This document shows, piece after piece, positions 1 through 64,000 of a DNA stretch of 64,000 nt. How positions within the stretch are numbered: position 1 is the stretch's first letter; every line of letters starts with the position of its first letter. The stretch is from the IMG/VR virus record IMGVR_UViG_3300034044_000040, positions 1-64,000 of that record; one strand, 5' to 3'. The translations under genes were made by a program, and so were the position numbers. The stretch comes from a virus. The notes beneath the pieces were generated by a model. That model worked only from the letters and a program-made list of their open reading frames with translations. It ran no database searches and had not been told where the DNA came from.

Positions 1-176
1 GGATAGAGCGGGTTTTCCTTTCGTTTTCACGCTCCATCCACCCCCCCTGCGCATCATAGACCCCCTCGTGGTGCGCAGGGATCATCCCCCCAGATATATG
101 ATCCCCTCCCCAGCCTGATCCAGCAATTGATCAGGTTGTGTTTGCAACCAGTTGCAATTTTTACTGTATTTTTCTC

Positions 177-204
177 TTGCAAATAATCGTGGTTGTGTTA
201 TGCT
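177..204 (+). promoter_or_regulatory. Early sigma70-like promoter, family copy 1
   Basis: TTGCAA-ataatcgtggttgtgt-TATGCT with an upstream T-tract; purine-rich leader and ATG at 235. Confidence 0.8.
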
Positions 205-234
205 GTAAAAGTCAGAAGAGAGAAAGGGACAAGC

Positions 235-621
235 ATGTCGAGATACGCATATATTGGTCGTCGCATACAGAACGGCAAACTACAGCACTGCTTCAAGGAA
301 AAGGGCGACGACGCACGCATCGTTTGGTGGCCGAAGGCCAAGGTTGCCAGATTTCGTGGGGCCTTGATAGGGTTCATCTACGAAATCGGAGAGAGCCTGC
401 CCGACAGATGGGCAGATGCCGAGGTAGGCACGGTGGCTGAGGGCCGCAGATTGCGCTGGCAGACCGAGGATATGGCTGCGAACATGCACGCCAAGGAAAT
501 CAAACGCAGCGTTACCCCGGACCTTGACCGGTATGTGGACGCATTGCGGGATGCCCGTAAAATGGTGCCACGCAGTCAGCAGGCGGCGTTCGACGCATGG
601 CTGCTCAACAAGATCAGATAG
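235..621 (+). CDS. hypothetical early protein
   Basis: ATG 235 after AAGGGA RBS, directly downstream of the promoter. Confidence 0.7.
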   Translation: MSRYAYIGRRIQNGKLQHCFKEKGDDARIVWWPKAKVARFRGALIGFIYEIGESLPDRWADAEVGTVAEGRRLRWQTEDMAANMHAKEIKRSVTPDLDRYVDALRDARKMVPRSQQAAFDAWLLNKIR

Positions 622-628
622 GGAGGAC

Positions 629-985
629 ATGAACGTGACAGCATATATCACGGTGATCTCGGCGGAAGGGGGCGGGATCACCACCACCGAGGTGCCCGGC
701 GCGGAGAACATACTCCCCATTTTGCAGGAGGCGGTTGGCGGTTTCATAGAAATCGTGCCCTTCTGGGATCAGTGGACCCACGAGGGAAACACGGTGCCTT
801 GCATCGTCTATTGCAACGAAGAGGGCAAGATCAGGAAGCTCCCCGTGAACGAGGAGGCCACCAAACAATGGGCACACGCGGTGAAGGCCACCTTGCCTGA
901 CATGATCGGCAGGGTGCTGCCCGACATACTGGTGGGGGATGTCGTGATCTGCCACGGTGATGAAACCTTCATGAGGGAAATGTGA
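629..985 (+). CDS. DUF3846-like protein
   Basis: LQEAVGGFIE...YCNEEGK...LPVNEEAT...DILVGDVVI motifs; GGGAGG RBS. Confidence 0.7.
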   Translation: MNVTAYITVISAEGGGITTTEVPGAENILPILQEAVGGFIEIVPFWDQWTHEGNTVPCIVYCNEEGKIRKLPVNEEATKQWAHAVKATLPDMIGRVLPDILVGDVVICHGDETFMREM

Positions 986-1347
986 TGACCAAAACATCTA
1001 CAAAACAAGAGATATCAGACGATCTGGACGCGGTGATGAACAATCACTTCACCGGTCTATACCTCAATCTCAACAAGGTGGGGGATACCCTGTTCGATTG
1101 GATGAATTTCATGCACAAGCCCCACTTCTGGCAGCTGCGCAAGAGGCGGATGTACCGGGAGGTTTACTGGCTTTTCGCAATGCACGGCCTGTGGCTGACA
1201 GACACGGATGCCGACAAATTCCTGATGACACGCGGGCAGCAACCTGATGAAGATTACGGGGGCAGCATCGTGCGCAGGTTGCGCGAGGTGTGGCAATACC
1301 AGATGGGCGTGCCGTTCAGTGTGTTCAATCCAAAGAAGGGGAAATAA
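985..1347 (+). CDS. hypothetical protein
   Basis: TGATG coupling with the upstream gene. Confidence 0.6.
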   Translation: MTKTSTKQEISDDLDAVMNNHFTGLYLNLNKVGDTLFDWMNFMHKPHFWQLRKRRMYREVYWLFAMHGLWLTDTDADKFLMTRGQQPDEDYGGSIVRRLREVWQYQMGVPFSVFNPKKGK

Positions 1348-1349
1348 CC

Positions 1350-2114
1350 ATGGCACACGGAAACGGGAAAACCTTCAGGGAAGTGGTGGCACAAGTCCCC
1401 ATGCCTCCCAAGATCGCGGCGCTGCCCAAGGACAAAAGAGGGCTGCCCATCCCATATATCGTGTATAACGACGAGCAGGGGCCGCAGTTCATCGTCAACG
1501 ATATGGAGAAGGTGATGAACGGATGCTTCGCGAAAGGGCTGTGCTCTGTGACCGGCACCAAGCTCGATCCGGATGATACATGGCTGATCGGGGGGTTCGG
1601 GTCCGCCTTTGATCCGCGCGGGCTGTATAATGACCCGCCGGTGTGCGGAGCAGCTGTACGATATGCCATGCGGGTGTGTCCCTATCTCGCAATGCCTCAG
1701 TACGCGAAGATGAAGGCCAAGGCGAAGGCAGACCTGATGGAGAAGTATATCGCATTCGATCCCACCATGGATGCCAATAAACCAGAGGCGTTCGCGGTGA
1801 CCCGGATCACGGGATACGTCGTGCTGGCGTTCAAGCGCCGGAAGGAAGACTACCCGGAGGGTACAGACCCGCGCATCTTGGAAACCCCTGAATACAAAAT
1901 TTGCCCGAACCGCCCGGCAAAAGAAATCCAAGTGTGGCAGGGAGGCACCATGATCAGAAGTGAAACTGATCCGGAGCGTATTGCAGGATTTTACATTCAG
2001 GGTATACACGAGGCGATACGCGAAGGCTATGGCACGGATCAGTACGCCAGTTTTCAGCGCAAATCCCTGTCCAATGCGTTTGAGGGCAGATGGCCATGGA
2101 AGGATGGGAAGTGA
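1350..2114 (+). CDS. conserved phage hypothetical protein (RGLPIPY...LCxxxG...DPP...CPYL family)
   Basis: AAGGGG RBS, ATG 1350; Cys/Pro motif pattern I recall from phage and actinobacterial proteins. Confidence 0.65.
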   Translation: MAHGNGKTFREVVAQVPMPPKIAALPKDKRGLPIPYIVYNDEQGPQFIVNDMEKVMNGCFAKGLCSVTGTKLDPDDTWLIGGFGSAFDPRGLYNDPPVCGAAVRYAMRVCPYLAMPQYAKMKAKAKADLMEKYIAFDPTMDANKPEAFAVTRITGYVVLAFKRRKEDYPEGTDPRILETPEYKICPNRPAKEIQVWQGGTMIRSETDPERIAGFYIQGIHEAIREGYGTDQYASFQRKSLSNAFEGRWPWKDGK

Positions 2115-2182
2115 GGCTGGACCATGCAACCCACGGGGGGTATACAGATGTGGAGGCTACACGAGCAGAAAGGTCGCCCCCC

Positions 2183-2557
2183 ATGTCAGACACACCCACC
2201 TTCACCGTCATCGACAACCCCATTGCGGATTATCGGCTGCGCGCGTGCGGATATACCATCGAACCTGTCGGCATCCGGGCCGCGCTGTGCCTGATGCGCA
2301 AGAAGCATCCCGATGGGTTCACCCGCAAGCATCTGGCAGAAATCCTGTACATGACGGGCATTCCGAAAACGAAACCACGCGGCACCTACGTGTCATCGAA
2401 GGACGGATCGAAGCGGGCGTATCCCGACAACCCGGCCATGACCATCGCGGGCAGGATCATCGAACGAATGAAGGACCGTGGCATCTTGCGGTTCTCTGGG
2501 GGCCGGTGGTATTTCAGTGATCAACAAATAGGTGCAAAACCCAGCAAATACCTGTAA
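2183..2557 (+). CDS. hypothetical basic protein, possibly winged helix
   Basis: AAAGG RBS; FTRKHLAEIL...IIERMKDRGILRFSGGRWY. Confidence 0.55.
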   Translation: MSDTPTFTVIDNPIADYRLRACGYTIEPVGIRAALCLMRKKHPDGFTRKHLAEILYMTGIPKTKPRGTYVSSKDGSKRAYPDNPAMTIAGRIIERMKDRGILRFSGGRWYFSDQQIGAKPSKYL

Positions 2558-2620
2558 GATACCAGTTAACAAACCGACGCTCTGCACAGTCGTGCAACCC
2601 GTTGCAACCAGTTGCAAATC

Positions 2621-2986
2621 ATGCAACCCACAAATGAAGGATATCAAGTGACCTTACAATTCATCATCGTTCTCATCTACTACCTCGCGCTGATCTGGCC
2701 AATGCGGGTGTTCTGGTCATCCACCATGGATGTATGGCTGGAGGCCACGGAGGGATATTACCCAAGGCACCGTGTCAGGATCATGAAATCCGCCAACATG
2801 CTGAACATCCTTGCGGCGGTGTGGCCCATCACCATATGGATCGTGTTTGCCCACATCATTTGGATTTTGCTGCACGCAGTGTCCCAAGACGAATATGATC
2901 AGACCATGGTAAAGCTGGATGACGCTTTCGATGACCTCGGCGAGTGGGCTGAGAATTCCCCTGACGAAGACCCTGACAAAACCTAA
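2621..2986 (+). CDS. membrane protein (2 TM)
   Basis: Two hydrophobic stretches and an acidic tail; start uncertain (2621 or GTG 2648). Confidence 0.55.
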   Translation: MQPTNEGYQVTLQFIIVLIYYLALIWPMRVFWSSTMDVWLEATEGYYPRHRVRIMKSANMLNILAAVWPITIWIVFAHIIWILLHAVSQDEYDQTMVKLDDAFDDLGEWAENSPDEDPDKT

Positions 2987-3005
2987 ATATTTTCTCACTT
3001 TTTTC

Positions 3006-3033
3006 TTGCATACAATCGTGGTTGTGCTATTCT
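3006..3033 (+). promoter_or_regulatory. Early promoter, family copy 2
   Basis: TTGCAT-acaatcgtggttgtgc-TATTCT. Confidence 0.8.
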
Positions 3034-3080
3034 GAATATACAATCACAAGTAGTGAAAGAGAACCGGAGAGGATAAGACC

Positions 3081-3281
3081 ATGACCACAGTTGATTTACT
3101 CGTCACGACGGCAATCGCAGTGACCGTGGGCCTTACCTCTGTATCCCTCGTGGAGCGCGGCGTTCGCAGTCTGGCTGAGGGCATCGTACCTGTGAACATG
3201 CAGATCGGTGGCCAAGGTGCTGATCCAGCGGATTTCAGCGCGAAATGGGAAAAAGTAGAACCAGAGGCAGTATCCCAGTGA
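3081..3281 (+). CDS. small protein with hydrophobic N-terminal helix
   Basis: GGAGAGG RBS; first gene after promoter copy 2. Confidence 0.6.
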   Translation: MTTVDLLVTTAIAVTVGLTSVSLVERGVRSLAEGIVPVNMQIGGQGADPADFSAKWEKVEPEAVSQ

Positions 3282-3343
3282 TACCCGCCTCTGGAGACAG
3301 AAACAACGGCTGACTTCACAGCCAAGCGATGGGGGCATCGAAA

Positions 3344-4150
3344 ATGAAAAACGAAACACAAGGCGCAACACCCGCGCCACAATATCCGAACGTCATCACG
3401 GGGCCGGAGGATATACCGGATCACCTGAAGCACCACATCATGCGTGCACACGGCATCACGTATTTCCATCATCCGATGATGGTCACCATTCTGCCCACTC
3501 TTACCCCGGAGCCACTGGAGCAGACGCTGGCGCGGAGAGCCGATATGGCTGCCGCCTACCTCCAGAAGGGGAACGTCTCAGCATACCTGACCATGACGTC
3601 GCGGGCATACCGCATGGACGCGCTGTCATCCTTGGTCGGGGATGGATATTTTGACCCTGAGAAGGTGGAAGACCGCATCGCTTACTGGGAGCACGCACGT
3701 GCGGTATGGGTGGACGCGGAGCAGCCGGAAGATGATGAGAGGTGGACCCGCCTCATGACCGACATGCCGGAGCCGTGGCGTATGACCTCGGACGAAGATC
3801 GGCGTGACATGCGGGCGTTTCCCTACATGGTTCCTGTTTACAAGGGAATGCGTGTCCCGCACTCGGCGACGGACGAGGAGATATACGCGATGTCTGAGGT
3901 CGGGTGGTCGTGGACCATCAGCAAATCGGTCGCGCATTATTTCGGGTGCCGGTTCGAGAGTGATAGCACTCGTGGTATCGTGGTACGTGCGGGCGCTCCG
4001 AGAGACGACATCACCGCCTATGTGACGGATCGGGGTGAGGAGGAAGTGCTGATCCGCCCCGGTACGGTTCGGGCGACCTCGTGGAAGCACACCAGTCTGG
4101 CGTATATCCATCGTGTGCCTAACACAGAAAACAACGCTGACGTGTCTTGA
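3344..4150 (+). CDS. putative ADP-ribosyltransferase-fold protein
   Basis: VYKG...GWSWT...A..F...RGEEEVLI resembles the R-S-ExE triad. Confidence 0.5.
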   Translation: MKNETQGATPAPQYPNVITGPEDIPDHLKHHIMRAHGITYFHHPMMVTILPTLTPEPLEQTLARRADMAAAYLQKGNVSAYLTMTSRAYRMDALSSLVGDGYFDPEKVEDRIAYWEHARAVWVDAEQPEDDERWTRLMTDMPEPWRMTSDEDRRDMRAFPYMVPVYKGMRVPHSATDEEIYAMSEVGWSWTISKSVAHYFGCRFESDSTRGIVVRAGAPRDDITAYVTDRGEEEVLIRPGTVRATSWKHTSLAYIHRVPNTENNADVS

Positions 4151-4245
4151 GGGGTTGCTTTTCTTTAGCATTTCGTTATGCACCTAAAGACATAGTAAAC
4201 ATACATCGCGAGCATCGCGGGATAGTTAAGAGGGAAGGACCACAC

Positions 4246-4686
4246 ATGAAAATGAAAATTCGATTTGCCCCCAAGAATGAGGGGGTATCCGCTCCAGCCT
4301 ACCAGACAGCAGACGCCGCTGGGTTCGATCTGCCTGCGGACATCACCAAGCCGCTGACGATCAAGCCGGGGAGACACGCACTCATCCCCACCGGTATCTA
4401 CGCTGCGGTGCCACCCTGTTTCGAGCTTCAGGTGCGACCGCGCTCAGGGCTGGCACTGAAGCACATGATCAGCGTCACGAATTCACCGGGAACCGTGGAT
4501 GCTGATTACCGTGGAGAGATAGCAGTGATGCTGATCAACTTCGGTGCGTCAGAATATACCGTGTACCGCAATGATCGCATCGCACAGGCCGTCATTTCCC
4601 CGGTCGCACAGCCGGAATTTGAATTCGTTGACACACTCGATGAGACAGATCGGGGTGCTGGCGGATATGGATCAACTGGTAGGTGA
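4246..4686 (+). CDS. dut: trimeric dUTPase
   Basis: AAGFDL, RPRSGLA, NSPGTVDADYRGEI, DRIAQ, RGAGGYGSTG motifs. Confidence 0.97.
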   Translation: MKMKIRFAPKNEGVSAPAYQTADAAGFDLPADITKPLTIKPGRHALIPTGIYAAVPPCFELQVRPRSGLALKHMISVTNSPGTVDADYRGEIAVMLINFGASEYTVYRNDRIAQAVISPVAQPEFEFVDTLDETDRGAGGYGSTGR

Positions 4687-4696
4687 GGGCAGGCAC

Positions 4697-4945
4697 ATGA
4701 CAGGCGCAGACCTATGGATACCGATGAGCAGTTTCGTGGCATCCCATATTCTCTTTGGACTATACTTTTTCCGCACGATCATGATCCCCAACCTTATCGA
4801 ATTGGCATACGCCGGGGATCAGGTGTGCATCGAAGTGTTGGCGGCGATACACGCGAGCATCAGGACGTATTTCGTGGTCTTGCTGGTATTCGTCCCATTA
4901 TGGCCCGTGCTGATGCTGCACGCTTATATCAGGGCCAACAGGTGA
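4697..4945 (+). CDS. small membrane protein
   Basis: Two hydrophobic segments; ATG 11 nt after the dut stop. Confidence 0.5.
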   Translation: MTGADLWIPMSSFVASHILFGLYFFRTIMIPNLIELAYAGDQVCIEVLAAIHASIRTYFVVLLVFVPLWPVLMLHAYIRANR

Positions 4946-5042
4946 CACCACTCACGGTGGGGGGATGGCCACGGCTGTCCCCCATTTCACACGATCAACG
5001 ACACATGTAGATTTGCAACGGGGTGCAATTAAGGTGAGAAAT

Positions 5043-5828
5043 ATGGATTGGCAGGGGGATCACACCATTTCAGATGTTGTTTCTGGCGGTAAAACGCACA
5101 AGAATATGATAGGGCTGGTCAGACACGTTGACGGATATCTGATAGGCACGATTGATCCTATCAAATTTACCGGAGGGCTGGTCAGGATACCGAACCGTGC
5201 GGCCCTGAACAACCTCGCACGCGACCCCTCAGCAACCCAAGTGATGCGCGAGCATCCGCTCGTGGAAGAACAGGGAATTTTCCTTGCATATCCTGTGCAA
5301 ACGATTGTGACGACCGAACAGATCACGTCCTACGATCACGACGGCAGGTCGATCCAGATACCGGTCCATGAGGTGGAGGCCATTTCGAACCTCGACCGCA
5401 ATTCTGTCGCGGTTAGGCACACGTATATGGTGCTTGAGGTGCAGGATATAGAATATGCCACCTTGCTTCCGGGGTTCCGCTATATGAGCAACTTCAGCGA
5501 GATAATCAGGGAGTGGGCGAAGAAGCCAAATGATGCGGAGCGCCAGATACAAAGTCTCAGGCAATCGCTCAGAGAACAGGAGGCGGATTTATATCAGATA
5601 ACAGCGGAAAAGGCGGCTGCCGAGCGCCTCGCCGAAAGCCTTGAGGCGGACAAAGCGTTGCTCGTGGCCGTCCTCAACTGCATCGCGGACAAGGCACCGC
5701 TGGGGACGATATCCAATACGGTTCGTGAGGTATTGATCTCACGTTCCCTGCTGAAAGAAGATAAGCTGCCGGAGGTCACCCTCGAAAATATACCTCAACA
5801 TCGCGCACGAAAATTAGACCTATCATAG
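5043..5828 (+). CDS. hypothetical protein with coiled coil
   Basis: AAGGTG RBS; heptad-rich C-terminal half; ends RARKLDLS. Confidence 0.65.
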   Translation: MDWQGDHTISDVVSGGKTHKNMIGLVRHVDGYLIGTIDPIKFTGGLVRIPNRAALNNLARDPSATQVMREHPLVEEQGIFLAYPVQTIVTTEQITSYDHDGRSIQIPVHEVEAISNLDRNSVAVRHTYMVLEVQDIEYATLLPGFRYMSNFSEIIREWAKKPNDAERQIQSLRQSLREQEADLYQITAEKAAAERLAESLEADKALLVAVLNCIADKAPLGTISNTVREVLISRSLLKEDKLPEVTLENIPQHRARKLDLS

Positions 5829-5837
5829 GAGAACAAC

Positions 5838-6644
5838 ATGGTCACTATCGTAACACCCTCGGTTCATGTCATCGGGGAGACCCGGCTCGTAGGCGAGGGG
5901 TTGAAATCAGCCCTATCGGTATTGGGGGCAAAGGGCTGGAAGACGGACGCCAGTTCGGATGCAGAAACGCTGACAGAATTCGGAGGCAGGCTCTGTTACA
6001 TGAGCTTCAATGACAAGCTCAATCCAAATGTGACGCGCACCCGGAAGGGTAACATCCCTTATATCGGCAACATCCTGCGATCAAAACATGGTTCTGTGCT
6101 GGAGCACGGGGTGGTCAACTTTGCCTTATTGAATGTGACCCCGGTTCTCACACATGAGCTTGTGCGGCACCGGGCGGGCACGGCGTTCAGCCAGCTGTCT
6201 GGGAGGTTCGTGCGGATAGACGACGTGCATTTCATGTACCCTGACATGCTCGACGAAGAGATCAACCCGGCCATCACGGCACGGCAAGCGGCGCGCATTC
6301 AAGAGCGGGGATTGAACCTGCTGGAATACATGGAGGAGTTCCAGAAATTTGTCGCTGAGGAGTTATCTCTCGACACCATGTCGGACTTCGCCATGAAGAA
6401 GAAGATCACGTCAGCCATGCGCCGCTTTGCCCCCTACGGCATCCGGACGCATATCATGTTTTCAGCGAACCACCGCGCCTTGCGCCACATCATTGACGTG
6501 CGCAATTCGGTCCATGCAGAGGAAGAACCAGACAAGGTGTTCCACGAAATCGGGAAAGAAATGAAGGCCCGCTATCCGGCGCTGTATCAGGATATGATAC
6601 TGGACGGCTCGGGACGCTGGACATTCATGCATCAGAAAGTGTAA
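5838..6644 (+). CDS. thyX: FAD-dependent thymidylate synthase
   Basis: HGSVLEH and THELVRHR...FSQLSGRF motifs. Confidence 0.95.
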   Translation: MVTIVTPSVHVIGETRLVGEGLKSALSVLGAKGWKTDASSDAETLTEFGGRLCYMSFNDKLNPNVTRTRKGNIPYIGNILRSKHGSVLEHGVVNFALLNVTPVLTHELVRHRAGTAFSQLSGRFVRIDDVHFMYPDMLDEEINPAITARQAARIQERGLNLLEYMEEFQKFVAEELSLDTMSDFAMKKKITSAMRRFAPYGIRTHIMFSANHRALRHIIDVRNSVHAEEEPDKVFHEIGKEMKARYPALYQDMILDGSGRWTFMHQKV

Positions 6645-6671
6645 GATACACGTGTGGCATCGGAGAACAAC

Positions 6672-7250
6672 ATGCTGACCATCCTGTTTATTTTTGTGGA
6701 ACTCACATTGCTATCACTTCTGACGTGGTTTGTGGTGTCCACATATGCGCTGACTTTTCATGGAGGCATGGCCCCGTGGTTATTCAAGACTTTATACGCA
6801 CGCATCGCAGCCACCCGCGAGCCGGACGTGATCATCACGGACGCAAATCCAGATACTGAAGACGGGGTGCATATACGCAGGTGGTTCGTGATCCCGAGGA
6901 ACCGGTTCCTGAACATCTATCTGCACAATATCAGAGGGGATGATCATTCTGCACCACATGACCACCCATGGTGGAGCATATCCTATATGCTGAAAGGCTA
7001 CCTGTGTGAGCACACACCTGATGGCAGCAAGAAGTGGATAACTGAGGGCCAGATCAGGATACGCAGCCCGAAATATGCGCACAGGCTGACGACCAACTCT
7101 AGGCTGCACATAGACCGGCCCGCGTGGACCATCTTCATCACCGGCCCTGTCGTGCGACCGTGGGGCTTTCACTGTCCGCAAGGATGGGTTCATCGGGACG
7201 AGTATATCAGCCGCCGGGATCGTGGCGAGAATGGGTGCGGTGAGGAATGA
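6672..7250 (+). CDS. cupin-fold protein with N-terminal TM helix
   Basis: IYLH...PHDHPW...EH...AHRL...WTIFITGP...WGF. Confidence 0.6.
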   Translation: MLTILFIFVELTLLSLLTWFVVSTYALTFHGGMAPWLFKTLYARIAATREPDVIITDANPDTEDGVHIRRWFVIPRNRFLNIYLHNIRGDDHSAPHDHPWWSISYMLKGYLCEHTPDGSKKWITEGQIRIRSPKYAHRLTTNSRLHIDRPAWTIFITGPVVRPWGFHCPQGWVHRDEYISRRDRGENGCGEE

Positions 7251-7666
7251 ATATGCAATGCACACCGAAGAAGCACACGAACGGTCAGCTTGCGTCGGCA
7301 GCCAAGCAGATCAACCCCGCCTATGTGGAATTCCTCGAAGAAGAAAATCGCACGCTGAAAGCGATCCTGTCCGGGTCTGACGAAGAGATAATCCTACCAC
7401 CCGGAGTGCATTTGACTGCGCGCCAGCTGCAAGTGATATCAACCATAGTGGCCCGCAAGGGGGACGTGGCATCGAAGGCAATGATACACCAAGCCCTCTA
7501 TTCTGACAGGCCGGACGGTGGCCCTACCCTTCTGGTCATCGACGTGTTGATATCCCAGATCAGGAAGCGGGTGGCGGGTGCTTTCGATATCGAAACACTG
7601 CACGGGCGGGGATACCGGATAAGCAGGGACGACATCGCAAAACTGGCAGGAGAACTCCCATGGTGA
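7247..7666 (+). CDS. OmpR/PhoB-type (CtrA-like) winged-helix protein without receiver domain
   Basis: HLTARQ...RKG...LY...VIDVLISQIRKR...IETLHGRGYRI. Confidence 0.85.
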   Translation: MNMQCTPKKHTNGQLASAAKQINPAYVEFLEEENRTLKAILSGSDEEIILPPGVHLTARQLQVISTIVARKGDVASKAMIHQALYSDRPDGGPTLLVIDVLISQIRKRVAGAFDIETLHGRGYRISRDDIAKLAGELPW

Positions 7667-7782
7667 AGCATCCATTTACCACGACGACCCGGTGTATCAT
7701 TGCTATCAACGCGGCGCGCTTCATAAGTGGGACCGTATGGGTGGGCATCCTCATCATCGGGGTCACCTACGCGGGTGGGTGA
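7660..7782 (+). CDS. 40-aa membrane peptide (not in the ORF track)
   Basis: AGGAG RBS, ATG 7660, MVKHPF...GTVWVGILIIGVTYAGG, TGA 7780-7782. Confidence 0.45.
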   Translation: MVKHPFTTTTRCIIAINAARFISGTVWVGILIIGVTYAGG

Positions 7783-7862
7783 CACGCCGAGCGGCGCTCA
7801 CGCAGGGGCATAACTGAGGTCATCATGACGAGACACACAAGACACAAGAGAAGGAACACACT

Positions 7863-8174
7863 ATGACGAAGAAGAAAGAGAAGCGGACGCGGCCATGGCC
7901 CTCGCCTGATCCGGTGACAGCTGAAGATCAATCGGCCATACAGCCTGAGACCGCGAAATCAGAGGGCACCAAGGTTCCAGAAGACACGAGCCATCCTGTG
8001 CAACCCGTTGCAAACGGGCCGTTCAAGGCACCTTTCGAAGCCTACGGGGTCACCGTGAAGGATGCTGACGGTCGGACTGTTTGCCTGTGCGCGACATCCG
8101 CCCCTTGGAATACCAGAACGAAGGCGGCGGGCTGGATCGCGGATGCACTGAACACAGCGTCATCACCGTCCTGA
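7863..8174 (+). CDS. hypothetical protein
   Basis: AAGGA RBS; followed by a terminator. Confidence 0.6.
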   Translation: MTKKKEKRTRPWPSPDPVTAEDQSAIQPETAKSEGTKVPEDTSHPVQPVANGPFKAPFEAYGVTVKDADGRTVCLCATSAPWNTRTKAAGWIADALNTASSPS

Positions 8175-8205
8175 CATGACACCACGACCATGCTCCAGAA
8201 GCATG

Positions 8206-8253
8206 AGGCAAGCGCACGTCCCTAACCAGTGGGCACGGCGCTTGCCTTTTTTT
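8206..8253 (+). terminator. rho-independent terminator
   Basis: AGGCAAGCG...CGCTTGCCT stem followed by a T-run. Confidence 0.65.
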
Positions 8254-8287
8254 ACCAAAGGCAGCATAATCCTTGCCATGATAATCC

Positions 8288-8322
8288 TTGACATGTGCAA
8301 ACAATTGTGGTAGTGGTATAGA
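8288..8322 (+). promoter_or_regulatory. Early promoter, family copy 3 (divergent)
   Basis: GTGCAA-acaattgtggtagtgg-TATAGA, with TTGACA at 8288. Confidence 0.6.
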
Positions 8323-8357
8323 TAGGTAAATATACATGCAGGGGAAGGGACACACCC

Positions 8358-8777
8358 ATGACAACCACAGCCACACCTTCGATGTTGAATATCCGCACGC
8401 GCACGCCGCGCGGCGCAGACGCACAAATATCAACAGAGGCAGCGCATCGCCTCACAATGTATGGAAAGCCCGTGCTCAGCGCGGATGCTCCCCGCACGCC
8501 GTCACGATCAGGAGATTACGATCTCTATTACGTGCGCGACGATATCACCCCTGCTGTCAGGCACCGGGCCGGTCGCGTATGCGCTCACATGATTGACGGG
8601 AAGAAGGTGTATCGCGCACATTCACTTTCACCTGTGAGCACCTCAGCATCCCCGGTGTGGAAACTGCTGGGGGAATACAAGACGTGCACCGAGGCGCATT
8701 TTGCCTTGGTCGAGGCCCACAGGAAAATTATCACCAAGCTCAGCAAAAAACGGGGCAAGAGGAAATCCAGCAAGTAA
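8358..8777 (+). CDS. hypothetical basic protein
   Basis: AAGGGA RBS; N-terminal IRTRTPR. Confidence 0.65.
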   Translation: MTTTATPSMLNIRTRTPRGADAQISTEAAHRLTMYGKPVLSADAPRTPSRSGDYDLYYVRDDITPAVRHRAGRVCAHMIDGKKVYRAHSLSPVSTSASPVWKLLGEYKTCTEAHFALVEAHRKIITKLSKKRGKRKSSK

Positions 8778-9020
8778 TTTGTGATAGTCCCGTGCAACGG
8801 GTTGCAAATTCATGGTGGTACACCCTTCAGAACCGGGGCAGACGGGCACATGTGGCGGTAAAATAAATAGTGACAACCCCTTTAGATTTTGTTAAGTATA
8901 TCCTACACACTGCCACGCGAGGGGGCTGACAAACTTGTTTGTGACATCAACCGGGTGGACCAGTAAATGACCTGCTCAAAAGCAGGCTGACGGGGGACCA
9001 CTGACACACGATGGGAGACA

Positions 9021-9479
9021 ATGATGAAATCTGCAACCATATCCATGGCCGATCTTCACGGCATGTACGGGGACTTCGCACCAGACATGCAAGAGGAGAA
9101 AAAGATCAGGGCGGACCTGCGCGACCGGGCAGCCTATGTGTATGTCACGGGGCAATTCCCGAGCCACCTGCGCCGCAAGTACACCGGTATGCTCCGGGCG
9201 TTGACGCATTATTTCAAAAAGCCTGTCAGCTTGGACGGGCGAACCGGGCACCTGAAGCTGGATGACGAGGTGATCCGCGATCTTGCACTCGACAGCCACC
9301 CGATGGTGCGCAAGGTGCGGGAAAAGATCGCCGCCGGATATTTCATCCAGCCCTCACTTGGGTTGGGCACTCGCAGGAATTTCTGGAAGATATTCATGTT
9401 CAAGCTAAACGCGGACAACATCCCCTTCGGGCACATTATCGTGCAAGGGGATGGCTCCATAAAGGATGGCTGGTACTGA
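9021..9479 (+). CDS. hypothetical protein
   Basis: GGGAG RBS; 152-aa ORF. Confidence 0.65.
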   Translation: MMKSATISMADLHGMYGDFAPDMQEEKKIRADLRDRAAYVYVTGQFPSHLRRKYTGMLRALTHYFKKPVSLDGRTGHLKLDDEVIRDLALDSHPMVRKVREKIAAGYFIQPSLGLGTRRNFWKIFMFKLNADNIPFGHIIVQGDGSIKDGWY

Positions 9480-9481
9480 TC

Positions 9482-9802
9482 ATGGACTTATGGGTGCTGG
9501 GTATCCTGTGGATCGGTGCTTACCTTTTCACGCGCAGAAATCGGCAGTGCCGGTGTAAACAGTGCGAACATCCAGAACAACCAGAGCCTCAAGAGCAGGC
9601 TGCGCACCCTGACCTCACCAAATTGCGCAACGATCTGTACGCCCTCGACATGAAGATCAGTATGATTGACAGGGTGGTGGCTGGTATGCTCCGGGATCGG
9701 GAGCAGGAATTGCGGGATGCCACCACATCACCCCCTCCGGCCCGCACGCCCACACGGCCCACGCGGGAGACAAAATATCTGCGTAAACTCGATCTACAAT
9801 AA
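9482..9802 (+). CDS. membrane-anchored coiled-coil protein
   Basis: N-terminal TM, CxCxxC, ends LRKLDLQ. Confidence 0.6.
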   Translation: MDLWVLGILWIGAYLFTRRNRQCRCKQCEHPEQPEPQEQAAHPDLTKLRNDLYALDMKISMIDRVVAGMLRDREQELRDATTSPPPARTPTRPTRETKYLRKLDLQ

Positions 9803-9813
9803 GCATTTTTCTC

Positions 9814-9841
9814 TTGCAAATAATCGTGGTTGTGTTATGCT
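9814..9841 (+). promoter_or_regulatory. Early promoter, family copy 4
   Basis: 9805-9860 is identical to 168-223 (56 bp). Confidence 0.85.
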
Positions 9842-9871
9842 GTAAAAGTCAGAAGAGAGAGGGACACAATC

Positions 9872-11809
9872 ATGACCGCTTTAACGCTTACAGACCAACG
9901 CCCATGCGCGCTGAATTTTCTCAAACAAGAGACGGAATACCGCAAATACGGGACCACGTTTTACCACACCGACACGAATTCGGATCACGTTCTGCACCTG
10001 CCCATCGTAGGTCTTCTGATCACGAAACACCCAAGCTGGGATTACTATGTGAAGAAGCACTTCTGGCTGGACCAAATTGCTGAAAACCCAGACATGACAG
10101 AACCTACTGAATGCCTCACCGCTGCACTGGTGCTGGCCCCGCGCCTGACCAAAAACCAGCTGGATTACATAGATTGGTTCACTCAGTCACAGTTTACCCG
10201 AGTGTGGAGCGAAGAAACGAATTCGTTCGTCTTGTTCCGCAAGGTGATGTACGAGAATTACACCTACAGTGCTCCGAGGGAGGTGCGTGCTCACGCGCAA
10301 ATCAGGAGCACGTGTGGTCGCCCCTATGTCACCGCGCATTTTCATGAGGAGCAGGGCGACCCCGCGCGGGTATGGGTTACGCAGGATGCCGTGGACGTGG
10401 CGATAACGGTGGGTTACGCGATCAGCCGGGCCATCGGCAAATCAGATTACACCATCTATATTCACCCTTGCGGGGCACGTAACATTGAGGGCTTCGATAT
10501 CAACCGCGCAGCCGTGAGAAACATGGTAACCGCATGGAACCAGCTTAACGCGGGTCCGGAGGAAGGGGAGCAGGAGAATGTAGCAGATGCCAGCCGGTTT
10601 AGCACCTTCGACACGCATGAAGCGGTACGCATCCTGCGGCCCGTCAGCCGGGACATGGACCTTCCCATACGTGCAGACGCCGATGTGTCCAAGAACACGC
10701 TTGACAGGCAATCTGTCACTGGGCTGTGCAGGAGTATCAAAGCGATCACGAAGCGCCAGAAGGAAAAAATGGAAATGCCGAAAGCCGCAGGCAGGCTGAT
10801 AAACTTCGGCATAGACGAAGAGAAGGCACCTGACACCGCACTCGTGCCGAGAGATTTCATGGATGGGTTTTCCTACGACCGTGGCACCAGCTATGACAAT
10901 ACCATCGGTGATCTCATGGTCATCGGGCTTACGAAATCACTCACACCGATCAGGTTCCAGCCCGTCACCACTGAGTGGGTGGTGGACAGAAACTTGACGA
11001 GTGACATACTCAGCATCGAGCATTCCGCGATGTGGACCCGAGAACTGCGCACGTCATGGCTGTCACCGGAGAGCCGGGTGTATGTGCACAAAAGCGCCAC
11101 GCATTTCAGGTTCCTGTTTGCTGTAAAAGTCAACGCTGTATTACCAATACGGCTCAGCTCGATGACCAAATTTCCCGTGTTCATTTGTTTTGGGCACAAT
11201 GTACCGGTCGCTGGCATCAACACCGACTTCAGGACGACTTGGCGCGGCGCGCATCCTGATCTCATCGCTGCAATCAACGCGGTTCCGGGACTTCCCATCG
11301 CCTTGGTGTCCGCCCTGAATGAGGCCGGGGCGCAGATGAAGAAGATATCTGGGGATGCTGACACCTTTTGGGGGTTGTTCAATGCAGAGCGTCCATGCGA
11401 CGGGCATGTCATAGCGTTTACAGGATGGGGCCGCGAAGAAATAGAACGCCTCGACGATGAAGTAGGGATGACACGTGATGAAGATCAACGATCAATGTAT
11501 TACAGGACGTGGAAGGATAAATACGGTTTTGGCGGGAGCAACATAGATTACCGCAGAGACGGCCTGTGGAGCGTTCACAAAATAAGGGCGCGTGGATACC
11601 GGGGCCGGGGCGTTCCTTACCCTCGGGTGCTGGATTACGCGAAGCGGTGCTTCGCCAACGTGGGCAAAAACCTGATCGTGACCGCCGCCCCACGGACGGA
11701 GGGAAGCAATCTAAAATTGCAACCAGTTGCACGGCATCTGGATATCGACAACGAAACTGATATCCGGAAGAACGATTACCGGCTGAACAGGACCGTGAAC
11801 CTGTTTTGA
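9872..11809 (+). CDS. large hypothetical early protein (645 aa)
   Basis: GAGGGA RBS behind promoter copy 4; no family recognised. Confidence 0.75.
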   Translation: MTALTLTDQRPCALNFLKQETEYRKYGTTFYHTDTNSDHVLHLPIVGLLITKHPSWDYYVKKHFWLDQIAENPDMTEPTECLTAALVLAPRLTKNQLDYIDWFTQSQFTRVWSEETNSFVLFRKVMYENYTYSAPREVRAHAQIRSTCGRPYVTAHFHEEQGDPARVWVTQDAVDVAITVGYAISRAIGKSDYTIYIHPCGARNIEGFDINRAAVRNMVTAWNQLNAGPEEGEQENVADASRFSTFDTHEAVRILRPVSRDMDLPIRADADVSKNTLDRQSVTGLCRSIKAITKRQKEKMEMPKAAGRLINFGIDEEKAPDTALVPRDFMDGFSYDRGTSYDNTIGDLMVIGLTKSLTPIRFQPVTTEWVVDRNLTSDILSIEHSAMWTRELRTSWLSPESRVYVHKSATHFRFLFAVKVNAVLPIRLSSMTKFPVFICFGHNVPVAGINTDFRTTWRGAHPDLIAAINAVPGLPIALVSALNEAGAQMKKISGDADTFWGLFNAERPCDGHVIAFTGWGREEIERLDDEVGMTRDEDQRSMYYRTWKDKYGFGGSNIDYRRDGLWSVHKIRARGYRGRGVPYPRVLDYAKRCFANVGKNLIVTAAPRTEGSNLKLQPVARHLDIDNETDIRKNDYRLNRTVNLF

Positions 11810-11901
11810 CCGGGCCTTGAAAAGTGCTACCCTTTCTCGTACTCTGTGATATACGTGTAGCTGACAATCACAGCACCCTATCATAGAAGGACGAGATCGG
11901 G

Positions 11902-13626
11902 ATGGCCGAACACACCCATACCACGATGGACGCACGCCGCGAAGGTGCGGTCGTTCCCATTCGAACACGACGGATTGCACAGGATGATGATGAAACGCTT
12001 GAACAGGTCCGGAAGGGCGCATTCACAAGCCAGCAGATCGACGATCCTTTTGCAAAATTCGGAGGAGCTGTCAGTGGATCGGCGCTGAGTGACGTCAAAC
12101 CCCCATTCAACATGGCGGCGTTGCTGCGCATGGCAATCGAAAACTCCACGCTGAAACAGTGCATCGAGACCATGGTGACGAACGTGTCAGGCCACGGGCA
12201 TCGCCTAGAATTCATCGGGGATCAGGATCAGGTGCAGAATGCGGAAGTGCTTCAGGAAGCCAAGGATATCGAAGAATTCCTCAACCACATCAACGGGGAC
12301 TATTCAATCCTCGAACTGAAGAAGAGGGTACGGTGGGATTTGGAAGCCGTGGGTAACGCATTCATTGAGGTGGCGCGGAACCGAAAGGGACAGATCACAG
12401 CGGCATGGCATGTCCCCGGCCATCTGATGCGGCTGACCGAGACCGACAAGAAACCCACCGTGGTGACCCAGACCCTGCCACGCTTCGGCACTTTGGAGAA
12501 AACGCAAGTCGAGAAATACTTCCGCAGGTTCGTGCAGATCAAAGGCATGAAGCGGGTGTATTTCAAGGAATTTGGCGACCCCCGGCAGATCGACCCGACG
12601 AACGGGGCGGAGAACAACAGCCTATCCTTCGAAGACACAGCGACCGAGATCATCCACATGGCATTGTACCATGCAGGCAGTGCGTATGGGCTGCCCCGGT
12701 GGATCAACAACGTCGTGGCAATTCAGGGATCACGGCAGGCGGAATTGACCAATCTGGATTTCTTCAGCGAAAACGCAGTGCCAGCCATGGTGGTACTGGT
12801 CGCTGGCGGCATGATCAGCCAAGGTACCATGAGCGCGCTGGAAAATCACTTCACCGCATTGCGCGGCAGGCAGGCAGCGAACAGGGTTGTGATCGTGGAA
12901 GCCTTTGGGGATCAGGAAGCAAAAAGCGAAGACGGCACGGTGCCCCCGCCGAAGCTGGAACTGAAACCCCTGTCCTCTGAGCGCCCGAAGGAGGGCATGT
13001 TTCTGGAATACGACAAGATGCAGACGGACAAGGTGCGGTCATCTTTCAGGCTGCCACCGATCTTTCTGGGCCTGAGCCAAGATTACACGCACGCCACGGC
13101 AAACACCTCATATGACGTGGCTGAAGGGCAGGTGTTCGGGCCGGAGCGCGTCAAAGAAGACGATATCGTGAACCGCAAATTGCTTGGCGGATATGATGTG
13201 AAATATTGGGAAGTGCGCTCGAACCCACCGCGCATCACCGATCCTTCTGAGATACTGGACGCGGTTTCCAAATTTGACACCGTGGGGGCGATGACCCCCA
13301 ACACTGCGGTCGGTATCGCCAACGAACTGTTTGATTTGCAGATGACGCGGATCAAGGAGCCGTGGGGCAACCTGCCTATGGCGGTCGTGGACAAACTCAT
13401 CACGTCAGGCGCGCTGGCACCCGATGAGGACGGCTTGTTGCATTTCGTTGATCCAGACACGATCCCTACAGCTGATCAGCCCGCGCAGGATCAGACCGCA
13501 CCGGCGGAGGACAAGAACAAGACCATCCGCCGTGCGATGATGGATTTGCGCGATCAGCTGATCAACCGGAAGGCAGATACCGTTGCCGTCGGGACCGTGC
13601 GGGAGCGGAAACGTGTTCCACATTGA
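11902..13626 (+). CDS. portal protein, PBSX family
   Basis: DLEAVGNAFIEVARN, EIIH...YGLPRW, FFSENAVP, SFRLPPIFLG motifs. Confidence 0.9.
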   Translation: MAEHTHTTMDARREGAVVPIRTRRIAQDDDETLEQVRKGAFTSQQIDDPFAKFGGAVSGSALSDVKPPFNMAALLRMAIENSTLKQCIETMVTNVSGHGHRLEFIGDQDQVQNAEVLQEAKDIEEFLNHINGDYSILELKKRVRWDLEAVGNAFIEVARNRKGQITAAWHVPGHLMRLTETDKKPTVVTQTLPRFGTLEKTQVEKYFRRFVQIKGMKRVYFKEFGDPRQIDPTNGAENNSLSFEDTATEIIHMALYHAGSAYGLPRWINNVVAIQGSRQAELTNLDFFSENAVPAMVVLVAGGMISQGTMSALENHFTALRGRQAANRVVIVEAFGDQEAKSEDGTVPPPKLELKPLSSERPKEGMFLEYDKMQTDKVRSSFRLPPIFLGLSQDYTHATANTSYDVAEGQVFGPERVKEDDIVNRKLLGGYDVKYWEVRSNPPRITDPSEILDAVSKFDTVGAMTPNTAVGIANELFDLQMTRIKEPWGNLPMAVVDKLITSGALAPDEDGLLHFVDPDTIPTADQPAQDQTAPAEDKNKTIRRAMMDLRDQLINRKADTVAVGTVRERKRVPH

Positions 13627-14590
13627 TCCGCATAATCTGGATGCAAATAACTGCCCGTGCTGCGGCGGCAGCCACGAGGTGTACCAGACCCTCGATGAAA
13701 TGGCGTTTGACTGCACAGCGCTGACTTTGAACCGGCTCAAGGGTGAGGAGATCGTCACGCGGGCACAGCTTGCCAATCGGGATGACGTGAATTTCCTAGA
13801 AATGGAACTGGCGGCGTCACTGGCACTGGCAGAAGATGCGCTTTCCCTTGTCCCTCGGGTGGAAGACATCATATTGCCGCACCTGAAGGAAGACCTCCGG
13901 GCGGATCAGGTATATGACGCCATGGATAGGGCGAACAGTCTGTGGAGGAACGAGAGTTTCAAGGAAGAAACATCCACCAAATGGGAGGAGGCCATCGCAC
14001 TGGCGCTTGCCGTCGGGGTGGTCACGGCGAACGACGCGGTGTTTGTGCCCAGAGAATTCAGAACCGGGATGATAAACGGGATGAACCGGGCGGCAAAATA
14101 TTACACCAACGAGTTTTTCAATACGCAGGTCATGCCTTCCCTGTATGGTGCCGTGGATCGCGTGCTTTATGGGGATCAGACCGGGGCCAAGGCAGCATTC
14201 ACTCTTGTCCGGGAAACACTAGACAAGCGATTGAAGTCGGTACCCTACTGGAACGTCGTGGCCAACGCCGCAACCAGCCGATCCTATCACTATGGTATGC
14301 TGCGCGCTGGGCAGTTTGCAGGAAAATCATCATTCCGATACGTGGCGGTCATGGACAAGCGGACCTCTGATATCTGCACGAACATGAATGGAAGAGAGTG
14401 GACAATTTCTGTCGGACTGAACCTGATGCAGCGCGTCATCAACGCGGAGCACCCGGAAGATTTGAAGACCATCACCCCATGGATGAAATATCAAGACATG
14501 AAAAATCTTGATGAGAGTGCACTGGCGGAAGCCGGAGTGATTGTGCCCCCGCTGCATGGCCGGTGCCGATCCACGATTGCCCTGATCTGA
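13613..14590 (+). CDS. head morphogenesis protein (MuF/SPP1 gp7-like)
   Basis: AVMDKRTSDICTNMNG...PPLHGRCRST; GTG start after GGGAG. Confidence 0.85.
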   Translation: MFHIDPHNLDANNCPCCGGSHEVYQTLDEMAFDCTALTLNRLKGEEIVTRAQLANRDDVNFLEMELAASLALAEDALSLVPRVEDIILPHLKEDLRADQVYDAMDRANSLWRNESFKEETSTKWEEAIALALAVGVVTANDAVFVPREFRTGMINGMNRAAKYYTNEFFNTQVMPSLYGAVDRVLYGDQTGAKAAFTLVRETLDKRLKSVPYWNVVANAATSRSYHYGMLRAGQFAGKSSFRYVAVMDKRTSDICTNMNGREWTISVGLNLMQRVINAEHPEDLKTITPWMKYQDMKNLDESALAEAGVIVPPLHGRCRSTIALI

Positions 14591-14601
14591 GGGCAAGTCG
14601 T

Positions 14602-14853
14602 ATGCCGTGGGCTTTTTGGAGTAGAACCCTGAACATCCTGACGCTGGGCAGAAAGGGGGAGACCTTTTGTTGTCGCGCTTTCCGGTGTTGGCTGGAGGGC
14701 GCGTTCCCCGGCCACCTATTCTGGAAACTGGTATGCAAGCTGCTGGATAGTCTGGCCATGTGGTACTGGGGTGAGCGCGTGCACTGTTACAACCAGTATA
14801 ATTTTCATCTGCTCAACCGGGCAAATGACATCGAGGACACGATTGATACGTGA
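14602..14853 (+). CDS. small conserved phage protein
   Basis: N...G..GET...R...W...D.L...HC pattern. Confidence 0.5.
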   Translation: MPWAFWSRTLNILTLGRKGETFCCRAFRCWLEGAFPGHLFWKLVCKLLDSLAMWYWGERVHCYNQYNFHLLNRANDIEDTIDT

Positions 14854-14964
14854 TATTTCGTGCAACGGGTTGCAACGTGATTTAAGATAGGCTACAAATG
14901 CTGGTGACGAAGCCAGCGTACCCTCTGGCATCAGAGATTATATTTCACGCAGGCCATCGAACAC

Positions 14965-15576
14965 ATGACCCTCGACGTCCAAAAATTATCTCGACTTTGC
15001 CCGATCCGTCGTACCAATGATGACGAACGCCTTATCTATGCAGAGGTGTACGCACCCAACACGCTGGATACCTACGGCGAGTTTATGCTGGAAGACGACA
15101 TCAAAAAAATGGCACACAGGTTCATGAAGCTGGACCTGTCAAAGACCATCGACACCAATCACGACAACATTCCTAACGGCTCGCACCCTGTTGAGAGTTT
15201 CATCGCCCGTGCAGATGATCCAGATTTCACAGAGGGCGCGTGGGTTCTGGGCGTGCATGTGCCGGATGACATCATCTGGAAGGCCATAAAAAGTGGTGAG
15301 TTGAACTGCTATTCTTTCGAGGCCATGGTGCGGCCCGTGGAATACAAAACGGCTGTGTCCGTTATTCGCGATCATGTCGGCGTGACGAAAAAGGCAGAAG
15401 ACGACAAGGGCACAGATCATCACCACACGTTCTTTGTGCAGGTGGATCAGACCGGTGTGATCCGGAATGGTATGACATCACCCGGCCCGGACGGCCATGT
15501 GCACCGCATAGCGGGACCGTCACGGACAGAACGTGCAGGTGCGGATAACCATAACCACAGATTTGACCTGTTTTGA
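14965..15576 (+). CDS. XkdF-like prohead serine protease
   Basis: IYAEVYAPNTLDTYGEF, IDTNHD, VESFIA, GAWVLGVHV, IKSGELNCYSFE. Confidence 0.85.
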   Translation: MTLDVQKLSRLCPIRRTNDDERLIYAEVYAPNTLDTYGEFMLEDDIKKMAHRFMKLDLSKTIDTNHDNIPNGSHPVESFIARADDPDFTEGAWVLGVHVPDDIIWKAIKSGELNCYSFEAMVRPVEYKTAVSVIRDHVGVTKKAEDDKGTDHHHTFFVQVDQTGVIRNGMTSPGPDGHVHRIAGPSRTERAGADNHNHRFDLF

Positions 15577-15589
15577 GGATACCTGACCC

Positions 15590-16930
15590 ATGAAACGTAA
15601 ACCTAAAACGAACATCGTCACGGCCCGTGCCCTGACTGATCCTGATCCCGCATTTGTATCTCTGGTCAAAGGCGGTGCAAACCAGCGGCCCTATCGGGCT
15701 GTTAAAATGGAGAGCGTCGAAGCGACGGCTCCACATGAAACCCGAAAGGAAAGTGACATGTCGAAGACACAGATTGTGCCGGAAGGCCACGACATCGCCG
15801 CGTTGAAGTTTGCATCCAAGCACTTCGCGGACGAACACGCCGTGGAAGCATGGCTGAAGCAAGGCGGATATGAAGGCTATAAGATCGAGAAGACCAAAGC
15901 TGGCTTCGAGGTCAATGCCACCGATGTGACCTTCAAGGAAGGTTCGCTGACGAAAGTGGATGGGGCCGTGAGCGGCCTGACCGTGTATATCGGTGAACTT
16001 GAGGGTGAGACACCTGCCGAGAAATCGGAAGACGAACAGGTTGCAGAGCACGCGGAAGACAACACCAGCGCCGTGCAACCAGTTGCAAAAAAAGGTGAAG
16101 CCCCCGTTGCTGATGCAGCGGATGAGGCCAAGGTCAAAGCCACGGTAAAAACCAGCGCCAAAACCAAGGCCACGGCAGATACCAAGGTTGAGAAAGCCGA
16201 CGCAGACACCAACGCGGTGGAAGCCGTGGCGGCGGATGATGAAAAAGTGGATGTGGCCAAAATGGTTGAAGACTTCATTGCCTCCAAAAAAGGCAACTAT
16301 GAGGTTTCCATGTTGTCCATGGTGCTGATGGACCTTGCCTACCTCGTGATGGATGCGGACTATATGGGCACGGACGACGCCACGGTTTCGCAGATCAAGA
16401 CGGCTGCAAAGACCCTCATCACCGCCCTGACCAATGAAATGGGTAACAGCGTTGCAGCCTTTGAAGATGCGTTCAAGGCCATTGCGGCGAAGCATGGTGT
16501 GGTTATCTCGGAAGCACCCGCAGCTGAAGCGGACGTACCTCCGGCTGACACCGCTACCCCGGCAGACGAAGCTGGTGTGGCAACGAAATCCGACGACGCC
16601 GGAGAGGGCACGAAGGATGAACTGGTAGTGAAGAAGGATGATCCTTTGATCGCTGCCATCGCAGGGCTGACAAATGCTGTTGCCGGTATGAAAACCGACA
16701 TGGCAGCCAGCCTGAAAGAGATCAACGATAAGGTGGATGCCACCAAGGCGGAGATCAATGAGCGGGTTGAAGCGGTCGAGACGACCTCGCAGTCCCGCAA
16801 AGGAGCAGATGTTACCGGTGATACGGAAGAAGCAACAGCCGATGCAGCGCAGAAAGCCGAAGGTGAAAACCGGAAGCGTAAAGTCCGCCTTGCATCCGCG
16901 CTGGGGCATCCAAACCCTGATCGCGTGTAA
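15590..16930 (+). CDS. scaffold/prohead protein
   Basis: Acidic, Ala/Lys-rich; between protease and capsid; N-terminal FVSLVKGGAN. Confidence 0.7.
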   Translation: MKRKPKTNIVTARALTDPDPAFVSLVKGGANQRPYRAVKMESVEATAPHETRKESDMSKTQIVPEGHDIAALKFASKHFADEHAVEAWLKQGGYEGYKIEKTKAGFEVNATDVTFKEGSLTKVDGAVSGLTVYIGELEGETPAEKSEDEQVAEHAEDNTSAVQPVAKKGEAPVADAADEAKVKATVKTSAKTKATADTKVEKADADTNAVEAVAADDEKVDVAKMVEDFIASKKGNYEVSMLSMVLMDLAYLVMDADYMGTDDATVSQIKTAAKTLITALTNEMGNSVAAFEDAFKAIAAKHGVVISEAPAAEADVPPADTATPADEAGVATKSDDAGEGTKDELVVKKDDPLIAAIAGLTNAVAGMKTDMAASLKEINDKVDATKAEINERVEAVETTSQSRKGADVTGDTEEATADAAQKAEGENRKRKVRLASALGHPNPDRV

Positions 16931-16984
16931 CGCAGCACCTCTATTGCAACACTCTTGTAGCTTCAACAAAAAGGAAACCAAGCT

Positions 16985-17914
16985 ATGACAACTGAACTGT
17001 CCCGCAAAGCGGACCTCGCCCTCGCCGATCTTACGGCAGGCGGCGGTGTGCTCGATCCCGAACATCAGAATACCTTCTTTCAGAAGGTGATTGATGCTCC
17101 CACCATTTTCCGCGATGTACGCAGCGTGCAGATGGGTGGCCCTGAAATGAAAATCCCGAAGATCGGGTTTGGTTCTCGCGTATTGCGCGCCGCGCCGGTT
17201 GACGGTGGTGCTCAGGACGCTGGTAGCAACACCCGGCACCTGCCTTCGGCGGATCGTTCCAAGCCTGATTTTGGTCTGGTCACAATGAAGACCTCGGAAT
17301 TCATCGCGGAAATCCACCTGCATGATGACCTTCTGGAAGACAACTTGGAAAAAGAAGACCTCGTTGACACCATCATGAGCCTGCTGGCCGAGCGCGTTGC
17401 CCTCGACCTCGAAGAACTTCTGGTATCCGGTGACACGGCGTCGGCTGATGCATATCTCGCCGCGCAAGACGGTATTCTGAAACGGCTGACCACAAATGTG
17501 GTTGACGCATCTGCGGCTCCGATTTCCGCAACCGTGTTCAACAACATGAAGAAGGCCATGCCGACCAAGTATCGCCGGAACCTGAACGCCATGCGGTTCT
17601 ACACCTCGATGGATCAGGAAAGCGATTATCGTCTGGCCGTGTCGAGCCGTGGCACCAGCCTCGGTGATGCGATCCTGACCGGTAACACTCCGCTGCCCGT
17701 GCTTGGTATCCCGATGCGTCCCGTGGCACTTATGCCCGAGAGCAACGGTCTGCTGATCAACCCGCAGAACGTGATCTTCGGTATCCAGCGCAACATCCGC
17801 ATTGAGCGTGCCCGTGACATCCGCGCCCGTTCGTGGATCATCGTGCTGACAATGCGCGTGGCCATCCAGATCGAGGAGGAAGAGGCAGCTGTCAAGCTGA
17901 TCAACCTCGGCTAA
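16985..17914 (+). CDS. major capsid protein (HK97 fold, XkdG-like)
   Basis: GGVLDPE, LLEDNLE, ERVALDLEELLVSGD, DGILK; position; strong codon bias. Confidence 0.9.
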   Translation: MTTELSRKADLALADLTAGGGVLDPEHQNTFFQKVIDAPTIFRDVRSVQMGGPEMKIPKIGFGSRVLRAAPVDGGAQDAGSNTRHLPSADRSKPDFGLVTMKTSEFIAEIHLHDDLLEDNLEKEDLVDTIMSLLAERVALDLEELLVSGDTASADAYLAAQDGILKRLTTNVVDASAAPISATVFNNMKKAMPTKYRRNLNAMRFYTSMDQESDYRLAVSSRGTSLGDAILTGNTPLPVLGIPMRPVALMPESNGLLINPQNVIFGIQRNIRIERARDIRARSWIIVLTMRVAIQIEEEEAAVKLINLG

Positions 17915-17982
17915 ATCCTGAAGTGAGGGGGCAGCATCCGCTGTCCCCACATCCACACCCACTATGACTTAGGAGACACCCC

Positions 17983-18174
17983 ATGAAAATCACACCGCAA
18001 GGCGAGATTGTAGGAGGCGACAGTGGCCATCCGGGTACGGTCTTGTTCGCCCTCGCAAAAGCCCTTTTTGGGGTTGACGCGAATGGCCACGTGACCATCC
18101 CCGATGATCTCACCGCCGCCCCAACTTCATTCACCTCTGCCAGCTTCGTAGCTGAAGTGAACCTGAAAACGTAA
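17983..18174 (+). CDS. small virion protein
   Basis: AGGAG RBS; follows the capsid gene. Confidence 0.6.
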   Translation: MKITPQGEIVGGDSGHPGTVLFALAKALFGVDANGHVTIPDDLTAAPTSFTSASFVAEVNLKT

Positions 18175-18249
18175 CCCTGATCCCCAACCTGAGAGTTGGG
18201 GGTCTTTCATCTTTTTGTTATCTTGGCATCAACAGAAAAGGAAGCCAAC

Positions 18250-18549
18250 ATGTCCAAATCCACTCACACCGCAACCCTGAAAGACGGTCGCATCTACGTC
18301 CTCATGATCCAGAACGAGAAGGAACCCACAAAGCCGGTATCCATCACGTTCGAACAGGATAAGCCGAAACCCGTGACCGCAGCGATCAAGGCGCGTCTCG
18401 AAGAACAGGCGGTGGACGTGAATTATTTCCGGGGCCGTGAAGAAATGCGGTGCAAATTCGAATTCACTCCGATTTCGGTTGCCGCCAAGCCACGTGATCG
18501 CACAGCGGCACCTGCCACGACCCAGCCGACCCCGCCACAAGAGGCGTAA
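18250..18549 (+). CDS. hypothetical protein
   Basis: AAGGA RBS; followed by a terminator. Confidence 0.6.
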   Translation: MSKSTHTATLKDGRIYVLMIQNEKEPTKPVSITFEQDKPKPVTAAIKARLEEQAVDVNYFRGREEMRCKFEFTPISVAAKPRDRTAAPATTQPTPPQEA

Positions 18550-18573
18550 AAACTGCGATACGACTATGCGTAG

Positions 18574-18600
18574 GGGCCGGGTTTGATCCCCGGCCCTTTT
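18574..18600 (+). terminator. rho-independent terminator
   Basis: GGGCCGGG-loop-CCCGGCCC followed by TTTT. Confidence 0.7.
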
Positions 18601-18622
18601 CTATAACATCACGTTGAGGAAT

Positions 18623-19324
18623 ATGAGCATGACCACCCTTCCCATAGTCACACTGGCAACAGCCAAGACGTTCCTGAACCTGAGAGACAGTAACATTGCG
18701 CATGACGCGACCATCAACCTCATGGTAATCGCGGCAAGTGCAGAGATTGAACACGCCATCGGTCGCACCTTGGCGCAGGCGGTGCAGACAGAGCGGTTCA
18801 ATACGAGACGCACTTCCTACGTGGCGCTTGACTTGGGTGGGGAAAGCGAAAGTGGTACTGTGTCCCGCGCGACACGACAGAGCTACTATCTATCTGGGTT
18901 GTTTCCTGATGTGACTGCCGGTGTGAAAGTGTGGTATGATCCGGGCTTCACCTTCGACGATAGCAGCCTCCTCAAAGAGGGATCGGATTTCTACCTCGAC
19001 TGGAACGAAATGTATCTGACGCTGTTCACCGGCACCGCGAGCACGGTAAAAGGGGTGAAAGTGGAATACACTGCCGGGATCGTTCCTGATGCGGGGACGC
19101 TGGAAACGAACGCACCCGCAGACATAAAATTGGCGTGTCTCTATCAAACCGCGTTCCTGTTCAAACGCCACCGGGAAGATGCGGTTGGCATGACCGGAGA
19201 TCGTGGTGTACAGACCAAGCAAAGTAACGTACACGTCGGGGCGTGGAATGCACAGCAGGGTCTCTGCCAAGAGGCGCAGGGACAAATCAGGAAATACAAG
19301 CAGCTTTTGACTGGACGAGGATGA
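18623..19324 (+). CDS. head-tail connector/adaptor
   Basis: IVTLATAKTFL...AASAEIE...GR...VKVEYTAG...PADIKLAC. Confidence 0.8.
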   Translation: MSMTTLPIVTLATAKTFLNLRDSNIAHDATINLMVIAASAEIEHAIGRTLAQAVQTERFNTRRTSYVALDLGGESESGTVSRATRQSYYLSGLFPDVTAGVKVWYDPGFTFDDSSLLKEGSDFYLDWNEMYLTLFTGTASTVKGVKVEYTAGIVPDAGTLETNAPADIKLACLYQTAFLFKRHREDAVGMTGDRGVQTKQSNVHVGAWNAQQGLCQEAQGQIRKYKQLLTGRG

Positions 19325-19971
19325 TGCTGACAGTTGAGGTTAACATCGGACAGAAGGCATTCAAGGACGCCGTGGCGGCGTTCAATTATGTCGATGAAGC
19401 CTTGATCGGTATGCTGAACGGGGCGTCAACAGAACTCACGCAGGAACTGAAGAAGGCATTGCAACTGGTTGCAAACAAGATGCAGCAGCTGCACGGCAAT
19501 CCATGGACGCCGAGCGGCGGAAGCTCAGCGACATTACACTCCCGCTCCGGCGGTGGGTTGCGCGCCATCCAAAGATCAATAAAGGTGAACGGAAATGGCA
19601 CGCTGGCTGGCATAGCGGGCCGCATCACCACGGGGCCAATGGCAATCCACGAGACCGGTGGCACCATACGGGCAAAGAGTGCAGGATACCTTACCATCCC
19701 CCTACCATCGGCGCTGGATCAGCGCGGGGTACCGCTGAAGAAGCGTGCCAGAGAGTGGCAGAACACTTTCGTTGCCAGATCAAAGCGTGGCAATTTGCTG
19801 ATTTTCCAAAAACGGGGGCGCAACAACATCGTTCCTTTGTACATCCTCAAGCCGGAGGTTACCATCAAGCCGCGTCTCGGGATGGAAAAAGCCATCGTGT
19901 CGGACGCGCTGCCCTACTTCGAACGCAAAGCCTTTGAGGCCATCGTTCGGCATATTGAAGAGGTACTGTAA
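19321..19971 (+). CDS. neck/tail completion protein
   Basis: AIHETGGTIRAKSAGYLTIP...VTIKPR; position. Confidence 0.7.
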   Translation: MMLTVEVNIGQKAFKDAVAAFNYVDEALIGMLNGASTELTQELKKALQLVANKMQQLHGNPWTPSGGSSATLHSRSGGGLRAIQRSIKVNGNGTLAGIAGRITTGPMAIHETGGTIRAKSAGYLTIPLPSALDQRGVPLKKRAREWQNTFVARSKRGNLLIFQKRGRNNIVPLYILKPEVTIKPRLGMEKAIVSDALPYFERKAFEAIVRHIEEVL

Positions 19972-19972
19972 T

Positions 19973-20446
19973 ATGGCCATGGCAAAAGAACCCGTGCGGC
20001 ACACCATCAGGGAGCAGATCATGCAGAACCTGAAGGTGGTGTTCGAGACAGACACTGACCCGAGCCGCGTGACATGGGATTTCGTCACACGGGCACCGAT
20101 CACCTCTGAAGCCACCCATCGGCATAGTTACATGCTGGGCCTGTATGACGTCTCCGAGCGCATCCGGGAAGCAGCCATGGTGGAATACCGTAATTTGAAT
20201 GTGGTATGTGAGTTTCACGTACAGCTGGCGGAGGGTGATGAACCCTCCACATTCCTCAACCACTGTCTCGGCAGTATTGCGAACAGGATTGGCGAAGATA
20301 TCACGGTTGGGGGTCTTGCCCTAAATACCCGTGAGAACGGGTCCGAACTTGACATTGACGGGGCTTTCGACAAGTATGTGTCTGGCATAATCATTTTCGA
20401 TGTCAGCTACAGATGTAGGTCGAATGACCCTTACACACGAGCTTAA
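19973..20446 (+). CDS. putative tail terminator
   Basis: IREQI N-terminus, Y...DPY C-terminus; precedes the tail tube gene. Confidence 0.6.
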   Translation: MAMAKEPVRHTIREQIMQNLKVVFETDTDPSRVTWDFVTRAPITSEATHRHSYMLGLYDVSERIREAAMVEYRNLNVVCEFHVQLAEGDEPSTFLNHCLGSIANRIGEDITVGGLALNTRENGSELDIDGAFDKYVSGIIIFDVSYRCRSNDPYTRA

Positions 20447-20458
20447 AGGAGAAATACA

Positions 20459-21736
20459 ATGGCTGGTGGCCTTCTAACGAAACGGGCGCTGTTGCTGGCA
20501 AAGGTGCAAGCCTCCAGCGGTGTTGACGCCAACCCCGACGCAGCGAACGACGCGATCCTCGTGTCCGGACCTGATTACACCACGGACCCGCAGGTGCTGG
20601 AGCGTGATTTCGTATCCAACGATCTGTCAAAATTCGAGCACATCATCGGGCGCGTGGTTGCCGGGTTCACATTCACCGCAGAAGTGCGGGGCAACGGCAA
20701 GCAGCAATCAGGTTTGCTCGCGGACGCCCCTAAATTCGCCACCCTGTTGCGGGGCTGTGGGTTCGCCCTATCCCCGATGGACGGCTCTGGCGCGCAAAAC
20801 CTTACGGATGTGATCCCTGCAAAGGCGAACAACTCGGTGACGGATGTGACATGGGCCAAGGGCGGCACCGTAACAGCCGACAGCCCGGTGTTGTATACAA
20901 TCGAATGCACCACGGCGGGTGCCTCTGGTATTGCCGAAGTCATCGTGACTGGCAATAATGACACAGAAGATGATTTGTCAGCCGCCGTGGCTGGGGTAAT
21001 CACCGACGGTGTTCCTGTTCCACTGGGGGCCAAAGGTGGTGAGGTCACCCCGACCATCACCGGAAGCCTTTCCCTTGGCGACAAGTGGCAGGTTATGGCG
21101 TTCCCCACCGGCATCATGGCGAAGCCCGTGTCCACCGGACATGAGCAGATCACGCTGGACATGTATTTTGACGGCTTGCGTCACAAAGGTCTGGACGGCA
21201 TGGGCACCTTCAGCATTGATGCTACAGCTGGTGAATTTGCATCCGCCACGTTCAACTTCACGACCACTTTTGTCGATCCGGTTGATGTCCCCATGCCCAC
21301 GAACCCGGTGTATGAAGACACGCTGCCACCGCAGGTGGAACTGTCCCTTCTGTCGTGGGGTGGCAACACAGATATGTTTGCGGAAAGCTGGAGCTTTGAC
21401 GCCGCCAATGATCTGCAACCTCGTTTGGATGTGAACGCCCGCCAAGGCTATCGTGGCACTCGCATTTCTGACCGGGCTGCAACCGGTGGGTTCACACCCG
21501 AAGCACAGCTTGAGGCGGATGCCGAATTCTGGAAGGATTATCTTGCAGGCACCTCGAAGACCTTCACCACTCGTGTTGGTACCGAGCGTGGCAACATGGT
21601 CGTGCTTTTCGCACCCAACGCGCAAACCACAGAGCAGCCGTATTCTGATCGGAATGGCCTTCGCACGCTTGACAAATCAGTTTCCTTCAAACGCGGCCTG
21701 AACGGGGATGACGAAATCATCTTCGTATTCTGCTAA
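20459..21736 (+). CDS. major tail tube protein
   Basis: LLAKVQ, LERDFV, ATLLRGCGF, ISDR...G; AAGGAG RBS; position. Confidence 0.8.
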   Translation: MAGGLLTKRALLLAKVQASSGVDANPDAANDAILVSGPDYTTDPQVLERDFVSNDLSKFEHIIGRVVAGFTFTAEVRGNGKQQSGLLADAPKFATLLRGCGFALSPMDGSGAQNLTDVIPAKANNSVTDVTWAKGGTVTADSPVLYTIECTTAGASGIAEVIVTGNNDTEDDLSAAVAGVITDGVPVPLGAKGGEVTPTITGSLSLGDKWQVMAFPTGIMAKPVSTGHEQITLDMYFDGLRHKGLDGMGTFSIDATAGEFASATFNFTTTFVDPVDVPMPTNPVYEDTLPPQVELSLLSWGGNTDMFAESWSFDAANDLQPRLDVNARQGYRGTRISDRAATGGFTPEAQLEADAEFWKDYLAGTSKTFTTRVGTERGNMVVLFAPNAQTTEQPYSDRNGLRTLDKSVSFKRGLNGDDEIIFVFC

Positions 21737-21757
21737 TTGCAACTGGTTGCACAAAAC

Positions 21758-21952
21758 ATGTCCTCACCCCGCGCCATCAAGAAAAAGGTCCAGATTAAAA
21801 CTTACGTGGTTTTGCTCCGGAACAACATGGCGCGGGATGGGGAACCAAACAGCAGCATCATCGCTGTAAAACTGACGCGGGCCGCAGCCGAACTGGTGGC
21901 GAACAGCATCGCAGGCACTTGGATCGAGCGTCACGTAGCAACAAAAAACTGA
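21758..21952 (+). CDS. small basic hypothetical protein
   Basis: ORF fills the gap between tube and chaperone genes. Confidence 0.45.
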   Translation: MSSPRAIKKKVQIKTYVVLLRNNMARDGEPNSSIIAVKLTRAAAELVANSIAGTWIERHVATKN

Positions 21953-21996
21953 TCCACCCACCCTACAAGCCAACTGGCAGCCAAGGAGTATATAAA

Positions 21997-22413
21997 ATGG
22001 CAATCAAGGCACTGAACCTTCACGACGTGAAGACCGTCACCCACCCGGATGACAAGAACGACCCCACGAAATGGGAGATTGCGGTGATCGACAGCCGCGT
22101 GCTTGGTATGATCCAAGACAAGGCGACCAAACTCACGGTTGATGCGGACGATCCTGACGCAGACACCGGCGTGGAGGTCAGCCAGAATGAGGTGAACTTC
22201 CTGATTGTCCAATTCGGTCTCAAGGGGTGGTCGCATTTCATCGGTGAAAACGGCGATATCGTCTATGAGACAGAGGACAAGGTGCTGGGGTCGAAAAAAT
22301 ACAGCATCGCCAAATCTGACATTCTTTCGTCTATTCCGCAGGATGTGCTGCAATGGCTGGCCTCTGAGATCATGAAATTGAACACCTTGTCGGTCAAAGA
22401 GGGAAAGAAATAA
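21997..22413 (+). CDS. tail assembly chaperone (G)
   Basis: AAGGAG RBS; GLKGW motif; slippery site at the 3' end. Confidence 0.8.
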   Translation: MAIKALNLHDVKTVTHPDDKNDPTKWEIAVIDSRVLGMIQDKATKLTVDADDPDADTGVEVSQNEVNFLIVQFGLKGWSHFIGENGDIVYETEDKVLGSKKYSIAKSDILSSIPQDVLQWLASEIMKLNTLSVKEGKK

Positions 22414-22820
22414 GGCAGGCTGTTCTGGCGCTTCGCCTGCTGCCCGACCGCGACTGCGCGACCTGCACACAGAGGCAAAAAACGGAATGGGGCTGTCATG
22501 AAGATAGTCCCATTCCAATTCTGTTTGATGATGAGGAGACCACCCGGTGCCCTCGTTTGCCATTACATCCGGATCGTGGCGAATTGACTGGCCTTAGCGA
22601 TTTGTTCTGGTATTATGGGCGCTATAAGAACAATTTACTGCCGGAAAGCGGTGGTCTGTTGGATCAGCCGGGGAAGCTCATGGAGCAGATACGGGTAATC
22701 GAGGCAGCCAACGCACACTGTGAAGACCTTGATCGTAGGAAGCGGGATGCTGAAGCCCGCAAGAACGCAAGGGGCGCGGGCACTGGCGGAAGACCGAAAC
22801 CACAACCACGGCGCAGGTGA
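22401..22820 (+). CDS. -1 frameshift extension of the tail chaperone (GT)
   Basis: G GGA AAG at 22401-22407; the -1 frame is open to 22820 and includes ORF 22557..22820 (LPESGGLLDQP). Confidence 0.8.
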   Translation, partial: GKEIRQAVLALRLLPDRDCATCTQRQKTEWGCHEDSPIPILFDDEETTRCPRLPLHPDRGELTGLSDLFWYYGRYKNNLLPESGGLLDQPGKLMEQIRVIEAANAHCEDLDRRKRDAEARKNARGAGTGGRPKPQPRRR

Positions 22821-22826
22821 TCCGTT

Positions 22827-25800
22827 ATGGCTACAAATCGTGAAATCATGTTCCTGTTCAAAGCTAGAGACGCCGCCCGCGCGGTGATCAAAGGCATGGG
22901 CACCAACTTCAAGCAAGTCGGGAAGGAAACGCAGAAGACCACGAAAACCACGGTTGAATTGGAGAGCAAACACAAGCGGCTCCGGGCCGAGATCAGCAAG
23001 CTCAAAAAATCGCAGGCACAAATCCGCAAGGCCCGCGATGAAATGAACAAATTCAAGAAATCAATCGACGGGGCCAGAAATGCGAGCCGTGGGCTTAGCT
23101 CCATCAAATTGGGTGGTCTGGTAGGTGCTGTGAGTGTGGGCCTTGTCGTGCGGGACGCGCTGAGCACATATGCCGGGTTCGAACAACAGCTTGCCGCCGT
23201 GGGAGCGGTGTCAAACGCTACAGATGCGGAACTCAAAGCACTCACCGAGACTGCAAAAGAGCTTGGTGCCACGACGGAATTCACCGGGAAGCAGGCGGGC
23301 GAAGGTCTGGAATTTCTGGTACGTGCAGGCTTCAGCGCCAAGCAGGCGATCACCGCGCTCCCCGCCACCCTTGACCTTGCGACCGCAGCCGCGATTGACT
23401 TGGGCCGATCATCCGACATCGTGTCGAATATCATGGCGACCTTCCAAATCCCGATTGATCAGACGAGCCGGGCCACGGACATCCTCGCCACCGTGAACAG
23501 CTCTGCCAACACAAATGTGTTGCAACTCGCTGAAGCCATGAAATTTGCAGGCCCCATCGCTTCCGGCTTCGGGGTCAATATCAATGAGACAGCCGCAGCC
23601 ATCGGTGTTCTCGGAGACAGCGGCTTGCAGGGATCACTGGCTGGTACCGGTATCAGAATGGCACTGATTGACGCCAAGATGCTGGCAGCTGGAACCAACA
23701 CCAGACGGGCACAGGAGGCGTTTGATAAGCTGGGTATTCCCAAGGATAAAATTGATCCCGAGAAAAATGGATTGAACGGGATGATCAAATCACTTCGGGA
23801 TGCAGGTGCCACCACGGAAGACCTCGTTACCATCTTCGGCGCGCGGGCAGCCCCAGCCGTCCTGACCCTGATCCGGGGGTACGACAAGCTGAACAGCCTC
23901 ACACAGAAGACCATCGACAACGTGGGTGAGAGCGCACGCCAAGCCGCCGCCATGCGTGACACTTTGCTGGGGGACTGGCGTGCACTGCGGTCCGCCATAG
24001 AGGGTGCATTCATCAAGATCGGTGAGCTTATCGGCCCTGCACTGCGCGGGACCGTGCAGGCCGTGACCGCTATCGTGCAGGCGTTGCAGGGCGCGGAGGT
24101 GAGTTTCAAGAGATTTGAGGTCGTGGCACAAGCAACCGCAAAAGCGCTGAAGCTGGCGTTCAATTTCGTGGCACTCGTGGCCGCAGTGAAAGTTGCGTCT
24201 CTTGCGCTCAAGGGATTGAGTGTGACCATGGGTGTGGTGACCGGAGGCGCAACCGGGGCAGCAGGGGCCTTGCGTCTTATCCCCGGTGCCCTGCGGCTCA
24301 TTGGAGTAGCAATTCGCGCGGTTCCTATTCTGGGGTGGATAGTGATCGCCGTGGAAGGCATTCAGCAGCTGATGAAGACCACCTTCAAGTGGAAGGACAC
24401 GACCATCAGTGTGAGGGACGTTATGAAGACCATCTGGAGCAAGATGACTTCCTTCATCACGGGGTTTACTGACGCAGCGAAGAAACGGTTCGGAGAATTT
24501 GTGCAGGGGGTTAAGGACGCGGCTGCAAAAATAAGTGGCGCGCTTGAGCCAATCAGAACCGCATTCACTTCTGTCTTGGGGTTTGTGAAAACCACCATAA
24601 ACACGCTGGTAGGAGGGGTGTTCGGTTTGGTTGAGGCGATCCGCGTCATCCTCAGCAACCTTCCCGCCGTATTCAAGGGAGCGTTCCAGCTGGCTTTGAA
24701 CGGAGCCGTGCAACTCATGGAGGACGGTCTCAATAAAATTCTGAACGGATTGAAATCCTTCCTTGGTGCGATTGACGCCGCCGTTCAGTTTGTGGGTGGT
24801 TCTTCTGATCTGGCGAGCAAGATCGGGTCTGTCGAACTGGGGAAACTCAAAGTAGAAATATCAGATGACGCGAAAGCCCTCCCCGGAAAGATCAAGCAGG
24901 CTTTCGTGGATAGTCAGCAGGATTATGTTGGGCAGATCGGAGATATCACAAAGAACGCGGTATCCAATGCAAAGGATGCGGCGCTGGGTGTCCTAACCCC
25001 GGTGCTTGATGAGACCGCCGCCCGTATCAGGGAAGCGGGGCAGTCCAAGCAAGACGACGCCAGAGCGCGGCGCACAGGTGCCACCAGCGACGTATTAACT
25101 GCACCGGTCACCCCACCCAAAGACCCGAACAATACCGGCGGAGGTGGAGGATCGTCCTCAGACAAAGCCAGCAAGCTGAAGGATATTGTCGGCGATATTG
25201 TCAACAAAAACAAAGAGACCGTGCAGCTGGCGCGGTTCTGGGGTCGTGAGCTTGACCTGCAAAAGGTGCAGCTGGAGGCGATAAACGCAGCCAAAGCCCA
25301 AGGCACCGTGCTTTCCAAGGAAGAACTTGCGACGATCCGCGAAACCACGAATGCAGCGCTGAACGCGCAGCAGGCACGCGAGATCATCAACGGATATGGT
25401 GGCCTGTTCAAGGACACATTCTCAAACGGTCTGAAATCGGCGCTGGATGAGGGCAAGCTGAATTTCAAATCATTCCTGTCCACGTTTGGGCAGCAGCTTC
25501 GCAACATGGCCATTGACAATTTCGTGAACATCATCAGCAACAGTCTGAGCAGCCTAGGTGGCGCTGGGGGGGCCAGTGCAGGTGGAGGCGGCGGTTTTTT
25601 CGGTTCCATAATCGGGGGCCTCGGGAGCTTCTTTGGCGGAGGCGGAGGCGGAGGCGGATTTGCTTTCAAGGACGGTGGCATCATGTCATCGGCGGGTCGC
25701 ATTCCCATCAACACATATTCGAAGGGTGGCATCGCCAATTCACCACAGCTGTCCATCTTCGGAGAGGGATCGGTACCAGAAGCATATGTCCCCGTTCCCT

Positions 25801-25964
25801 CCGGGCGCATCCCTGTTGAAATGAAGGGTGGTCAGGGGGGTGGAAACACGACTATACAGATGAACATCACCACCCCGGACGCCAACAGCTTCAGAAAATC
25901 GCAGCCGCAGATCATGGCTGATTTGCAACGAGAATTAAACCGCCAAGGTAGGCGTAACAACTAA
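22827..25964 (+). CDS. tape measure protein (TP901 family core)
   Basis: AKELGATTEFT, LDLATA, LAEAMKFAGP, GLQGSLAGT; C-terminal FGEG..PEAYVP. Confidence 0.95.
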   Translation: MATNREIMFLFKARDAARAVIKGMGTNFKQVGKETQKTTKTTVELESKHKRLRAEISKLKKSQAQIRKARDEMNKFKKSIDGARNASRGLSSIKLGGLVGAVSVGLVVRDALSTYAGFEQQLAAVGAVSNATDAELKALTETAKELGATTEFTGKQAGEGLEFLVRAGFSAKQAITALPATLDLATAAAIDLGRSSDIVSNIMATFQIPIDQTSRATDILATVNSSANTNVLQLAEAMKFAGPIASGFGVNINETAAAIGVLGDSGLQGSLAGTGIRMALIDAKMLAAGTNTRRAQEAFDKLGIPKDKIDPEKNGLNGMIKSLRDAGATTEDLVTIFGARAAPAVLTLIRGYDKLNSLTQKTIDNVGESARQAAAMRDTLLGDWRALRSAIEGAFIKIGELIGPALRGTVQAVTAIVQALQGAEVSFKRFEVVAQATAKALKLAFNFVALVAAVKVASLALKGLSVTMGVVTGGATGAAGALRLIPGALRLIGVAIRAVPILGWIVIAVEGIQQLMKTTFKWKDTTISVRDVMKTIWSKMTSFITGFTDAAKKRFGEFVQGVKDAAAKISGALEPIRTAFTSVLGFVKTTINTLVGGVFGLVEAIRVILSNLPAVFKGAFQLALNGAVQLMEDGLNKILNGLKSFLGAIDAAVQFVGGSSDLASKIGSVELGKLKVEISDDAKALPGKIKQAFVDSQQDYVGQIGDITKNAVSNAKDAALGVLTPVLDETAARIREAGQSKQDDARARRTGATSDVLTAPVTPPKDPNNTGGGGGSSSDKASKLKDIVGDIVNKNKETVQLARFWGRELDLQKVQLEAINAAKAQGTVLSKEELATIRETTNAALNAQQAREIINGYGGLFKDTFSNGLKSALDEGKLNFKSFLSTFGQQLRNMAIDNFVNIISNSLSSLGGAGGASAGGGGGFFGSIIGGLGSFFGGGGGGGGFAFKDGGIMSSAGRIPINTYSKGGIANSPQLSIFGEGSVPEAYVPVPSGRIPVEMKGGQGGGNTTIQMNITTPDANSFRKSQPQIMADLQRELNRQGRRNN

Positions 25965-25974
25965 GGAGATCACC

Positions 25975-26991
25975 ATGGCTTTGCTTTGGTTCGACGGATT
26001 TGATGAACTTCCTGACAGCGGGCAGGGCACATACCTGACATCCGCCGGGTATTTGTTCGCCCTCGGTGTCAGCCACACCGTGGGTCGGGGTAACAAGGGA
26101 CGTTGCGTTGACCTCACCGGGAACACGTCGCAGTTGCAGCGCTATGTCGGAAGCACCTCGGAGATATTCACAGGCTTCGGCTTCAAATACGACGGGTCGC
26201 TGGTCGTGGACAATGTGGTATCCTTCGCGCGGGATACGGGGCAGGCCATAGAGGTGGGGCTGAAGGTGCAGCGCACTTTATCCAACGGGCTTCAGCTGAC
26301 CAATGAGGACGGAAGCGTCATTCACGGGCAAACTGTCGGCAATATCATCCAGCAAAATGTGTGGGCCTACCTTGAGCATCATATCGTGTTCAACGGGGTG
26401 GCATCAAAATGGGTGTGCCGCGTCAACAACCAACAGGTGGCTGACATCACGTTTGACGGTACCGGCCTCACGATGGATCGGGTGGCATTTGACAAGCAGG
26501 CGTCGGGGTCGCATTTCATTGACGACCTTTACATACTGGACACCTCCGGGACCACGAACATTGATTTTCTCGGGGACGTATTCGTGGAAAACATTCCTCT
26601 GGCTTCGGACGCCTCGCCCATACAATTCACCCCGGTGGGATCGGTGGTGAATTTTTCAGCGATCAATGAGACTGGGCCATCTGATGACAACAAATATACC
26701 GTTTCATCTGCGGTGGGGGCGCGGGACATGTTCAATGTTGCGGGCCTTAACATTCTCGTGGATCAGGTATTCGCAGTCATGGTTGGTATCCGGCACAGGA
26801 AGATCGGCTCCGGTGCGGTCACCGTGCGGGCGGTTCTAAACGACGGTACTGTGGATACGCTGGGGGCTGAATTCGCACCTGATACCGATTTCAGGACCGA
26901 CTTTTTGTCATTCTCTGAAACCCCGAGTGGCAGCCCGTGGACCATCAATGATTTCAACAACATAACCGTCGGTTATGAGATCGCGAGCTAA
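25975..26991 (+). CDS. virion tail protein (lectin/LamG-like beta fold)
   Basis: MALLWFDGFD, WAYLE, IDDLYILD; follows the tape measure gene; paralog of 34594. Confidence 0.65.
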   Translation: MALLWFDGFDELPDSGQGTYLTSAGYLFALGVSHTVGRGNKGRCVDLTGNTSQLQRYVGSTSEIFTGFGFKYDGSLVVDNVVSFARDTGQAIEVGLKVQRTLSNGLQLTNEDGSVIHGQTVGNIIQQNVWAYLEHHIVFNGVASKWVCRVNNQQVADITFDGTGLTMDRVAFDKQASGSHFIDDLYILDTSGTTNIDFLGDVFVENIPLASDASPIQFTPVGSVVNFSAINETGPSDDNKYTVSSAVGARDMFNVAGLNILVDQVFAVMVGIRHRKIGSGAVTVRAVLNDGTVDTLGAEFAPDTDFRTDFLSFSETPSGSPWTINDFNNITVGYEIAS

Positions 26992-26994
26992 CAG

Positions 26995-28215
26995 GTGGCG
27001 GAAGAGACAAGAATATTTAACGTATGGCCGAAAATACTGGGGCTTACCCGCAAATATGCGGTCGTGAGCCACCTTGTGGTCAGGACCATGCGGAAAAAAT
27101 GGCCGGGCCAAATCAGCAACACGCAGCTGGCTATGACCCAGATACACGTCCGCGCGATCCGCAAGGTCAAGCAGACGTACAACAACCACCAAGAGATTGA
27201 CGTGTCCGGGCTTACGGTTCGGGTTATCAGACCAAATCTCATCGACTTCACATGGCTGGATGATATCATGTTTATGGAAAACACAGTGTTCCCCCACAAT
27301 ATTTCTTACAATTCTGATGGCGCGGAACTTTTTTCGACAGACGTAAACGGGTCCGACAGTGGGCATGAGCAGCGGTTCTCAAGATGGGAAGAACCGCTCA
27401 TGGAGTACAATGTGGCATATGGTGTCCGCACCATGGAGCAGCTTCACGAATTGAAACGGTTGTTCCGGGCAGTGCAGGGCCAGCGCATCGGGTTCAGGTT
27501 TCGTGATCCCATAGATTACACGTCCAGCTTCGCGATAGCTGAGGAGGCCCGTGAACCAGAAGACATCACGCCGTATGATCAGGTGATCGGCACCGGGGAT
27601 GCGGTGACCAAAGACTTCCAACTTGTGAAGTCCTACGAATACAACGGCCAGCCTGCCATGCGCACCATCCGGAAGCCGGAGCAAGGCACCGTGGTGATCG
27701 CCGCAAACGGCGTGCAGTATCCGGACGGCACGTACACGGTCGATCATTCCACAGGCGTTGTGACCCTCGGTGCCCGCCAGACGAAAACCGTAGGGGGGAC
27801 GGTCACGATGACCCGCGTGGACACGACCACGCGCACCATCACATGGGATGACACGTCGGTGCTCGCAGGACTTATCGTAGGGGATTACGTGCAGATTTCA
27901 GGTTTCGATGACGTGCTGAACCGGGTGCCAGAGAGCGATCCTTGGGTTGTGCAGAGCATCAATGACACTACGAAGACCATAAAATTCGGCGTGGCTACCG
28001 GGAGTGACACGTCTCTTGGCGTCAACGAGGCAAAAATTGGTATGATCACGATCACCACCCTAGAAGCGCCGCCTCCGGGGTGGGTTGTGACCGCAGGTTA
28101 TTTCTTCCATATACCAGTGCGTTTCACGACAGACCGGCTGCCCATCCAGCTTGAGACATATGGCGTAGGCTCCGCGAATGAAGTGAAGCTGCGCGAGATC
28201 AGAGGTGACGGGTGA
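26995..28215 (+). CDS. distal tail protein, DUF2460 / GTA g12-like
   Basis: FSTDV...SGHEQR, GFRFRDPIDY, IGTGD...FQLVKSY, VTAGYFFHIPVRF. Confidence 0.88.
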   Translation: MAEETRIFNVWPKILGLTRKYAVVSHLVVRTMRKKWPGQISNTQLAMTQIHVRAIRKVKQTYNNHQEIDVSGLTVRVIRPNLIDFTWLDDIMFMENTVFPHNISYNSDGAELFSTDVNGSDSGHEQRFSRWEEPLMEYNVAYGVRTMEQLHELKRLFRAVQGQRIGFRFRDPIDYTSSFAIAEEAREPEDITPYDQVIGTGDAVTKDFQLVKSYEYNGQPAMRTIRKPEQGTVVIAANGVQYPDGTYTVDHSTGVVTLGARQTKTVGGTVTMTRVDTTTRTITWDDTSVLAGLIVGDYVQISGFDDVLNRVPESDPWVVQSINDTTKTIKFGVATGSDTSLGVNEAKIGMITITTLEAPPPGWVVTAGYFFHIPVRFTTDRLPIQLETYGVGSANEVKLREIRGDG

Positions 28216-29063
28216 TGGCAACGACGGATGAATTTTTTAACGCGCTGCGCAGGCCACACGCAGGCGTCTGCATGTGCTGGGAGGTCATACCCACGGGGGG
28301 TGGCACTACCTTGCGGTTCACCAACCATGACAAGCCGGTCACGGTGAGTGGCAACACGTTTACACCCTCAAGCTCATTCTCTGGATCGGCGGTGACAGGG
28401 CGCGAGGGCCTGAGCGTGGATAACCTCACCATCGCGGCCCTGACCTCAGAAGACATGACGGAGGAAGACCTGCTCGCAGGCGTATGGGATGACGCAGAGA
28501 TTTTCGTGTATCTCGCACATTGGGATCACCCGGAGTACGGGCTTCATATCCTGAAGCGCGGATGGCTTGGTGAGGTGAAGACTACGGGGACCGCATTTGA
28601 AACGGAAGTGCGGGGACTGGCGGAGCGCCTTCAGAGGGTGCTTGGCAAGACGTACACTATAGAATGCGGTGCACAGCTGGGAGACGCCCGGTGCAAGGTG
28701 GACCTCACGCCGTTCACACATGACGCCAATGTGGTTGGGGTGGTTGACGCCAGAGTATTCAAGACGGACATCCCGCAACCGGATCGCTATTTTCAATATG
28801 GAACTGCACAATTTTTGACCGGCAACAACGCGGGCCGTAAGGTGGAAATTCTCGGGCATCAGAACCGGTTCGATGGCAACTGGATCACGCTGTTGGAAAA
28901 AATGCCGTTCCCTATTTCCCGCGACGATACGGTTCGGTTGGTGCGTGGTTGTGATAAACTGTTTTCCACCTGCCGGGATGATTACAACAACGTGCTCAAC
29001 TTCAGGGGTTTCAAAGACATGCCAACGGAAGCGGAAGCACTCGAAACTCCAATTGCGAGATAA
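28215..29063 (+). CDS. tail hub protein, DUF2163 / GTA g13-like
   Basis: FTNHD, GLSVDN, DLLAGVWDDA, CGAQLGDARC, GCDK...TC...NFRGF. Confidence 0.92.
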   Translation: MATTDEFFNALRRPHAGVCMCWEVIPTGGGTTLRFTNHDKPVTVSGNTFTPSSSFSGSAVTGREGLSVDNLTIAALTSEDMTEEDLLAGVWDDAEIFVYLAHWDHPEYGLHILKRGWLGEVKTTGTAFETEVRGLAERLQRVLGKTYTIECGAQLGDARCKVDLTPFTHDANVVGVVDARVFKTDIPQPDRYFQYGTAQFLTGNNAGRKVEILGHQNRFDGNWITLLEKMPFPISRDDTVRLVRGCDKLFSTCRDDYNNVLNFRGFKDMPTEAEALETPIAR

Positions 29064-29069
29064 CGGGAT

Positions 29070-29615
29070 ATGACACACCATCCGCTGACACAATTGCCCA
29101 AGGCGATACTGCACGCGACGGACAAAACCGCGACAGGTTTGGAGGTGGTGGAGTGTGCCCGCACCTATATAGGGACGCCCTATGGGGATTATGGCCGCAA
29201 GAAAGGGTTCACCATGGATTGCATAGGGTTGCCCCTGACGGTTGGGCATGAGCTTGGCATATTTCACGGTGACTTTGACAGATATTCTCCGACCCCGAAA
29301 CAGAGATACGCCATGGATGTGGCGGATGGGCACATGGGCGATGTTATCTGGACCCGGCCAGGATGGCCTGATAAGCCGGACTGGTATGCAGACTTGCAAC
29401 CCGTTGCAACGCAGGCTGGCGATGTGGGCCTTTTTTGGTTTTCAAACCGCGCGGAGCCACAGCATTTTGCGATATTCGGGGTACATCCCCTCACCGGTGG
29501 GCCAACGATGATACATGCGCATTCTCGGTATAAAAAATGCGTAGAGGCCACGATGGATGAATTTTGGGCACGGCGGTTGGTGCGCACTTACAGGTTACCA
29601 AACGTGAAAGGATGA
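29070..29615 (+). CDS. NlpC/P60 tail peptidase, GTA g14-like
   Basis: ARTYIGTPY...DCIGL...QHFAI...MIHAH. Confidence 0.9.
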   Translation: MTHHPLTQLPKAILHATDKTATGLEVVECARTYIGTPYGDYGRKKGFTMDCIGLPLTVGHELGIFHGDFDRYSPTPKQRYAMDVADGHMGDVIWTRPGWPDKPDWYADLQPVATQAGDVGLFWFSNRAEPQHFAIFGVHPLTGGPTMIHAHSRYKKCVEATMDEFWARRLVRTYRLPNVKG

Positions 29616-29619
29616 CGAT

Positions 29620-32103
29620 ATGGCAACGCTCGCACTAAATCTCGCGGTTGGTATCGCTGGGCAAATCCTGTTTTCCTATCTGGCACCGAAACCGCCAGAT
29701 CAGGAAGGCCCTCGGCTTGCCGACCTCAACATCCCGGCGGTCAGCCCCGGCAACCCAGTGAACCGGGTGTGGGGCAAAATGAAGGTGCCCGCTCAGCTGA
29801 TATGGGCACCCGGCCTTGAGGAGACCAAGCACACCAAAAAGGTAAAAGGTGGCAAGGGCGGCAAGAAATCACAGAAGCAGATCACATACACCTATTCGGC
29901 GTCCCTAGCGGCGGCGGTGGGGGAGGGCGAACTCACCATCACCGCCATCTTCGGCAATGAGAAAATCATCTGGAGCGGTGACGTTGATCTGGACGATTTC
30001 AATGCGTCTCGGGATGCTTACCGCGCCGAGCGGCTGGCGCATTGGACCTCCTATTATACCGCCCAGACCTTCGGGGAGAACGAGGATCGCACTCACTCCC
30101 CGGAGACCGTCACCCGTTTGGCAACCAACCGGACAAATCAGGACGTGGCGAACTGGGAAAAACAGAATGACCCGACACGTGACTGGCCCGCGTATGACCA
30201 ACTCACACGGTACTCCGGGTCAGAAACCCAGAACCCCGACCCCACTATGGAAAGTTATCTCGGCGTGGGGGAGGTGCCTGCATATAGGGGAACCTGTTAT
30301 TTCGTCATAGACAATCTTCAGCTTGCGGATTTTGGCAACAGCATCCCGCAATTTCGCGTAGAGGTGAAGGATCGTGACGGTAAAGTATCCATGAAGGATA
30401 TCGTGGTTGATCTGTGCACGGAAGCAGGGCTGGTGGAGGGAGACACTTTTGAGGTTGCCCCGGACCTTACCACCATGCAGATCGAGGGGTTCACGTTGTC
30501 CAGACTGACTTCACCCCGTGAAGCGATTGATATGTTGGTCAATGTGTTCCCGTTCAACGCATCTGAGGCGGGCAACTCCATCCTGTTCAGGGGGCAGGAC
30601 CGCTTGCCGCTGGCAGCCATAGACTGGAATGATCTTCGCGCCTATGGGGACGGGGACAGCCCCGGCAATAAACTGGAACGGCTGCGCACGGATGACCTTC
30701 AGCTTCCGAGAGAAATAAAACTTTCATATCAGGACGTTAATCGTAATTTTTCGAAAAACACTGCGGTGTCATCCCGGCAGGTATCTCAATCAAACTCGGT
30801 GCAGACCAGCGACCTTCCCGTTGCCACTGAACCTTGCATCATGAAGAAGGCAGCTGAGACTGCCATGGCCACGGTGATATCGGAGCGCAACAGCTATGCG
30901 TGCACGGTACCTGCAAAATATCTGCGCCTGAAAGCTGGCGACGTGGTTCACCTTCCCGTGTCGGCCACGGAATACAAGGTTGCGCGGATCATCCAGCTTG
31001 ACGTCGGGAAGAATTTGCTCCTCGAAATGAAACTGTCGGATCACGTCATGTCGCGCTCCGATATCGTGTCAATTGCGGATGACAGTGTGGCTGGCGCGCA
31101 ACAGGTCATACCATTTGCTGACACCGCAGGGTATGTCATGGATGTGCCAAGTCTGGATGACACCCTGCAAGACACAGGGGTATATGTGGCCTTTTCCCCC
31201 AACACCACGAACTGGAGCGGCGGGGGGTTGTTCCGCGACACCAATTCAGGCTCAGAAACCCCACTATTTGGGCAGAACCTCGGCACCACATCGGGCACCT
31301 CATGGGAATTGGAGGTCAGCACGACGAACGACACTCATGCAGGAAATGCGGTATCCGCGCTGCCAAGTGCATCCCCTTATCTCGTGGATCGGGAAAACAA
31401 ATTGGAGGTGGTATTCACATCACCTGATCCTCAGTTTACGGGACAGACCTTCGAGCAGGCGGTTTCCGGAACCGACAATGTGTTTCTTGTCGGTGACGAG
31501 ATAGTGCAGGCGCTCAGCGTGGAGCAAGTGGACGATAATTTTTTCATCTTCAGTGACCTCATACGGGGCCTTCGTGGTACGGAATGGGCGGCGCATTTTC
31601 ATGTGGAGGATGAGCGGGTCGTGCATCTTGTCAACTCCGCACTTGAGCGCTGGATACTGCCGACCACGCTGTTGGAAAAAGATGTGGATTATCGCGTCGT
31701 TTCCGATGGCATGGACGTGCTGGCGCAAGGCACTGAAACACTCACGTTTGCCGCAGCCAGTGATCGCGCATTTGCTCCGGCCATTATTGATGTGCAGCGC
31801 ACCATCACAGGAGACCTCACGGTATCGCTCGATCCCCGCCCCCGATACAATTCCGGGTGGTTGAATGGAGAAGGCACAGCAACCATTGATGACGACAATT
31901 ACACGGTGGAGATATACGACGCCCCGGCCTATGGGGCAGCAAATCTCATACGCACAACGACACTTGTAGGGAGCAGAATTTTTACCTATACTGCAACCGA
32001 CCAAATTGCAGATTTCGGTACCGCGCAGAGCATGATAAATCTGAAGATCACTCAGCAGGGCAAAGACGCGCGCTCCGGTTTCCCAAATTATTCCATCGTG
32101 TAA
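29620..32103 (+). CDS. tail tip/host specificity protein, GTA g15-like
   Basis: EGPRLADL, YTYSASLA, VPAYRGTCY, LADFGNSIPQ, LIRGLRGTE. Confidence 0.88.
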   Translation: MATLALNLAVGIAGQILFSYLAPKPPDQEGPRLADLNIPAVSPGNPVNRVWGKMKVPAQLIWAPGLEETKHTKKVKGGKGGKKSQKQITYTYSASLAAAVGEGELTITAIFGNEKIIWSGDVDLDDFNASRDAYRAERLAHWTSYYTAQTFGENEDRTHSPETVTRLATNRTNQDVANWEKQNDPTRDWPAYDQLTRYSGSETQNPDPTMESYLGVGEVPAYRGTCYFVIDNLQLADFGNSIPQFRVEVKDRDGKVSMKDIVVDLCTEAGLVEGDTFEVAPDLTTMQIEGFTLSRLTSPREAIDMLVNVFPFNASEAGNSILFRGQDRLPLAAIDWNDLRAYGDGDSPGNKLERLRTDDLQLPREIKLSYQDVNRNFSKNTAVSSRQVSQSNSVQTSDLPVATEPCIMKKAAETAMATVISERNSYACTVPAKYLRLKAGDVVHLPVSATEYKVARIIQLDVGKNLLLEMKLSDHVMSRSDIVSIADDSVAGAQQVIPFADTAGYVMDVPSLDDTLQDTGVYVAFSPNTTNWSGGGLFRDTNSGSETPLFGQNLGTTSGTSWELEVSTTNDTHAGNAVSALPSASPYLVDRENKLEVVFTSPDPQFTGQTFEQAVSGTDNVFLVGDEIVQALSVEQVDDNFFIFSDLIRGLRGTEWAAHFHVEDERVVHLVNSALERWILPTTLLEKDVDYRVVSDGMDVLAQGTETLTFAAASDRAFAPAIIDVQRTITGDLTVSLDPRPRYNSGWLNGEGTATIDDDNYTVEIYDAPAYGAANLIRTTTLVGSRIFTYTATDQIADFGTAQSMINLKITQQGKDARSGFPNYSIV

Positions 32104-32115
32104 CGGAGCCTGATC

Positions 32116-33549
32116 ATGTCAACCACCGCCCGCCTCGGCCTCGCACTTATGGCCACGTCAACGCTATCGAAAGAGACGGTGTTCAATGAGGCGGTGGCCA
32201 CGCTGGACGCCCTCGTGCACCCGAAAGCGCTATCCGCGACCATCGCATCCCCTCCGGGCACGCCGTCGCTGGGTGACGTCTATATCATACCTGTCGGAGC
32301 CACCGGGGCATGGGCGGGACATGACAACAAGATCGCGGTGTATACCACGGGGTGGAAATACCTTGATCCCATTTCCGGGTTTTTTATATGGGTGGCGGAC
32401 ACGGCGAAAACCTACAGATATGATGAAGTCACATTGGCGTGGGTCGAAAACGTGCTCACGGTATCCAATCTGACAGACCTCACGGATGTGGATGCTGGTG
32501 ATCTTAGCACCGGGGCCTTACTGAGATATGATGCGACGGCGGGTAAGTATGCATTGCAACTGGTTGCACTCGACGACCTCAGCAACGTGTCAGCCGCTGC
32601 CCCCAATGACGGGCAGGTGCTGGCATGGGTCAGCGCGAACGCCGCGTGGGAGGTATCTGATGTGCCCCCGATGACTGGTGCCGCTATCAAGGCAGCCTAT
32701 GAGGGGGAAGCGAACACGAACGCCTTCACCGATGCTGAAAAGACGAAGCTGGCGGGGCTTGATGGATCGAAATACTTGGGCACCTATGTGAGCCTGACCG
32801 CCCTCAACGCTGCACAACCTGCACCGGCGATAGGGTCGTATGCCCATGTTGATGCTGGAGCAGGCTCAGATGTGCAGCTGTATATCTGGGATAATGACGA
32901 CGCCAAATTCGTTGTGTCAGCAGGTGGCGGCGGAACCATGACAGGGGCTGCCATCAAAGTGGCCTATGAAGGGGAACCTGACACAAACGCCTTCACGGAC
33001 GCAGAGAAAGCGAAGCTGGCAGGCGTGGAGGCGGGGGCCACGGCGGACCAGACAGATCAGGAGATCGTGACCGCCTACAATGCAGTGGTGGCGCAGGTAA
33101 CCGGCCCCGAGATTACGGCTGGCACGGCAACCACGGTGCGCAGGTTCAGCCCGAAAGATGTAACGGATATGGTGCTTGCACACGCGCCAGCAGGAGGCAC
33201 ACCCCCTCCGGCCCCCTATGACGTCAGGTTAGGGTTCACCGCCACACCAACCGCAGGGCAGGTGATTGATACGATAATGGTGGTTCGCGATATCAATTTT
33301 CCCGCAGATTTCTCAGGGTCACTTGGCACAATTGGTACGCTGCCCACGGCAAACATGATCCTGACGTTAAAGGCGGACGGTGTGGCCGTAGGCACCACCA
33401 CAATAGACACGGCGGGGGTGTTCACGTTCGCGACGACGGGGGGAACAACACAGACTATCGCTACCGGAGCGATCCTCACGCTGGAAGCACCAGCCACCGC
33501 TGATGCGACAGCTGCGAATGCTGCGTTTACCCTCATGGGGACAGTATAA
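32116..33549 (+). CDS. DUF2793-domain tail fibre protein
   Basis: TARLGL...KETVFNEA...LDAL...PPGTPSLGDVYII...GAWAGHD. Confidence 0.85.
   Translation: MSTTARLGLALMATSTLSKETVFNEAVATLDALVHPKALSATIASPPGTPSLGDVYIIPVGATGAWAGHDNKIAVYTTGWKYLDPISGFFIWVADTAKTYRYDEVTLAWVENVLTVSNLTDLTDVDAGDLSTGALLRYDATAGKYALQLVALDDLSNVSAAAPNDGQVLAWVSANAAWEVSDVPPMTGAAIKAAYEGEANTNAFTDAEKTKLAGLDGSKYLGTYVSLTALNAAQPAPAIGSYAHVDAGAGSDVQLYIWDNDDAKFVVSAGGGGTMTGAAIKVAYEGEPDTNAFTDAEKAKLAGVEAGATADQTDQEIVTAYNAVVAQVTGPEITAGTATTVRRFSPKDVTDMVLAHAPAGGTPPPAPYDVRLGFTATPTAGQVIDTIMVVRDINFPADFSGSLGTIGTLPTANMILTLKADGVAVGTTTIDTAGVFTFATTGGTTQTIATGAILTLEAPATADATAANAAFTLMGTV
32671..33027 (+). repeat. internal 30-aa repeat in the tail fibre
   Basis: MTGAAIKAAYEGEANTNAFTDAEKTKLAGL at 32671 and MTGAAIKVAYEGEPDTNAFTDAEKAKLAGV at 32938. 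Confidence 0.85.
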
Positions 33550-34499
33550 TGCTACTGTCGATCCCCGGATATATCGGTTCCTACAGCCCCCCACCAGCAT
33601 CAGGAGGTCCGTTGAAGCAGTATTGGCGCTTCGAGTTTTCCACAGGGTATTCGAGTGAATTCACTTCAATACAAGAGCTTGAAATATACTCAGACGAAAC
33701 CACCAACATCGCCGCCAGTGCAACGGTGACCACGCCTTCCACGTTGCAGCCAAGCTCGTCCATACAAGGACTTGTGGATGGTAACCTGACCAACGAGGCC
33801 CCCGGTGGGGTAGTATATAACAGTGGTACCATAAGAAGGCTGGCTGATTTCGCGTTTCCCGGACCTGTAAATCTGCACCATATCCGCCGGTATGACCGGG
33901 CTGATACGAACAGCACGTATGCGATATCGCACACCACTGCGATGGTGAAGGTGTCACACTCTGATGATGGAGTAAATTACACGCCGTATTTTGTGGGGTT
34001 CGATCCAGCCACCAAACCCGCGTCATGGCACACGTTCAACGCCCCTTATGTTGACGGAATTACCGCAAACACGCCGAACAGCCATTGTGGTATTGAGATC
34101 ACAACTTCACAAAGCGGGAACCGGTGGAGCGGGATGCGGGTGAACTCGTACTACGCGGGCGGTGTGGAACAAGTCGGTCCAACAGCTGGCGCAGTAGCGT
34201 CTTATGAAACATCAACTCACACTGGCAGCGCCAGCTTCAAGGCGTCAAGACTGCTGGTGAATGACACAAATCGCTGGGTGTCAATGGATGCCACAGGATT
34301 GGCGTTACAGGGGGTATTTTTTGAAATGGCTACCCCGGCGGTGATAGACAGGGTGGATATTACCTCCACTCAGTACAACAACAACATGCCGAAGGACTTC
34401 TCTTTGTTGGTGGGAAATGGTAAGACTTTCGTGTCCGCCCTTGACAGGGTTGGCGAACCAGCGTGGGGTACAGGGGAACTCAGGCAATATAATGTGTAG
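33549..34499 (+). CDS. putative receptor-binding protein (discoidin/F5-8-like domains)
   Basis: QYWRF...SIQELEI; PKDF...W; position in the fibre cluster. Confidence 0.6.
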   Translation: MLLSIPGYIGSYSPPPASGGPLKQYWRFEFSTGYSSEFTSIQELEIYSDETTNIAASATVTTPSTLQPSSSIQGLVDGNLTNEAPGGVVYNSGTIRRLADFAFPGPVNLHHIRRYDRADTNSTYAISHTTAMVKVSHSDDGVNYTPYFVGFDPATKPASWHTFNAPYVDGITANTPNSHCGIEITTSQSGNRWSGMRVNSYYAGGVEQVGPTAGAVASYETSTHTGSASFKASRLLVNDTNRWVSMDATGLALQGVFFEMATPAVIDRVDITSTQYNNNMPKDFSLLVGNGKTFVSALDRVGEPAWGTGELRQYNV

Positions 34500-34593
34500 G
34501 CACGACGCATGAGCAAACTGCTCTGGATGGTTTTAATAATTAACACCTGCCATATTTTGAAATATGCCGGGCTAATCACGAAGGAACGCAAAA

Positions 34594-35649
34594 ATGTCAA
34601 ATATTCTATTCGCAGGCAATGATCTGAGTGCCTATGCTGGCCAAGGTGCAGTCACTTTTGACACGACAACCGTTCTGCATGATCCAAAGTACGCAGACGG
34701 GGAAATCGTGATCAGTGCTAAAGACAAGGCATTTGGTTTTTTTAGGGAACCTGTGATACTCGGTGGCAGTTGCTGGGTACACTTCAGGGTACACTGGGGT
34801 ACCGTTGTTTCATTCTTGCGGTATGTCAGGAACTCATATGCCACTACCGACATCGTTGGCTTGTATGACCAGTCAAATCCTTCGGCGCGCCCTCTTGGTG
34901 TACGGTTTAATATGACATCTGGTGATCAGCCGGTCGGGTTACAGGCGTTTTCCGGCACTGATCTCGCCGGTGCAGACCAGCTGGTGGGTAACGTGCACCT
35001 GACCGGGCAAGATAAGACGTTCACCGTGGACGTCAATGCCACCCTTGATCCCATATTTGGTAAAATTCTCATGTATTTTGATGGGGTGTTGGTGCTGTCA
35101 TATTATGGTGACACGACGCTATCTGGCCAAATTACTGAATGGAACGCATTCTATCACCAGTCACCCGCAGTGCAGACCAACGTAACAGGTAAACTATGGA
35201 TAAGTGAGGGGTTGGCGTCCAAGGTTTCAACCATTGGGCAGCGGGTTGCTTCCTTGCGCCCCATTGCAGATGGTGATCGGGCGGAATGGACTGGCAACTT
35301 TGACAACGTGAACGATCTTATCCCAGACGATGGCACCACCCTATCATCTAATACGCCGGAGGCGGTACATTTGATGCAACTCAGTGCCTTGGACGCCACG
35401 TTGCCGCTGGACCTGTCTGTCACCTCGCTCGTAACTTCGGTACGGGGATCGGACAATGGGACAGGAGCAGTAACCGGAATTGAGCACGCCGTGAAATCCG
35501 GTGGGGTTGAAGCCTTCGGCACGACCCATAGTATTGCGACCGTCGTTCAGACTGATCAGGAAATGTGGGACGTGAACCCGGTCACCGGGCTGCCGTGGAC
35601 GAAAGCGGAAATCGACGCGATACAGGTCGGTGTGAAAGCAAAAGCATAA
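34594..35649 (+). CDS. virion tail/fibre protein, paralog of 25975
   Basis: C-terminal PDD...NPVTGLPWT...IQVG; AAGGA RBS. Confidence 0.65.
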   Translation: MSNILFAGNDLSAYAGQGAVTFDTTTVLHDPKYADGEIVISAKDKAFGFFREPVILGGSCWVHFRVHWGTVVSFLRYVRNSYATTDIVGLYDQSNPSARPLGVRFNMTSGDQPVGLQAFSGTDLAGADQLVGNVHLTGQDKTFTVDVNATLDPIFGKILMYFDGVLVLSYYGDTTLSGQITEWNAFYHQSPAVQTNVTGKLWISEGLASKVSTIGQRVASLRPIADGDRAEWTGNFDNVNDLIPDDGTTLSSNTPEAVHLMQLSALDATLPLDLSVTSLVTSVRGSDNGTGAVTGIEHAVKSGGVEAFGTTHSIATVVQTDQEMWDVNPVTGLPWTKAEIDAIQVGVKAKA

Positions 35650-35658
35650 GGCGGTGTC

Positions 35659-36495
35659 ATGACTATATCTGTCACAAACGTCAGCACGGTAGCCATCCTC
35701 GGAGGTCAGCCGAGCGTGAACCGCGCCGAGGTATACGCCATCTTGTCGCGTCCATTCGATGGGTTGGGGGTGTCTGCCACATCCACGTTAGCTGTACTTG
35801 CCAGTGGCACCGGGGTGGGTGTGTCATCATATGTGGGTAACGTGGTTCTTTCCCTTCCCGTTGTACCTGATCCTGTGCCGACGGACATCCGGTTTTTCGG
35901 AGGCCCTGAGAGTGATGAGCTTCACGTGATACCAGCGAATGTGACAGAGGTAGAATTCAGGCTATGGGGAGCAACGGGGGGCGCTGGGCACGGTTTCTCA
36001 CCCGCCAGCACCCTCACCACGGCAGGCGGCGGTTACGTGGCTGGCAAAGTGGCTGTGGTGGCAGGGGACACGATCACGATACGCACCGGAAGGAAGGGTA
36101 CAGGAGGTAGCGCAGTATCCAAGATATTGGGCACTGGCGGGTGGCCAGACGGGAAAGACGGGGAGTATGATCTGGCGCACGATTGCTATGGCGGCGGACA
36201 GGGCGGATCGACGCAGATATTGCTTAACGGAACCCTGATCGGACAGGCCGGAGGTTCACCCGGTACAGGCGGCTGGCCATTGGGCGGATCGAACGTGCCC
36301 CCGCAAACTGGTTTCCTCGACCCCATTGTGACAGATCAGATTATCGAGGCCCCCATAAACAACATCATGGGAGGGTCAAACAATTTCCTTGACGGTGACC
36401 CGGTGGGAGGCTTCGGCGTGTTGAACACACATCCGGATGACCCAACCATAAACGACGGGCAGGACGGGGTGGCGTGGCTTCGGTATTTCGAATAA
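35659..36495 (+). CDS. glycine-rich fibre protein
   Basis: LWGATGGAG...GGGYV...GGGQGGST...GQDG. Confidence 0.65.
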   Translation: MTISVTNVSTVAILGGQPSVNRAEVYAILSRPFDGLGVSATSTLAVLASGTGVGVSSYVGNVVLSLPVVPDPVPTDIRFFGGPESDELHVIPANVTEVEFRLWGATGGAGHGFSPASTLTTAGGGYVAGKVAVVAGDTITIRTGRKGTGGSAVSKILGTGGWPDGKDGEYDLAHDCYGGGQGGSTQILLNGTLIGQAGGSPGTGGWPLGGSNVPPQTGFLDPIVTDQIIEAPINNIMGGSNNFLDGDPVGGFGVLNTHPDDPTINDGQDGVAWLRYFE

Positions 36496-36574
36496 CCCAC
36501 GGTCAAAGCGCCCGGAATATTGACTTTCACACGTGTAGGTGGATAGAACAGACGACAGAGCTAGGAGACCTCGG

Positions 36575-36868
36575 ATGAGTATTAGTGATCACCCAGACGC
36601 AATGTTTGAAATAACACGCCGTGATCTTGATGACATCATCGAGACCGCCGCCGAAAGAGGTGCGAAAAAGGCCCTTAATGCGATTGGTTTGGATGACGAG
36701 GCGGCGGTGAAGGACGTTGCCGAGCTTCGTGGGTTGATGCAGGTTTGGCGTGATGCGCGCAAGACGGCCCTCATGACGGTCGTGAAAACGATCACCACGG
36801 CATTACTGGGTGTCCTCGCTCTGGGGGTGGCAATCCAGCTTGGTGTCATCGGGGTAGGTAGGAAATAA
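36575..36868 (+). CDS. DUF6127-like membrane protein (lysis-associated)
   Basis: AAERGAKKAL..IGL...DV.ELRGL...WRDARKT plus C-terminal TM. Confidence 0.75.
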   Translation: MSISDHPDAMFEITRRDLDDIIETAAERGAKKALNAIGLDDEAAVKDVAELRGLMQVWRDARKTALMTVVKTITTALLGVLALGVAIQLGVIGVGRK

Positions 36869-36981
36869 TTTGCAACCCGTTGCAACCCGCTGCACGGTAT
36901 TTTAATACGGAAATTGATTATGCCCCGCCAAACGTGTAGGGTATCGACATAAACGAGGACCACCCACCGGAGGACCGCAAT

Positions 36982-37734
36982 ATGATGCACGAAGACGACC
37001 AAGAAGCAGAAAACCCGGTTACAGGTAGGCCGGTGCACGTGATCGCGCTGATAGGGCCTGCTGGCGCAGGGAAAACCACGGTCGCCACGGAATTGCAAAC
37101 TTCCTATCGCATGACCAGATTTAGGTTCGCTGACACCCTGAAAAACATGATCGAATTGTTGGGGTGCACGCGCGAGCACATTGATGGGAGCCTCAAAGAA
37201 AAACCCCTGTCCCTGCTATGTGGTGCTACCACTCGACACGCCATGCAGACGCTGGGCACGGAATGGCGTGATATGCTGGGGCCACAGGGAAAGTATCTAT
37301 GGGCCATCCAAACCACAGAGGCCATAAGAAAAGAGGCGGACAGCGCGGCTGGAGAAACAGAGCCGCTGCCTGTCGTGGTGGATGACGCCCGTTTTCCCCA
37401 CGAGATAGAGACGCTTCGCGCCGCCGGTTTCAAAGTGCGGGTGGTGCTGGTATGGGACAGCCGGAGGCGCTATCCTTTTTTTCGCATGTGGCTTGCCCGG
37501 AGGTGGTGGGGCCGCGCCCTCATGAAGTTGGTGCCGTACATGTATCTGCATGAGAGTGAGGCACACTGGCCCGTCATGCGTGAAGATGACGAGATCGACA
37601 ATTCAGGCACCGTGGATGATCTTCGCAGGAAGGTGCATTCACTTGCAAAGCGCCAACAACAGGAACACTTTTTTGAGATCGGTGCACAATCCAGAGTGAC
37701 CCTCACGAAAAAGAAACAACCACAGCAAGGATAA
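36982..37734 (+). CDS. deoxynucleoside monophosphate kinase
   Basis: GPAGAGKT, FADTLK, RHAMQTLGTEW, DDARFPHE, HESE, IDNSGT. Confidence 0.88.
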   Translation: MMHEDDQEAENPVTGRPVHVIALIGPAGAGKTTVATELQTSYRMTRFRFADTLKNMIELLGCTREHIDGSLKEKPLSLLCGATTRHAMQTLGTEWRDMLGPQGKYLWAIQTTEAIRKEADSAAGETEPLPVVVDDARFPHEIETLRAAGFKVRVVLVWDSRRRYPFFRMWLARRWWGRALMKLVPYMYLHESEAHWPVMREDDEIDNSGTVDDLRRKVHSLAKRQQQEHFFEIGAQSRVTLTKKKQPQQG

Positions 37735-37738
37735 TCCG

Positions 37739-38434
37739 ATGGATATGAAATCTGTACAGACACAGCTTCGCGCGAAAGGGTATCGCGTTGGCAAGGTAGA
37801 CGGCATCGGTGGACCCGCCACGGCGCGTGCGGTGCAGGAAATGCTGAAGGATCAGGGCTTTGACTTCGCCGTATCCGCCACGCCAAAAAAGATCACGGCG
37901 GTAACGCCGGTGGGTGGGCAGAAAAAATCCAAGAAACAGAAGGTGTCGGCTCCTGCACTTGTGGGGTTCACAAAAAGAGAAGCGCTGGAACTCGCGCCGG
38001 TGCATCCAGACCTGATCAAAGTTATCACGCGGGCGAAGGAGACCTGCCCGGAGAAGTTTGGTGTGTTCGATGGCATCCGCACGGCGCAGGATCAGAACGC
38101 CCTTTTCCGGAGAAAAGCATCACAGAAAGATGGGTACAGGAACAAATCAACGCACCAGATGCAAGCCACCGGATACAGCCACGCGGCTGATCTTGTGCCT
38201 TTGGTCAATGGTGAATGGGATTGGGATTGGGATATCCTGTATGTGATCGCGGAGCATATGCATGACGCCGCAGTGGAACTGGACGTACAGATCAGGTGGG
38301 GCGGATGCTGGAAGCATATCAACCCGCTCAAGGGATCGCCGGAAAACTGGGTAGCGGAATACGTGAAGCGCAAGCTGGCTGCCAACAAGCGGGCATTCAA
38401 CGACGGCCCCCATTATGAACTGTATGGATATTGA
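37739..38434 (+). CDS. endolysin: PG-binding domain plus M15 peptidase
   Basis: VQTQL...GKVDGIGGPAT; VHPDL, GIRT...Q, STH...HAADL, RWGG, DGPHYEL. Confidence 0.9.
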   Translation: MDMKSVQTQLRAKGYRVGKVDGIGGPATARAVQEMLKDQGFDFAVSATPKKITAVTPVGGQKKSKKQKVSAPALVGFTKREALELAPVHPDLIKVITRAKETCPEKFGVFDGIRTAQDQNALFRRKASQKDGYRNKSTHQMQATGYSHAADLVPLVNGEWDWDWDILYVIAEHMHDAAVELDVQIRWGGCWKHINPLKGSPENWVAEYVKRKLAANKRAFNDGPHYELYGY

Positions 38435-38435
38435 C

Positions 38436-38678
38436 ATGTTACAGCACCTCGTAAAGTGGTTGATCGGCGGACAGTCCGGATCACGTGAGTTTGCCACGCT
38501 GGCGTGGTTCCTGTGGTTGGCGCTGACCGTGTATCTCTTGTCGCAGGGGAACGAAGTCACGATATCCTCCATGACATACACGGTGTGGATCACGGTCACC
38601 CCGCTCGCGTGGGGCTGGATGGGTGTCGCATTTTTCGGGAAAAAAGTGCTGGATAAATTCAGGCCGGAGGAAGATTGA
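38436..38678 (+). CDS. putative holin
   Basis: 2 TM segments and a charged C-terminus; between endolysin and spanins. Confidence 0.65.
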   Translation: MLQHLVKWLIGGQSGSREFATLAWFLWLALTVYLLSQGNEVTISSMTYTVWITVTPLAWGWMGVAFFGKKVLDKFRPEED

Positions 38679-39034
38679 TGGGGGCGATCATTCTGAGATT
38701 GGCGACAAGCCGCGTCGGCATCGTGGTGATTATCGTGGCGGCTTTGTTCACATGGCACAAAATTGACAAGGGCAGTGCGGTGCGCAAGGCGATCATCGGA
38801 TATGTCGCGGATGTGGAGCTTTCAGCCGAACGTGCAGAGAATGAAAGACTTGCCAGCATATTGGCGCGAGAGCGCAGCGCGAATACCAAACTTCAACAGC
38901 AGATCGACGCCGCAGAGACGACGGCGGCGTCTGCCCGTGAACGGATCAGAAACTATGAAGAAGAAAATCCCTCGCCTGTCGGGTGCCGTGCTGATGCTGC
39001 TTTTATTGAGCGCTTGCGCGGGGTTAAAAAATAG
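38678..39034 (+). CDS. i-spanin (Rz-like)
   Basis: N-terminal TM, coiled coil, C-terminal Cys. Confidence 0.75.
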   Translation: MGAIILRLATSRVGIVVIIVAALFTWHKIDKGSAVRKAIIGYVADVELSAERAENERLASILARERSANTKLQQQIDAAETTAASARERIRNYEEENPSPVGCRADAAFIERLRGVKK

Positions 39035-39242
39035 AGCAGCGGAGGCGGGTGCCACGATTGGCAGTGCCCGCGTGACCTATGCACCCACGTTCCCCCGGTA
39101 TTGCCGCGAGCATACATACGTGGACGCCAGACCGGGTGACCGGCATGATGTGCTGGTTCTGAAATATGATGACGCCTTGGTCGCGGAACACGGTCGCACG
39201 ACTTTTTGCGCGCAGTGGTATGATGAGAATTACCCATCCTGA
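38955..39242 (+). CDS. o-spanin (Rz1-like lipoprotein)
   Basis: MKKK...LLLLSAC lipobox; overlaps the 3' end of the i-spanin. Confidence 0.75.
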   Translation: MKKKIPRLSGAVLMLLLLSACAGLKNRAAEAGATIGSARVTYAPTFPRYCREHTYVDARPGDRHDVLVLKYDDALVAEHGRTTFCAQWYDENYPS

Positions 39243-39336
39243 TTTTTTTGTTGCAACCCGTTGCACAAGGTGGTAGGTATTAGGGGACATCATGTTCATA
39301 TTTGCCGTTTTGCATGATGCTGGTTGAACACTCTAT

Positions 39337-39375
39337 ACGCCTCGCAGGGTTCGCGCCCGCGAGGCGTCACTTTTT
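39337..39375 (+). terminator. terminator ending the late/lysis operon
   Basis: ACGCCTCGC...GCGAGGCGT followed by TTTTT. Confidence 0.7.
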
Positions 39376-39415
39376 ACAGACCAAGTGTTCACTGAATAAT
39401 CATTCATTTTTTCTC

Positions 39416-39443
39416 TTGCAAATAATCGTGGTTGTGGTATTGT
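39416..39443 (+). promoter_or_regulatory. Early promoter, family copy 5
   Basis: TTGCAA-ataatcgtggttgtgg-TATTGT. Confidence 0.8.
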
Positions 39444-39484
39444 GATCTTGTCGAAAGGTTAATTACACACATAGAGAGGGTACC

Positions 39485-41212
39485 ATGACTAACATTCCAA
39501 CGACTACTACCATGACGCAAGAGCAAGCGGAGCAGCGTAACGCTGATGCGTTCAACGAAAAGCTCCGCGTGCTTGACGCCGCAGCGTGTGGCGTCATCCT
39601 TTGCCGCACACGTGAACCACATCGCGCCATCGAGGCCGTTCGCAACTATGCGTTTTCCCGTGAAGGTATGGGATTTTCAAACTGGACGCCACTTTACGGA
39701 TGGGAAACCTATGATCGGGCTGATCCACTGAAAGACCCGGACACGGACGGTGAGCAGAACCCAGTGCCCGCCTTGCACAAAATCGGCGGCATCGGGTCGG
39801 GGCAGGGTATGCCCAACGGTTTCTATACCGTATTTTTCCCGCATTTCTGGCTCAAGGATAATGTGGGCGCACGGGTGCCAATCATCTATACGCTGAAAGA
39901 ATACGTGCGCCTGTTCTCTGAGACAAAGCGCCGCCTCGTGCTGATCGCACCGGTCGGGTACACATTGCCCACAGAGATCGCGGAAGATGTCGTGGTTCTA
40001 GATTTCGATACACCCAGCTTTGCAGAATTGCGGGCCAGTCTCGATTTCCTTCTGGACACGCTGGCAAACAATCCGAACATCGGCGACGATAGCAAGCGCC
40101 GCGTCGTGGCCAAGGGTATCTCGAACATAAGCGACGAGGACAAGCGCCGTATCGTGGCTGCGGGCATGGGCATGAGCCAGCAGGAATTCGAGACCGCAGT
40201 GAGCCGCGCCCTTGTCACATATCGCAGGCAGCTCCCTGCCCTTCCGATTGACGGCATCGTTGACGAGGTTATGTCGGTGAAAACCGAGGTGGTCAAACGC
40301 TCCGAGGTTCTTGAGGTCATGCCAACCACGGGCATGGATCAGGTCGGCGGGCTGGATAACCTGAAGGAATGGGTTGTGAAGCGCAGGGCGTGTTTCTCTA
40401 CCGAGGCGAAAGAATTCGGCATTGAGGCACCGAAAGGGGCTGGTCTGTTCGGACCTCCGGGGACCGGCAAAAGCCTCAGCGCCAAGGCCATCGCGTCCTC
40501 ACTCGGGCTGCCCCTGATCAAGTTTGACGTGGGCCGCGTGTTCCAGTCCCTTGTCGGGCAATCTGAGGAGCGTGTCAGGGCATCCCTGAAGATGCTCGAC
40601 AGTCTCGCGCCCTGCGTCGTTTTGCTGGACGAGATTGACAAAGCCTTCCAAACCAACTCAGGCGGCGATAGCGGGGTATCCCAGCGCGTGCTCGGGGCCA
40701 TCTTGACCCACATGCAGGAAAGTAGCTCCCCTATCTTCTGGGTGTTCTCAGCCAACCGTGTTGACCGGCTTCCACCTGAATTGCTGCGCAGGGGTCGCTT
40801 GGATGAAATATTCGCGGTCACGGTTCCGGACGAGGACGAGCGGCTGGAAATCCTGAAAATCCATCTGAACAAGCGCAAGCAAAAGGCGGATGATATTCCG
40901 GAACTCGACGCCGCCGTCGCAGCATCAGAAGGGTACGTGCCTGCGGAAATTGAACAGGCGGTCAAGGATGCGCTGATCGAGGCGTTCACCAACGGTGGAG
41001 CTATCACTGGACCACTGATCGCGGAGCAGCTGGCGAACATGAAACCATTGTCTGAGGCGTTCGCGGAAGATTTCAACGCCATGCAGCAATGGGCGGAAAA
41101 CAATGCACGCCCTGCGTCGGCGCGGATCAAGCGGGCCTTACCGCTGGTTCGGGATCGCGCAAGCCGCCCCTCCTCAGCAGGTGGCGGGCGTGCGGTACAG
41201 ATTGGGGCATAG
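39485..41212 (+). CDS. AAA+ ATPase, Ycf46-like
   Basis: VGGLDNLKEW, GPPGTGKS, VGQSEE, LLDEIDK, SAN...LPPELLRRGRLDEIF. Confidence 0.92.
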   Translation: MTNIPTTTTMTQEQAEQRNADAFNEKLRVLDAAACGVILCRTREPHRAIEAVRNYAFSREGMGFSNWTPLYGWETYDRADPLKDPDTDGEQNPVPALHKIGGIGSGQGMPNGFYTVFFPHFWLKDNVGARVPIIYTLKEYVRLFSETKRRLVLIAPVGYTLPTEIAEDVVVLDFDTPSFAELRASLDFLLDTLANNPNIGDDSKRRVVAKGISNISDEDKRRIVAAGMGMSQQEFETAVSRALVTYRRQLPALPIDGIVDEVMSVKTEVVKRSEVLEVMPTTGMDQVGGLDNLKEWVVKRRACFSTEAKEFGIEAPKGAGLFGPPGTGKSLSAKAIASSLGLPLIKFDVGRVFQSLVGQSEERVRASLKMLDSLAPCVVLLDEIDKAFQTNSGGDSGVSQRVLGAILTHMQESSSPIFWVFSANRVDRLPPELLRRGRLDEIFAVTVPDEDERLEILKIHLNKRKQKADDIPELDAAVAASEGYVPAEIEQAVKDALIEAFTNGGAITGPLIAEQLANMKPLSEAFAEDFNAMQQWAENNARPASARIKRALPLVRDRASRPSSAGGGRAVQIGA

Positions 41213-41325
41213 GTACCCTCACGCGCCTGTCCCTTTCGATGAATGGCAGGCGCGTGCGCCCCAATACCCGGTGGGAGCTAACCCCTCCCACCGGGGCCTT
41301 ATTTCCGATGTTATAGGAGGCCAAT

Positions 41326-41985
41326 ATGCTATTACACACGACAACCGGGTCTGAGACCTTCGACACAGGGTCATGCAAGTACCAAGTCGTGGTCATGCCC
41401 ACGAGAAATCTGAGGTTACCAAAAGAGGTGTTCATTTCCATGGCTGCACGGTCACCGGGTAATGAATGTAATATACGGACCGCGAGGATGCAGAAGATAG
41501 CGGTGGTAGCGGGGTCCATGGTCGATTTCGGGACTTGGTGGCAGTCGGTATATGAGGTACCAGACGGCCTGATACTCAAGGTGTTCGGACAGCGAACCAT
41601 GCGTGCAAGCTCATATGGTGCGCGTGGTGGTAACCTCACGCAAACGGGCGCGCTGTTAATCAAAACAAGAGCGGATGCAGCCCTGAGAAGTATTCAATGT
41701 CAGACGACCGGGAACACGCGCGCCACGTTCAGCGATGTCAGGATCGAGGGACGATTTGACGTATTGTCGCTCAGGGATGCGGTGCAACAAGGGGTGATCA
41801 TAAACATGTCCTATGCAAAACAGTTCGTTGCACATCAGGATATTGCTGCCCTGTTCAGGGAAACCCTGATGGATGCGGAGATCGCTGCCCCGGCACAGGC
41901 TGCAACGGTGACGGTTCGCAATGATGAAGGTAATGAGGTGCAGATAACGACAAGAAAACGACGCCGCGCCATAAATTTCGATTAA
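41326..41985 (+). CDS. hypothetical protein
   Basis: AGGAGG RBS; ends RKRRRAINFD. Confidence 0.7.
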   Translation: MLLHTTTGSETFDTGSCKYQVVVMPTRNLRLPKEVFISMAARSPGNECNIRTARMQKIAVVAGSMVDFGTWWQSVYEVPDGLILKVFGQRTMRASSYGARGGNLTQTGALLIKTRADAALRSIQCQTTGNTRATFSDVRIEGRFDVLSLRDAVQQGVIINMSYAKQFVAHQDIAALFRETLMDAEIAAPAQAATVTVRNDEGNEVQITTRKRRRAINFD

Positions 41986-41993
41986 AATATGTC

Positions 41994-42021
41994 TTGCAAA
42001 TAATCGTGGCCGTGGTATTAT
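41994..42021 (+). promoter_or_regulatory. Early promoter, family copy 6
   Basis: TTGCAA-ataatcgtggccgtgg-TATTAT. Confidence 0.8.
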
Positions 42022-42053
42022 AAAGTATAGATCAGAGAGAAAGGAAAACATCT

Positions 42054-42521
42054 ATGTCACACACAACAACTCTTCGCGGGGTTCAGATCACGAACCCAAC
42101 AGCCATTCAGCGTGCAGTCGCAGACCTTGTTAGTCAAGGCATCCAGATCGAGCTTCTGGAAAACGCGACACCGCGCATGTATTACAAGCGCCAAGAAAAC
42201 GAAATTGGCAAATGCGACTACGTGCTCAAAATCGCAAACTCACGCTATGACGTGGGGCTGAAGTGGAACGCCAAGGAAAAGCAGTACGACGCAATCATGG
42301 ACACATGGGCCGGTGAGGTGGCTGGTCAAATTGGCGCGACCTGCCCTGCACCCCGTGATGCGGGCAAACAAGGTGAGCACGCCATCGGAAAATTCACCCA
42401 GCGTTACCTCCTGCACGCCGCGAAGATTTCGGCGATGAATGAGGGGTATTCCGTTATCGGTGAAAACATCGGTGATGATGGTGCCATCCAGCTGGAACTC
42501 GCAGTGGACAATTACGCATAG
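42054..42521 (+). CDS. DUF1257 (Ycf35)-like protein
   Basis: MSH...I.....A...L...YDVG...Y...D.W...QRY...A...GY...DGAIQL pattern. Confidence 0.75.
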   Translation: MSHTTTLRGVQITNPTAIQRAVADLVSQGIQIELLENATPRMYYKRQENEIGKCDYVLKIANSRYDVGLKWNAKEKQYDAIMDTWAGEVAGQIGATCPAPRDAGKQGEHAIGKFTQRYLLHAAKISAMNEGYSVIGENIGDDGAIQLELAVDNYA

Positions 42522-42571
42522 TCAAAACTGACCGTGCGGACAAATCGTAGATTAGAAAGAAGGATAACGAC

Positions 42572-42775
42572 ATGAAAACGATCACAGTGACAATTCCACA
42601 GTATGGATCACCAAAGGTGGAGGCCAATGGTTTTGACGGTGAGGGTTGTGCAGCCGCCACCAAGCCGATTGAACAGGCCCTGTCCGGAAACATCAAAGCT
42701 GATGTGGAATACAAGCCGGAATGGTCAAACCCGGAAACCCACTCAGAGCATGAGGAGGAAACCCTGAAATGGTAA
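42572..42775 (+). CDS. DUF2997-like protein
   Basis: ITVTI...G...VEANGFDGEGC...T..IEQAL.G......KPEW. Confidence 0.8.
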   Translation: MKTITVTIPQYGSPKVEANGFDGEGCAAATKPIEQALSGNIKADVEYKPEWSNPETHSEHEEETLKW

Positions 42776-43116
42776 CGCAGGTGATCACGATCACTCGGGA
42801 CGGGGTTCTGTCGGGTTTGCAAGTCAAACCCGGCAAGGGCTTGGACCTTCGCCAATTCGGAAAGGCAGATATAGTCCGCGCATCTGAAATCGCGTGGGAT
42901 GGTGAAGTACAAGCGTGGTTCGTTGACGTCATACAGGAGGCCGGTCGGGGTAAACTCACAGTCGCCAAGTGGCGCAAGGCTGGATTGCAGGGTGATCCTG
43001 CTCACGCGAATAGCACTGAAGCTGATGATGAGGTATACATGTTCGACGGTTACGACGACGCCGTGGCAGCAGAAATCGAGTATCTCAACGCGCTCCGGTG
43101 GCAGGGTATCTACTGA
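42769..43116 (+). CDS. conserved partner protein of the DUF1257/DUF2997 module
   Basis: I..DG...LDL..FG...IVRASEI...W.VD...F..YDDAVAAEIEYL. Confidence 0.65.
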   Translation: MVTQVITITRDGVLSGLQVKPGKGLDLRQFGKADIVRASEIAWDGEVQAWFVDVIQEAGRGKLTVAKWRKAGLQGDPAHANSTEADDEVYMFDGYDDAVAAEIEYLNALRWQGIY

Positions 43117-43271
43117 TCCCGAAAACTTTTCGTTGCAACCCGTTGCATAATTCAAGACAGCCAAAGGGCACGACGGAAATGTACACAAGCTATGGGGAGT
43201 GCTGATAATGTGCTCCCCACATATGGTGTAAAGGGGAAAATCTGATAAAATTTATACCGCTCACAAAATGA

Positions 43272-43300
43272 TTGACGTATACCAAATTGTTGCACATAGT
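43272..43300 (+). promoter_or_regulatory. possible promoter of the replication operon
   Basis: TTGACG-17 nt-CATAGT in a 340-bp AT-rich intergenic region. Confidence 0.4.
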
Positions 43301-43458
43301 GGGCGACACCTGCCAGACATCCCGAACCGATACAGGGCAAAATAATTGGCAGGTATTCAACCTTAACAGAGCTGGGCGCGAACCCGTTCTGTAGCTAAAA
43401 CGGCAGGATCACCCTGCATATGTATGAAGCACGGCCTTTCGCGGGCCATTGATAACGT

Positions 43459-44967
43459 ATGGGCACACCGATAATGAATAACACAGAGAGCGTCGTAATC
43501 AATTTTGATCCGATAGGGCCAACACGTGTTGGGGACAAATTTGAAAGAGGGCTGTCGGGTGACAAGATAACACCCCTTGATCGCCAGAGCGTTGTGCAAC
43601 ATTTGAGCCGGGTGTGGAGAGCGCACCTCACACCCACAGAGGGATGGGTGATGTTGTATATCCTAGACAGATCAGTTGATTGGGGTAAACCCACATTTAA
43701 GGCGAGCCATGGCAACGTGATAAATGGTGCACCCGGATATGCAGGCGTCGGCATGGGTAGATCAGCTTACCTCAGCGTGTTATCCTCTTTGGAGAAAAAA
43801 GGGGCCATTATCCGGAAGCCTTTGGCAAAATGCACAGAGATCGGCATAAATTTTAAGTGGAACCCGGAGGATAAAACCATGTTGCTGCCCGTTCCAAAGC
43901 GCAAGCAGTCCGGAAAACAGGACGCCTCACCCGTCCGGAAAACCGGACTATACCCGTCCGGAAAACCGGACACAGAAGAAAGAGAGTTAAAGAAAGAAAG
44001 TACCCTTACCGGATCGCCTTCGGCTCACCGGGGTGGTTTTGAAAATTCTCTTTCCGGAAAAGACAAAAAACCAGAAATTTTGCCGGACGAAAATTGCAAC
44101 CCGTTGCAGCGGGGCAAAGAGGCCACAGACACCATCCGGGATCGGCTGACTACCATGCAATCTTCGATGACACGCAAAACAGTTGTGGCTGCGGAAGTCT
44201 CGAAAACAAAAAAGAAACCGAACGCCGCCGACATGGAGCGCGTGTTCGTGCTCGCAATGAAAGAAACTTTTCCAGACATCAACCACGTGCGGTGGGGCAA
44301 GGTTCAGAAGGCTAAGGTGAAACGTGCGATGGCTGCATATTCTTTTGACAACACGATCACGCTTCCCGCTCTGATCGACTGGGGCGTCAGAAACTGGAAA
44401 CCTCTGCTATCCGGACCCTTCAGTTTCATGACAAACGCCTGTGACGTGCCCTCGATAAATTATCTGCTGTCGGAGGGCGTGACCCGGCTTTTGGCCAGTG
44501 CATACGCGAGCAAATCCCTAAAGGCCCTCGCGAACGATTTTGAGGTGGACGAATTGACCCGCCTGAAGGCACGCGGCATGACTGAGGAAGAGGCCCTCGC
44601 ACATATCGGCGAGGCCCGCGCGGCGCGCAGGATGCGTGAGGAGAACGAGAAAATAAAGCGGGATGCTGCAAATAAGCTGGCACAGGCTGCGGATAGAGAA
44701 GATCGCGCGGCGCGTCTTGAGGGTATCGGGGAAAAACTTCTGGAGGCTGGGGTGCCCGTCACTCCGGTTGCCGCGAAAAAACCGGGGCAGGTGTGGGGTG
44801 GTCAGGCCATACCGCATCCCGATAGTCCAGCGATGCGAGAAAAACGCAGACTTGCCCGTGCCTACACAGAGAGGGTTGAAACACCTGCACAAACAAGGAC
44901 ACCTCGCAAGTGGGAAGATGTGGTCGCATTGAGAAATGCTGCTCGGGGTACAAATCAAGATGACTGA
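43459..44967 (+). CDS. replication initiator (lambda O-like, N-terminal wHTH)
   Basis: LTPTE..VMLYILDR...WGK...GMGRS....LSSLEKKG; internal iterons; upstream of loader and helicase. Confidence 0.7.
   Translation: MGTPIMNNTESVVINFDPIGPTRVGDKFERGLSGDKITPLDRQSVVQHLSRVWRAHLTPTEGWVMLYILDRSVDWGKPTFKASHGNVINGAPGYAGVGMGRSAYLSVLSSLEKKGAIIRKPLAKCTEIGINFKWNPEDKTMLLPVPKRKQSGKQDASPVRKTGLYPSGKPDTEERELKKESTLTGSPSAHRGGFENSLSGKDKKPEILPDENCNPLQRGKEATDTIRDRLTTMQSSMTRKTVVAAEVSKTKKKPNAADMERVFVLAMKETFPDINHVRWGKVQKAKVKRAMAAYSFDNTITLPALIDWGVRNWKPLLSGPFSFMTNACDVPSINYLLSEGVTRLLASAYASKSLKALANDFEVDELTRLKARGMTEEEALAHIGEARAARRMREENEKIKRDAANKLAQAADREDRAARLEGIGEKLLEAGVPVTPVAAKKPGQVWGGQAIPHPDSPAMREKRRLARAYTERVETPAQTRTPRKWEDVVALRNAARGTNQDD
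43908..43971. repeat. iterons / putative replication origin
   Basis: GTCCGGAAAAC(A/C)GGAC at 43908, 43933, 43956; each is a hyphenated palindrome; A-rich tract follows. Confidence 0.75.
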
Positions 44968-45493
44968 GCTTGAAACCCATCATAGAAAATCGCTGACGGA
45001 TGCCGGGATCGGGGCCGTGTATCACGATCAGGGGTTGTCCGATGCTGGCACGCAGGGCGAAACCCTGAAGAAATTTTTGATCAGCGGCGGCGGTGACGAA
45101 ATGAAGTATCAGGGGGGCAGCCTCATGCTGCACGGGTATTCCCGCAATGCAGTCACACTTCTGGCACGGGCGCTTCACCTACACGGGTGTGGTGTTCGCA
45201 TGGTCAGCCTATCAAAACTGGTCACGCTGCGCCGCCGCAATAACGAGGCGTGGGAGGACATCGTGGATTGCAGGGCACTGTTCATCATTCCGGCGCAAAC
45301 CAACCGTGACAATCCGCTATCCCCTTGGCAGGCAGACGAGACGGAAGATTTCCTGCTCACCCGTGCACAGGGACAAAAATCCGTCGTCATGTGTTTCGAT
45401 GACGCACTTCCAGAAAAACCTTGGTGGTCTGATGACTTCCTGAAATCACTTGCAAAATATGCAACCGTGATGAACGCCGGAGACAAAAAATGA
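44960..45493 (+). CDS. DnaC/IstB-like helicase loader (degenerate)
   Basis: AGI...Y; GSLMLHG; L..R....KS; position between initiator and DnaB. Confidence 0.5.
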   Translation: MTELETHHRKSLTDAGIGAVYHDQGLSDAGTQGETLKKFLISGGGDEMKYQGGSLMLHGYSRNAVTLLARALHLHGCGVRMVSLSKLVTLRRRNNEAWEDIVDCRALFIIPAQTNRDNPLSPWQADETEDFLLTRAQGQKSVVMCFDDALPEKPWWSDDFLKSLAKYATVMNAGDKK

Positions 45494-46779
45494 GTGCAGG
45501 TCTACAAACATTATCGGCCCTGATCACGACGCAAAGTCGCGACCTTTATCGGTCGATGACCACCAATTTTTTCGTTGAAGATGAGGTTCCAGCGTGGAAT
45601 TTTTTCACGCAATATACGGATCGGTACGGGGCCTTCCCTTCCCTGCAAGTGATGCAGGAAAACGGGTTTCCTCTACCAGAACCCTCCGGCACCGCTCAGT
45701 ATCATCGTGATCAGCTGCAAGATCGTTTCGCCTATAATCATTGGATGCAACACAGCGAGGAATTTTTCCAGAGGGTGCAGGGTGGTTACATGTCAGAGGC
45801 CCGTGACATTCTAGAGGATATTCTGTTCGGATGGCGCGGCATGGATACGGTGCGTGATACCTTCACCTTGCAGGATGCCATTTCCATGGTCGTCGAAGAT
45901 TACCAGATAGCACGCGATCTACACGGGCAGCTGCGTGGTATCACATATGGTTGGTCTGAACTGGATGACCGCACCGGCGGGTGCAGGGATGGGGACGTGG
46001 CCACCATTGTTGCGAGACCCGGCGCGGGGAAGACGTTCACGATCCTCAAGATGGCAGCCCACGCATGGGAGCAGGGAAATCCCGTGGTTGTGGTATCCAT
46101 GGAGATGAACGCAATAGAGATGGCACGCCGCATACTTTCCATGGGATCGGGCGTGTCCGCAGACTTCATCCAACGCGGCACGCTGTCAGAGTGGGGTGAG
46201 GAGGTGATGATGGCCAGCGTCGAGCGTGTTGCAAACATGCCACCTTTTCACCTTTTGGTTGGTAACCTGACGAAATCGGTGCGCGACGTGGACATGCTGA
46301 TCCAAGAGCACAGCCCACGGGCAGTGTATGTCGATGCAGGGTACCTGTTGAACCCGGCGGGGAAGAAGCCGGGTGCGAGGCGGTTTGAACTCGCAGCTGA
46401 GACCATACGCGAACTCAAAGACCTCGCGATGCGCCGCAGCAAGCCGATCATCCAGACCGTGCAATTCAATCGACAACAGAAACAAGATGAGGATATGAGC
46501 CTAGACAACATCGGGCAAACCGATGAGATCGGGCAAATAAGCTCACTCGTTCTGGGGATGAAAAAAGGGGCCGCGCCAAATGAGAGCACAAGGCGCAGAT
46601 ACACTGTCGTAAAAAACAGGCATGGTGAAGATTACTGGGGGTTTGAAACCAATTTCCAGCATTCCCCTTTCAACATGGATTTTATTGACGAAGGTGACGG
46701 TGGGGACAACGATCCTGACGGCGAGTATGACGGAACGCAGGGCGATCAGCCGGTCACAAATGAATGGAGCCGCGTATGA
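45490..46779 (+). CDS. dnaB: replicative helicase
   Basis: ARPGAGKT, SMEM, VYVDAGYL, LKDLA, QFNR, KNRHG. Confidence 0.9.
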   Translation: MSAGLQTLSALITTQSRDLYRSMTTNFFVEDEVPAWNFFTQYTDRYGAFPSLQVMQENGFPLPEPSGTAQYHRDQLQDRFAYNHWMQHSEEFFQRVQGGYMSEARDILEDILFGWRGMDTVRDTFTLQDAISMVVEDYQIARDLHGQLRGITYGWSELDDRTGGCRDGDVATIVARPGAGKTFTILKMAAHAWEQGNPVVVVSMEMNAIEMARRILSMGSGVSADFIQRGTLSEWGEEVMMASVERVANMPPFHLLVGNLTKSVRDVDMLIQEHSPRAVYVDAGYLLNPAGKKPGARRFELAAETIRELKDLAMRRSKPIIQTVQFNRQQKQDEDMSLDNIGQTDEIGQISSLVLGMKKGAAPNESTRRRYTVVKNRHGEDYWGFETNFQHSPFNMDFIDEGDGGDNDPDGEYDGTQGDQPVTNEWSRV

Positions 46780-49661
46780 CTATTTCAACAACCATAGCAA
46801 CCCCACTTTTCGGGGGTGACGCGCATGACCGCGAGATTGAGCAAGTCCAAAAAGAATGGGGACATCCACAGCGTGGCAACGCAGATGCACCAATTTTGGT
46901 TCTTTGTGATGCACCCAGCATAGTGGCTGCACGCCAGTCACTCCCGATGGAAATGCCGCTCCACAAGATGTGGGCACAGATGGCACTTGAGCACGGGTTC
47001 CAACAGGAGGATTTCTATTTCATCGGGCTGTGCCCACCAATTCCTAAGTCAGTTGGAAAATCCAAAAAGAAGGAATGGGATTTTATCAAGCCCTACGCGC
47101 GTGAGGTGCGAAGGATAATTGATCACATGAACCCCAAACTCATCATCGCCACGGGGAACAATGCGCTGCGTGCCCTCGCCGGTAAATCCATGGCAATCAC
47201 GAAAAGTCGCGGCATGTTTCACGACCTGTCTGATGCCCACCTTTACAAACTAGGTGCTGACGGCGAGATCATGTCACCTCGGGAAGTGGATATACCGGGC
47301 GTTTCCGCCCCCGTGTTCCCGATGCTGTCACCCAAACTGGTTTCCATACAACCGGATTACCGCCCGATCATGGATGCAGACTTAGGCACCCTGAGCCGGG
47401 TCAAACGAGGTGATTGGGATGTGGCAACCCTTGCCGATATCCCCACGGATTATCGGTGGGTAACAGACTTGCAATTTCTGCTCGATAACCCGCCGACGGC
47501 GATTGCATGGGACACAGAGACAACAGGTCTCAATCCCCTAGCGGAGGATTTCCGGGTCATCACGGTTCAGCTTACGGTGAAAAGCGGGCAGACATTCCTG
47601 TGCCGTGTGTGTGCAGATTATTTTCCTGAGAAATTTCCAGATCAAACAGAAGCGGATATCCTGCGCCTGCGTGGCCAGCTGAAACAGCTCATGGAAAACC
47701 CGTTCATAAAGAAAATAGGGCAGGGTGCGAAATACGATTTCAAGGTCATGCGCTCCATGGGGATAGAAGTTTGCGGCTGGGAATGGGACACCGAGTTGAT
47801 GGCCCGGTTCGTGAATGAAAATTTCATGACCTACAGTCTGGACGATCTGATCCGGATATACGTGCCCGCGATGGCAGGATATGCGGATCACTTCAATGAA
47901 ACCGTGGATAAATCGAACATGATGGCCGTCCCTCCGGAAACGGAATACGACGCCAGCGGAAGGATCGTCAGGGCCGGAATGCGGGAATATGCTGGTGGAG
48001 ATAGTGACGCTACCTTCAGGCTGGCACAGGCGCTGAAGCCGATGCTCATGAAGGACAAGGGAAACCTTCACGTCATGCGTAAGGTTCACATGCGCGGGCT
48101 GCTCGCCTTCACGAAAGTGACGGAGACCTACGGGTTCACTTTCGACACAGCCGCACTTCAGATTTTCCGCGCAGACTTGGAGGAATTCGTTGCCACGGAG
48201 ACACGCGCGCTTGTCCGCATGGTGCCAGCAAAAGTCCGCAGGAAGTATCTCGGGGACAAACAAGGTTTCAAGTTTTCAAGAGCGGATTGTGTTATAGACA
48301 CCCTGTTCGGATACTGGGATGAAAATGACAAATTCCATAAGGGGGACGGCTTTGGCCTGAAGCCGAAAGTGTTCACGGACGGAACCGCAGATGAGCCGCG
48401 CCGCTGCGACAGAATTCCGTCAACCTCCTCAAAAACGCATCTGCCCTATTTCCTGACTGAAAAGGGACCGGGTGGCAGGTTCGTGGAGAGGTACATCGAA
48501 CTCGCAAAAGCCACGAAAATGCTGGACACTTACGCCAAGGGGTTTGAAAAAGTCATAAAAAAAGGTGAGCAGGGTGCGCTGGACCCGGAGCCAAGGAACG
48601 TGATCCTTCCGCAGTACAATTTCAAGACGAACACCAAGAGAACCCAGTCTATTGATCCGAACGGACAGAATTTTCCGAAGCGTGGTAAATTTGCGAAAGC
48701 CTTCCGGAGACTGATAATTGCACCACCGGGTAAAATGCTGATCGCCTCGGACCTCAGCCAAGCGGAATTGCGTATCGCCGCGTGGATGGCAAACGAACCG
48801 ACCATGCTGCAAATCTATCGGGACGGTCTTGATATTCACGTTGCCACGGCAGCACTCGTGTTGCGCATGACCATTGAGCAATTCATGGGGCAGGACAGGG
48901 CATTTTTCAAAAAACATCGCCAGAACGCCAAGCCAACGAATTTCGGATACATCTACGGGGCCATGGCACCCACTTTCGTGCAGGTCGCAAAAACGGAGTA
49001 TGGTGTGGACTTCACGCTTGCGGAAGCAGAAGAGATCAGGGACGTCTTTTTCTCAACGTATAGCGGTTTGGAGGAATGGCACCGGGCAACGAAAGAATTC
49101 GTTCACGCCAACGGTTACGTGAAATCACTCCACGGGTTGACCCGCCACCTCCCATCCATATGGTCTGAAGATTGGAAGGTCATGTCAGGCGCAGAACGCA
49201 ACGCGATAAACAGCCCGGTGCAGAATTTTGGCTCAGACTTGGGGGTCATGGCACTGACGCGACTGGCAGCACAGGCAGACCCAAATCTGATCCGGCCCGT
49301 AGGGTTTATCCATGACCAGCTGATCGCAGAGGTTGATGAGAACTATTACATCGAAGGCATGGGGTGGTTGAAATGGATAATGGAAAATCCGCCGCTTGAA
49401 GAATTTTTCGGTCTCACTCCACCATTGCCGATTATCTCTGATCCTGAGTGGGGCAGAAACTTGGCAGACAGCACGGAACTCGGGGACGCTGAACAATCCA
49501 TGAAGGACGCAGTTGCAGAACACGTCGCACGCCCGCCGTGGTGGGATCGTGATGAAGAAGCGGTATGGGATCGGTTCATGGCCAACAACGACGTTCCGGA
49601 CTATACGGTTCGCGATGTAACTGGGGCCATGCGGCGTCAACACCTCGTGCTCACATCGTAA
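46776..49661 (+). CDS. polA: family A DNA polymerase with N-terminal UDG-like and 3'-5' exonuclease domains
   Basis: WDTETTGL, DLSQAELRIAA, RQNAKPTNFGYIYG, AINSPVQ, IHDQL. Confidence 0.95.
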   Translation: MTISTTIATPLFGGDAHDREIEQVQKEWGHPQRGNADAPILVLCDAPSIVAARQSLPMEMPLHKMWAQMALEHGFQQEDFYFIGLCPPIPKSVGKSKKKEWDFIKPYAREVRRIIDHMNPKLIIATGNNALRALAGKSMAITKSRGMFHDLSDAHLYKLGADGEIMSPREVDIPGVSAPVFPMLSPKLVSIQPDYRPIMDADLGTLSRVKRGDWDVATLADIPTDYRWVTDLQFLLDNPPTAIAWDTETTGLNPLAEDFRVITVQLTVKSGQTFLCRVCADYFPEKFPDQTEADILRLRGQLKQLMENPFIKKIGQGAKYDFKVMRSMGIEVCGWEWDTELMARFVNENFMTYSLDDLIRIYVPAMAGYADHFNETVDKSNMMAVPPETEYDASGRIVRAGMREYAGGDSDATFRLAQALKPMLMKDKGNLHVMRKVHMRGLLAFTKVTETYGFTFDTAALQIFRADLEEFVATETRALVRMVPAKVRRKYLGDKQGFKFSRADCVIDTLFGYWDENDKFHKGDGFGLKPKVFTDGTADEPRRCDRIPSTSSKTHLPYFLTEKGPGGRFVERYIELAKATKMLDTYAKGFEKVIKKGEQGALDPEPRNVILPQYNFKTNTKRTQSIDPNGQNFPKRGKFAKAFRRLIIAPPGKMLIASDLSQAELRIAAWMANEPTMLQIYRDGLDIHVATAALVLRMTIEQFMGQDRAFFKKHRQNAKPTNFGYIYGAMAPTFVQVAKTEYGVDFTLAEAEEIRDVFFSTYSGLEEWHRATKEFVHANGYVKSLHGLTRHLPSIWSEDWKVMSGAERNAINSPVQNFGSDLGVMALTRLAAQADPNLIRPVGFIHDQLIAEVDENYYIEGMGWLKWIMENPPLEEFFGLTPPLPIISDPEWGRNLADSTELGDAEQSMKDAVAEHVARPPWWDRDEEAVWDRFMANNDVPDYTVRDVTGAMRRQHLVLTS

Positions 49662-49699
49662 TTCACCTCATAATTACCGTATAAAATGGAAAATATGTG

Positions 49700-49727
49700 T
49701 TGACAATAATCGTGGGTGTGGTATCTT
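49700..49727 (+). promoter_or_regulatory. Early promoter, family copy 7
   Basis: TTGACA-ataatcgtgggtgtgg-TATCTT. Confidence 0.85.
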
Positions 49728-49761
49728 GTAGTAGTCAGATATAACAGAGAAAGGATTTATC

Positions 49762-50211
49762 ATGACGAGAGTACCACAGGCCAGCGTCACAGTACGGTCC
49801 CGCACTCCACGCGCGATAAACGTCGCCGAGGAAGTGCCCGTTGCCACGACCGTTGACATCGCCCGCGAATTGATCGCAGATATTGTACGCGCAAACGCGG
49901 AGAAGAACCGGCAGGGACGTATTGAAGCTGCGAAGAAAAAAGAGCTTCACAGCCTGATGGCCAAGCATGGCATCGAAAACATTCGCCACGAAGTGGATAA
50001 TGAATTGATCGAAGCTGTCATCGCCGCAGGCGAGAAGACTACGATTGATGTTGCTGCACTGTATAATGCCGTCGAGCTTCCGGTTTTCCTGTCCACCGTA
50101 TCGGCCACACAAGGCGCGGTGAAAGAAAAATGTGGATCAAACGTGCTGGCGATGGTATCAACGGCGAAAGCAACTGATCCCGTGCTCAGCGTGAAAAAGG
50201 TTAAAGCCTGA
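49762..50211 (+). CDS. hypothetical protein
   Basis: AAAGGA RBS; has its own promoter and downstream hairpin. Confidence 0.7.
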   Translation: MTRVPQASVTVRSRTPRAINVAEEVPVATTVDIARELIADIVRANAEKNRQGRIEAAKKKELHSLMAKHGIENIRHEVDNELIEAVIAAGEKTTIDVAALYNAVELPVFLSTVSATQGAVKEKCGSNVLAMVSTAKATDPVLSVKKVKA

Positions 50212-50277
50212 GCACCTTCATACTTGACGAGTTCGCTGGCCACCTTTCTCGTCTGACATAGTAGAACTGGCCAGCGC

Positions 50278-50309
50278 GGGGCGTCTCTGTTTCTGTCCGG
50301 AGACGCCCC
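50278..50309 (+). terminator. hairpin/terminator
   Basis: GGGGCGTCTC...GAGACGCCCC followed by ATTATTT. Confidence 0.6.
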
Positions 50310-50333
50310 ATTATTTGCAACGGGTTGCACGTA

Positions 50334-51410
50334 ATGAAAGAAAACGATCTTCGCCTCATCCTGAAACGCCTGAACATTGAAATGGGCACGCCGAACCATT
50401 CAGGGTGGGGGCACACATCCTGCCCATTTGCCCCTTGGAAGCACAAAGGTGGCGTTGACCGTTCGCAGGGGTTCGCCGTGAAGGTAGAGGATGGGGGGCT
50501 GTCAGCATTCACTTGCCCCGCCTGTAAATCACACGGTCGCATAGACACCCTCGCAAAAGAGCTTGGGCGGCTGCGGCAGGTGGATTACACACCAGTCATA
50601 AACGACATCAATAAGATCGAAATGCTGCGCATGACAATGCTGCCACCATGGGAGCAGCGCGCCATTCAATGCAGCGTGGAAACGCTACCGGAGCCTCTGG
50701 ACCCAGACGTGTACGATCCCCTTGATATCTTCGATGACATATCAGCACACAGCGAAGCCGTAGAATTTATGGAGCAGCGGCGTGTCAGCCAAGAGGCAGC
50801 CGACCGGGCGTGCATCCGTTTTGATCCAGACAAACGGCGCATCGTATTTCCCGTCCGGGATCGTGAGGGGCGGCTCTATGGGTTTACCGGGAGGACCGTA
50901 ATTCCAGATCACAAACCGAAGGTGCTCGATTACGCAAATCTGCCGAAACGCATGTTGATTTTGGGTGAACACACATGGAAAGCGGATAGGCAGACCCTTA
51001 TTGTCGAGGGCCTGTTCGCCTATGCAAGATTTCTGACCGAGGGTGCGGATGCGATATACAATGTCGGGGCGTTGCTGGGGTCAGAGGTGACACCCGGAAA
51101 GGCAGCCATACTCCGCAAATGGGCGCGGCCCACCCACCTGATATTGGACCCTGACCCGGCGGGTGATGCCGGTATATTCGGCAAAATGAAAAAGACAGGC
51201 AGGGTGCTATCGAACGGGGAAGAGGAAGTCCGGAGGGACGTTGAGAGCGGAGCCTTATGGATGCTGGCGGAACACATGCCCGTGTATGTGCCTGAGTATC
51301 CCGAGGGGGTTACCGATCCGGATGATCTCACCATGGAGCAGATCGTGACCATGACGACGGGGCAGTTTCCCGTGCCGAAGCCGAAGAAATTATTTTCACG
51401 TAGTACCTAG
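50334..51410 (+). CDS. dnaG: DNA primase (Zn finger plus TOPRIM)
   Basis: CPF..H...CPAC; RIVFPVRD..G...GFTGR; IVEG; LDPDPAG; DPDDL. Confidence 0.88.
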   Translation: MKENDLRLILKRLNIEMGTPNHSGWGHTSCPFAPWKHKGGVDRSQGFAVKVEDGGLSAFTCPACKSHGRIDTLAKELGRLRQVDYTPVINDINKIEMLRMTMLPPWEQRAIQCSVETLPEPLDPDVYDPLDIFDDISAHSEAVEFMEQRRVSQEAADRACIRFDPDKRRIVFPVRDREGRLYGFTGRTVIPDHKPKVLDYANLPKRMLILGEHTWKADRQTLIVEGLFAYARFLTEGADAIYNVGALLGSEVTPGKAAILRKWARPTHLILDPDPAGDAGIFGKMKKTGRVLSNGEEEVRRDVESGALWMLAEHMPVYVPEYPEGVTDPDDLTMEQIVTMTTGQFPVPKPKKLFSRST

Positions 51411-51445
51411 TATACGATTGACAAACAAACTGTGACGTAGTAGAG

Positions 51446-51784
51446 GTGGTATGTCACATCGTGCAACAGGGGATTGCATACGAAATGCTGCCAGATACAT
51501 CATCAGTCGTGAAAGAAATAGCTTCCCGCCTCATGCGGGATGGTTGCGTCACCACAATGACGAGCACCGGCAGACGCCTGTTTCTGATATCCTCACGCAC
51601 TTTGAAAATGGATGAACCGGGCATATTGGTTTCCCTCGAAAAAGGGGGCTGCCATTTCTGGGATGGCAAGGAACAAATAAACCAATTTAAGCTGATATCC
51701 TCTGGCTTTGACACTGAAACCTCTGCTATATTGGCAGGTGTTCTACACGCAGTGAACGAAGAAATAGGCCACGCAGGCCGATAA
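51446..51784 (+). CDS. hypothetical protein
   Basis: ORF between primase and SSB; start uncertain; TTGACA at 51418. Confidence 0.5.
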   Translation: MVCHIVQQGIAYEMLPDTSSVVKEIASRLMRDGCVTTMTSTGRRLFLISSRTLKMDEPGILVSLEKGGCHFWDGKEQINQFKLISSGFDTETSAILAGVLHAVNEEIGHAGR

Positions 51785-51848
51785 TATCAAAACAGGGCCA
51801 TACACGCCCATCAGGACCAAAAAGTCCACGAACCTCGGAGTAATAAAA

Positions 51849-53030
51849 ATGACTATACAACCACCTCGTGCCCCACTCGGGGGAGCATCTGTTCCACAGG
51901 GTACCCGCCCTCAGCGTGACCTTTCATGGGTTAAGACAGGTCAAGCGGCACGCACCACAGGTCAAGCCGTGCAGCATGACAATGAAATTCGCCGCGAGCA
52001 GCGGCAAAAAGAATACAAATGGCCAAACAGGTTCTTTCTGAAATCCGCCCCGGATCAGAACGGTGCCGGTCACATCGGTGATATCATCATCTTGGACGCG
52101 GAACCCGGCCCTCATTATTTTGAACACATGATGCCGAACGACAAGGGGTGGAAACAAATCCCCGTGCCTTGCGCCAAAGAGTTTGACAACTGCCCATTAT
52201 GTCCGCCAAACGGCACGGATGAAAGTGCCTATGTCATGTTGTTGACGGTACTGAACCTTCAGGGGTACTGGTCAAAAAAGGAAAACCGCCAAATCCATCC
52301 GACGCGCGAATTGTTGGTGGTTAAAGTCGGTCAGCACAATGATTTCTATCAACTCAAAGAAATGTTTGGCACCCTTCGCGGCCTTCAACTTCGCATGTTC
52401 CGGAACGGGCAGCGCTCACCCCGGATCGGCGCGATTGACGGGCTTTCTCAGATACTGGACGGCACTTTCAAACCTCAGCAGCACACGGATGAAGCCATCG
52501 TTGGTTACCTGACCCAGATGAACAAGATGGGGCCTGATACCTATGTGAACCAACAGCGAAAAACCATCGAAAAATACCCTGCCGGTCACATGGCGCAGCC
52601 CTTTGAGTATGCAGAGTTTCTTGAGCGCCCTGATGTGGAAGCCATGCGTCAGCGGTGGGGCGGATCACCCCCGCTCGGGGCCTATGCGGGTGATGACAGC
52701 AGCCAATGGGGCAACAACGCGCCGCCAGTGGCCCAGCCACCCGCAGGATACCCGCCTGTTGGAGCACACCCCCCAGCTGGAGCATCTGCCCCCATCCCCA
52801 CGACCGTTGCCCCCACGACCATTGGGGCCTTTGCGCCTACGCAGTCAGGAAGTATCCAGCCCACATCCGGCATACAGCCCACTACGATCCAGCCCGGTGC
52901 TCAGCCACAACAACCCGGCATACCACCCATGACAATGGCAGCGCCGGTGAGAGACCGCACACCACCGCAGACTGAGAACCCACCTGCCGTCGCATCCGCA
53001 ACAATTGATGATGACGAAATACCGTTCTAG
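51849..53030 (+). CDS. single-stranded DNA-binding protein (gp32-like)
   Basis: RFFLK, H...C.....CPLC zinc site, Pro/Gln-rich linker, DDDEIPF tail. Confidence 0.75.
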   Translation: MTIQPPRAPLGGASVPQGTRPQRDLSWVKTGQAARTTGQAVQHDNEIRREQRQKEYKWPNRFFLKSAPDQNGAGHIGDIIILDAEPGPHYFEHMMPNDKGWKQIPVPCAKEFDNCPLCPPNGTDESAYVMLLTVLNLQGYWSKKENRQIHPTRELLVVKVGQHNDFYQLKEMFGTLRGLQLRMFRNGQRSPRIGAIDGLSQILDGTFKPQQHTDEAIVGYLTQMNKMGPDTYVNQQRKTIEKYPAGHMAQPFEYAEFLERPDVEAMRQRWGGSPPLGAYAGDDSSQWGNNAPPVAQPPAGYPPVGAHPPAGASAPIPTTVAPTTIGAFAPTQSGSIQPTSGIQPTTIQPGAQPQQPGIPPMTMAAPVRDRTPPQTENPPAVASATIDDDEIPF

Positions 53031-53191
53031 GGGGTAGCTCAAAGGCTGGATGACTTTTCTGTTTTCAAGACGGCCTCTAAATGTCAACGAAACCAGTGGA
53101 GGGGAGGGCGCGACACATATTTGGCATGATCAGATATACGTCACGTCCCCCCACTCCTACAGATACACCGTATTTTGCAACGGGTTGCACA

Positions 53192-54640
53192 ATGAACCAA
53201 TTGATCCCACCTCACGTAGACGCCGCCACCCTTTCAGGGTGGTTTTACGTGCCGTATTCAGCACTTGGAGGTGAGCGTGGCGTGCGGGAGGAAAAGGGAC
53301 TGCTCACGATAAAATCGCCATATGCTGAGGACATTGACGAACCCATTCGCATGTACAAGGACATCCCCTCGCGCGCCCTGCTCGGTATACCCCGCGCCTA
53401 TGCCTTAGAGCGGTTCCCTTGGCTGTCCTACACAGACAAGAGGACATTTGGCGAAGATATATTACCCACACCAAAACGACCTGATCCAAATCATCCAGCG
53501 GTCAAGGAACCTGAACGGCAAAAGAAATTTATACTCGCCCTGCACGACGCCGCCAGAGCACATGGAAGTTTCATGGCACAGGCCGCGACGGGTTCCGGAA
53601 AAACAGTATGCGCCCTTGACGCCGCCGCAGAAATGGGACGGAAGACACTTGTTTTGGTGCATCTTGAGCGGTTGCGGGACCAATGGCTTGACGAAATCAA
53701 GGACAAGCTCGGGGTTCCGGAGGCTCGCATCGGTATAGTGCAGGGTCCAACCTGTGAATATATCGGAAAGGATTTCGTTGTCGGGTTGATGCCTAGCCTG
53801 TCACAGCGGAAAGATTATCCACGTGACTTCTATCAGTCGTTCGGCACCGTCATTGTGGACGAGGTGCATCGCGTTGGCACTCCACTCCTCAGCAAATGCG
53901 TACCACTTTTTCCGGCATATTATCGGTGGGGTTTTTCTGCCACGATCAAGCGGCGGGATGGTATGGATAAGGTGGCGTTCAACCACATCGGACCCCTGCG
54001 GGTGACGTCAAAGGCGACCGCGCTGGCATGTTCGGTGTACGTGAAGCGATACAAAACGCAGAGAAAACTATGGGGCAACAGCCCGATCCAGAGAGCCAAA
54101 TGCCTCGCATCGGACCCTGATCGCAACGCCATGCTGGTGGACCTTATACGCAGGAATTACGCTGTCGGAAGGAACATGCTGATCATCGGAAAATATGTGG
54201 ACCACCTGCAAGACCTGATGGAGGAATGCATCAGACAAGGGGTACCACAAACAGCTTGCGGCCAATTTACCGGGGAGAAACTGCAACGGCAGTGGACCAA
54301 TACGAATAACGGCTGGCGGCTGGTCACAACGAAGCGTATCAAGGTGAAGAAAGAGGAGTTTGATCACATAAAAAAACACAGTCAGCTGATCTTCGCAACC
54401 TATGGCATGTTCAAAGAAGGGATCGACGTCCCTCGTCTCGATTGTGGAATTGACGTGTTGCCACAGAGCGAAGCCACACAGGTTATAGGCCGTATCCGCC
54501 GCCCCCTTGAGGGAAAACCGCAACCGTACTGGATCACCCCGCTGGACGTTAGCTGTCCGATTTCACGCCGCATGTTTGATAAACGGAGGGTAGATTATCA
54601 CACAACCGGGTGTAGGATAGTCGAGAGCCAGAAAATTTAA
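53192..54640 (+). CDS. superfamily 2 helicase
   Basis: ATGSGKT, VDEVH, SAT, EGIDVPRLD, QVIGRIRR. Confidence 0.92.
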   Translation: MNQLIPPHVDAATLSGWFYVPYSALGGERGVREEKGLLTIKSPYAEDIDEPIRMYKDIPSRALLGIPRAYALERFPWLSYTDKRTFGEDILPTPKRPDPNHPAVKEPERQKKFILALHDAARAHGSFMAQAATGSGKTVCALDAAAEMGRKTLVLVHLERLRDQWLDEIKDKLGVPEARIGIVQGPTCEYIGKDFVVGLMPSLSQRKDYPRDFYQSFGTVIVDEVHRVGTPLLSKCVPLFPAYYRWGFSATIKRRDGMDKVAFNHIGPLRVTSKATALACSVYVKRYKTQRKLWGNSPIQRAKCLASDPDRNAMLVDLIRRNYAVGRNMLIIGKYVDHLQDLMEECIRQGVPQTACGQFTGEKLQRQWTNTNNGWRLVTTKRIKVKKEEFDHIKKHSQLIFATYGMFKEGIDVPRLDCGIDVLPQSEATQVIGRIRRPLEGKPQPYWITPLDVSCPISRRMFDKRRVDYHTTGCRIVESQKI

Positions 54641-54656
54641 AATATGAGAGAACACC

Positions 54657-55214
54657 ATGACCCAGAAAGATGACCGCAATAATCGCCGTGCAGACCGGTA
54701 CGAAACGGATGAAATATATCGCAACAAGGCGCAGAACAGGTCGCGAGCCTCGTACCGCCAGAAAACCGGCATGTCCCTGCGCGATCCACGCGAGAACCTG
54801 AGCCATCTTGATGACTTTGGAAAGACGCGCATGACACACCTTCCGGGCGGGGACGCTTACCGGTGGGTTTTCACAAAGATGGAAGTCGCTGAGGTATTCG
54901 GCAGAACCCCGAAGATGTTCTACCGGTGGGTTAATGACGGGCGTTTCCCTGCCCCGGTGGTGACCGCGATAGACTATCCAATCACACGGGATTATAAGAA
55001 CCAGATGGGTGTCAAGGTTCCTCAGACCGTGGAGGTCTATACCGCAGAAGAGGTTAAGGCTGCACTCCTCGTGCTGGGCCAGCATCTTTCGGAGGTCGCA
55101 TACTATCGAAATGATCACGAAACGCAGCGCCGCAATCTCTACGCTGTCATGCAGACCGCACGAAAAAGCATCGGCCTTCCTGAATTTGCCGATACGAAAG
55201 GGGGCAAAAAATGA
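54657..55214 (+). CDS. HTH DNA-binding protein (MerR/AlpA-like)
   Basis: FTKMEVAEVFGRTPKMFYRWVNDGRFPAP. Confidence 0.75.
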   Translation: MTQKDDRNNRRADRYETDEIYRNKAQNRSRASYRQKTGMSLRDPRENLSHLDDFGKTRMTHLPGGDAYRWVFTKMEVAEVFGRTPKMFYRWVNDGRFPAPVVTAIDYPITRDYKNQMGVKVPQTVEVYTAEEVKAALLVLGQHLSEVAYYRNDHETQRRNLYAVMQTARKSIGLPEFADTKGGKK

Positions 55215-55576
55215 GCGCACAAATCCGAGACAGAACCCCACGGGCGGTGGATATCACACCATCTGAAGATGATCAGCCACTCACCGGGGTGATTGGGTAC
55301 GCCATAGCCAGACGCACAGCATACGGCAATGAAGCGGAGACCCTTGAGGAAATCAGGGTGCCGATATTTCACACCGCCCCGGCGCGGGTCCGCGTATCCG
55401 GATCAGTCACACAGAATTTGGGTGATTACAATTCAGCCCGCGTGGAGGTGTCGGTGGAAATGCCGTGCCTACCGGAAGCCACAGAGGTCCAGCGCGTGTA
55501 TCACATGCTATCAGCCCAAGTGGATGAAATGTGCCGTCGTGAACTGGCGGTCGCAACCGGCCAACAAGTCTCTTGA
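55211..55576 (+). CDS. conserved phage hypothetical protein
   Basis: TQNLGDYNSARVEV motif; overlapping start. Confidence 0.65.
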   Translation: MSAQIRDRTPRAVDITPSEDDQPLTGVIGYAIARRTAYGNEAETLEEIRVPIFHTAPARVRVSGSVTQNLGDYNSARVEVSVEMPCLPEATEVQRVYHMLSAQVDEMCRRELAVATGQQVS

Positions 55577-55584
55577 GAAAGAAA

Positions 55585-56721
55585 ATGAATATGACACGTG
55601 ATCGCAAACCCCCGAGCGCCAGTGAAGCAACACCTGCGGAGAACTTGGTTGATGCCAGTCAGGCGTTTCTAGAGCGGGGGGAACTCGGTGCCCTCATGGG
55701 GCAGGTATCAAAGATACACGGCCCGAACGTAATCCGGGCAGCAGAATTGCGGCCCCGTTTCAAGCACATACCCACGAACGTGTTTTCCCTTGACCTCGCG
55801 CTGCACGGTGGGTTCCCGGAAGGTGCCGTATCACTGGTATACGGGCGGGCCGGATCGGGCAAAACCACCATTTGTATGCGGACGCTGGCTTCAGCGCAAA
55901 AGAAATATCCTGACATGGCCACGGTATTTGTCGATATTGAGGGCACCTACCAGCCCGAATGGGGGGAACGTCACGGTATCGACAACAGCCGCCTCGCCTT
56001 GATCCAGCCTGACAGCGGGGAGCAAGCGCTCGATCTTGCAGCCGCAGCAGTATCTGCAAATGAAGTGTCGTGCATAGTGGTTGACAGTCTGGCAGCCCTT
56101 ACCCCCATGAAAGAACTGAACAAGTCTATGGAAGACCTGACAGTTGGGGAGCAGGGGAAGCTGATCGCAAGATTTTGCAGGGTCACCTGCGCAAAGCTGA
56201 ATTCAGAGCGTCGGCGCGGACACAGACCGGCGTTGTTGTGGATTAATCAATGGCGGCAGAAAATCGGCGTGATGTTCGGTGATCCCCGCGTCCTACCCGG
56301 TGGTGAGGCGCAGCACTATACCGCATCCACAAAAGTTGAAATGAAAAACAAAGAGCAAATGGGCAAGGATGCTGAGGGCAATCACATCGTTGATTACAAC
56401 GAACATGCCTTCAAGGTGGACAAATCGAAGATCGGCGTCGGTATCCGCGAGGGTGAATTCACCATGATACGAAACCCGGATAATCCTCTGGGCATGGGGT
56501 TCATAGATGAGGCCCGCACCGTGATAAACTGGGCACGAAAGCACGACCTGATCACTGGCGGCGGGTCATCGTGGCGGGTGAACGACGTCGATACAAAATT
56601 TGGTAGGCTTCAGGAAATCGCGGATTATTTTTATTCCGATGATGAATTCTACGACGCTTTCAAGCAACAGCTGATCCGGGCGTATCGGGTAAAATGTGAT
56701 CTGAAAGAGGAGTATCTGTGA
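55585..56721 (+). CDS. recA: recombinase RecA
   Basis: LDLALHGGFP, YGRAGSGKTT, QPDSGEQAL, VVDSLAAL, INQWRQKIGVMFGDP..PGG. Confidence 0.96.
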   Translation: MNMTRDRKPPSASEATPAENLVDASQAFLERGELGALMGQVSKIHGPNVIRAAELRPRFKHIPTNVFSLDLALHGGFPEGAVSLVYGRAGSGKTTICMRTLASAQKKYPDMATVFVDIEGTYQPEWGERHGIDNSRLALIQPDSGEQALDLAAAAVSANEVSCIVVDSLAALTPMKELNKSMEDLTVGEQGKLIARFCRVTCAKLNSERRRGHRPALLWINQWRQKIGVMFGDPRVLPGGEAQHYTASTKVEMKNKEQMGKDAEGNHIVDYNEHAFKVDKSKIGVGIREGEFTMIRNPDNPLGMGFIDEARTVINWARKHDLITGGGSSWRVNDVDTKFGRLQEIADYFYSDDEFYDAFKQQLIRAYRVKCDLKEEYL

Positions 56722-57116
56722 CCTTACCAACACCAAAACGATTGGGCGGTGGTAACCGGCAGCACGCCAGTGTCAGGCGCTCCAAAGAGCAGGAGGCCAG
56801 CACCGCTTTACGGATGGGCGGTCGGGTCACGAAGCAATCTGGGGGTGGAATTTTCGAAAAAGGTGACGTTCGGGTAAAATCGGTGGTACGGGTTGAAAGC
56901 AAGACAACGAAAAATAAATCTTTTTCGGTGACCGCGCAGATCATTGACAAGATCGAAACACAGGCGCTGGCCTCCGGGGAGGTACCAGTCGTGGACGTGG
57001 AGATAGACAACGCGGGAACACCACGCAGCGTGTATGTTGTGCCTCAGTGGGCGCTTGATGGCATTATTCAGGAATTACAGGAATTACGAGGTAGGGATAG
57101 GGATGGGACTTCTTAA
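56718..57116 (+). CDS. Hjc-like PD-(D/E)xK resolvase/endonuclease
   Basis: QE...A...GG.....SG.....KGDV......VESK. Confidence 0.7.
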   Translation: MTLPTPKRLGGGNRQHASVRRSKEQEASTALRMGGRVTKQSGGGIFEKGDVRVKSVVRVESKTTKNKSFSVTAQIIDKIETQALASGEVPVVDVEIDNAGTPRSVYVVPQWALDGIIQELQELRGRDRDGTS

Positions 57117-58062
57117 AGGATTGATTGGCGCGGCGCGGGGTGAGGCTCATGTTGAAAACATTCCAGCGTCAAATGACGGTGCCTCCATCCTAAACCCTCA
57201 CACCGAGGAGCCGGGACTGGTGGAGAATTATGTTCTGGGATTTCTTGACCGGTACGACACCAGACCAGAGCGCTCACGAGACGCCGGGACAGACGGGTAT
57301 ATGCACGTGTCGTCCCTGATAAATATGTCCTGCCAGCGGCGCTCGGTCCTGATGCAGATACATGGTACTGAGCACTGGGAAAATGTATCAGGTGGGCACA
57401 GAATAATGTGGGCACAGGGGCGCGCCACGGAGGATCATATTCGTAAGGGCGTCATAGCCAGCCGGGAGGGCAAGGGAATTTACGGATCATGGAAGTGCAA
57501 GTGCGGACATGCTGAGCATCTGGGGGATATGCCAAACAAAAAACACGTATGTGCGAAATGTGAACACCCGCTCACGGTGTACCATGAACCGGTGCTATTT
57601 GATGATGATTACATGCTCACGGGATCGCCTGATCTTACCCTCATACTTCCGCAAGATTATCTTCTGGTCAATGAAATCAAGTCCATGACACCTGACATGT
57701 TCGACGATCTCACGCAGCCGGTACCTGATCACGTGGCGCAGGTGCTGATGTATCGTGAAATGTTGCGCAGGAAGGGGTTCAAGGTGCACACCCACGCGGT
57801 CATTATCTATGGCAGAAAGCAATTCAAGTGGGGCGGCGCGTTCAACAAGAACAAGAATAATCGGGTGTATAAGGAATACCATGTTGACGCCACCACTCCG
57901 GCGAGCCAAGCCACGGTCGCAGCGTGCTATGCCACCGCAGAGACGATAAAACGGCACACCGCAGCCCGCGCGGTGCCCCCACGCGAACGCTGTATTTCAA
58001 GTGATAGCACGCTCGCGAAGAAGTGCCCCGTAGCACATATTTGTTTCAATTTGAGGGAATAA
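57103..58062 (+). CDS. Cas4/PD-(D/E)xK-like exonuclease
   Basis: HVSSL...C.R, G...EDH, WKCKC, GSPD, EIKS, QVLMY, C...CP...C. Confidence 0.75.
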   Translation: MGLLKGLIGAARGEAHVENIPASNDGASILNPHTEEPGLVENYVLGFLDRYDTRPERSRDAGTDGYMHVSSLINMSCQRRSVLMQIHGTEHWENVSGGHRIMWAQGRATEDHIRKGVIASREGKGIYGSWKCKCGHAEHLGDMPNKKHVCAKCEHPLTVYHEPVLFDDDYMLTGSPDLTLILPQDYLLVNEIKSMTPDMFDDLTQPVPDHVAQVLMYREMLRRKGFKVHTHAVIIYGRKQFKWGGAFNKNKNNRVYKEYHVDATTPASQATVAACYATAETIKRHTAARAVPPRERCISSDSTLAKKCPVAHICFNLRE

Positions 58063-58064
58063 CC

Positions 58065-58655
58065 ATGCAGATCAGAGATAGAGCCTCCCCGGCCCGCGCC
58101 ATTTTTTTGGAGGGTGCAACCCGTTGCACGCATGTCACCAATCCGCATCCCGTGTTAGGTATAGACGCTTCCGCCAGCAAAATAGGTTTTGCCGTTGCAT
58201 GGGATGGGTACATCAAAACATGGCTGTACAAGCCGAAAGGAACTGGCGTGGTCAGAATTGATGAGCACTACAGGAACATCAAGGAAGTGGTTGATCTTTA
58301 TGACATCCGCACGGCAGCGATAGAGGGATATTCCTTCGGGTCGCGCGCCAGTCAGGCGCACACCACGGGTGAATGTGGTGGGGCCGTGAAACTCGGCTTG
58401 CGGCACAAAGGGGTGCAGCTGATTTTGGTATCACCAAACACCTTGAAAATGTATGTCACATCGAAGGGAAACAGCCCGAAGAACGCGATACCCCTTGGCC
58501 TCTATAAATTATGGGGGCTTGACATCACGCAGGAAGATGAGGCTGACGCCGCCGGGATCGCCATGCTCGGGGCCGCGTATTATCACGCTGACGCATTCAC
58601 CCTTTTGAAATATCAGCAAAAAGCCATGAAAGGGGTCAATCCGGTGAACGACTAG
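58065..58655 (+). CDS. ruvC: RuvC-like Holliday junction resolvase
   Basis: LGIDAS...GFA, IEGYSF, GE.GG, P..LKMYV...GN..K, DEADA. Confidence 0.85.
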   Translation: MQIRDRASPARAIFLEGATRCTHVTNPHPVLGIDASASKIGFAVAWDGYIKTWLYKPKGTGVVRIDEHYRNIKEVVDLYDIRTAAIEGYSFGSRASQAHTTGECGGAVKLGLRHKGVQLILVSPNTLKMYVTSKGNSPKNAIPLGLYKLWGLDITQEDEADAAGIAMLGAAYYHADAFTLLKYQQKAMKGVNPVND

Positions 58656-58697
58656 CGAGGATATACAGTGCAGCGTGCAACCCGTTGCAATTTTCTC

Positions 58698-58725
58698 TTG
58701 CATATAATCGTGGTTGTGGTATTGT
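58698..58725 (+). promoter_or_regulatory. Early promoter, family copy 8 (abuts palindrome 58676)
   Basis: TTGCAT-ataatcgtggttgtgg-TATTGT. Confidence 0.8.
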
Positions 58726-58796
58726 ATGCATAGTGCAGGGGGGCATGAGCGCCATCGTGTACATCATCAACAATGTAAAGTCAGGAGACACACACA

Positions 58797-60137
58797 ATGA
58801 CATCTAACACGCAGAACATCAAAGTCGGAATGATCGCCACGTTCGGTGGATATTCCGATCTGGAGGAAGGAATGGAAGCCATCCTTCCAGAGGGGCAGCG
58901 TATCGTCATCGCGGACATCAAACCAAACGGTGCCGGGTACACGGTCGTCGCCATCAACGAAGAGGGCCAGCGGCTGAACGCCGATGGTGAGGTATGGAAA
59001 GAGGGCGATGCTGTGCTTGGGGACACCCTTTTCCCCTCAGAAATTCTTGACATCGAAGACCCCACACCTACCCCGGCTGAAGCAGACACAACGGAAGCTG
59101 CCCCGGAAACTGAAGCCGCCGCACCTGCGGAAGTCTTCGAAGATGATTTCACCGCAGCCGCAGTCAAAAAAATGACCGGGCCTCAACTCGTGGACATCGC
59201 GAGCCGATATGGCGTTGCAGTCCCCGATGGGTTTGCAAAAATGCTGGTCAAAAACAAGCGCGACGTGATCCTTGCATGGCTGGCGGAACAGGAAGCCAAA
59301 GAAGACGCAGACGAAACCGCCACCGATGAAGCGGAAACACCTGAAACTGAAGCCCCAGATACTGAGGTGGTTTCTACCATGCCCGATATGGTGCCAGCCA
59401 CCGCACCTGTCACCGCCGTGTCTGATATGGATCGGGTCAACGAACTGACTGCGGAAAAGGATGCAGTGCAGGCCGTGAAAGACCTGATTTCTCAGGAAAA
59501 CCGCATCCTCTATGATCAGGGGTGCTTGCTGACCTATATCAACGAAACCGGCATGTACAAATCATACGGCTTCGAAGGCAAGAAAGGGTTCGAAGATTTC
59601 TGCGAGAAATATCTCGACATCAAATATCGCAAGGCGCGGTACCTGATCGACATTTTCCAGACGTTCAAACAGATCGGCATCAACGTGGCCAGTCTGGATG
59701 CAATCGGCTGGTCGAAAGCGGCTGTTTTGGCCCGTATCCCGGTTGATCAGCTGGAGGCAAACATCGAAAGCCTGCTGGCGCTGGCCCAGTCAGAAACCCG
59801 TGATGCGCTGATCGAGCACGTCAAGGAAAACTACGAGATTGCCACCCGCGCCGATACCGTGAAGGCTACCACCTTCCGGTTCAAGGTGTTGGAAGCTGAT
59901 GCGGACGTGGTTACCGCTGCCCTCGATCACGCCAAGACCTTGGTGGAAGACGGCGACCTGAACAAAGCGTTTGTGCACATGTGCGGGGACTGGATGAACA
60001 ACGCGGAGGGTACCGATCTTGATATGGATACCTTCTTTGATCTGGCCATCGCTCGGTTCGGCGCGGACGCCCTCATGGTCAAACTGGACGCGCTTTCGGC
60101 GGAGCCTGCGGAAGAAACTCAGGCAGAGGCCGGATGA
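58797..60137 (+). CDS. acidic protein with putative HTH (DUF3102-like) domain
   Basis: LTYI....YKSYG...FEDFCEKYLDIKYRKARYLIDI...IGWSKA; strong codon bias. Confidence 0.7.
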   Translation: MTSNTQNIKVGMIATFGGYSDLEEGMEAILPEGQRIVIADIKPNGAGYTVVAINEEGQRLNADGEVWKEGDAVLGDTLFPSEILDIEDPTPTPAEADTTEAAPETEAAAPAEVFEDDFTAAAVKKMTGPQLVDIASRYGVAVPDGFAKMLVKNKRDVILAWLAEQEAKEDADETATDEAETPETEAPDTEVVSTMPDMVPATAPVTAVSDMDRVNELTAEKDAVQAVKDLISQENRILYDQGCLLTYINETGMYKSYGFEGKKGFEDFCEKYLDIKYRKARYLIDIFQTFKQIGINVASLDAIGWSKAAVLARIPVDQLEANIESLLALAQSETRDALIEHVKENYEIATRADTVKATTFRFKVLEADADVVTAALDHAKTLVEDGDLNKAFVHMCGDWMNNAEGTDLDMDTFFDLAIARFGADALMVKLDALSAEPAEETQAEAG

Positions 60138-60181
60138 TATAGGGTCGGGAGGGAGACCTCCTGACCTCCCTTCCGATCCAA

Positions 60182-60217
60182 GGCCCCATGTGCGCGAGTG
60201 TGTGGGGTCATTTTTTT
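60182..60217 (+). terminator. rho-independent terminator
   Basis: GGCCCCATGTGC-GCGA-GTGTGTGGGGTC plus T-run; a second hairpin at 60142-60179. Confidence 0.65.
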
Positions 60218-60257
60218 CAAACACATGGACTTTTTTTCAAAAACATGAACTTTTTTC

Positions 60258-60285
60258 TTGCAAACAATCGTGGGTGTGGTATTCT
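60258..60285 (+). promoter_or_regulatory. Early promoter, family copy 9
   Basis: TTGCAA-acaatcgtgggtgtgg-TATTCT. Confidence 0.8.
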
Positions 60286-60321
60286 ATATATGTCAGATAG
60301 AGAAACTTAGGAGACAGACCA

Positions 60322-60507
60322 ATGAAATATTTATCACAACTCGCGCAGATCGACATGCAGATCACGGAAGCACAGAAGATCATCGCATACGGCATGATGG
60401 ATATGCACCAACTGGATCGCCTGCGGGGCCAGCTGGAGCACCTGAAAAGGACCAAGCGCAGACTTCAGAAGCAGATCAAGCGCCAGTATCGGGGGGCATT
60501 CTCATGA
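60322..60507 (+). CDS. small coiled-coil early protein
   Basis: AGGAG RBS behind promoter copy 9. Confidence 0.65.
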   Translation: MKYLSQLAQIDMQITEAQKIIAYGMMDMHQLDRLRGQLEHLKRTKRRLQKQIKRQYRGAFS

Positions 60508-60770
60508 ACCCGCTACAAGCCGCAAAACTGATCGCCGAACAGGTCGATAGTAATGACCACACAGGGGCAGTTATCACACTGGCGAAGGCAACCTTGCACA
60601 GTCAGACTGAGCTTCAGGCCCTGAGCCGCATTCAAGCGCAACACGAGCGCCTTGGCTACCTGCCAGAGCACGCAATCCACGAGCGCAACCAGATACAATC
60701 CCGGTTGCTGGAGCGCATCGGGCGGCAGCTGATCCGCAAGGATTACGAAATGATAAGGATGGCCTTCTGA
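60504..60770 (+). CDS. hypothetical protein
   Basis: ATGA overlap with the upstream gene. Confidence 0.6.
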   Translation: MNPLQAAKLIAEQVDSNDHTGAVITLAKATLHSQTELQALSRIQAQHERLGYLPEHAIHERNQIQSRLLERIGRQLIRKDYEMIRMAF

Positions 60771-61465
60771 TGAAACCTAGAATTATCACAGAGCATGTGT
60801 GCCCTCCGGGGCCACTTCGCTCATTTGACTGGAGCGCGTGGTGGAACGGCGATGATAACTCATCCTTAGAAGGCCACGGTGTCACCGAGGAGGGGGCCGT
60901 GATTGACCTCCTCATCATGTCCGCCGCCAATGAGCATGACATCGAGCAAGAGGTGCTGGTGGAAATGGCATTTGAACAATGGAAGGCTGAGAACGAGAAG
61001 ACCGAGAAATCCGATCTTGCGGCAGTCGTCAAGCCGATGGAGTGGGTCGAAGACCTTAAAGGGCTTTATTGCGTGACCGACGTTGGACGGTATGATGTAT
61101 TCAAATGCTCTGGAGGTAAGTGGCGCTGGCACGTGGGGTATGATAGCAACAGAACCGGGCTGGAAGATACTGAAACACTGGCTAAGGCGGCAGCACAGGC
61201 GGATTTCGATAAGCGCTATCTTGAAAAAATCACCATCCGCCCCGCACATGAGGTAGCAGCCGAGGCCAGAGAGGCGGCGCTGCGGGAAGCGTTCGATAAA
61301 CTATCTGAAATAATCGCAAACGAGGATAGCGACGGGATCAGCGCCGAAGGCAATTATTCAGAATCAGTCATGGAGAACCAGAGAAAATTTCTTGATGGCA
61401 TCAGCCGGGCAAGGCTTGCGGTTTACGCCCTATTCACACCCACAAAGGAGCCGACCGATGACTAA
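60770..61465 (+). CDS. hypothetical protein
   Basis: TGATG coupling; PP.P.RSFDWSA and AKAAAQADF segments typical of phage early proteins. Confidence 0.65.
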   Translation: MKPRIITEHVCPPGPLRSFDWSAWWNGDDNSSLEGHGVTEEGAVIDLLIMSAANEHDIEQEVLVEMAFEQWKAENEKTEKSDLAAVVKPMEWVEDLKGLYCVTDVGRYDVFKCSGGKWRWHVGYDSNRTGLEDTETLAKAAAQADFDKRYLEKITIRPAHEVAAEAREAALREAFDKLSEIIANEDSDGISAEGNYSESVMENQRKFLDGISRARLAVYALFTPTKEPTDD

Positions 61466-61736
61466 ACCAGATGGGCAGAACGATGAAATGAGCGGGGCTT
61501 TAAATGCGCTTATGGATTACGAGCAAGCTGACGCGGATGGCGTAATGGTACTCGTCTCAAGGCAGGCCATTCATGAAGTTGTTGCCGAATACAAGGTTCT
61601 CACCTCCAAGTTGGATGACCTGCGACCTCTGCTGGCGGTTGCCACTGAAGTCTCATTGTACGGTGCAAACGTAGCACGACTACGGAAACTCGATGAACTG
61701 ATATCTGGGTTGTATAAGGGGAAGTCAAATGGCTGA
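61458..61736 (+). CDS. hypothetical protein
   Basis: AAGGAG RBS; overlapping chain of ORFs. Confidence 0.6.
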   Translation: MTKPDGQNDEMSGALNALMDYEQADADGVMVLVSRQAIHEVVAEYKVLTSKLDDLRPLLAVATEVSLYGANVARLRKLDELISGLYKGKSNG

Positions 61737-62010
61737 TAAATTACCTGACCGCATGTACATTTCGCCACATAATTCAGGGGCTGTCGGTGGAAATTGGCAC
61801 AACGCCAGCACGATACCGATCCGGGGGCTGGTGAAGTACATCCGGGCTTCCATGATGCTCGTCTTAGACAGTGACGAAATCACCGCTCTGCGTGCCGAGA
61901 ATGAACGGCTGCGGAAGGCGTTGGACGAAATAGCGTGCAACCATCACTCGCGCAATTTGCTATGGTGGCAGATGGCCGCCCGCGCCGCCCTATCGGAGAC
62001 AGAAACATGA
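61729..62010 (+). CDS. hypothetical protein
   Basis: AAGGGG RBS; LRAENERLRKAL...ARAAL coiled coil. Confidence 0.6.
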   Translation: MADKLPDRMYISPHNSGAVGGNWHNASTIPIRGLVKYIRASMMLVLDSDEITALRAENERLRKALDEIACNHHSRNLLWWQMAARAALSETET

Positions 62011-62267
62011 ACAGAGAAACAAAACCCTCGCGCCCAGAATGCGCATGGGGGATAAAAATGAAATATTACAACTGCGACGAATGGTTTCTGTGGGCAAGAG
62101 TGTTCACGTACCGGCGAGACGCTATAGATTATTATAACCGATTCCAAGGCGACCCGAATGCATACCGACGTGAGAGAAGGCGCGGAATTGTGAAGGCAGT
62201 GCGCGTGACGATTTCGGAGACAGAAACCACCCCGGCCAATAACGGCCAAACCAAAGAAGGAAACTGA
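62007..62267 (+). CDS. hypothetical protein
   Basis: GGAG RBS; ATGA overlap. Confidence 0.55.
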   Translation: MNRETKPSRPECAWGIKMKYYNCDEWFLWARVFTYRRDAIDYYNRFQGDPNAYRRERRRGIVKAVRVTISETETTPANNGQTKEGN

Positions 62268-62268
62268 A

Positions 62269-63015
62269 ATGAAATTCATCAAAAAATATATCGTCTATAT
62301 CGTGGCGGCGCTTTCCGCCCTTGTGGCTCTTGCCATTTACACGGGATCGGCCAAGGCGGGTAGCATCACCACGACTATCCTAGACTCCGTGGTGATTGCA
62401 CCACAAAAATCCGATCCATGGACAGGCCCCCTGATCGGCGCGGGCGCAGGCGTCCTGCACTCGACACAGAAAATCAGGACACCGACGGTGACTGATCTGC
62501 CTCCGGGTGATTATGACCTGCCACCAGAACTCGTGGGTAATCCTGATTTGAACACCCTACCAAGCTGTCGCGGCTTTTCACGGGACTGTGCTTCCCGGCG
62601 TAACGGTGCCGGTGATATCACCCAGACATGGCTTACCGATGGGATGGCGCTGCAAACTGGCACGCACACCACGAAGCGGAGCCGCACGGATGCTGCGGGC
62701 ACGGCATACCTCGGATACCGGCACAATTTCTACCCCGTGGTGATCGGTGCCGTGGGATCGGCGACTTACAACTTTGGAAATGATGCGTGGCTGTTCAATG
62801 CAGAAGCACAGGCTGGCGTTGGCTACGGGAAAACACTGATCTATGCCCTCGCGGGGCCGAGCAGCTACGACAAGAAACGTGGATACGTCGCGGGTCTTGG
62901 CGTTGACAGGATGATCACCACCAAAATGGGCGTGAGCGCGAAATATTACCACGGTGAATATGGTCACGGTAAATCACTTGACTATGGCCTGCTATCGGTG
63001 TTCTTTAATCTCTGA
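62269..63015 (+). CDS. outer-membrane beta-barrel protein (Omp25/RopB-like)
   Basis: Signal peptide (SAKA|G), PWTG..IG, alternating beta-strands, aromatic C-terminal strand. Confidence 0.7.
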   Translation: MKFIKKYIVYIVAALSALVALAIYTGSAKAGSITTTILDSVVIAPQKSDPWTGPLIGAGAGVLHSTQKIRTPTVTDLPPGDYDLPPELVGNPDLNTLPSCRGFSRDCASRRNGAGDITQTWLTDGMALQTGTHTTKRSRTDAAGTAYLGYRHNFYPVVIGAVGSATYNFGNDAWLFNAEAQAGVGYGKTLIYALAGPSSYDKKRGYVAGLGVDRMITTKMGVSAKYYHGEYGHGKSLDYGLLSVFFNL

Positions 63016-63043
63016 CATCCTCGTCACATAGTTGCCTCCAACT

Positions 63044-63080
63044 GCCCGTCACCCTTCTGTTCCGGTGACGGGCTTTTTTT
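63044..63080 (+). terminator. rho-independent terminator
   Basis: GCCCGTCACC...GGTGACGGGC followed by T7. Confidence 0.85.
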
Positions 63081-63112
63081 GTAAATTATTTGCAACCCGT
63101 TGCATTTTTTCC

Positions 63113-63140
63113 TTGCAAACAATCGTGGGTGTGGTATTCT
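63113..63140 (+). promoter_or_regulatory. Early promoter, family copy 10 (abuts palindrome 63091)
   Basis: TTGCAA-acaatcgtgggtgtgg-TATTCT. Confidence 0.8.
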
Positions 63141-63171
63141 ATAGAGGTCAGATAGAGAAAGGAACGGACCC

Positions 63172-63597
63172 ATGAAATACCGCATTTACCAAATATGCCT
63201 GAGCACAGCAGACGCCGCACTGATCAACGACAAGGGCTGGTGTGGTTCAGAGCTTGCACATTCATACGCCAAGGTAACCATGCTCATGAGCGACGAGGCC
63301 ATGGAGAAGGTGGAAGAGCACATCAGCACATTGTGTGACCTCGGCAAATACGCGCACGTCGCAGATATCGAAGCGGAGACGCTGGACGACGTGTTCCACA
63401 TCGGGAACATCGGAAATTGCGACCATTGCAACATCACCAAGCACGCACCCATGCAGAGCATATCTGTTGGCAACGTGATCATCGACGCTGAGGATCGGGC
63501 GCACCTGTGCTGCCCACTCGGATGGCTTGATCTCGATGAGCGTACACGCAACGCAGTGCTGGCATCCGCCATACTGCTCCAAGACAATGTAGAATGA
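63172..63597 (+). CDS. YodL-like domain protein
   Basis: YRIYQI...Y.HVADIEAETLDDVF..GN...MQSISVGNVI. Confidence 0.6.
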   Translation: MKYRIYQICLSTADAALINDKGWCGSELAHSYAKVTMLMSDEAMEKVEEHISTLCDLGKYAHVADIEAETLDDVFHIGNIGNCDHCNITKHAPMQSISVGNVIIDAEDRAHLCCPLGWLDLDERTRNAVLASAILLQDNVE

Positions 63598-63610
63598 GGA
63601 GGGACTGAAA

Positions 63611-63859
63611 ATGGCTACTACAAACCCATTTATCGGATACGACACACTGCGGCTGGAAGTGCAGGCGGGGGTATATTACGCGGATATCACGCACCCATCC
63701 TGCAACATGCGCCTGATCCTCGGGGACGCGGATGCAGTTGCGAGCGTATTTGACGCCAATAAAGTGCAGCACTTCACATACGGTGACGACCTCGTGCTGA
63801 ACTCCGGGAAATTCGACGAACTGATGGTCGCTTTCCGCAAGAGGAGTGTCCTAGTATGA
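63611..63859 (+). CDS. hypothetical protein
   Basis: GGAGGG RBS. Confidence 0.55.
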   Translation: MATTNPFIGYDTLRLEVQAGVYYADITHPSCNMRLILGDADAVASVFDANKVQHFTYGDDLVLNSGKFDELMVAFRKRSVLV

Positions 63860-64000
63860 TACGCACATGGATGGATCACCTGAAGCCGGGGGAACGCCCC
63901 CTCGGTGAGGGGCGGCTTGCATGGTGTGCCTCACGATCAAGTGGGGGACACGTCGTCAAGATTGTCACGGGCAAGAGCACGCGCGAAGCAGCAATTTTAG

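Follow-up and report, generated by a model that had tools for sequence, protein, structure and literature searches.

A 14-bp palindrome, TGCAAC-NN-GTTGCA, is repeated exactly along the genome of an uncultured phage (labelled G000) at a mean density of ~1 site per 3 kb, and we tentatively propose (probability of roughly 0.45) that its copies are docking sites for a phage-encoded protein, most likely the product of the gene at 58797, through which transcription would be tuned, silenced or insulated across the genome. The window, i.e. the whole 64,000-nt stretch of DNA analysed here, comprises bases 1–64000 of an 85,340-bp record. A search with TGCAACNNGTTGCA returned 21 exact copies in the window, each at the coordinate listed in an earlier note on this DNA, versus 0 in 100 dinucleotide-preserving shuffles, and the full-genome count that the same note had proposed gave 29 sites (record with terminal repeats). 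Allowing one mismatch increased the window matches to 23, against 0.23 expected, and recovered both of the imperfect copies claimed earlier, TGCAACGGGGTGCA at 5014 and TGCAACCCGCTGCA at 36881. Centres of the window sites are CC (10), GG (4), CA (4) and TG (3); the proposed restriction to CC/GG or CA/TG thus holds within the window and fails in relatives, where AA/TT, AT, AG/CT, GC, CG and GT/AC also occur. Similarly, the proposed K...M flanks stand on the 5′ side, with T or G at all 21 sites, and only partly on the 3′ side, where A or C is present at 18/21 (exceptions: 43134, T; 44095, G; 63091, T).

Occurrence in related phages and host genomes

The arms TGCAA/TTGCA are present at 16–48 sites per genome in G001–G004, L338C, RHph_I4, HJ05, JP1, V-YDF132, DLP_5, G044 and G045. 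The motif-bearing relatives are phages of Rhizobium, Aeromonas, Agrobacterium, Vibrio and Stenotrophomonas, spanning alpha- and gammaproteobacteria and 45–63% GC. Within one genome the arms are exact to 10–12 bases, and across lineages TGCAA/TTGCA is invariant and the central four bases differ. The earlier description of one site, TGCAACCMGTTGCA, is therefore too narrow, as relatives have a free or lineage-specific centre and these arms alone are constant. G005, which is related but has another replication module, yielded no site. In G045, four sites fall within 73-bp tandem repeats arranged like an iteron array, and an island in a Sphingomonadales metagenome-assembled genome (MAG) carries three sites within 5 kb, and a homologue of neither 58797 nor 54657 was found there. 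In Rhizobium, the genus on which close relatives grow, the motif is unenriched, with 14 sites in 31 genomes (~184 Mb) compared to 26 for the reversed control, and it is no feature of these host genomes. Five genomes picked for carrying the 14-mer have 1–3 sites each.

Placement, spacing and selection

The locations originally claimed for the sites, near promoters, stop codons and start codons and inside genes, were confirmed using crude gene calls of our own (Table 1).

Table 1 Palindromic sites and associated features in the window. Coordinates are those of the window; placements are based on our crude gene calls.
Feature	Position	Strand	Context
Site TGCAACCAGTTGCA	143..156	unstranded	−35 of family promoter (at 177) 20 nt downstream
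Two overlapping sites, 2593 and 2603 (10-nt offset)	2593..2616	unstranded	Intergenic; second ends 4 nt before ATG
One-mismatch copy TGCAACGGGGTGCA	5014..5027	unstranded	Mismatch search
Intragenic site	7999..8012	unstranded	Gene 7863–8174, frame 1
Intergenic site	8793..8806	unstranded	Stop codon 15 nt before
Intragenic site	11718..11731	unstranded	3′ end of gene 9872–11809; portal gene 170 nt on
Site	14861..14874	unstranded	7 nt past stop, 90 nt ahead of head protease gene
Intragenic site	16074..16087	unstranded	Gene 15590–16930; codon position shared with G001
Intragenic site	19460..19473	unstranded	Gene 19324–19971; codons L-Q-x-V-A
Site	21738..21751	unstranded	1 nt past stop, 6 nt ahead of ATG
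Intragenic site	29395..29408	unstranded	Gene 29094–29615, frame 1
Intragenic site	32555..32568	unstranded	Tail-fibre-like gene 32116–33549, frame 1
Site and overlapping one-mismatch copy 36881 (10-nt offset)	36871..36894	unstranded	2 nt past stop
Intergenic site	39252..39265	unstranded	9 nt past stop of ORF 38763–39242
Intergenic site	43134..43147	unstranded	17 nt past stop
Intragenic site	44095..44108	unstranded	Gene 43474–44967, frame 0
Strong terminator-like hairpin, 12 pairs	50278..50309	+	Directly ahead of site 50316
Site	50316..50329	unstranded	Ends 4 nt ahead of primase ATG (50334); without Shine-Dalgarno
Site	53176..53189	unstranded	Ends 2 nt ahead of helicase ATG (53192)
Candidate binder gene (second), MerR-type HTH protein, 185 aa	54657..55214	+	Directly 3′ of helicase gene
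Site	58115..58128	unstranded	Near start of RuvC-like gene (58065–58655, own call)
Site	58676..58689	unstranded	8 nt upstream of −35, promoter of gene 58797
Family promoter TTGCAT-N16-TATTGT	58698..58725	+	Drives gene 58797
Candidate binder gene (best), 446 aa	58797..60137	+	Family conservation, upstream sites
Site	63091..63104	unstranded	Past T-rich terminator tail; −35 of family promoter (63113) 8 nt downstream

Non-coding DNA holds 97 of 165 sites, though it makes up 7–12% of these genomes, and sites favour gene boundaries and are spaced more evenly than expected by chance. Intergenic centres are CC in 37 cases and GG in 33, i.e. without orientation bias, which together with a weak RNA hairpin supports the earlier reading of one symmetric, DNA-level site used genome-wide. 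Several placements recur between phages: the portal gene is also preceded by a site in G001–G004 and HJ05, the site ahead of the head protease gene is found in 9/10 of the motif-bearing genomes compared, the placement at the helicase start is common to G001, G002, G003 and L338C, and in G001 a site lies 11 nt ahead of the primase ATG. The gene containing site 19460 has the palindrome at unchanged codon positions in five orthologues (G000, G001, G002, G004 and L338C), although their central residue changes between L, Q and R, and one site persists in G000 and G001 despite lying in different reading frames. Some intragenic sites are kept via the codons CAA, GTT and GCA, which presumably go against the usage of these 54–62% GC genomes. 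The non-coding excess, the codon positions and the change of frame speak for selection on the sites at the DNA level.

A TTGAC −35 box is present within 45 nt downstream of about a fifth of the sites (70/313; random 2.5–6.2%), and in 33 of these 70 the gap is 7–9 nt (range 3 to 40 nt), in Vibrio and Rhizobium phages alike. The family promoter has 13 copies in the window phage genome, nine of them in the window, including one at 39416 (AAA ATPase operon) 150 nt downstream of site 39252. Numerous sites are far from any promoter, and a promoter role has its counterweight in G000, where a site closely precedes only 3/13 family promoters and 11/29 sites are intragenic (8/21 in the window).

Candidate reader and proposed mechanism

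Judged from gene conservation and site placement, the 58797 product is the most likely binder and the 54657 product the second, and both had been among the binders suggested earlier. The 58797 protein is acidic in its N-terminal half, has its conserved core towards the C terminus and could be placed in no family, with no Pfam family at E ≤ 0.01 and no match in a PDB profile search up to E 10; Atlas hints of DUF3102, ParB-HTH and Plasmid_parti_N are weak (TM ~0.3, model pLDDT 0.57). A hidden Markov model (HMM) of the 58797 family matches all motif-bearing records covering the region (13/13), among them the distant G045 (E 1.5e-12), with no match in the motif-less G005. The replication module as a whole shows an identical presence/absence pattern, so that co-occurrence discriminates poorly for 58797. 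The lineage's own motif variant lies ≤260 nt upstream of the 58797-type gene in 10/12 genomes, and in G045 the closest site is ~1.2 kb upstream of the homologue. As a site precedes its own −35 by 8 nt, the 58797 product is probably self-regulating.

Under the proposed mechanism, the palindromes would be double-stranded DNA docking sites for a dimeric phage-encoded protein that reads the invariant arms, with the central four bases specific to each lineage. The reader would be the product of the early gene 58797–60137, autoregulated via the site at its own promoter. Bound about every 3 kb along the chromosome, it may act at the edges of transcription units, at ~−50 of strong sigma-70-type promoters, past stops and terminators and across the beginnings of the helicase and primase genes, and the effect would be a genome-wide tuning, silencing or insulation of transcription. 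The sites, with their conservation, symmetry, placement and spacing, and their co-occurrence with the gene are observed, and from these we infer that a protein binds, which protein it is and what it does to transcription. The even spacing would fit DNA organisation or replication equally as well as transcription control. It is possible, if doubtful, that the sites are not classical operators and instead form an evenly spaced docking grid for an uncharacterised 58797-type family of DNA-binding proteins that organises or insulates the replicating phage chromosome. Such a grid could, for example, coordinate transcription units with replication and packaging, and it would have been retained over long periods in proteobacterial phages of 80–110 kb, the reader and the centre bases co-evolving by lineage.

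Alternative readers of the palindrome

We consider it unlikely that the MerR-type HTH protein encoded at 54657 binds the palindrome as a dimer and acts as a global transcription factor, although no other conserved protein shows recognisable DNA-binding signals (HTH_17 at E 0.0016, below the cut-off). In V-YDF132 and DLP_5 the short-form homologues clear the MerR_1 cut-off, 10/10 named Atlas matches belong to the MerR/HTH_17 clan, the TM values to phage 'HTH merR-type' clusters are 0.51–0.53 and the top PDB match is BldC (E 0.12). The family is large (636 representatives), its gene is syntenic 3′ of the helicase gene in G001–G003, L338C, HJ05, V-YDF132, DLP_5, G048 and G044, and the start of the helicase operon carries a site in five genomes. 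However, no member was detected in G046 or in the complete G045, which has 22 G-type sites, matches in JP1 and G044 are weak (E 1.8e-4 and 5e-4), and 9/10 genomes have no site ≤400 nt upstream of the 54657-type ATG. The sites lie upstream of −35, unlike classical MerR operators, which are situated between −35 and −10, and a covariation rule linking an Arg before the recognition helix to G:C at position 6 breaks down for G044. The parS-like partition reading put forward earlier fared worse. The ~80 window and genome proteins scanned yielded no ParA, and the sites are evenly dispersed rather than clustered beside a parA-parB operon as expected of parS in ParABS systems. We give little credence to a ParB-type CTP clamp (76160, 76788 or 78551) that would load at parS-, NBS- or OB-like sites and whose sliding would silence, partition or organise the chromosome. 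ParB_N domains are indeed encoded at 76160 (weak), 76788 and 78551, beyond the window and adjoining a PAPS-reductase gene, 78551 aligns with Noc 7ol9 (E 0.0013), the 76160 orthologue is closely preceded by a site in G000–G004, L338C and JP1, and even spacing counts in favour of a clamp. A study of the relative DLP5 reports that this phage persists as a phagemid and credits ParB-domain proteins for it (PMC7326821). On the other hand, the motif-less G005 also has ParB_N proteins, 78551 is without a counterpart in G001, G004 and HJ05, and the C-terminal halves past the ParB_N domain diverge between lineages while the TGCAA arms are constant.

There is a slim chance that, instead of signals for transcription, the sites are replication or recombination landmarks (helicase or primase loading sites, origin-like iterons or resolvase targets). 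Their even spacing, their abutment on the primase and helicase start codons and the iteron-like array of G045 favour this, as does the joint occurrence of the lattice of sites and the replication module (DnaB, PolA, primase, helicase, RecA-like and two resolvases), both being absent from G005. Against it, many genomes keep a fixed gap of 7–9 nt to −35 boxes, six-base arms are probably too short for cruciform extrusion, and we know of no primase or helicase that reads a 14-bp duplex palindrome. That a conserved host protein such as IHF reads the sites is highly improbable. Constant arms across hosts of two proteobacterial classes and the position of many sites upstream of promoters would suit a host protein, and the palindrome core CAA-N4-TTG agrees with the core of the IHF consensus, WATCAANNNNTTR; lineage-specific centres and arms exact to 10–12 bases per genome are nevertheless unlike degenerate IHF sites, and neither the unenriched Rhizobium genomes nor the absence of sites from the related phage with a different replication module fits. 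Least probable of all is that the palindrome works as an RNA hairpin, serving termination, processing or translational control. Some sites do stand in place of the Shine-Dalgarno region of helicase and primase, and because the genes all share one strand, transcription reads each site in the same sense, but both loop orientations are equally used between genes. Five 34-nt folds gave minimum free energies of −4.1 to −8.4 kcal/mol (z-scores 0.17, 0.31, −1.80, −0.37 and 0.27), with the best fold bypassing the palindrome in two of the five, no Rfam family matches the palindrome, and real terminators adjoin sites rather than contain them.

Comparison with known systems

If the 58797 product docks as proposed, the working mode of the lattice resembles that of KorB on RK2 or of the L5 stoperators. 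KorB of the IncP plasmid RK2 is an autoregulated protein that reads O_B sites and controls many operons, some sites being directly upstream of −35 boxes and others far from promoters. Like O_B, the lattice is a short palindrome repeated around a replicon (29 copies) at variable promoter distances; however, it occurs in phages of 80–110 kb with 16–48 evenly spaced sites, many of them intragenic, no KorA-like partner was identified, and the 58797 protein has no sequence-detectable ParB_N/CTPase or KorB domain (Pfam E ≤ 0.01; PDB profiles). Stoperators of L5 and other Cluster A phages are dozens of identical sites read by the gp71 repressor and share with the lattice a location in short intergenic gaps and over start and stop codons, but they are asymmetric and oriented with transcription, whereas the lattice site is palindromic, lacks orientation bias and spans phages of several proteobacterial genera. 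Neither an integrase nor a CI/Cro family member was found among the ~80 window and genome proteins scanned. In Cluster O mycobacteriophages (Corndog), siphoviruses, exact 17-bp dyad repeats with no known reader lie at gene junctions; the likeness is in the many exact palindrome copies at such junctions, while sequence and phage group differ and the lattice has intragenic positional conservation and a candidate reader gene. Noc of Bacillus subtilis, a ParB paralogue with a membrane-tethering role, docks on NBS, similarly a 14-bp palindrome dispersed along a chromosome. That chromosome is cellular, and the sole Noc-like protein here (78551) is missing from several motif-bearing relatives.

Implications

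One DNA word is kept exact at 16–48 places in each genome, across phages of Rhizobium, Agrobacterium, Aeromonas, Vibrio and Stenotrophomonas, which suggests a conserved system of genome-wide control or organisation. Such a system appears not to have been described before; we found no published account of it. With cultures available for several of the phages and hosts (L338C, RHph_I4, HJ05, V-YDF132 and DLP5), the reader and its role are directly testable. For annotators of this large phage clade, the sites would provide a landmark of transcription-unit boundaries, and if the 58797 family is the reader, a protein family of no known function would gain a role.

Distribution of the site among phages and hosts

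An earlier note had counted 21 copies of the palindrome TGCAAC-NN-GTTGCA in the window, and exactly 21 were recovered, each at the reported position, compared with none in 100 dinucleotide-preserving shuffles of the window. The reported one-mismatch copies at 5014 and 36881 are also present, giving 23 matches against 0.23 expected when up to one mismatch is allowed. The centre is CC in 10 copies, GG in 4, CA in 4 and TG in 3; the preceding base is invariably T or G (21/21), as had been claimed, and the following base is A or C in 18/21. The window covers bases 1-64000 of an 85,340-bp IMG/VR record (G000), which has terminal repeats and contains 29 sites in all.

The exact motif recurs in the related phages G001 (48 copies), G002 (28), G003 (23), G004 (37), L338C (47, with a further 12 having a one-base centre), RHph_I4 (45) and HJ05 (16). 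In more distant relatives the TGCAA/TTGCA arms persist with changed inner bases, as TGCAAA-NN-TTTGCA in JP1 (33 copies), TGCAATTAATTGCA in V-YDF132 (25), TGCAAT-NN-ATTGCA in DLP_5 (27) and TGCAAG-NN-CTTGCA in G045 (22). The dominant site of G044 (~20 copies) is the asymmetric TGCAAG-TG-GTTGCA, and the two half-sites therefore need not be identical. The G+C content of motif-bearing phages ranges from 45% to 63%, and the relative G005 (36% capsid identity, different replication module) has zero sites. The site array reported for the window is real and is shared by a broad clade of phages.

According to the earlier note, a similar density in the host would mark the site of a host factor. Across 31 genomes of a Rhizobium genus (~184 Mb), the genus that hosts the closest cultured relatives, there were 14 pattern matches against 26 for a reversed control; with no enrichment in these genomes, a host-factor site is rejected for Rhizobium. 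A scan of genome contigs returned at least 120 stretches, almost always with just one match apiece. The motif is a feature of the clade and, on the evidence of Rhizobium, not of the host. In a Sphingomonadales metagenome-assembled genome, TGCAACSSGTTGCA occurs in three exact copies inside one 5-kb stretch, in an island with an SRAP protein, a serine recombinase and genes of unknown function, where no homologue of the candidate readers 58797 and 54657 (putative site-recognising proteins, named by gene start) was found.

Genome content and relatives

All genes lie on the + strand, as indicated by AT skew, GC skew and ORF content. Identification with PHROGs and Pfam (~80 proteins scanned) revealed genes for the virion (portal, head protease, major capsid protein, tape measure and tail), a module in which an AAA ATPase gene accompanies DUF1257 and DUF2997 genes, and a set for replication and recombination that comprises DnaB, PolA, a primase, an SF2 helicase, an exonuclease, a RecA/UvsX-like protein and a pair of Holliday-junction resolvases. 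Nucleotide metabolism and other functions are represented by dUTPase, ThyX, PhoH and RNR, and there are also a PAPS reductase, an IbrB-like ParB and two paralogues with ParB_N domains. Integrase, CI/Cro and ParA were absent among the ~80 proteins. The 82647-84653 product had no Pfam match, and is presumed to be the large terminase because it is conserved in every relative but G005 and because the gene table of the DLP3 paper gives the order ParBc, hypothetical protein, large terminase (PMC7326821).

The closest cultured relatives by capsid protein are the Rhizobium phages L338C, P11VFA and RHph_I4 (63-64% identity), followed by Aeromonas HJ05, Agrobacterium JP1, SIO-2-like Vibrio phages and Stenotrophomonas DLP5. 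Both DLP3 and DLP5 were reported as temperate in the DLP3 paper, DLP5 having been isolated as a phagemid (PMC7326821). The helicase open frames of G001 and G003 are 806-832 aa long, compared with 482 aa in G000, and may contain an intein or other insertion.

Coordinates of features in the phage record, its relatives and the Sphingomonadales genome
Record	Coordinates	Feature	Details
G000	7253-7666	OmpR/CtrA-type winged-helix protein without receiver domain	Trans_reg_C, E 1.9e-9; among relatives, found only in G001
G000	39485-43116	Classic-clade AAA ATPase, then DUF1257 and DUF2997 genes	Conserved in G001-G003, L338C, HJ05
G000	50278-50309	Terminator	Directly before site 50316
G000	54657-55214	Candidate reader, ranked second	185 aa, MerR-type HTH
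G000	56718-57116	Holliday-junction resolvase	phrog_2002
G000	58065-58655	Second, different resolvase in the same replication module	RuvC-like, phrog_159
G000	58797-60137	Candidate reader, ranked first	446 aa; acidic N-terminal half, conserved C-terminal core
G000	76160-79135 (locus L179 12160-15135)	Two tandem ParB_N paralogues, PAPS-reductase-family gene, IbrB-like ParB	~3.5 kb upstream of presumed terminase genes
G000	82647-84653	Presumed large terminase	668 aa
G000	177, 3006, 9814, 39416, 41994, 49700, 58698, 60258, 63113	Family promoter copies	Within window
G000	65205, 69798, 71116, 79209	Family promoter copies	Beyond window
G001	20511-23009	Helicase open frame	
G003	15784-18204 (oriented)	Helicase open frame	
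G045	26513-26745 (locus L426)	Four sites within tandem repeats	Exactly 73 bp apart
G011	Contig C12 23568-28203 (locus L437 13568-18203)	Sphingomonadales island with three sites	Adjoins obg/proB

Selection on the DNA word

By our own crude gene calls, 97 of the 165 sites in G000-G004 are non-coding, compared with 7-12% of the DNA. Nine of the 11 genic sites of G000 are read in the frame x-Q-x-V-A, the only one free of cysteine codons. Members of the 19324 gene family from five genomes carry the site at identical codons; their middle residue differs (L, L, L, Q, R), yet the arm codons stay CAA, GTT and GCA. The G003 and JP1 homologues have neither site nor peptide. The gene preceding portal retains the site in G000 and G001 in different reading frames. 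Intergenic orientations are equally common (CC 37, GG 33), so a strand-specific function is rejected, and the bias within genes (34 to 6) stems from coding constraint. An RNA hairpin or terminator was likewise discarded, as folding of the sites is marginal, with a stability not above that of shuffled sequence, and no Rfam family matches. The site is a symmetric duplex-DNA word, phage-borne and under strong selection.

Placement, promoters and spacing

Many sites start 0-8 nt past a stop codon or directly past a canonical terminator. Of 313 sites, 70 are followed within 45 nt by a TTGAC -35 box, compared with 2.5-6.2% of random positions. In 33 of these 70 the two are separated by 7-9 nt, which places the centre of the site near -50; smaller clusters of gaps occur near 11-12, 19-22 and 27-28 nt. 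Conserved site positions are found upstream of the portal gene, protease, AAA ATPase, 58797, RNR and the first ParB_N gene. The site abuts the helicase ATG in G000, G001, G002, G003 and L338C and the primase ATG in G000 and G001, most of these starts having no Shine-Dalgarno sequence; with only ~4/29 sites abutting an ATG, a start-associated sequence was rejected.

The promoter family of G000 (TTGCAW-N16-TATKSY, 13 copies) spans ~45 bp, comprising a T-rich upstream tract, the TTGCAW box, a conserved spacer AATCGTGGKTGTGG, TATKSY and a shared leader ending in GAGAAAGGA; every relative has its own conserved early-promoter family. A site lies just upstream of only 3/13 copies, which excludes an obligatory upstream promoter element, and downstream of one. 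A second recurrent word, CTTGA(A/T)(A/C)TGTAGG, is found ahead of portal and head genes in G001-G004, L338C and JP1, where it takes a -35-like position in the promoters of structural genes; it also occurs within G004 early promoters.

Spacing between sites is more even than random (coefficient of variation 0.47-0.85, ~0.95 expected), with P < 0.005 in 6/10 genomes and no significance in G001, G003 and HJ05. The sites stand at transcription-unit edges and at about -50 of many promoters, are evenly spread and are co-inherited with an early gene that they themselves flank.

Candidate readers

That early gene, 58797, is ranked first. Its family HMM matches 13/13 motif-bearing records with the region, including the distant G045 (E 1.5e-12), and finds nothing in G005, G004, the fragment G047 or the Sphingomonadales island; the G004 record begins mid-RNR gene, ends past the tail genes and is without the replication module, and does not discriminate between candidates. 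In 10/12 genomes the gene is preceded, at a distance of ≤260 nt, by the motif variant typical of that lineage, in most cases 7-11 nt ahead of a -35, a layout that would be expected of a self-regulated DNA-binding protein. The product has no Pfam or PDB sequence match, and Atlas gives weak hints to DUF3102, ParB-HTH and plasmid-partition clusters.

The MerR-like 54657 product is the next candidate, belonging to a family of 636 representatives with homologues syntenic after the helicase in most relatives; however, the family was not detected in G045 or G046 and no site lies near its own start. A wider sampling of this family brought up only phages that were known before. A rule linking an Arg before the MerR-like recognition helix to G:C at position 6 fitted 6/7 G:C cases and the three A:T cases, but failed for G044 and was dropped. 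The ParB_N proteins are unlikely as a conserved reader: although the 78551 product resembles Noc, it is absent from G001, G004 and HJ05, ParB_N proteins are present in every genome, even that of G005 with its lack of sites, and conservation does not extend beyond the ParB_N domain into the regions that follow it. By eye only, the first two paralogues look ribbon-helix-helix-like in their C-terminal parts. All three are candidates only, ranked in the order 58797, 54657, ParB_N.

Proposed function

The interpretation in the earlier note, a dimeric protein binding genome-wide, holds in part: the symmetric, phage-borne duplex-DNA word, not enriched in Rhizobium, stands, while the reader protein and its function are inferred. 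A dimer of the 58797 protein would dock at every site, regulating its own promoter and modulating or insulating transcription units genome-wide. The sites may alternatively or additionally serve DNA organisation or replication, a role compatible with their regular intervals, with the genic copies and with the four-site tandem array of G045; each 73-bp repeat of that array also carries a second palindrome, AAAAGTGTACACACTTTT, and the whole looks like an iteron or centromere array.

No published description of the motif was found in the literature searched, and the words palindrome, inverted repeat and promoter are absent from the text of the DLP3 paper (PMC7326821). The proposed system would work like KorB/O_B or stoperators, as a possible member at most of those families. 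The array is assigned to a known kind, that of dispersed operators or docking sites, with a putative reader that may act across the whole phage genome.

Follow-up and report, generated by a model that had tools for sequence, protein, structure and literature searches.

AAA unfoldases of the Cdc48/p97, PAN and FtsH families share a layout in which an N-terminal domain that binds substrates or adaptors precedes the AAA module. In Mpa/ARC-Pup and ClpX-ssrA-SspB, systems that serve here as analogies only, a ring ATPase works with a small, partly disordered protein, and clients are addressed by a short terminal peptide. More closely related genes are found in cyanobacteria. The cyanobacterial Ycf46 operon (slr0374 / Synpcc7942_0417) opens with an RHH regulator and is characterized, in the available portions of two reports, as a host stress operon with many inducing stresses and a dependence on (p)ppGpp (PMC7496141, PMC13683863). 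A second cyanobacterial cluster combines DUF2997, Ycf35 and the ferredoxin Fed7, a neighborhood described in the accessible part of a further report (PMC4284462).

The window analyzed here, meaning the whole 64,000-nucleotide stretch of viral record IMGVR_UViG_3300034044_000040, carries a gene set with likenesses to each of these systems, and a literature search found no publication on the function of this set. As in the cyanobacterial Ycf46 operon, where one or two DUF1257 genes come immediately after ycf46 in three genomes, an ATPase is grouped with DUF1257, and the two ATPases are homologous over their full length, including the N-terminal domain and the C-terminal extension; unlike the phage set, that operon lacks DUF2997 and counterparts of two further phage proteins, p115 and p219. 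With the Ycf35-DUF2997-Fed7 cluster, the phage set shares two adjacent families, the Met-Ser-His start of one and the invariant Cys of the other, whereas in that cluster the order is reversed, with DUF2997 first, a ferredoxin comes next and no ATPase is adjacent. The analogy with Mpa/ARC-Pup and ClpX-ssrA-SspB covers the pairing of an ATPase with small proteins and possibly the terminal address; no sequence relation to these systems was found, nor a PafA-like ligase or a protease partner.

Layout of the phage locus

Five genes lie on the plus strand between positions 39485 and 43116 of the window, each where the original prediction had placed it: an AAA ATPase, a 219-aa orphan (p219), DUF1257, DUF2997 and a 115-aa protein (p115). 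A purine-rich ribosome-binding stretch stands ahead of every one of them, and the last 7 nt of the DUF2997 gene also belong to the p115 gene. Among the window proteins that were scanned, no radical-SAM, Hsp70 or GrpE family turned up inside the module or beside it. The module is flanked by two exact copies of a palindromic box, GTTGCAACCCGTTGCA, one upstream (39250..39265) and one that closes it downstream (43132..43147), neither assigned to a strand; the box occurs 23 times in the window at no more than two mismatches, against 0.08 copies expected. Between the ATPase and p219 genes, a terminator-like hairpin was recognized by sequence on the plus strand (41267..41295), with an 11-bp stem, 9 of whose pairs are G-C, followed by a weak T run.

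A 26-nt promoter-like motif, TTGCAAATAATCGTGGNNGTGGTATT, occurs without mismatch at 39416 and 41994. The first copy (39416..39443, plus strand; TTGCAA-16 nt-TATTGT) lies 41 nt 5ʹ of the ATPase start codon, and the second (41994..42021, plus strand; TTGCAA-16 nt-TATTAT) lies 32 nt 5ʹ of the DUF1257 start codon. With up to three mismatches allowed, the window holds nine copies, all on the plus strand, where 0.00 are expected; the family promoters that had been proposed at these two positions are thus real as a repeat. A generic sigma-70 scan picks up the 41994 copy (9 of 12, with TG) and misses the one at 39416. Early use, which had also been proposed, finds no support: one copy, at 9814, marks the start of a 659-aa open reading frame just upstream of the portal gene and so precedes the structural block, which means that the motif is not restricted to early genes.

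The ATPase and the small proteins

The first gene (39485..41212, plus strand) encodes a 575-aa protein classed as a Ycf46-type, classic-clade AAA ATPase from PF00004, phrog_8638, an alignment with ycf46 and a tree. It consists of an N-terminal domain of about 270 residues, a single AAA module and a C-terminal tail (...GRAVQIGA). The protein matches PF00004 at E 1.6e-31 (109.9 bits; cut-off 21.2) and phrog_8638 at E 8.6e-164, and the ATPase is intact, as had been claimed: Walker A (GPPGTGKS, residues 323-330), Walker B (VVLLDEID, 378-385) and the second region of homology are all present, the last comprising the sensor-1 Asn in FSANR (421-425) and two Arg in LLRRGRLDE (433-441), which line up with their equivalents in Cdc48 D1 and D2. 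Pore loop 1 (SLVGQSE, 355-361) reads Leu-Val-Gly, with a hydrophobic Leu where an aromatic residue is normal; the corresponding position of a protein named ycf46 (P0157) reads Met-Val-Gly. The Leu form is compatible with threading, though weaker than the canonical one.

In PDB and NCBIfam searches, the AAA module scored best against the Cdc48/p97, PAN and FtsH unfoldases, with which the phage ATPase has in common the Walker A, Walker B, sensor-1 and Arg-finger residues as well as the order of N-domain and AAA module. By contrast with them, it has a single AAA module, it lacks a protease domain, and its C-terminal tail (...QIGA) carries no HbYX-type motif. Because its NCBIfam scores are far under the respective cut-offs (CDC48, 130.3 bits versus 802.65; PAN, 110.1 versus 500; FtsH, 95.2 versus 600), the protein belongs to none of these families. 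Its residues 23-536 instead align end to end with residues 1-481 of P0157 ("AAA domain-containing protein ycf46" in UniRef) at 34% identity and E 2e-84. In a quick tree made without bootstrap, rooted on five generic AAA proteins and leaving the branching within the clade unresolved, the ATPase falls into a 27-row Ycf46-family clade with 100% SH-aLRT support; there, the phage ATPases form a separate branch (96% support) and are not nested in the cyanobacterial Ycf46 clade. Judged by sequence, the predicted likeness to Ycf46 holds and is more than a common AAA domain, extending to full-length homology and a clade shared with ycf46. Neither Pfam nor NCBIfam returned a Ycf46-specific family model for the ATPase, and a search with the N-domain alone gave no PDB sequence match.

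The two small genes that had been read as DUF1257 and DUF2997 are confirmed as such, both scoring above Pfam's own cut-offs. The DUF1257 (Ycf35 family) protein (155 aa; 42054..42521, plus strand) matches PF06868 at 31.2 bits (cut-off 22.2; E 2.8e-7; 30 bits in repeat scoring) over profile positions 23-102 of 103. Its first residues are MSHTTT, and the MSH start is shared by 31 of 36 aligned relatives; an N-terminal Met-Ser-His is also reported for plastid Ycf35 in the available part of PMC13060386. The DUF2997 protein (67 aa; 42572..42775, plus strand) matches PF11211 at 33.5 bits (cut-off 24.1; E 4e-8; 32.9 bits in repeat scoring), ends in ...KPEW...TLKW and carries Cys26 in the motif G-F-x-G-x-x-C, invariant in all 22 aligned sequences.

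A structure model of the DUF1257 protein (pLDDT 93.5, pTM 0.87) gave no clear match among solved structures (best Z 5.5). Modeled together, the two proteins form a predicted complex with an ipSAE of 0.77, against 0.00 for the best control; neither partner falls below a pLDDT of 61, and 89% or more of the contacts recur between runs. The mark used for such complexes was reached by 58 of 80 solved complexes and by 2 of 110 mismatched pairs, a calibration that is rough here, where own alignments were used. In the model, DUF2997 residues 1-12 add a strand along DUF1257 residues 142-152, and no solved DUF1257 relative that the model could have remembered was found. The modeled contact supports binding of DUF1257 to DUF2997, as the expected interaction between genes of this set would have it.

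The fourth small gene encodes p115 (42769..43116, plus strand), which matches phrog_38408 at E 1.7e-25. Its family is recognizable by the motif R-A-S-x-[VI]...W...A..AE and has 3149 cluster representatives at E <= 1e-3, and none of the 53 members scanned had a common Pfam family; to judge from these searches, p115 is part of a large family that has no Pfam model. Its structure model is confident (pLDDT 90.0) and yielded no informative fold match among solved structures (best Z 4.9). Among 35 planctomycete-type p115 loci with at least 3 kb upstream, 25 have p115 co-located with the module and 10 lack the module, and some genomes carry several p115 copies, so p115 is not an obligate member. In all 33 loci that contain any other module part, the p115 relative follows the ATPase at a downstream position and shares its strand. 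The p115 family is a frequent fourth member of the module.

Conserved linkage across phages and bacteria

The linkage of the module families is conserved over very wide distances. The order AAA, p219, DUF1257, DUF2997, p115 recurs in five of six named phage loci examined (L338C, HJ05, JP1, SM1 and RcTiptonus) and is absent from the sixth, Catdawg. DUF1257 followed directly by DUF2997 on the strand of the ATPase was found in 22 of 160 loci fetched by ATPase similarity, which come from Planctomycetota, Bdellovibrionota, Bacillota, Desulfobacca, Chroococcidiopsis, a Chitinophagaceae contig and jumbo-phage contigs. Copies from jumbo phages and Bacteriovorax are also recognized by Pfam; the Bacillota and Desulfobacca copies of the two families were picked up by iterated own profiles only and fail Pfam (at Bacillota locus L137, for both families), and one planctomycete DUF1257 reaches only 14.2 bits. 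On the ATPase tree, the label "linked" needs 5 changes, against 19.4 in shuffles.

A pattern scan placed all three genes together in 17 of 79 loci. The proposed co-occurrence elsewhere is borne out in phages, Planctomycetota and other phyla by the gene-neighborhood survey, whereas the clustering of ycf46, ycf35 and DUF2997 that the original prediction ascribed to cyanobacteria and planctomycetes stands for the latter and usually fails for the former. In Planctomycetota, the three form one operon (L094, L095, L103); in the sampled cyanobacteria, they are usually split into RHH-Ycf46-DUF1257 and DUF2997-Ycf35-ferredoxin, Ycf46 adjoining a DUF1257 paralog (L174-L181) and canonical Ycf35 adjoining DUF2997 and a 4Fe-4S ferredoxin (L169-L173, L182), and all three genes meet at one Chroococcidiopsis locus only (L092). 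With Ycf46 beside DUF1257 and DUF2997 beside Ycf35, the three families are tied pairwise even in the split clusters.

The possible role of the module

There is about an even chance that the five genes constitute one protein-remodeling machine. The Ycf46-type ATPase would be its motor, presumably hexameric, as are its Cdc48, FtsH and PAN relatives, and the DUF1257-DUF2997 heterodimer would be a cofactor of the ATPase, either as an adaptor or as a regulated first substrate. The term adaptor is assigned by analogy only, since neither DUF1257 nor p115 has an informative match in fold searches. In this view p115 would be a frequent fourth subunit and p219 a lineage-specific, fast-evolving partner or client. 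Probably expressed from the phage's own sigma-70-like promoters at the head of the replication and DNA-metabolism block, the set may unfold or dismantle particular proteins during infection.

That the five genes are merely neighbors without a common function is already disfavored and most improbable: the hairpin and the second copy of the promoter-like motif would divide the region into two or three transcription units, but the same families adjoin in different phyla and in several phage lineages that otherwise share little gene content, and DUF1257 and DUF2997 are predicted to bind. Gene position lends itself to another explanation. In phage lambda, the host chaperones DnaK and DnaJ free DnaB from the P protein, and the ATPase with its small partners could likewise remodel an initiator-loader-DnaB complex or act at another step of replisome assembly. 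The module comes first behind the lysis genes and lies directly upstream of the replication genes in the window (DnaB at 45490, PolA at 46764), L338C, HJ05, SM1 and RcTiptonus; an RNase H1 gene sits inside the JP1 module; and on a jumbo-phage contig (L018), nearby open reading frames were read by eye, from their first residues, as dUTPase and thymidylate kinase. However, position in a phage genome is weak functional evidence, and cellular copies occur in unrelated contexts with no replication genes near, beside an RHH regulator in cyanobacteria and beside a membrane protein and a NifU-like open reading frame in Bacillota; a replication accessory seems unlikely.

The conserved residues of the small proteins point in a different direction, to a metal or redox module that the ATPase matures or inserts, with the DUF2997 Cys and the DUF1257 Met-Ser-His forming or handling a metal or Fe-S site. 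The MSH start of most DUF1257 relatives and invariant Cys26 fit such a role, as do the 4Fe-4S ferredoxin that follows the canonical cyanobacterial DUF2997-Ycf35 pair (also in the accessible part of PMC4284462) and the open reading frame after the ATPase at Bacillota locus L137, read by eye as NifU-like. Yet one Cys and one His per heterodimer would not suffice for a cluster without oligomerization of the pair, both residues are absent from the confident interface residues of the complex model, and the phage set has no adjacent ferredoxin or Fe-S gene, making this explanation quite unlikely. Less likely still is a conflict system, whether an anti-defense device, as the original prediction had suggested, or a phage-borne exclusion or defense system of the IetAS type. 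The ATPase matches the IetA model PDLC02196 of PADLOC at E 1.4e-21, and DUF2997 faintly resembles PDC-M02B (E 0.001), but the former match is weak and confined to the AAA domain, as is that to the IteA model NF042959 (70.6 bits, far under its cut-off of 510). With no IetS-type protease or other defense family among the seven neighboring proteins scanned with PADLOC, an assignment as IetA/IteA was rejected, and anti-defense finds no support in matches to a generic AAA domain. The other early roles that had been proposed, host takeover and membrane remodeling, are likewise unsupported by the analysis. The set is, moreover, a chromosomal stress operon in cyanobacteria according to the available portions of PMC7496141 and PMC13683863.

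For the remodeling machine, the C-terminal tails suggest how clients might be chosen. The orphan p219 (41326..41985, plus strand) has no family in Pfam, PHROG, NCBIfam or PADLOC and only 6 relatives in a word-indexed search, and iterated HMM searches place a counterpart at the same position in L338C, HJ05, JP1, SM1 and RcTiptonus. Its end, ...RKRRRAINFD, resembles that of the ATPase, in which the Arg at -7 is invariant in 28 of 28 relatives. An ending of the form R-x-hydrophobic-x-hydrophobic, a pattern shaped on the ATPase and p219 tails themselves, occurs near the C-terminus of 56 of 114 ATPase relatives and 11 of 14 p219 relatives, as against 13 of 911 open reading frames of viral contigs that lack the module. 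Besides p219, the motif recurs on the C-termini of other orphans in the window phage and L338C. Three candidates in the window, all on the plus strand, have no Pfam or PHROG family: a 287-aa protein ending ...RKLDLS (4965..5828), which matches the strict form of the pattern, a 106-aa protein ending ...RKLDLQ (9482..9802), and the 659-aa protein ending ...RTVNLF (9830..11809), whose positional counterpart L338C_016 ends ...TRNVRI. The tagged orphans have no detectable homologs in three other phages, and enrichment of the motif is confined to the window phage and L338C, with none in HJ05 (no strict and five loose matches, not significant) or SM1 (none of either kind).

These tails are consistent with a tentative and rather doubtful extension of the remodeling machine, in which the ATPase would unfold clients directed to it by a tag. 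The tag would be a short peptide near the extreme C-terminus, Arg-x-hydrophobic-[Asp/Asn]-hydrophobic, that mimics the tail of the ATPase itself, with DUF1257-DUF2997 and p115 as receptor or gate and the address borne, in this phage lineage, by p219 and several fast-evolving orphans, two of them just upstream of the portal gene. By analogy with known terminal addresses, tail recognition of this kind would give the phage a client-tagging system of its own, and it would likewise account for what Ycf46 and Ycf35 do in plastids and cyanobacteria. No role is known for the cyanobacterial and plastid relatives of the two small proteins (the plastids being those of algae), and phages that carry this gene set and can be cultured may offer a route to the function of Ycf46- and Ycf35-type proteins.

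Genomic setting and repeated DNA elements

The window is the opening 64 kb of a virus record of 85,340 bp that bears direct terminal repeats, and its + strand carries nearly all of the long open reading frames (ORFs). A structural block, with genes for the portal (11902), capsid (16985), tape measure (22827) and tail, is followed by a dNMP kinase gene (36982), an endolysin gene (37739), the module (39485-43116) and a replication block containing DnaB (45490) and PolA (46764). All five genes named in the original prediction, encoding an AAA ATPase, the orphan 219-aa protein p219 (41326-41985), a DUF1257 protein, a DUF2997 protein (42572-42775) and the 115-aa protein p115 (42769-43116), are present where it placed them and lie on the + strand. 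The closest named phage is Rhizobium phage vB_RleS_L338C, the ATPases of the two being 57.7% identical in protein; at the DNA level, megablast against 50,697 phage records returned no match to the region. Homologous operons occur in culturable phages of Pseudomonas, Rhizobium, Aeromonas, Rhodobacter and Agrobacterium.

The family promoter motif proposed at 39416 and 41994 corresponds to exact copies of a 26-nt promoter-like repeat, TTGCAAATAATCGTGGNNGTGGTATT. With up to three mismatches allowed, the window holds nine copies, all on the + strand, where none is expected (177, 3006, 9814, 39416, 41994, 49700, 58698, 60258 and 63113). The copy at 9814 lies where the ORF immediately 5ʹ of the portal gene begins, and because it adjoins the portal region, the repeat cannot be read as a mark of early genes. 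Its 16-nt spacer is conserved far beyond what a sigma-70 promoter requires, which suggests a factor that binds the spacer. A strong hairpin lies 3ʹ of the ATPase gene. The palindromic box GTTGCAACCCGTTGCA is found at 23 sites in the window (0.08 expected), with exact copies at 39250 and 43132, one on each side of the module.

Relationship of the ATPase to Ycf46 and linkage of the module genes

The 575-aa ATPase matches PF00004 (E 1.6e-31) and retains Walker A (residues 323-330), Walker B (378-385), the sensor-1 Asn and both Arg fingers, whereas its pore loop reads Leu-Val-Gly in place of aromatic-hydrophobic-Gly. When five cyanobacterial genomes were searched with the DUF1257 model (PF06868), loci were recovered in which a DUF1257 gene lies directly 3ʹ of an ATPase gene; in Leptolyngbya JSC-1, the upstream ATPase is the sequence named ycf46 in UniRef. 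By extension from Leptolyngbya, slr0376 / Synpcc7942_0418 is presumably the DUF1257 gene. Residues 23-536 of the window ATPase, N-terminal domain included, align with Leptolyngbya JSC-1 ycf46 at 34% identity (E 2e-84). This end-to-end alignment and a common clade with 100% SH-aLRT support bear out the description of the ATPase as Ycf46-like. In the tree, which was rooted on five generic AAA proteins and built by a quick search without bootstrap, that clade joins the window ATPase and eight other siphophage-type sequences to true Ycf46, and also takes in ATPases of Bdellovibrionota, Planctomycetota and jumbo phages and a second cyanobacterial paralogue. The siphophage-type ATPases form their own branch within it (96%), the deeper order being unresolved, and its sister group consists of Bacillota and Desulfobacca ATPases. 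Searched alone, the N-terminal domain (residues 1-270) gave no PDB sequence match at E ≤ 10. A 286-aa ORF on a Mesorhizobium ventifaucium contig (L091) resembles the phage-type ATPase across no more than the latter's N-terminal half (residues 39-315, 42% identity) and is probably left over from a related prophage.

Linkage was surveyed with profiles iterated over 168 fetched loci, 160 of them fetched by ATPase similarity. DUF1257 followed directly by DUF2997 on the ATPase strand was found in 22 of these 160 and in five of six named phage loci. The pair lies downstream of the ATPase in phages and Bdellovibrionota and upstream in Planctomycetota, Bacillota, Desulfobacca and Chroococcidiopsis. 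Pfam confirms the jumbo-phage and Bacteriovorax copies. The Bacillota copies lack Pfam confirmation, so their support comes from our own profiles, a common MSH start, a G-F-x-G-x-x-C motif and gene order. At three Desulfobacca/Bacillota loci (L130, L134 and L137), the order is a ~280-aa membrane protein, DUF1257-like, DUF2997-like and ATPase; read by eye, the ORF upstream in L134 and L137 is presumably PurM/ThiL-like and that downstream in L137 NifU-like. In two viral contigs, of 215 kb (L018) and 26 kb (L022), the genes for DUF1257, DUF2997 and a relative of p115 lie a short way 5ʹ of one for a divergent AAA protein of 659 aa, which clusters with generic AAA proteins and not with Ycf46. DUF1257-, DUF2997- and p115-type proteins may serve ATPases of more than one type.

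Each of the five sampled cyanobacterial genomes has between 3 and 6 DUF1257 genes. At one locus (L182), canonical Ycf35 sits 3ʹ of DUF2997 and 5ʹ of a 4Fe-4S ferredoxin gene, an order likewise given in a passage of PMC4284462. Cyanobacterial ycf46 has an RHH gene upstream and a shorter DUF1257 paralogue directly downstream, in agreement with the three-gene S. elongatus operon in a passage of PMC13683863. The predicted clustering of ycf46, ycf35 and DUF2997 holds in Planctomycetota, where they form one operon, but in the cyanobacteria sampled they are usually split into two clusters. A reading in which Ycf46 is not linked to these genes at all was set aside: neither DUF1257 nor DUF2997 occurs within 8 kb of the L096-L127 ATPases, but these are a different paralogue, and true ycf46 is linked, as the PF06868 search of five genomes showed. 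These paralogues make up a second cyanobacterial clade of Ycf46-like ATPases, distinct from the named ycf46. Both ycf46 and ycf35 count as "hypothetical chloroplast reading frames", with conservation extending from cyanobacteria to red-lineage plastids; passages of PMC13060386 and PMC7496141 describe their biochemical function as unknown.

The small proteins and a common C-terminal tail

The 155-aa and 67-aa proteins both exceed Pfam's own cut-offs for DUF1257 and DUF2997, as originally assigned, and a six-frame search agrees. DUF1257 is modelled as an alpha+beta platform (pLDDT 93.5, pTM 0.87) for which Foldseek gave no PDB match at E ≤ 0.001. VIA-align against 48,161 chains placed the KA1 domain 9m86_C first (Z 5.5, rmsd 3.2, 83 residues), followed by unrelated alpha+beta platforms with similar scores; a KA1 relationship was rejected, as Z 5.5 falls short of what would indicate more than a common arrangement. 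DUF1257 and DUF2997 are predicted to bind each other. Their two-chain model scored 0.77, compared with 0.00 for the best of three controls, with a partner pLDDT no lower than 61 and contact agreement between runs of at least 89%; this mark is reached by 58 of 80 solved complexes and 2 of 110 mismatched pairs, a calibration that holds only roughly here because our own alignments were supplied. The interface is modelled as DUF2997 residues 1-12 joining the DUF1257 sheet along residues 142-152 and the DUF2997 helix lying against helix 112-130. Outside the confident contacts are DUF2997's invariant Cys26 and DUF1257's N-terminal His, which would thus be free for something else. In the siphophage group and the canonical cyanobacterial loci (window 42572-42775; L182 4925-5134), DUF2997 has a polar, probably disordered tail preceded by a K-P-E-[WY] motif, with Trp often last or next-to-last (...TLKW, ...QQTW, ...HQSW, ...GRW, ...YSEW). 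The window DUF2997 also matches positions 219-263 of the PADLOC candidate PDC-M02B faintly (E 0.001).

The p115 gene overlaps that of DUF2997 by 7 nt. Its product is a member of a large family, with 3149 cluster representatives at E ≤ 1e-3 and 589 at E ≤ 1e-10, and the 53 members scanned share no Pfam model. Its fold is confidently modelled; no Foldseek hit had E ≤ 0.001, the top VIA Z was 4.9 and the nearest neighbours of p115 in the Atlas are unnamed viral clusters. Searching with a DNA pattern for the conserved core gave over 120 sites, chiefly in Planctomycetota; of the 80 listed, profile comparison confirmed 79. At 33 of these 79, the ATPase, DUF1257 or DUF2997 is present within the 8-kb block, in every case on the p115 strand; where at least 3 kb of upstream sequence is present, 25 of 35 loci hold part of the module.

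The orphan p219 has no family in Pfam, PHROGs, NCBIfam or PADLOC, no PDB sequence match, no usable ESM Atlas match and a poor structure model (pLDDT 0.38). It evolves fast, with six relatives found, and among the fetched loci is confined to the siphophage-type group and one Chitinophagaceae contig. Homology to a ~320-aa planctomycete protein in the same position was rejected (profile comparison probability 0.06%), so the two are treated as positional analogues.

The ATPase and p219 have in common a short C-terminal motif around an Arg, which in the ATPase stands at -7 and is invariant in 28 of 28 relatives. A loose pattern, R-x-hydrophobic-x-hydrophobic followed by 0 to 4 residues to the C-terminus, is borne by 56 of 114 ATPase relatives and 11 of 14 p219 relatives. 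A stricter one picks out six of the 118 ORFs in the full virus record (shuffled tails predict 0.29, and in 300 shuffles the count never got to six). The six are the ATPase, p219 and four orphans; only the count among the other genes is independent evidence, since the tails of the ATPase and p219 served to design the pattern. L338C has three such ORFs (0.34 expected), lambda two (one an unannotated minus-strand ORF) and viral contigs lacking the module two of 911; HJ05 and SM1, two other named phages, have none, and the motif is not enriched there. Two ORFs just upstream of the portal gene bear the tail in both the window phage and L338C. Another bearer, a 101-aa orphan ending ...RDVDLT that lies beyond the window (G000 80359-80664; L303 16359-16664), has no Pfam or PHROG family, and BLASTP found no homologue of the tail-bearing orphans in L338C, HJ05 or SM1. 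A related basic tail closes the ~320-aa planctomycete protein encoded between the ATPase and p115. That of L231 (...RRKRAINLDD) is close to the p219 end (...RRRAINFD), with homology to p219 undetectable. At five further loci (L219, L238, L244, L246 and L254), the tail of this protein is near-identical (...DRPRRNILRR), and the ATPases end ...RRVxRDPSxN. As a lead from sequence comparison, the common tail is a candidate address, limited to a lineage.

Interpretation of the module

The module is most likely one remodelling machine. The Ycf46-type ring ATPase would be its motor and the DUF1257-DUF2997 heterodimer the cofactor of the ATPase; p115 would often join as a further subunit, and p219 would be a partner or client specific to the lineage. 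A replication accessory would account for the position of the module in all phage lineages, and a metal or redox module for the Cys, the MSH start and the ferredoxin neighbours. For a conflict system, the evidence consists of generic AAA-domain matches only. One remodelling machine is the reading preferred over these three.

Searches by family, gene and carrier-phage names found no literature on the phage module and no mechanism for Ycf46, Ycf35 or DUF2997. The papers naming DUF1257 or DUF2997 include none on function, those on Ycf46 and Ycf35 are mostly plastid genome reports, and the available text of PMC8601537, found by carrier-phage name, holds nothing on the module. Already known are the families in Pfam and phage homologues in GenBank as "AAA ATPase"; one GenBank phage homologue is annotated "DUF1257 domain-containing protein". 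New are the full-length, alignment-based link between the phage ATPase and named Ycf46, the contrast among lineages between split and fused gene layouts, the heterodimer model of DUF1257 and DUF2997, p115 as a widespread fourth member and, as a lead, the lineage-limited common tail.

One compact phage operon thus brings together the ycf46 and ycf35 families and DUF2997, and adds a candidate fourth subunit and a candidate address tail. As these operons occur in culturable phages with small genomes and easy genetics, they could reveal a mechanism that is hard to reach in phototrophs. For phage biology, the module would represent a conserved accessory machine of ~3.7 kb.
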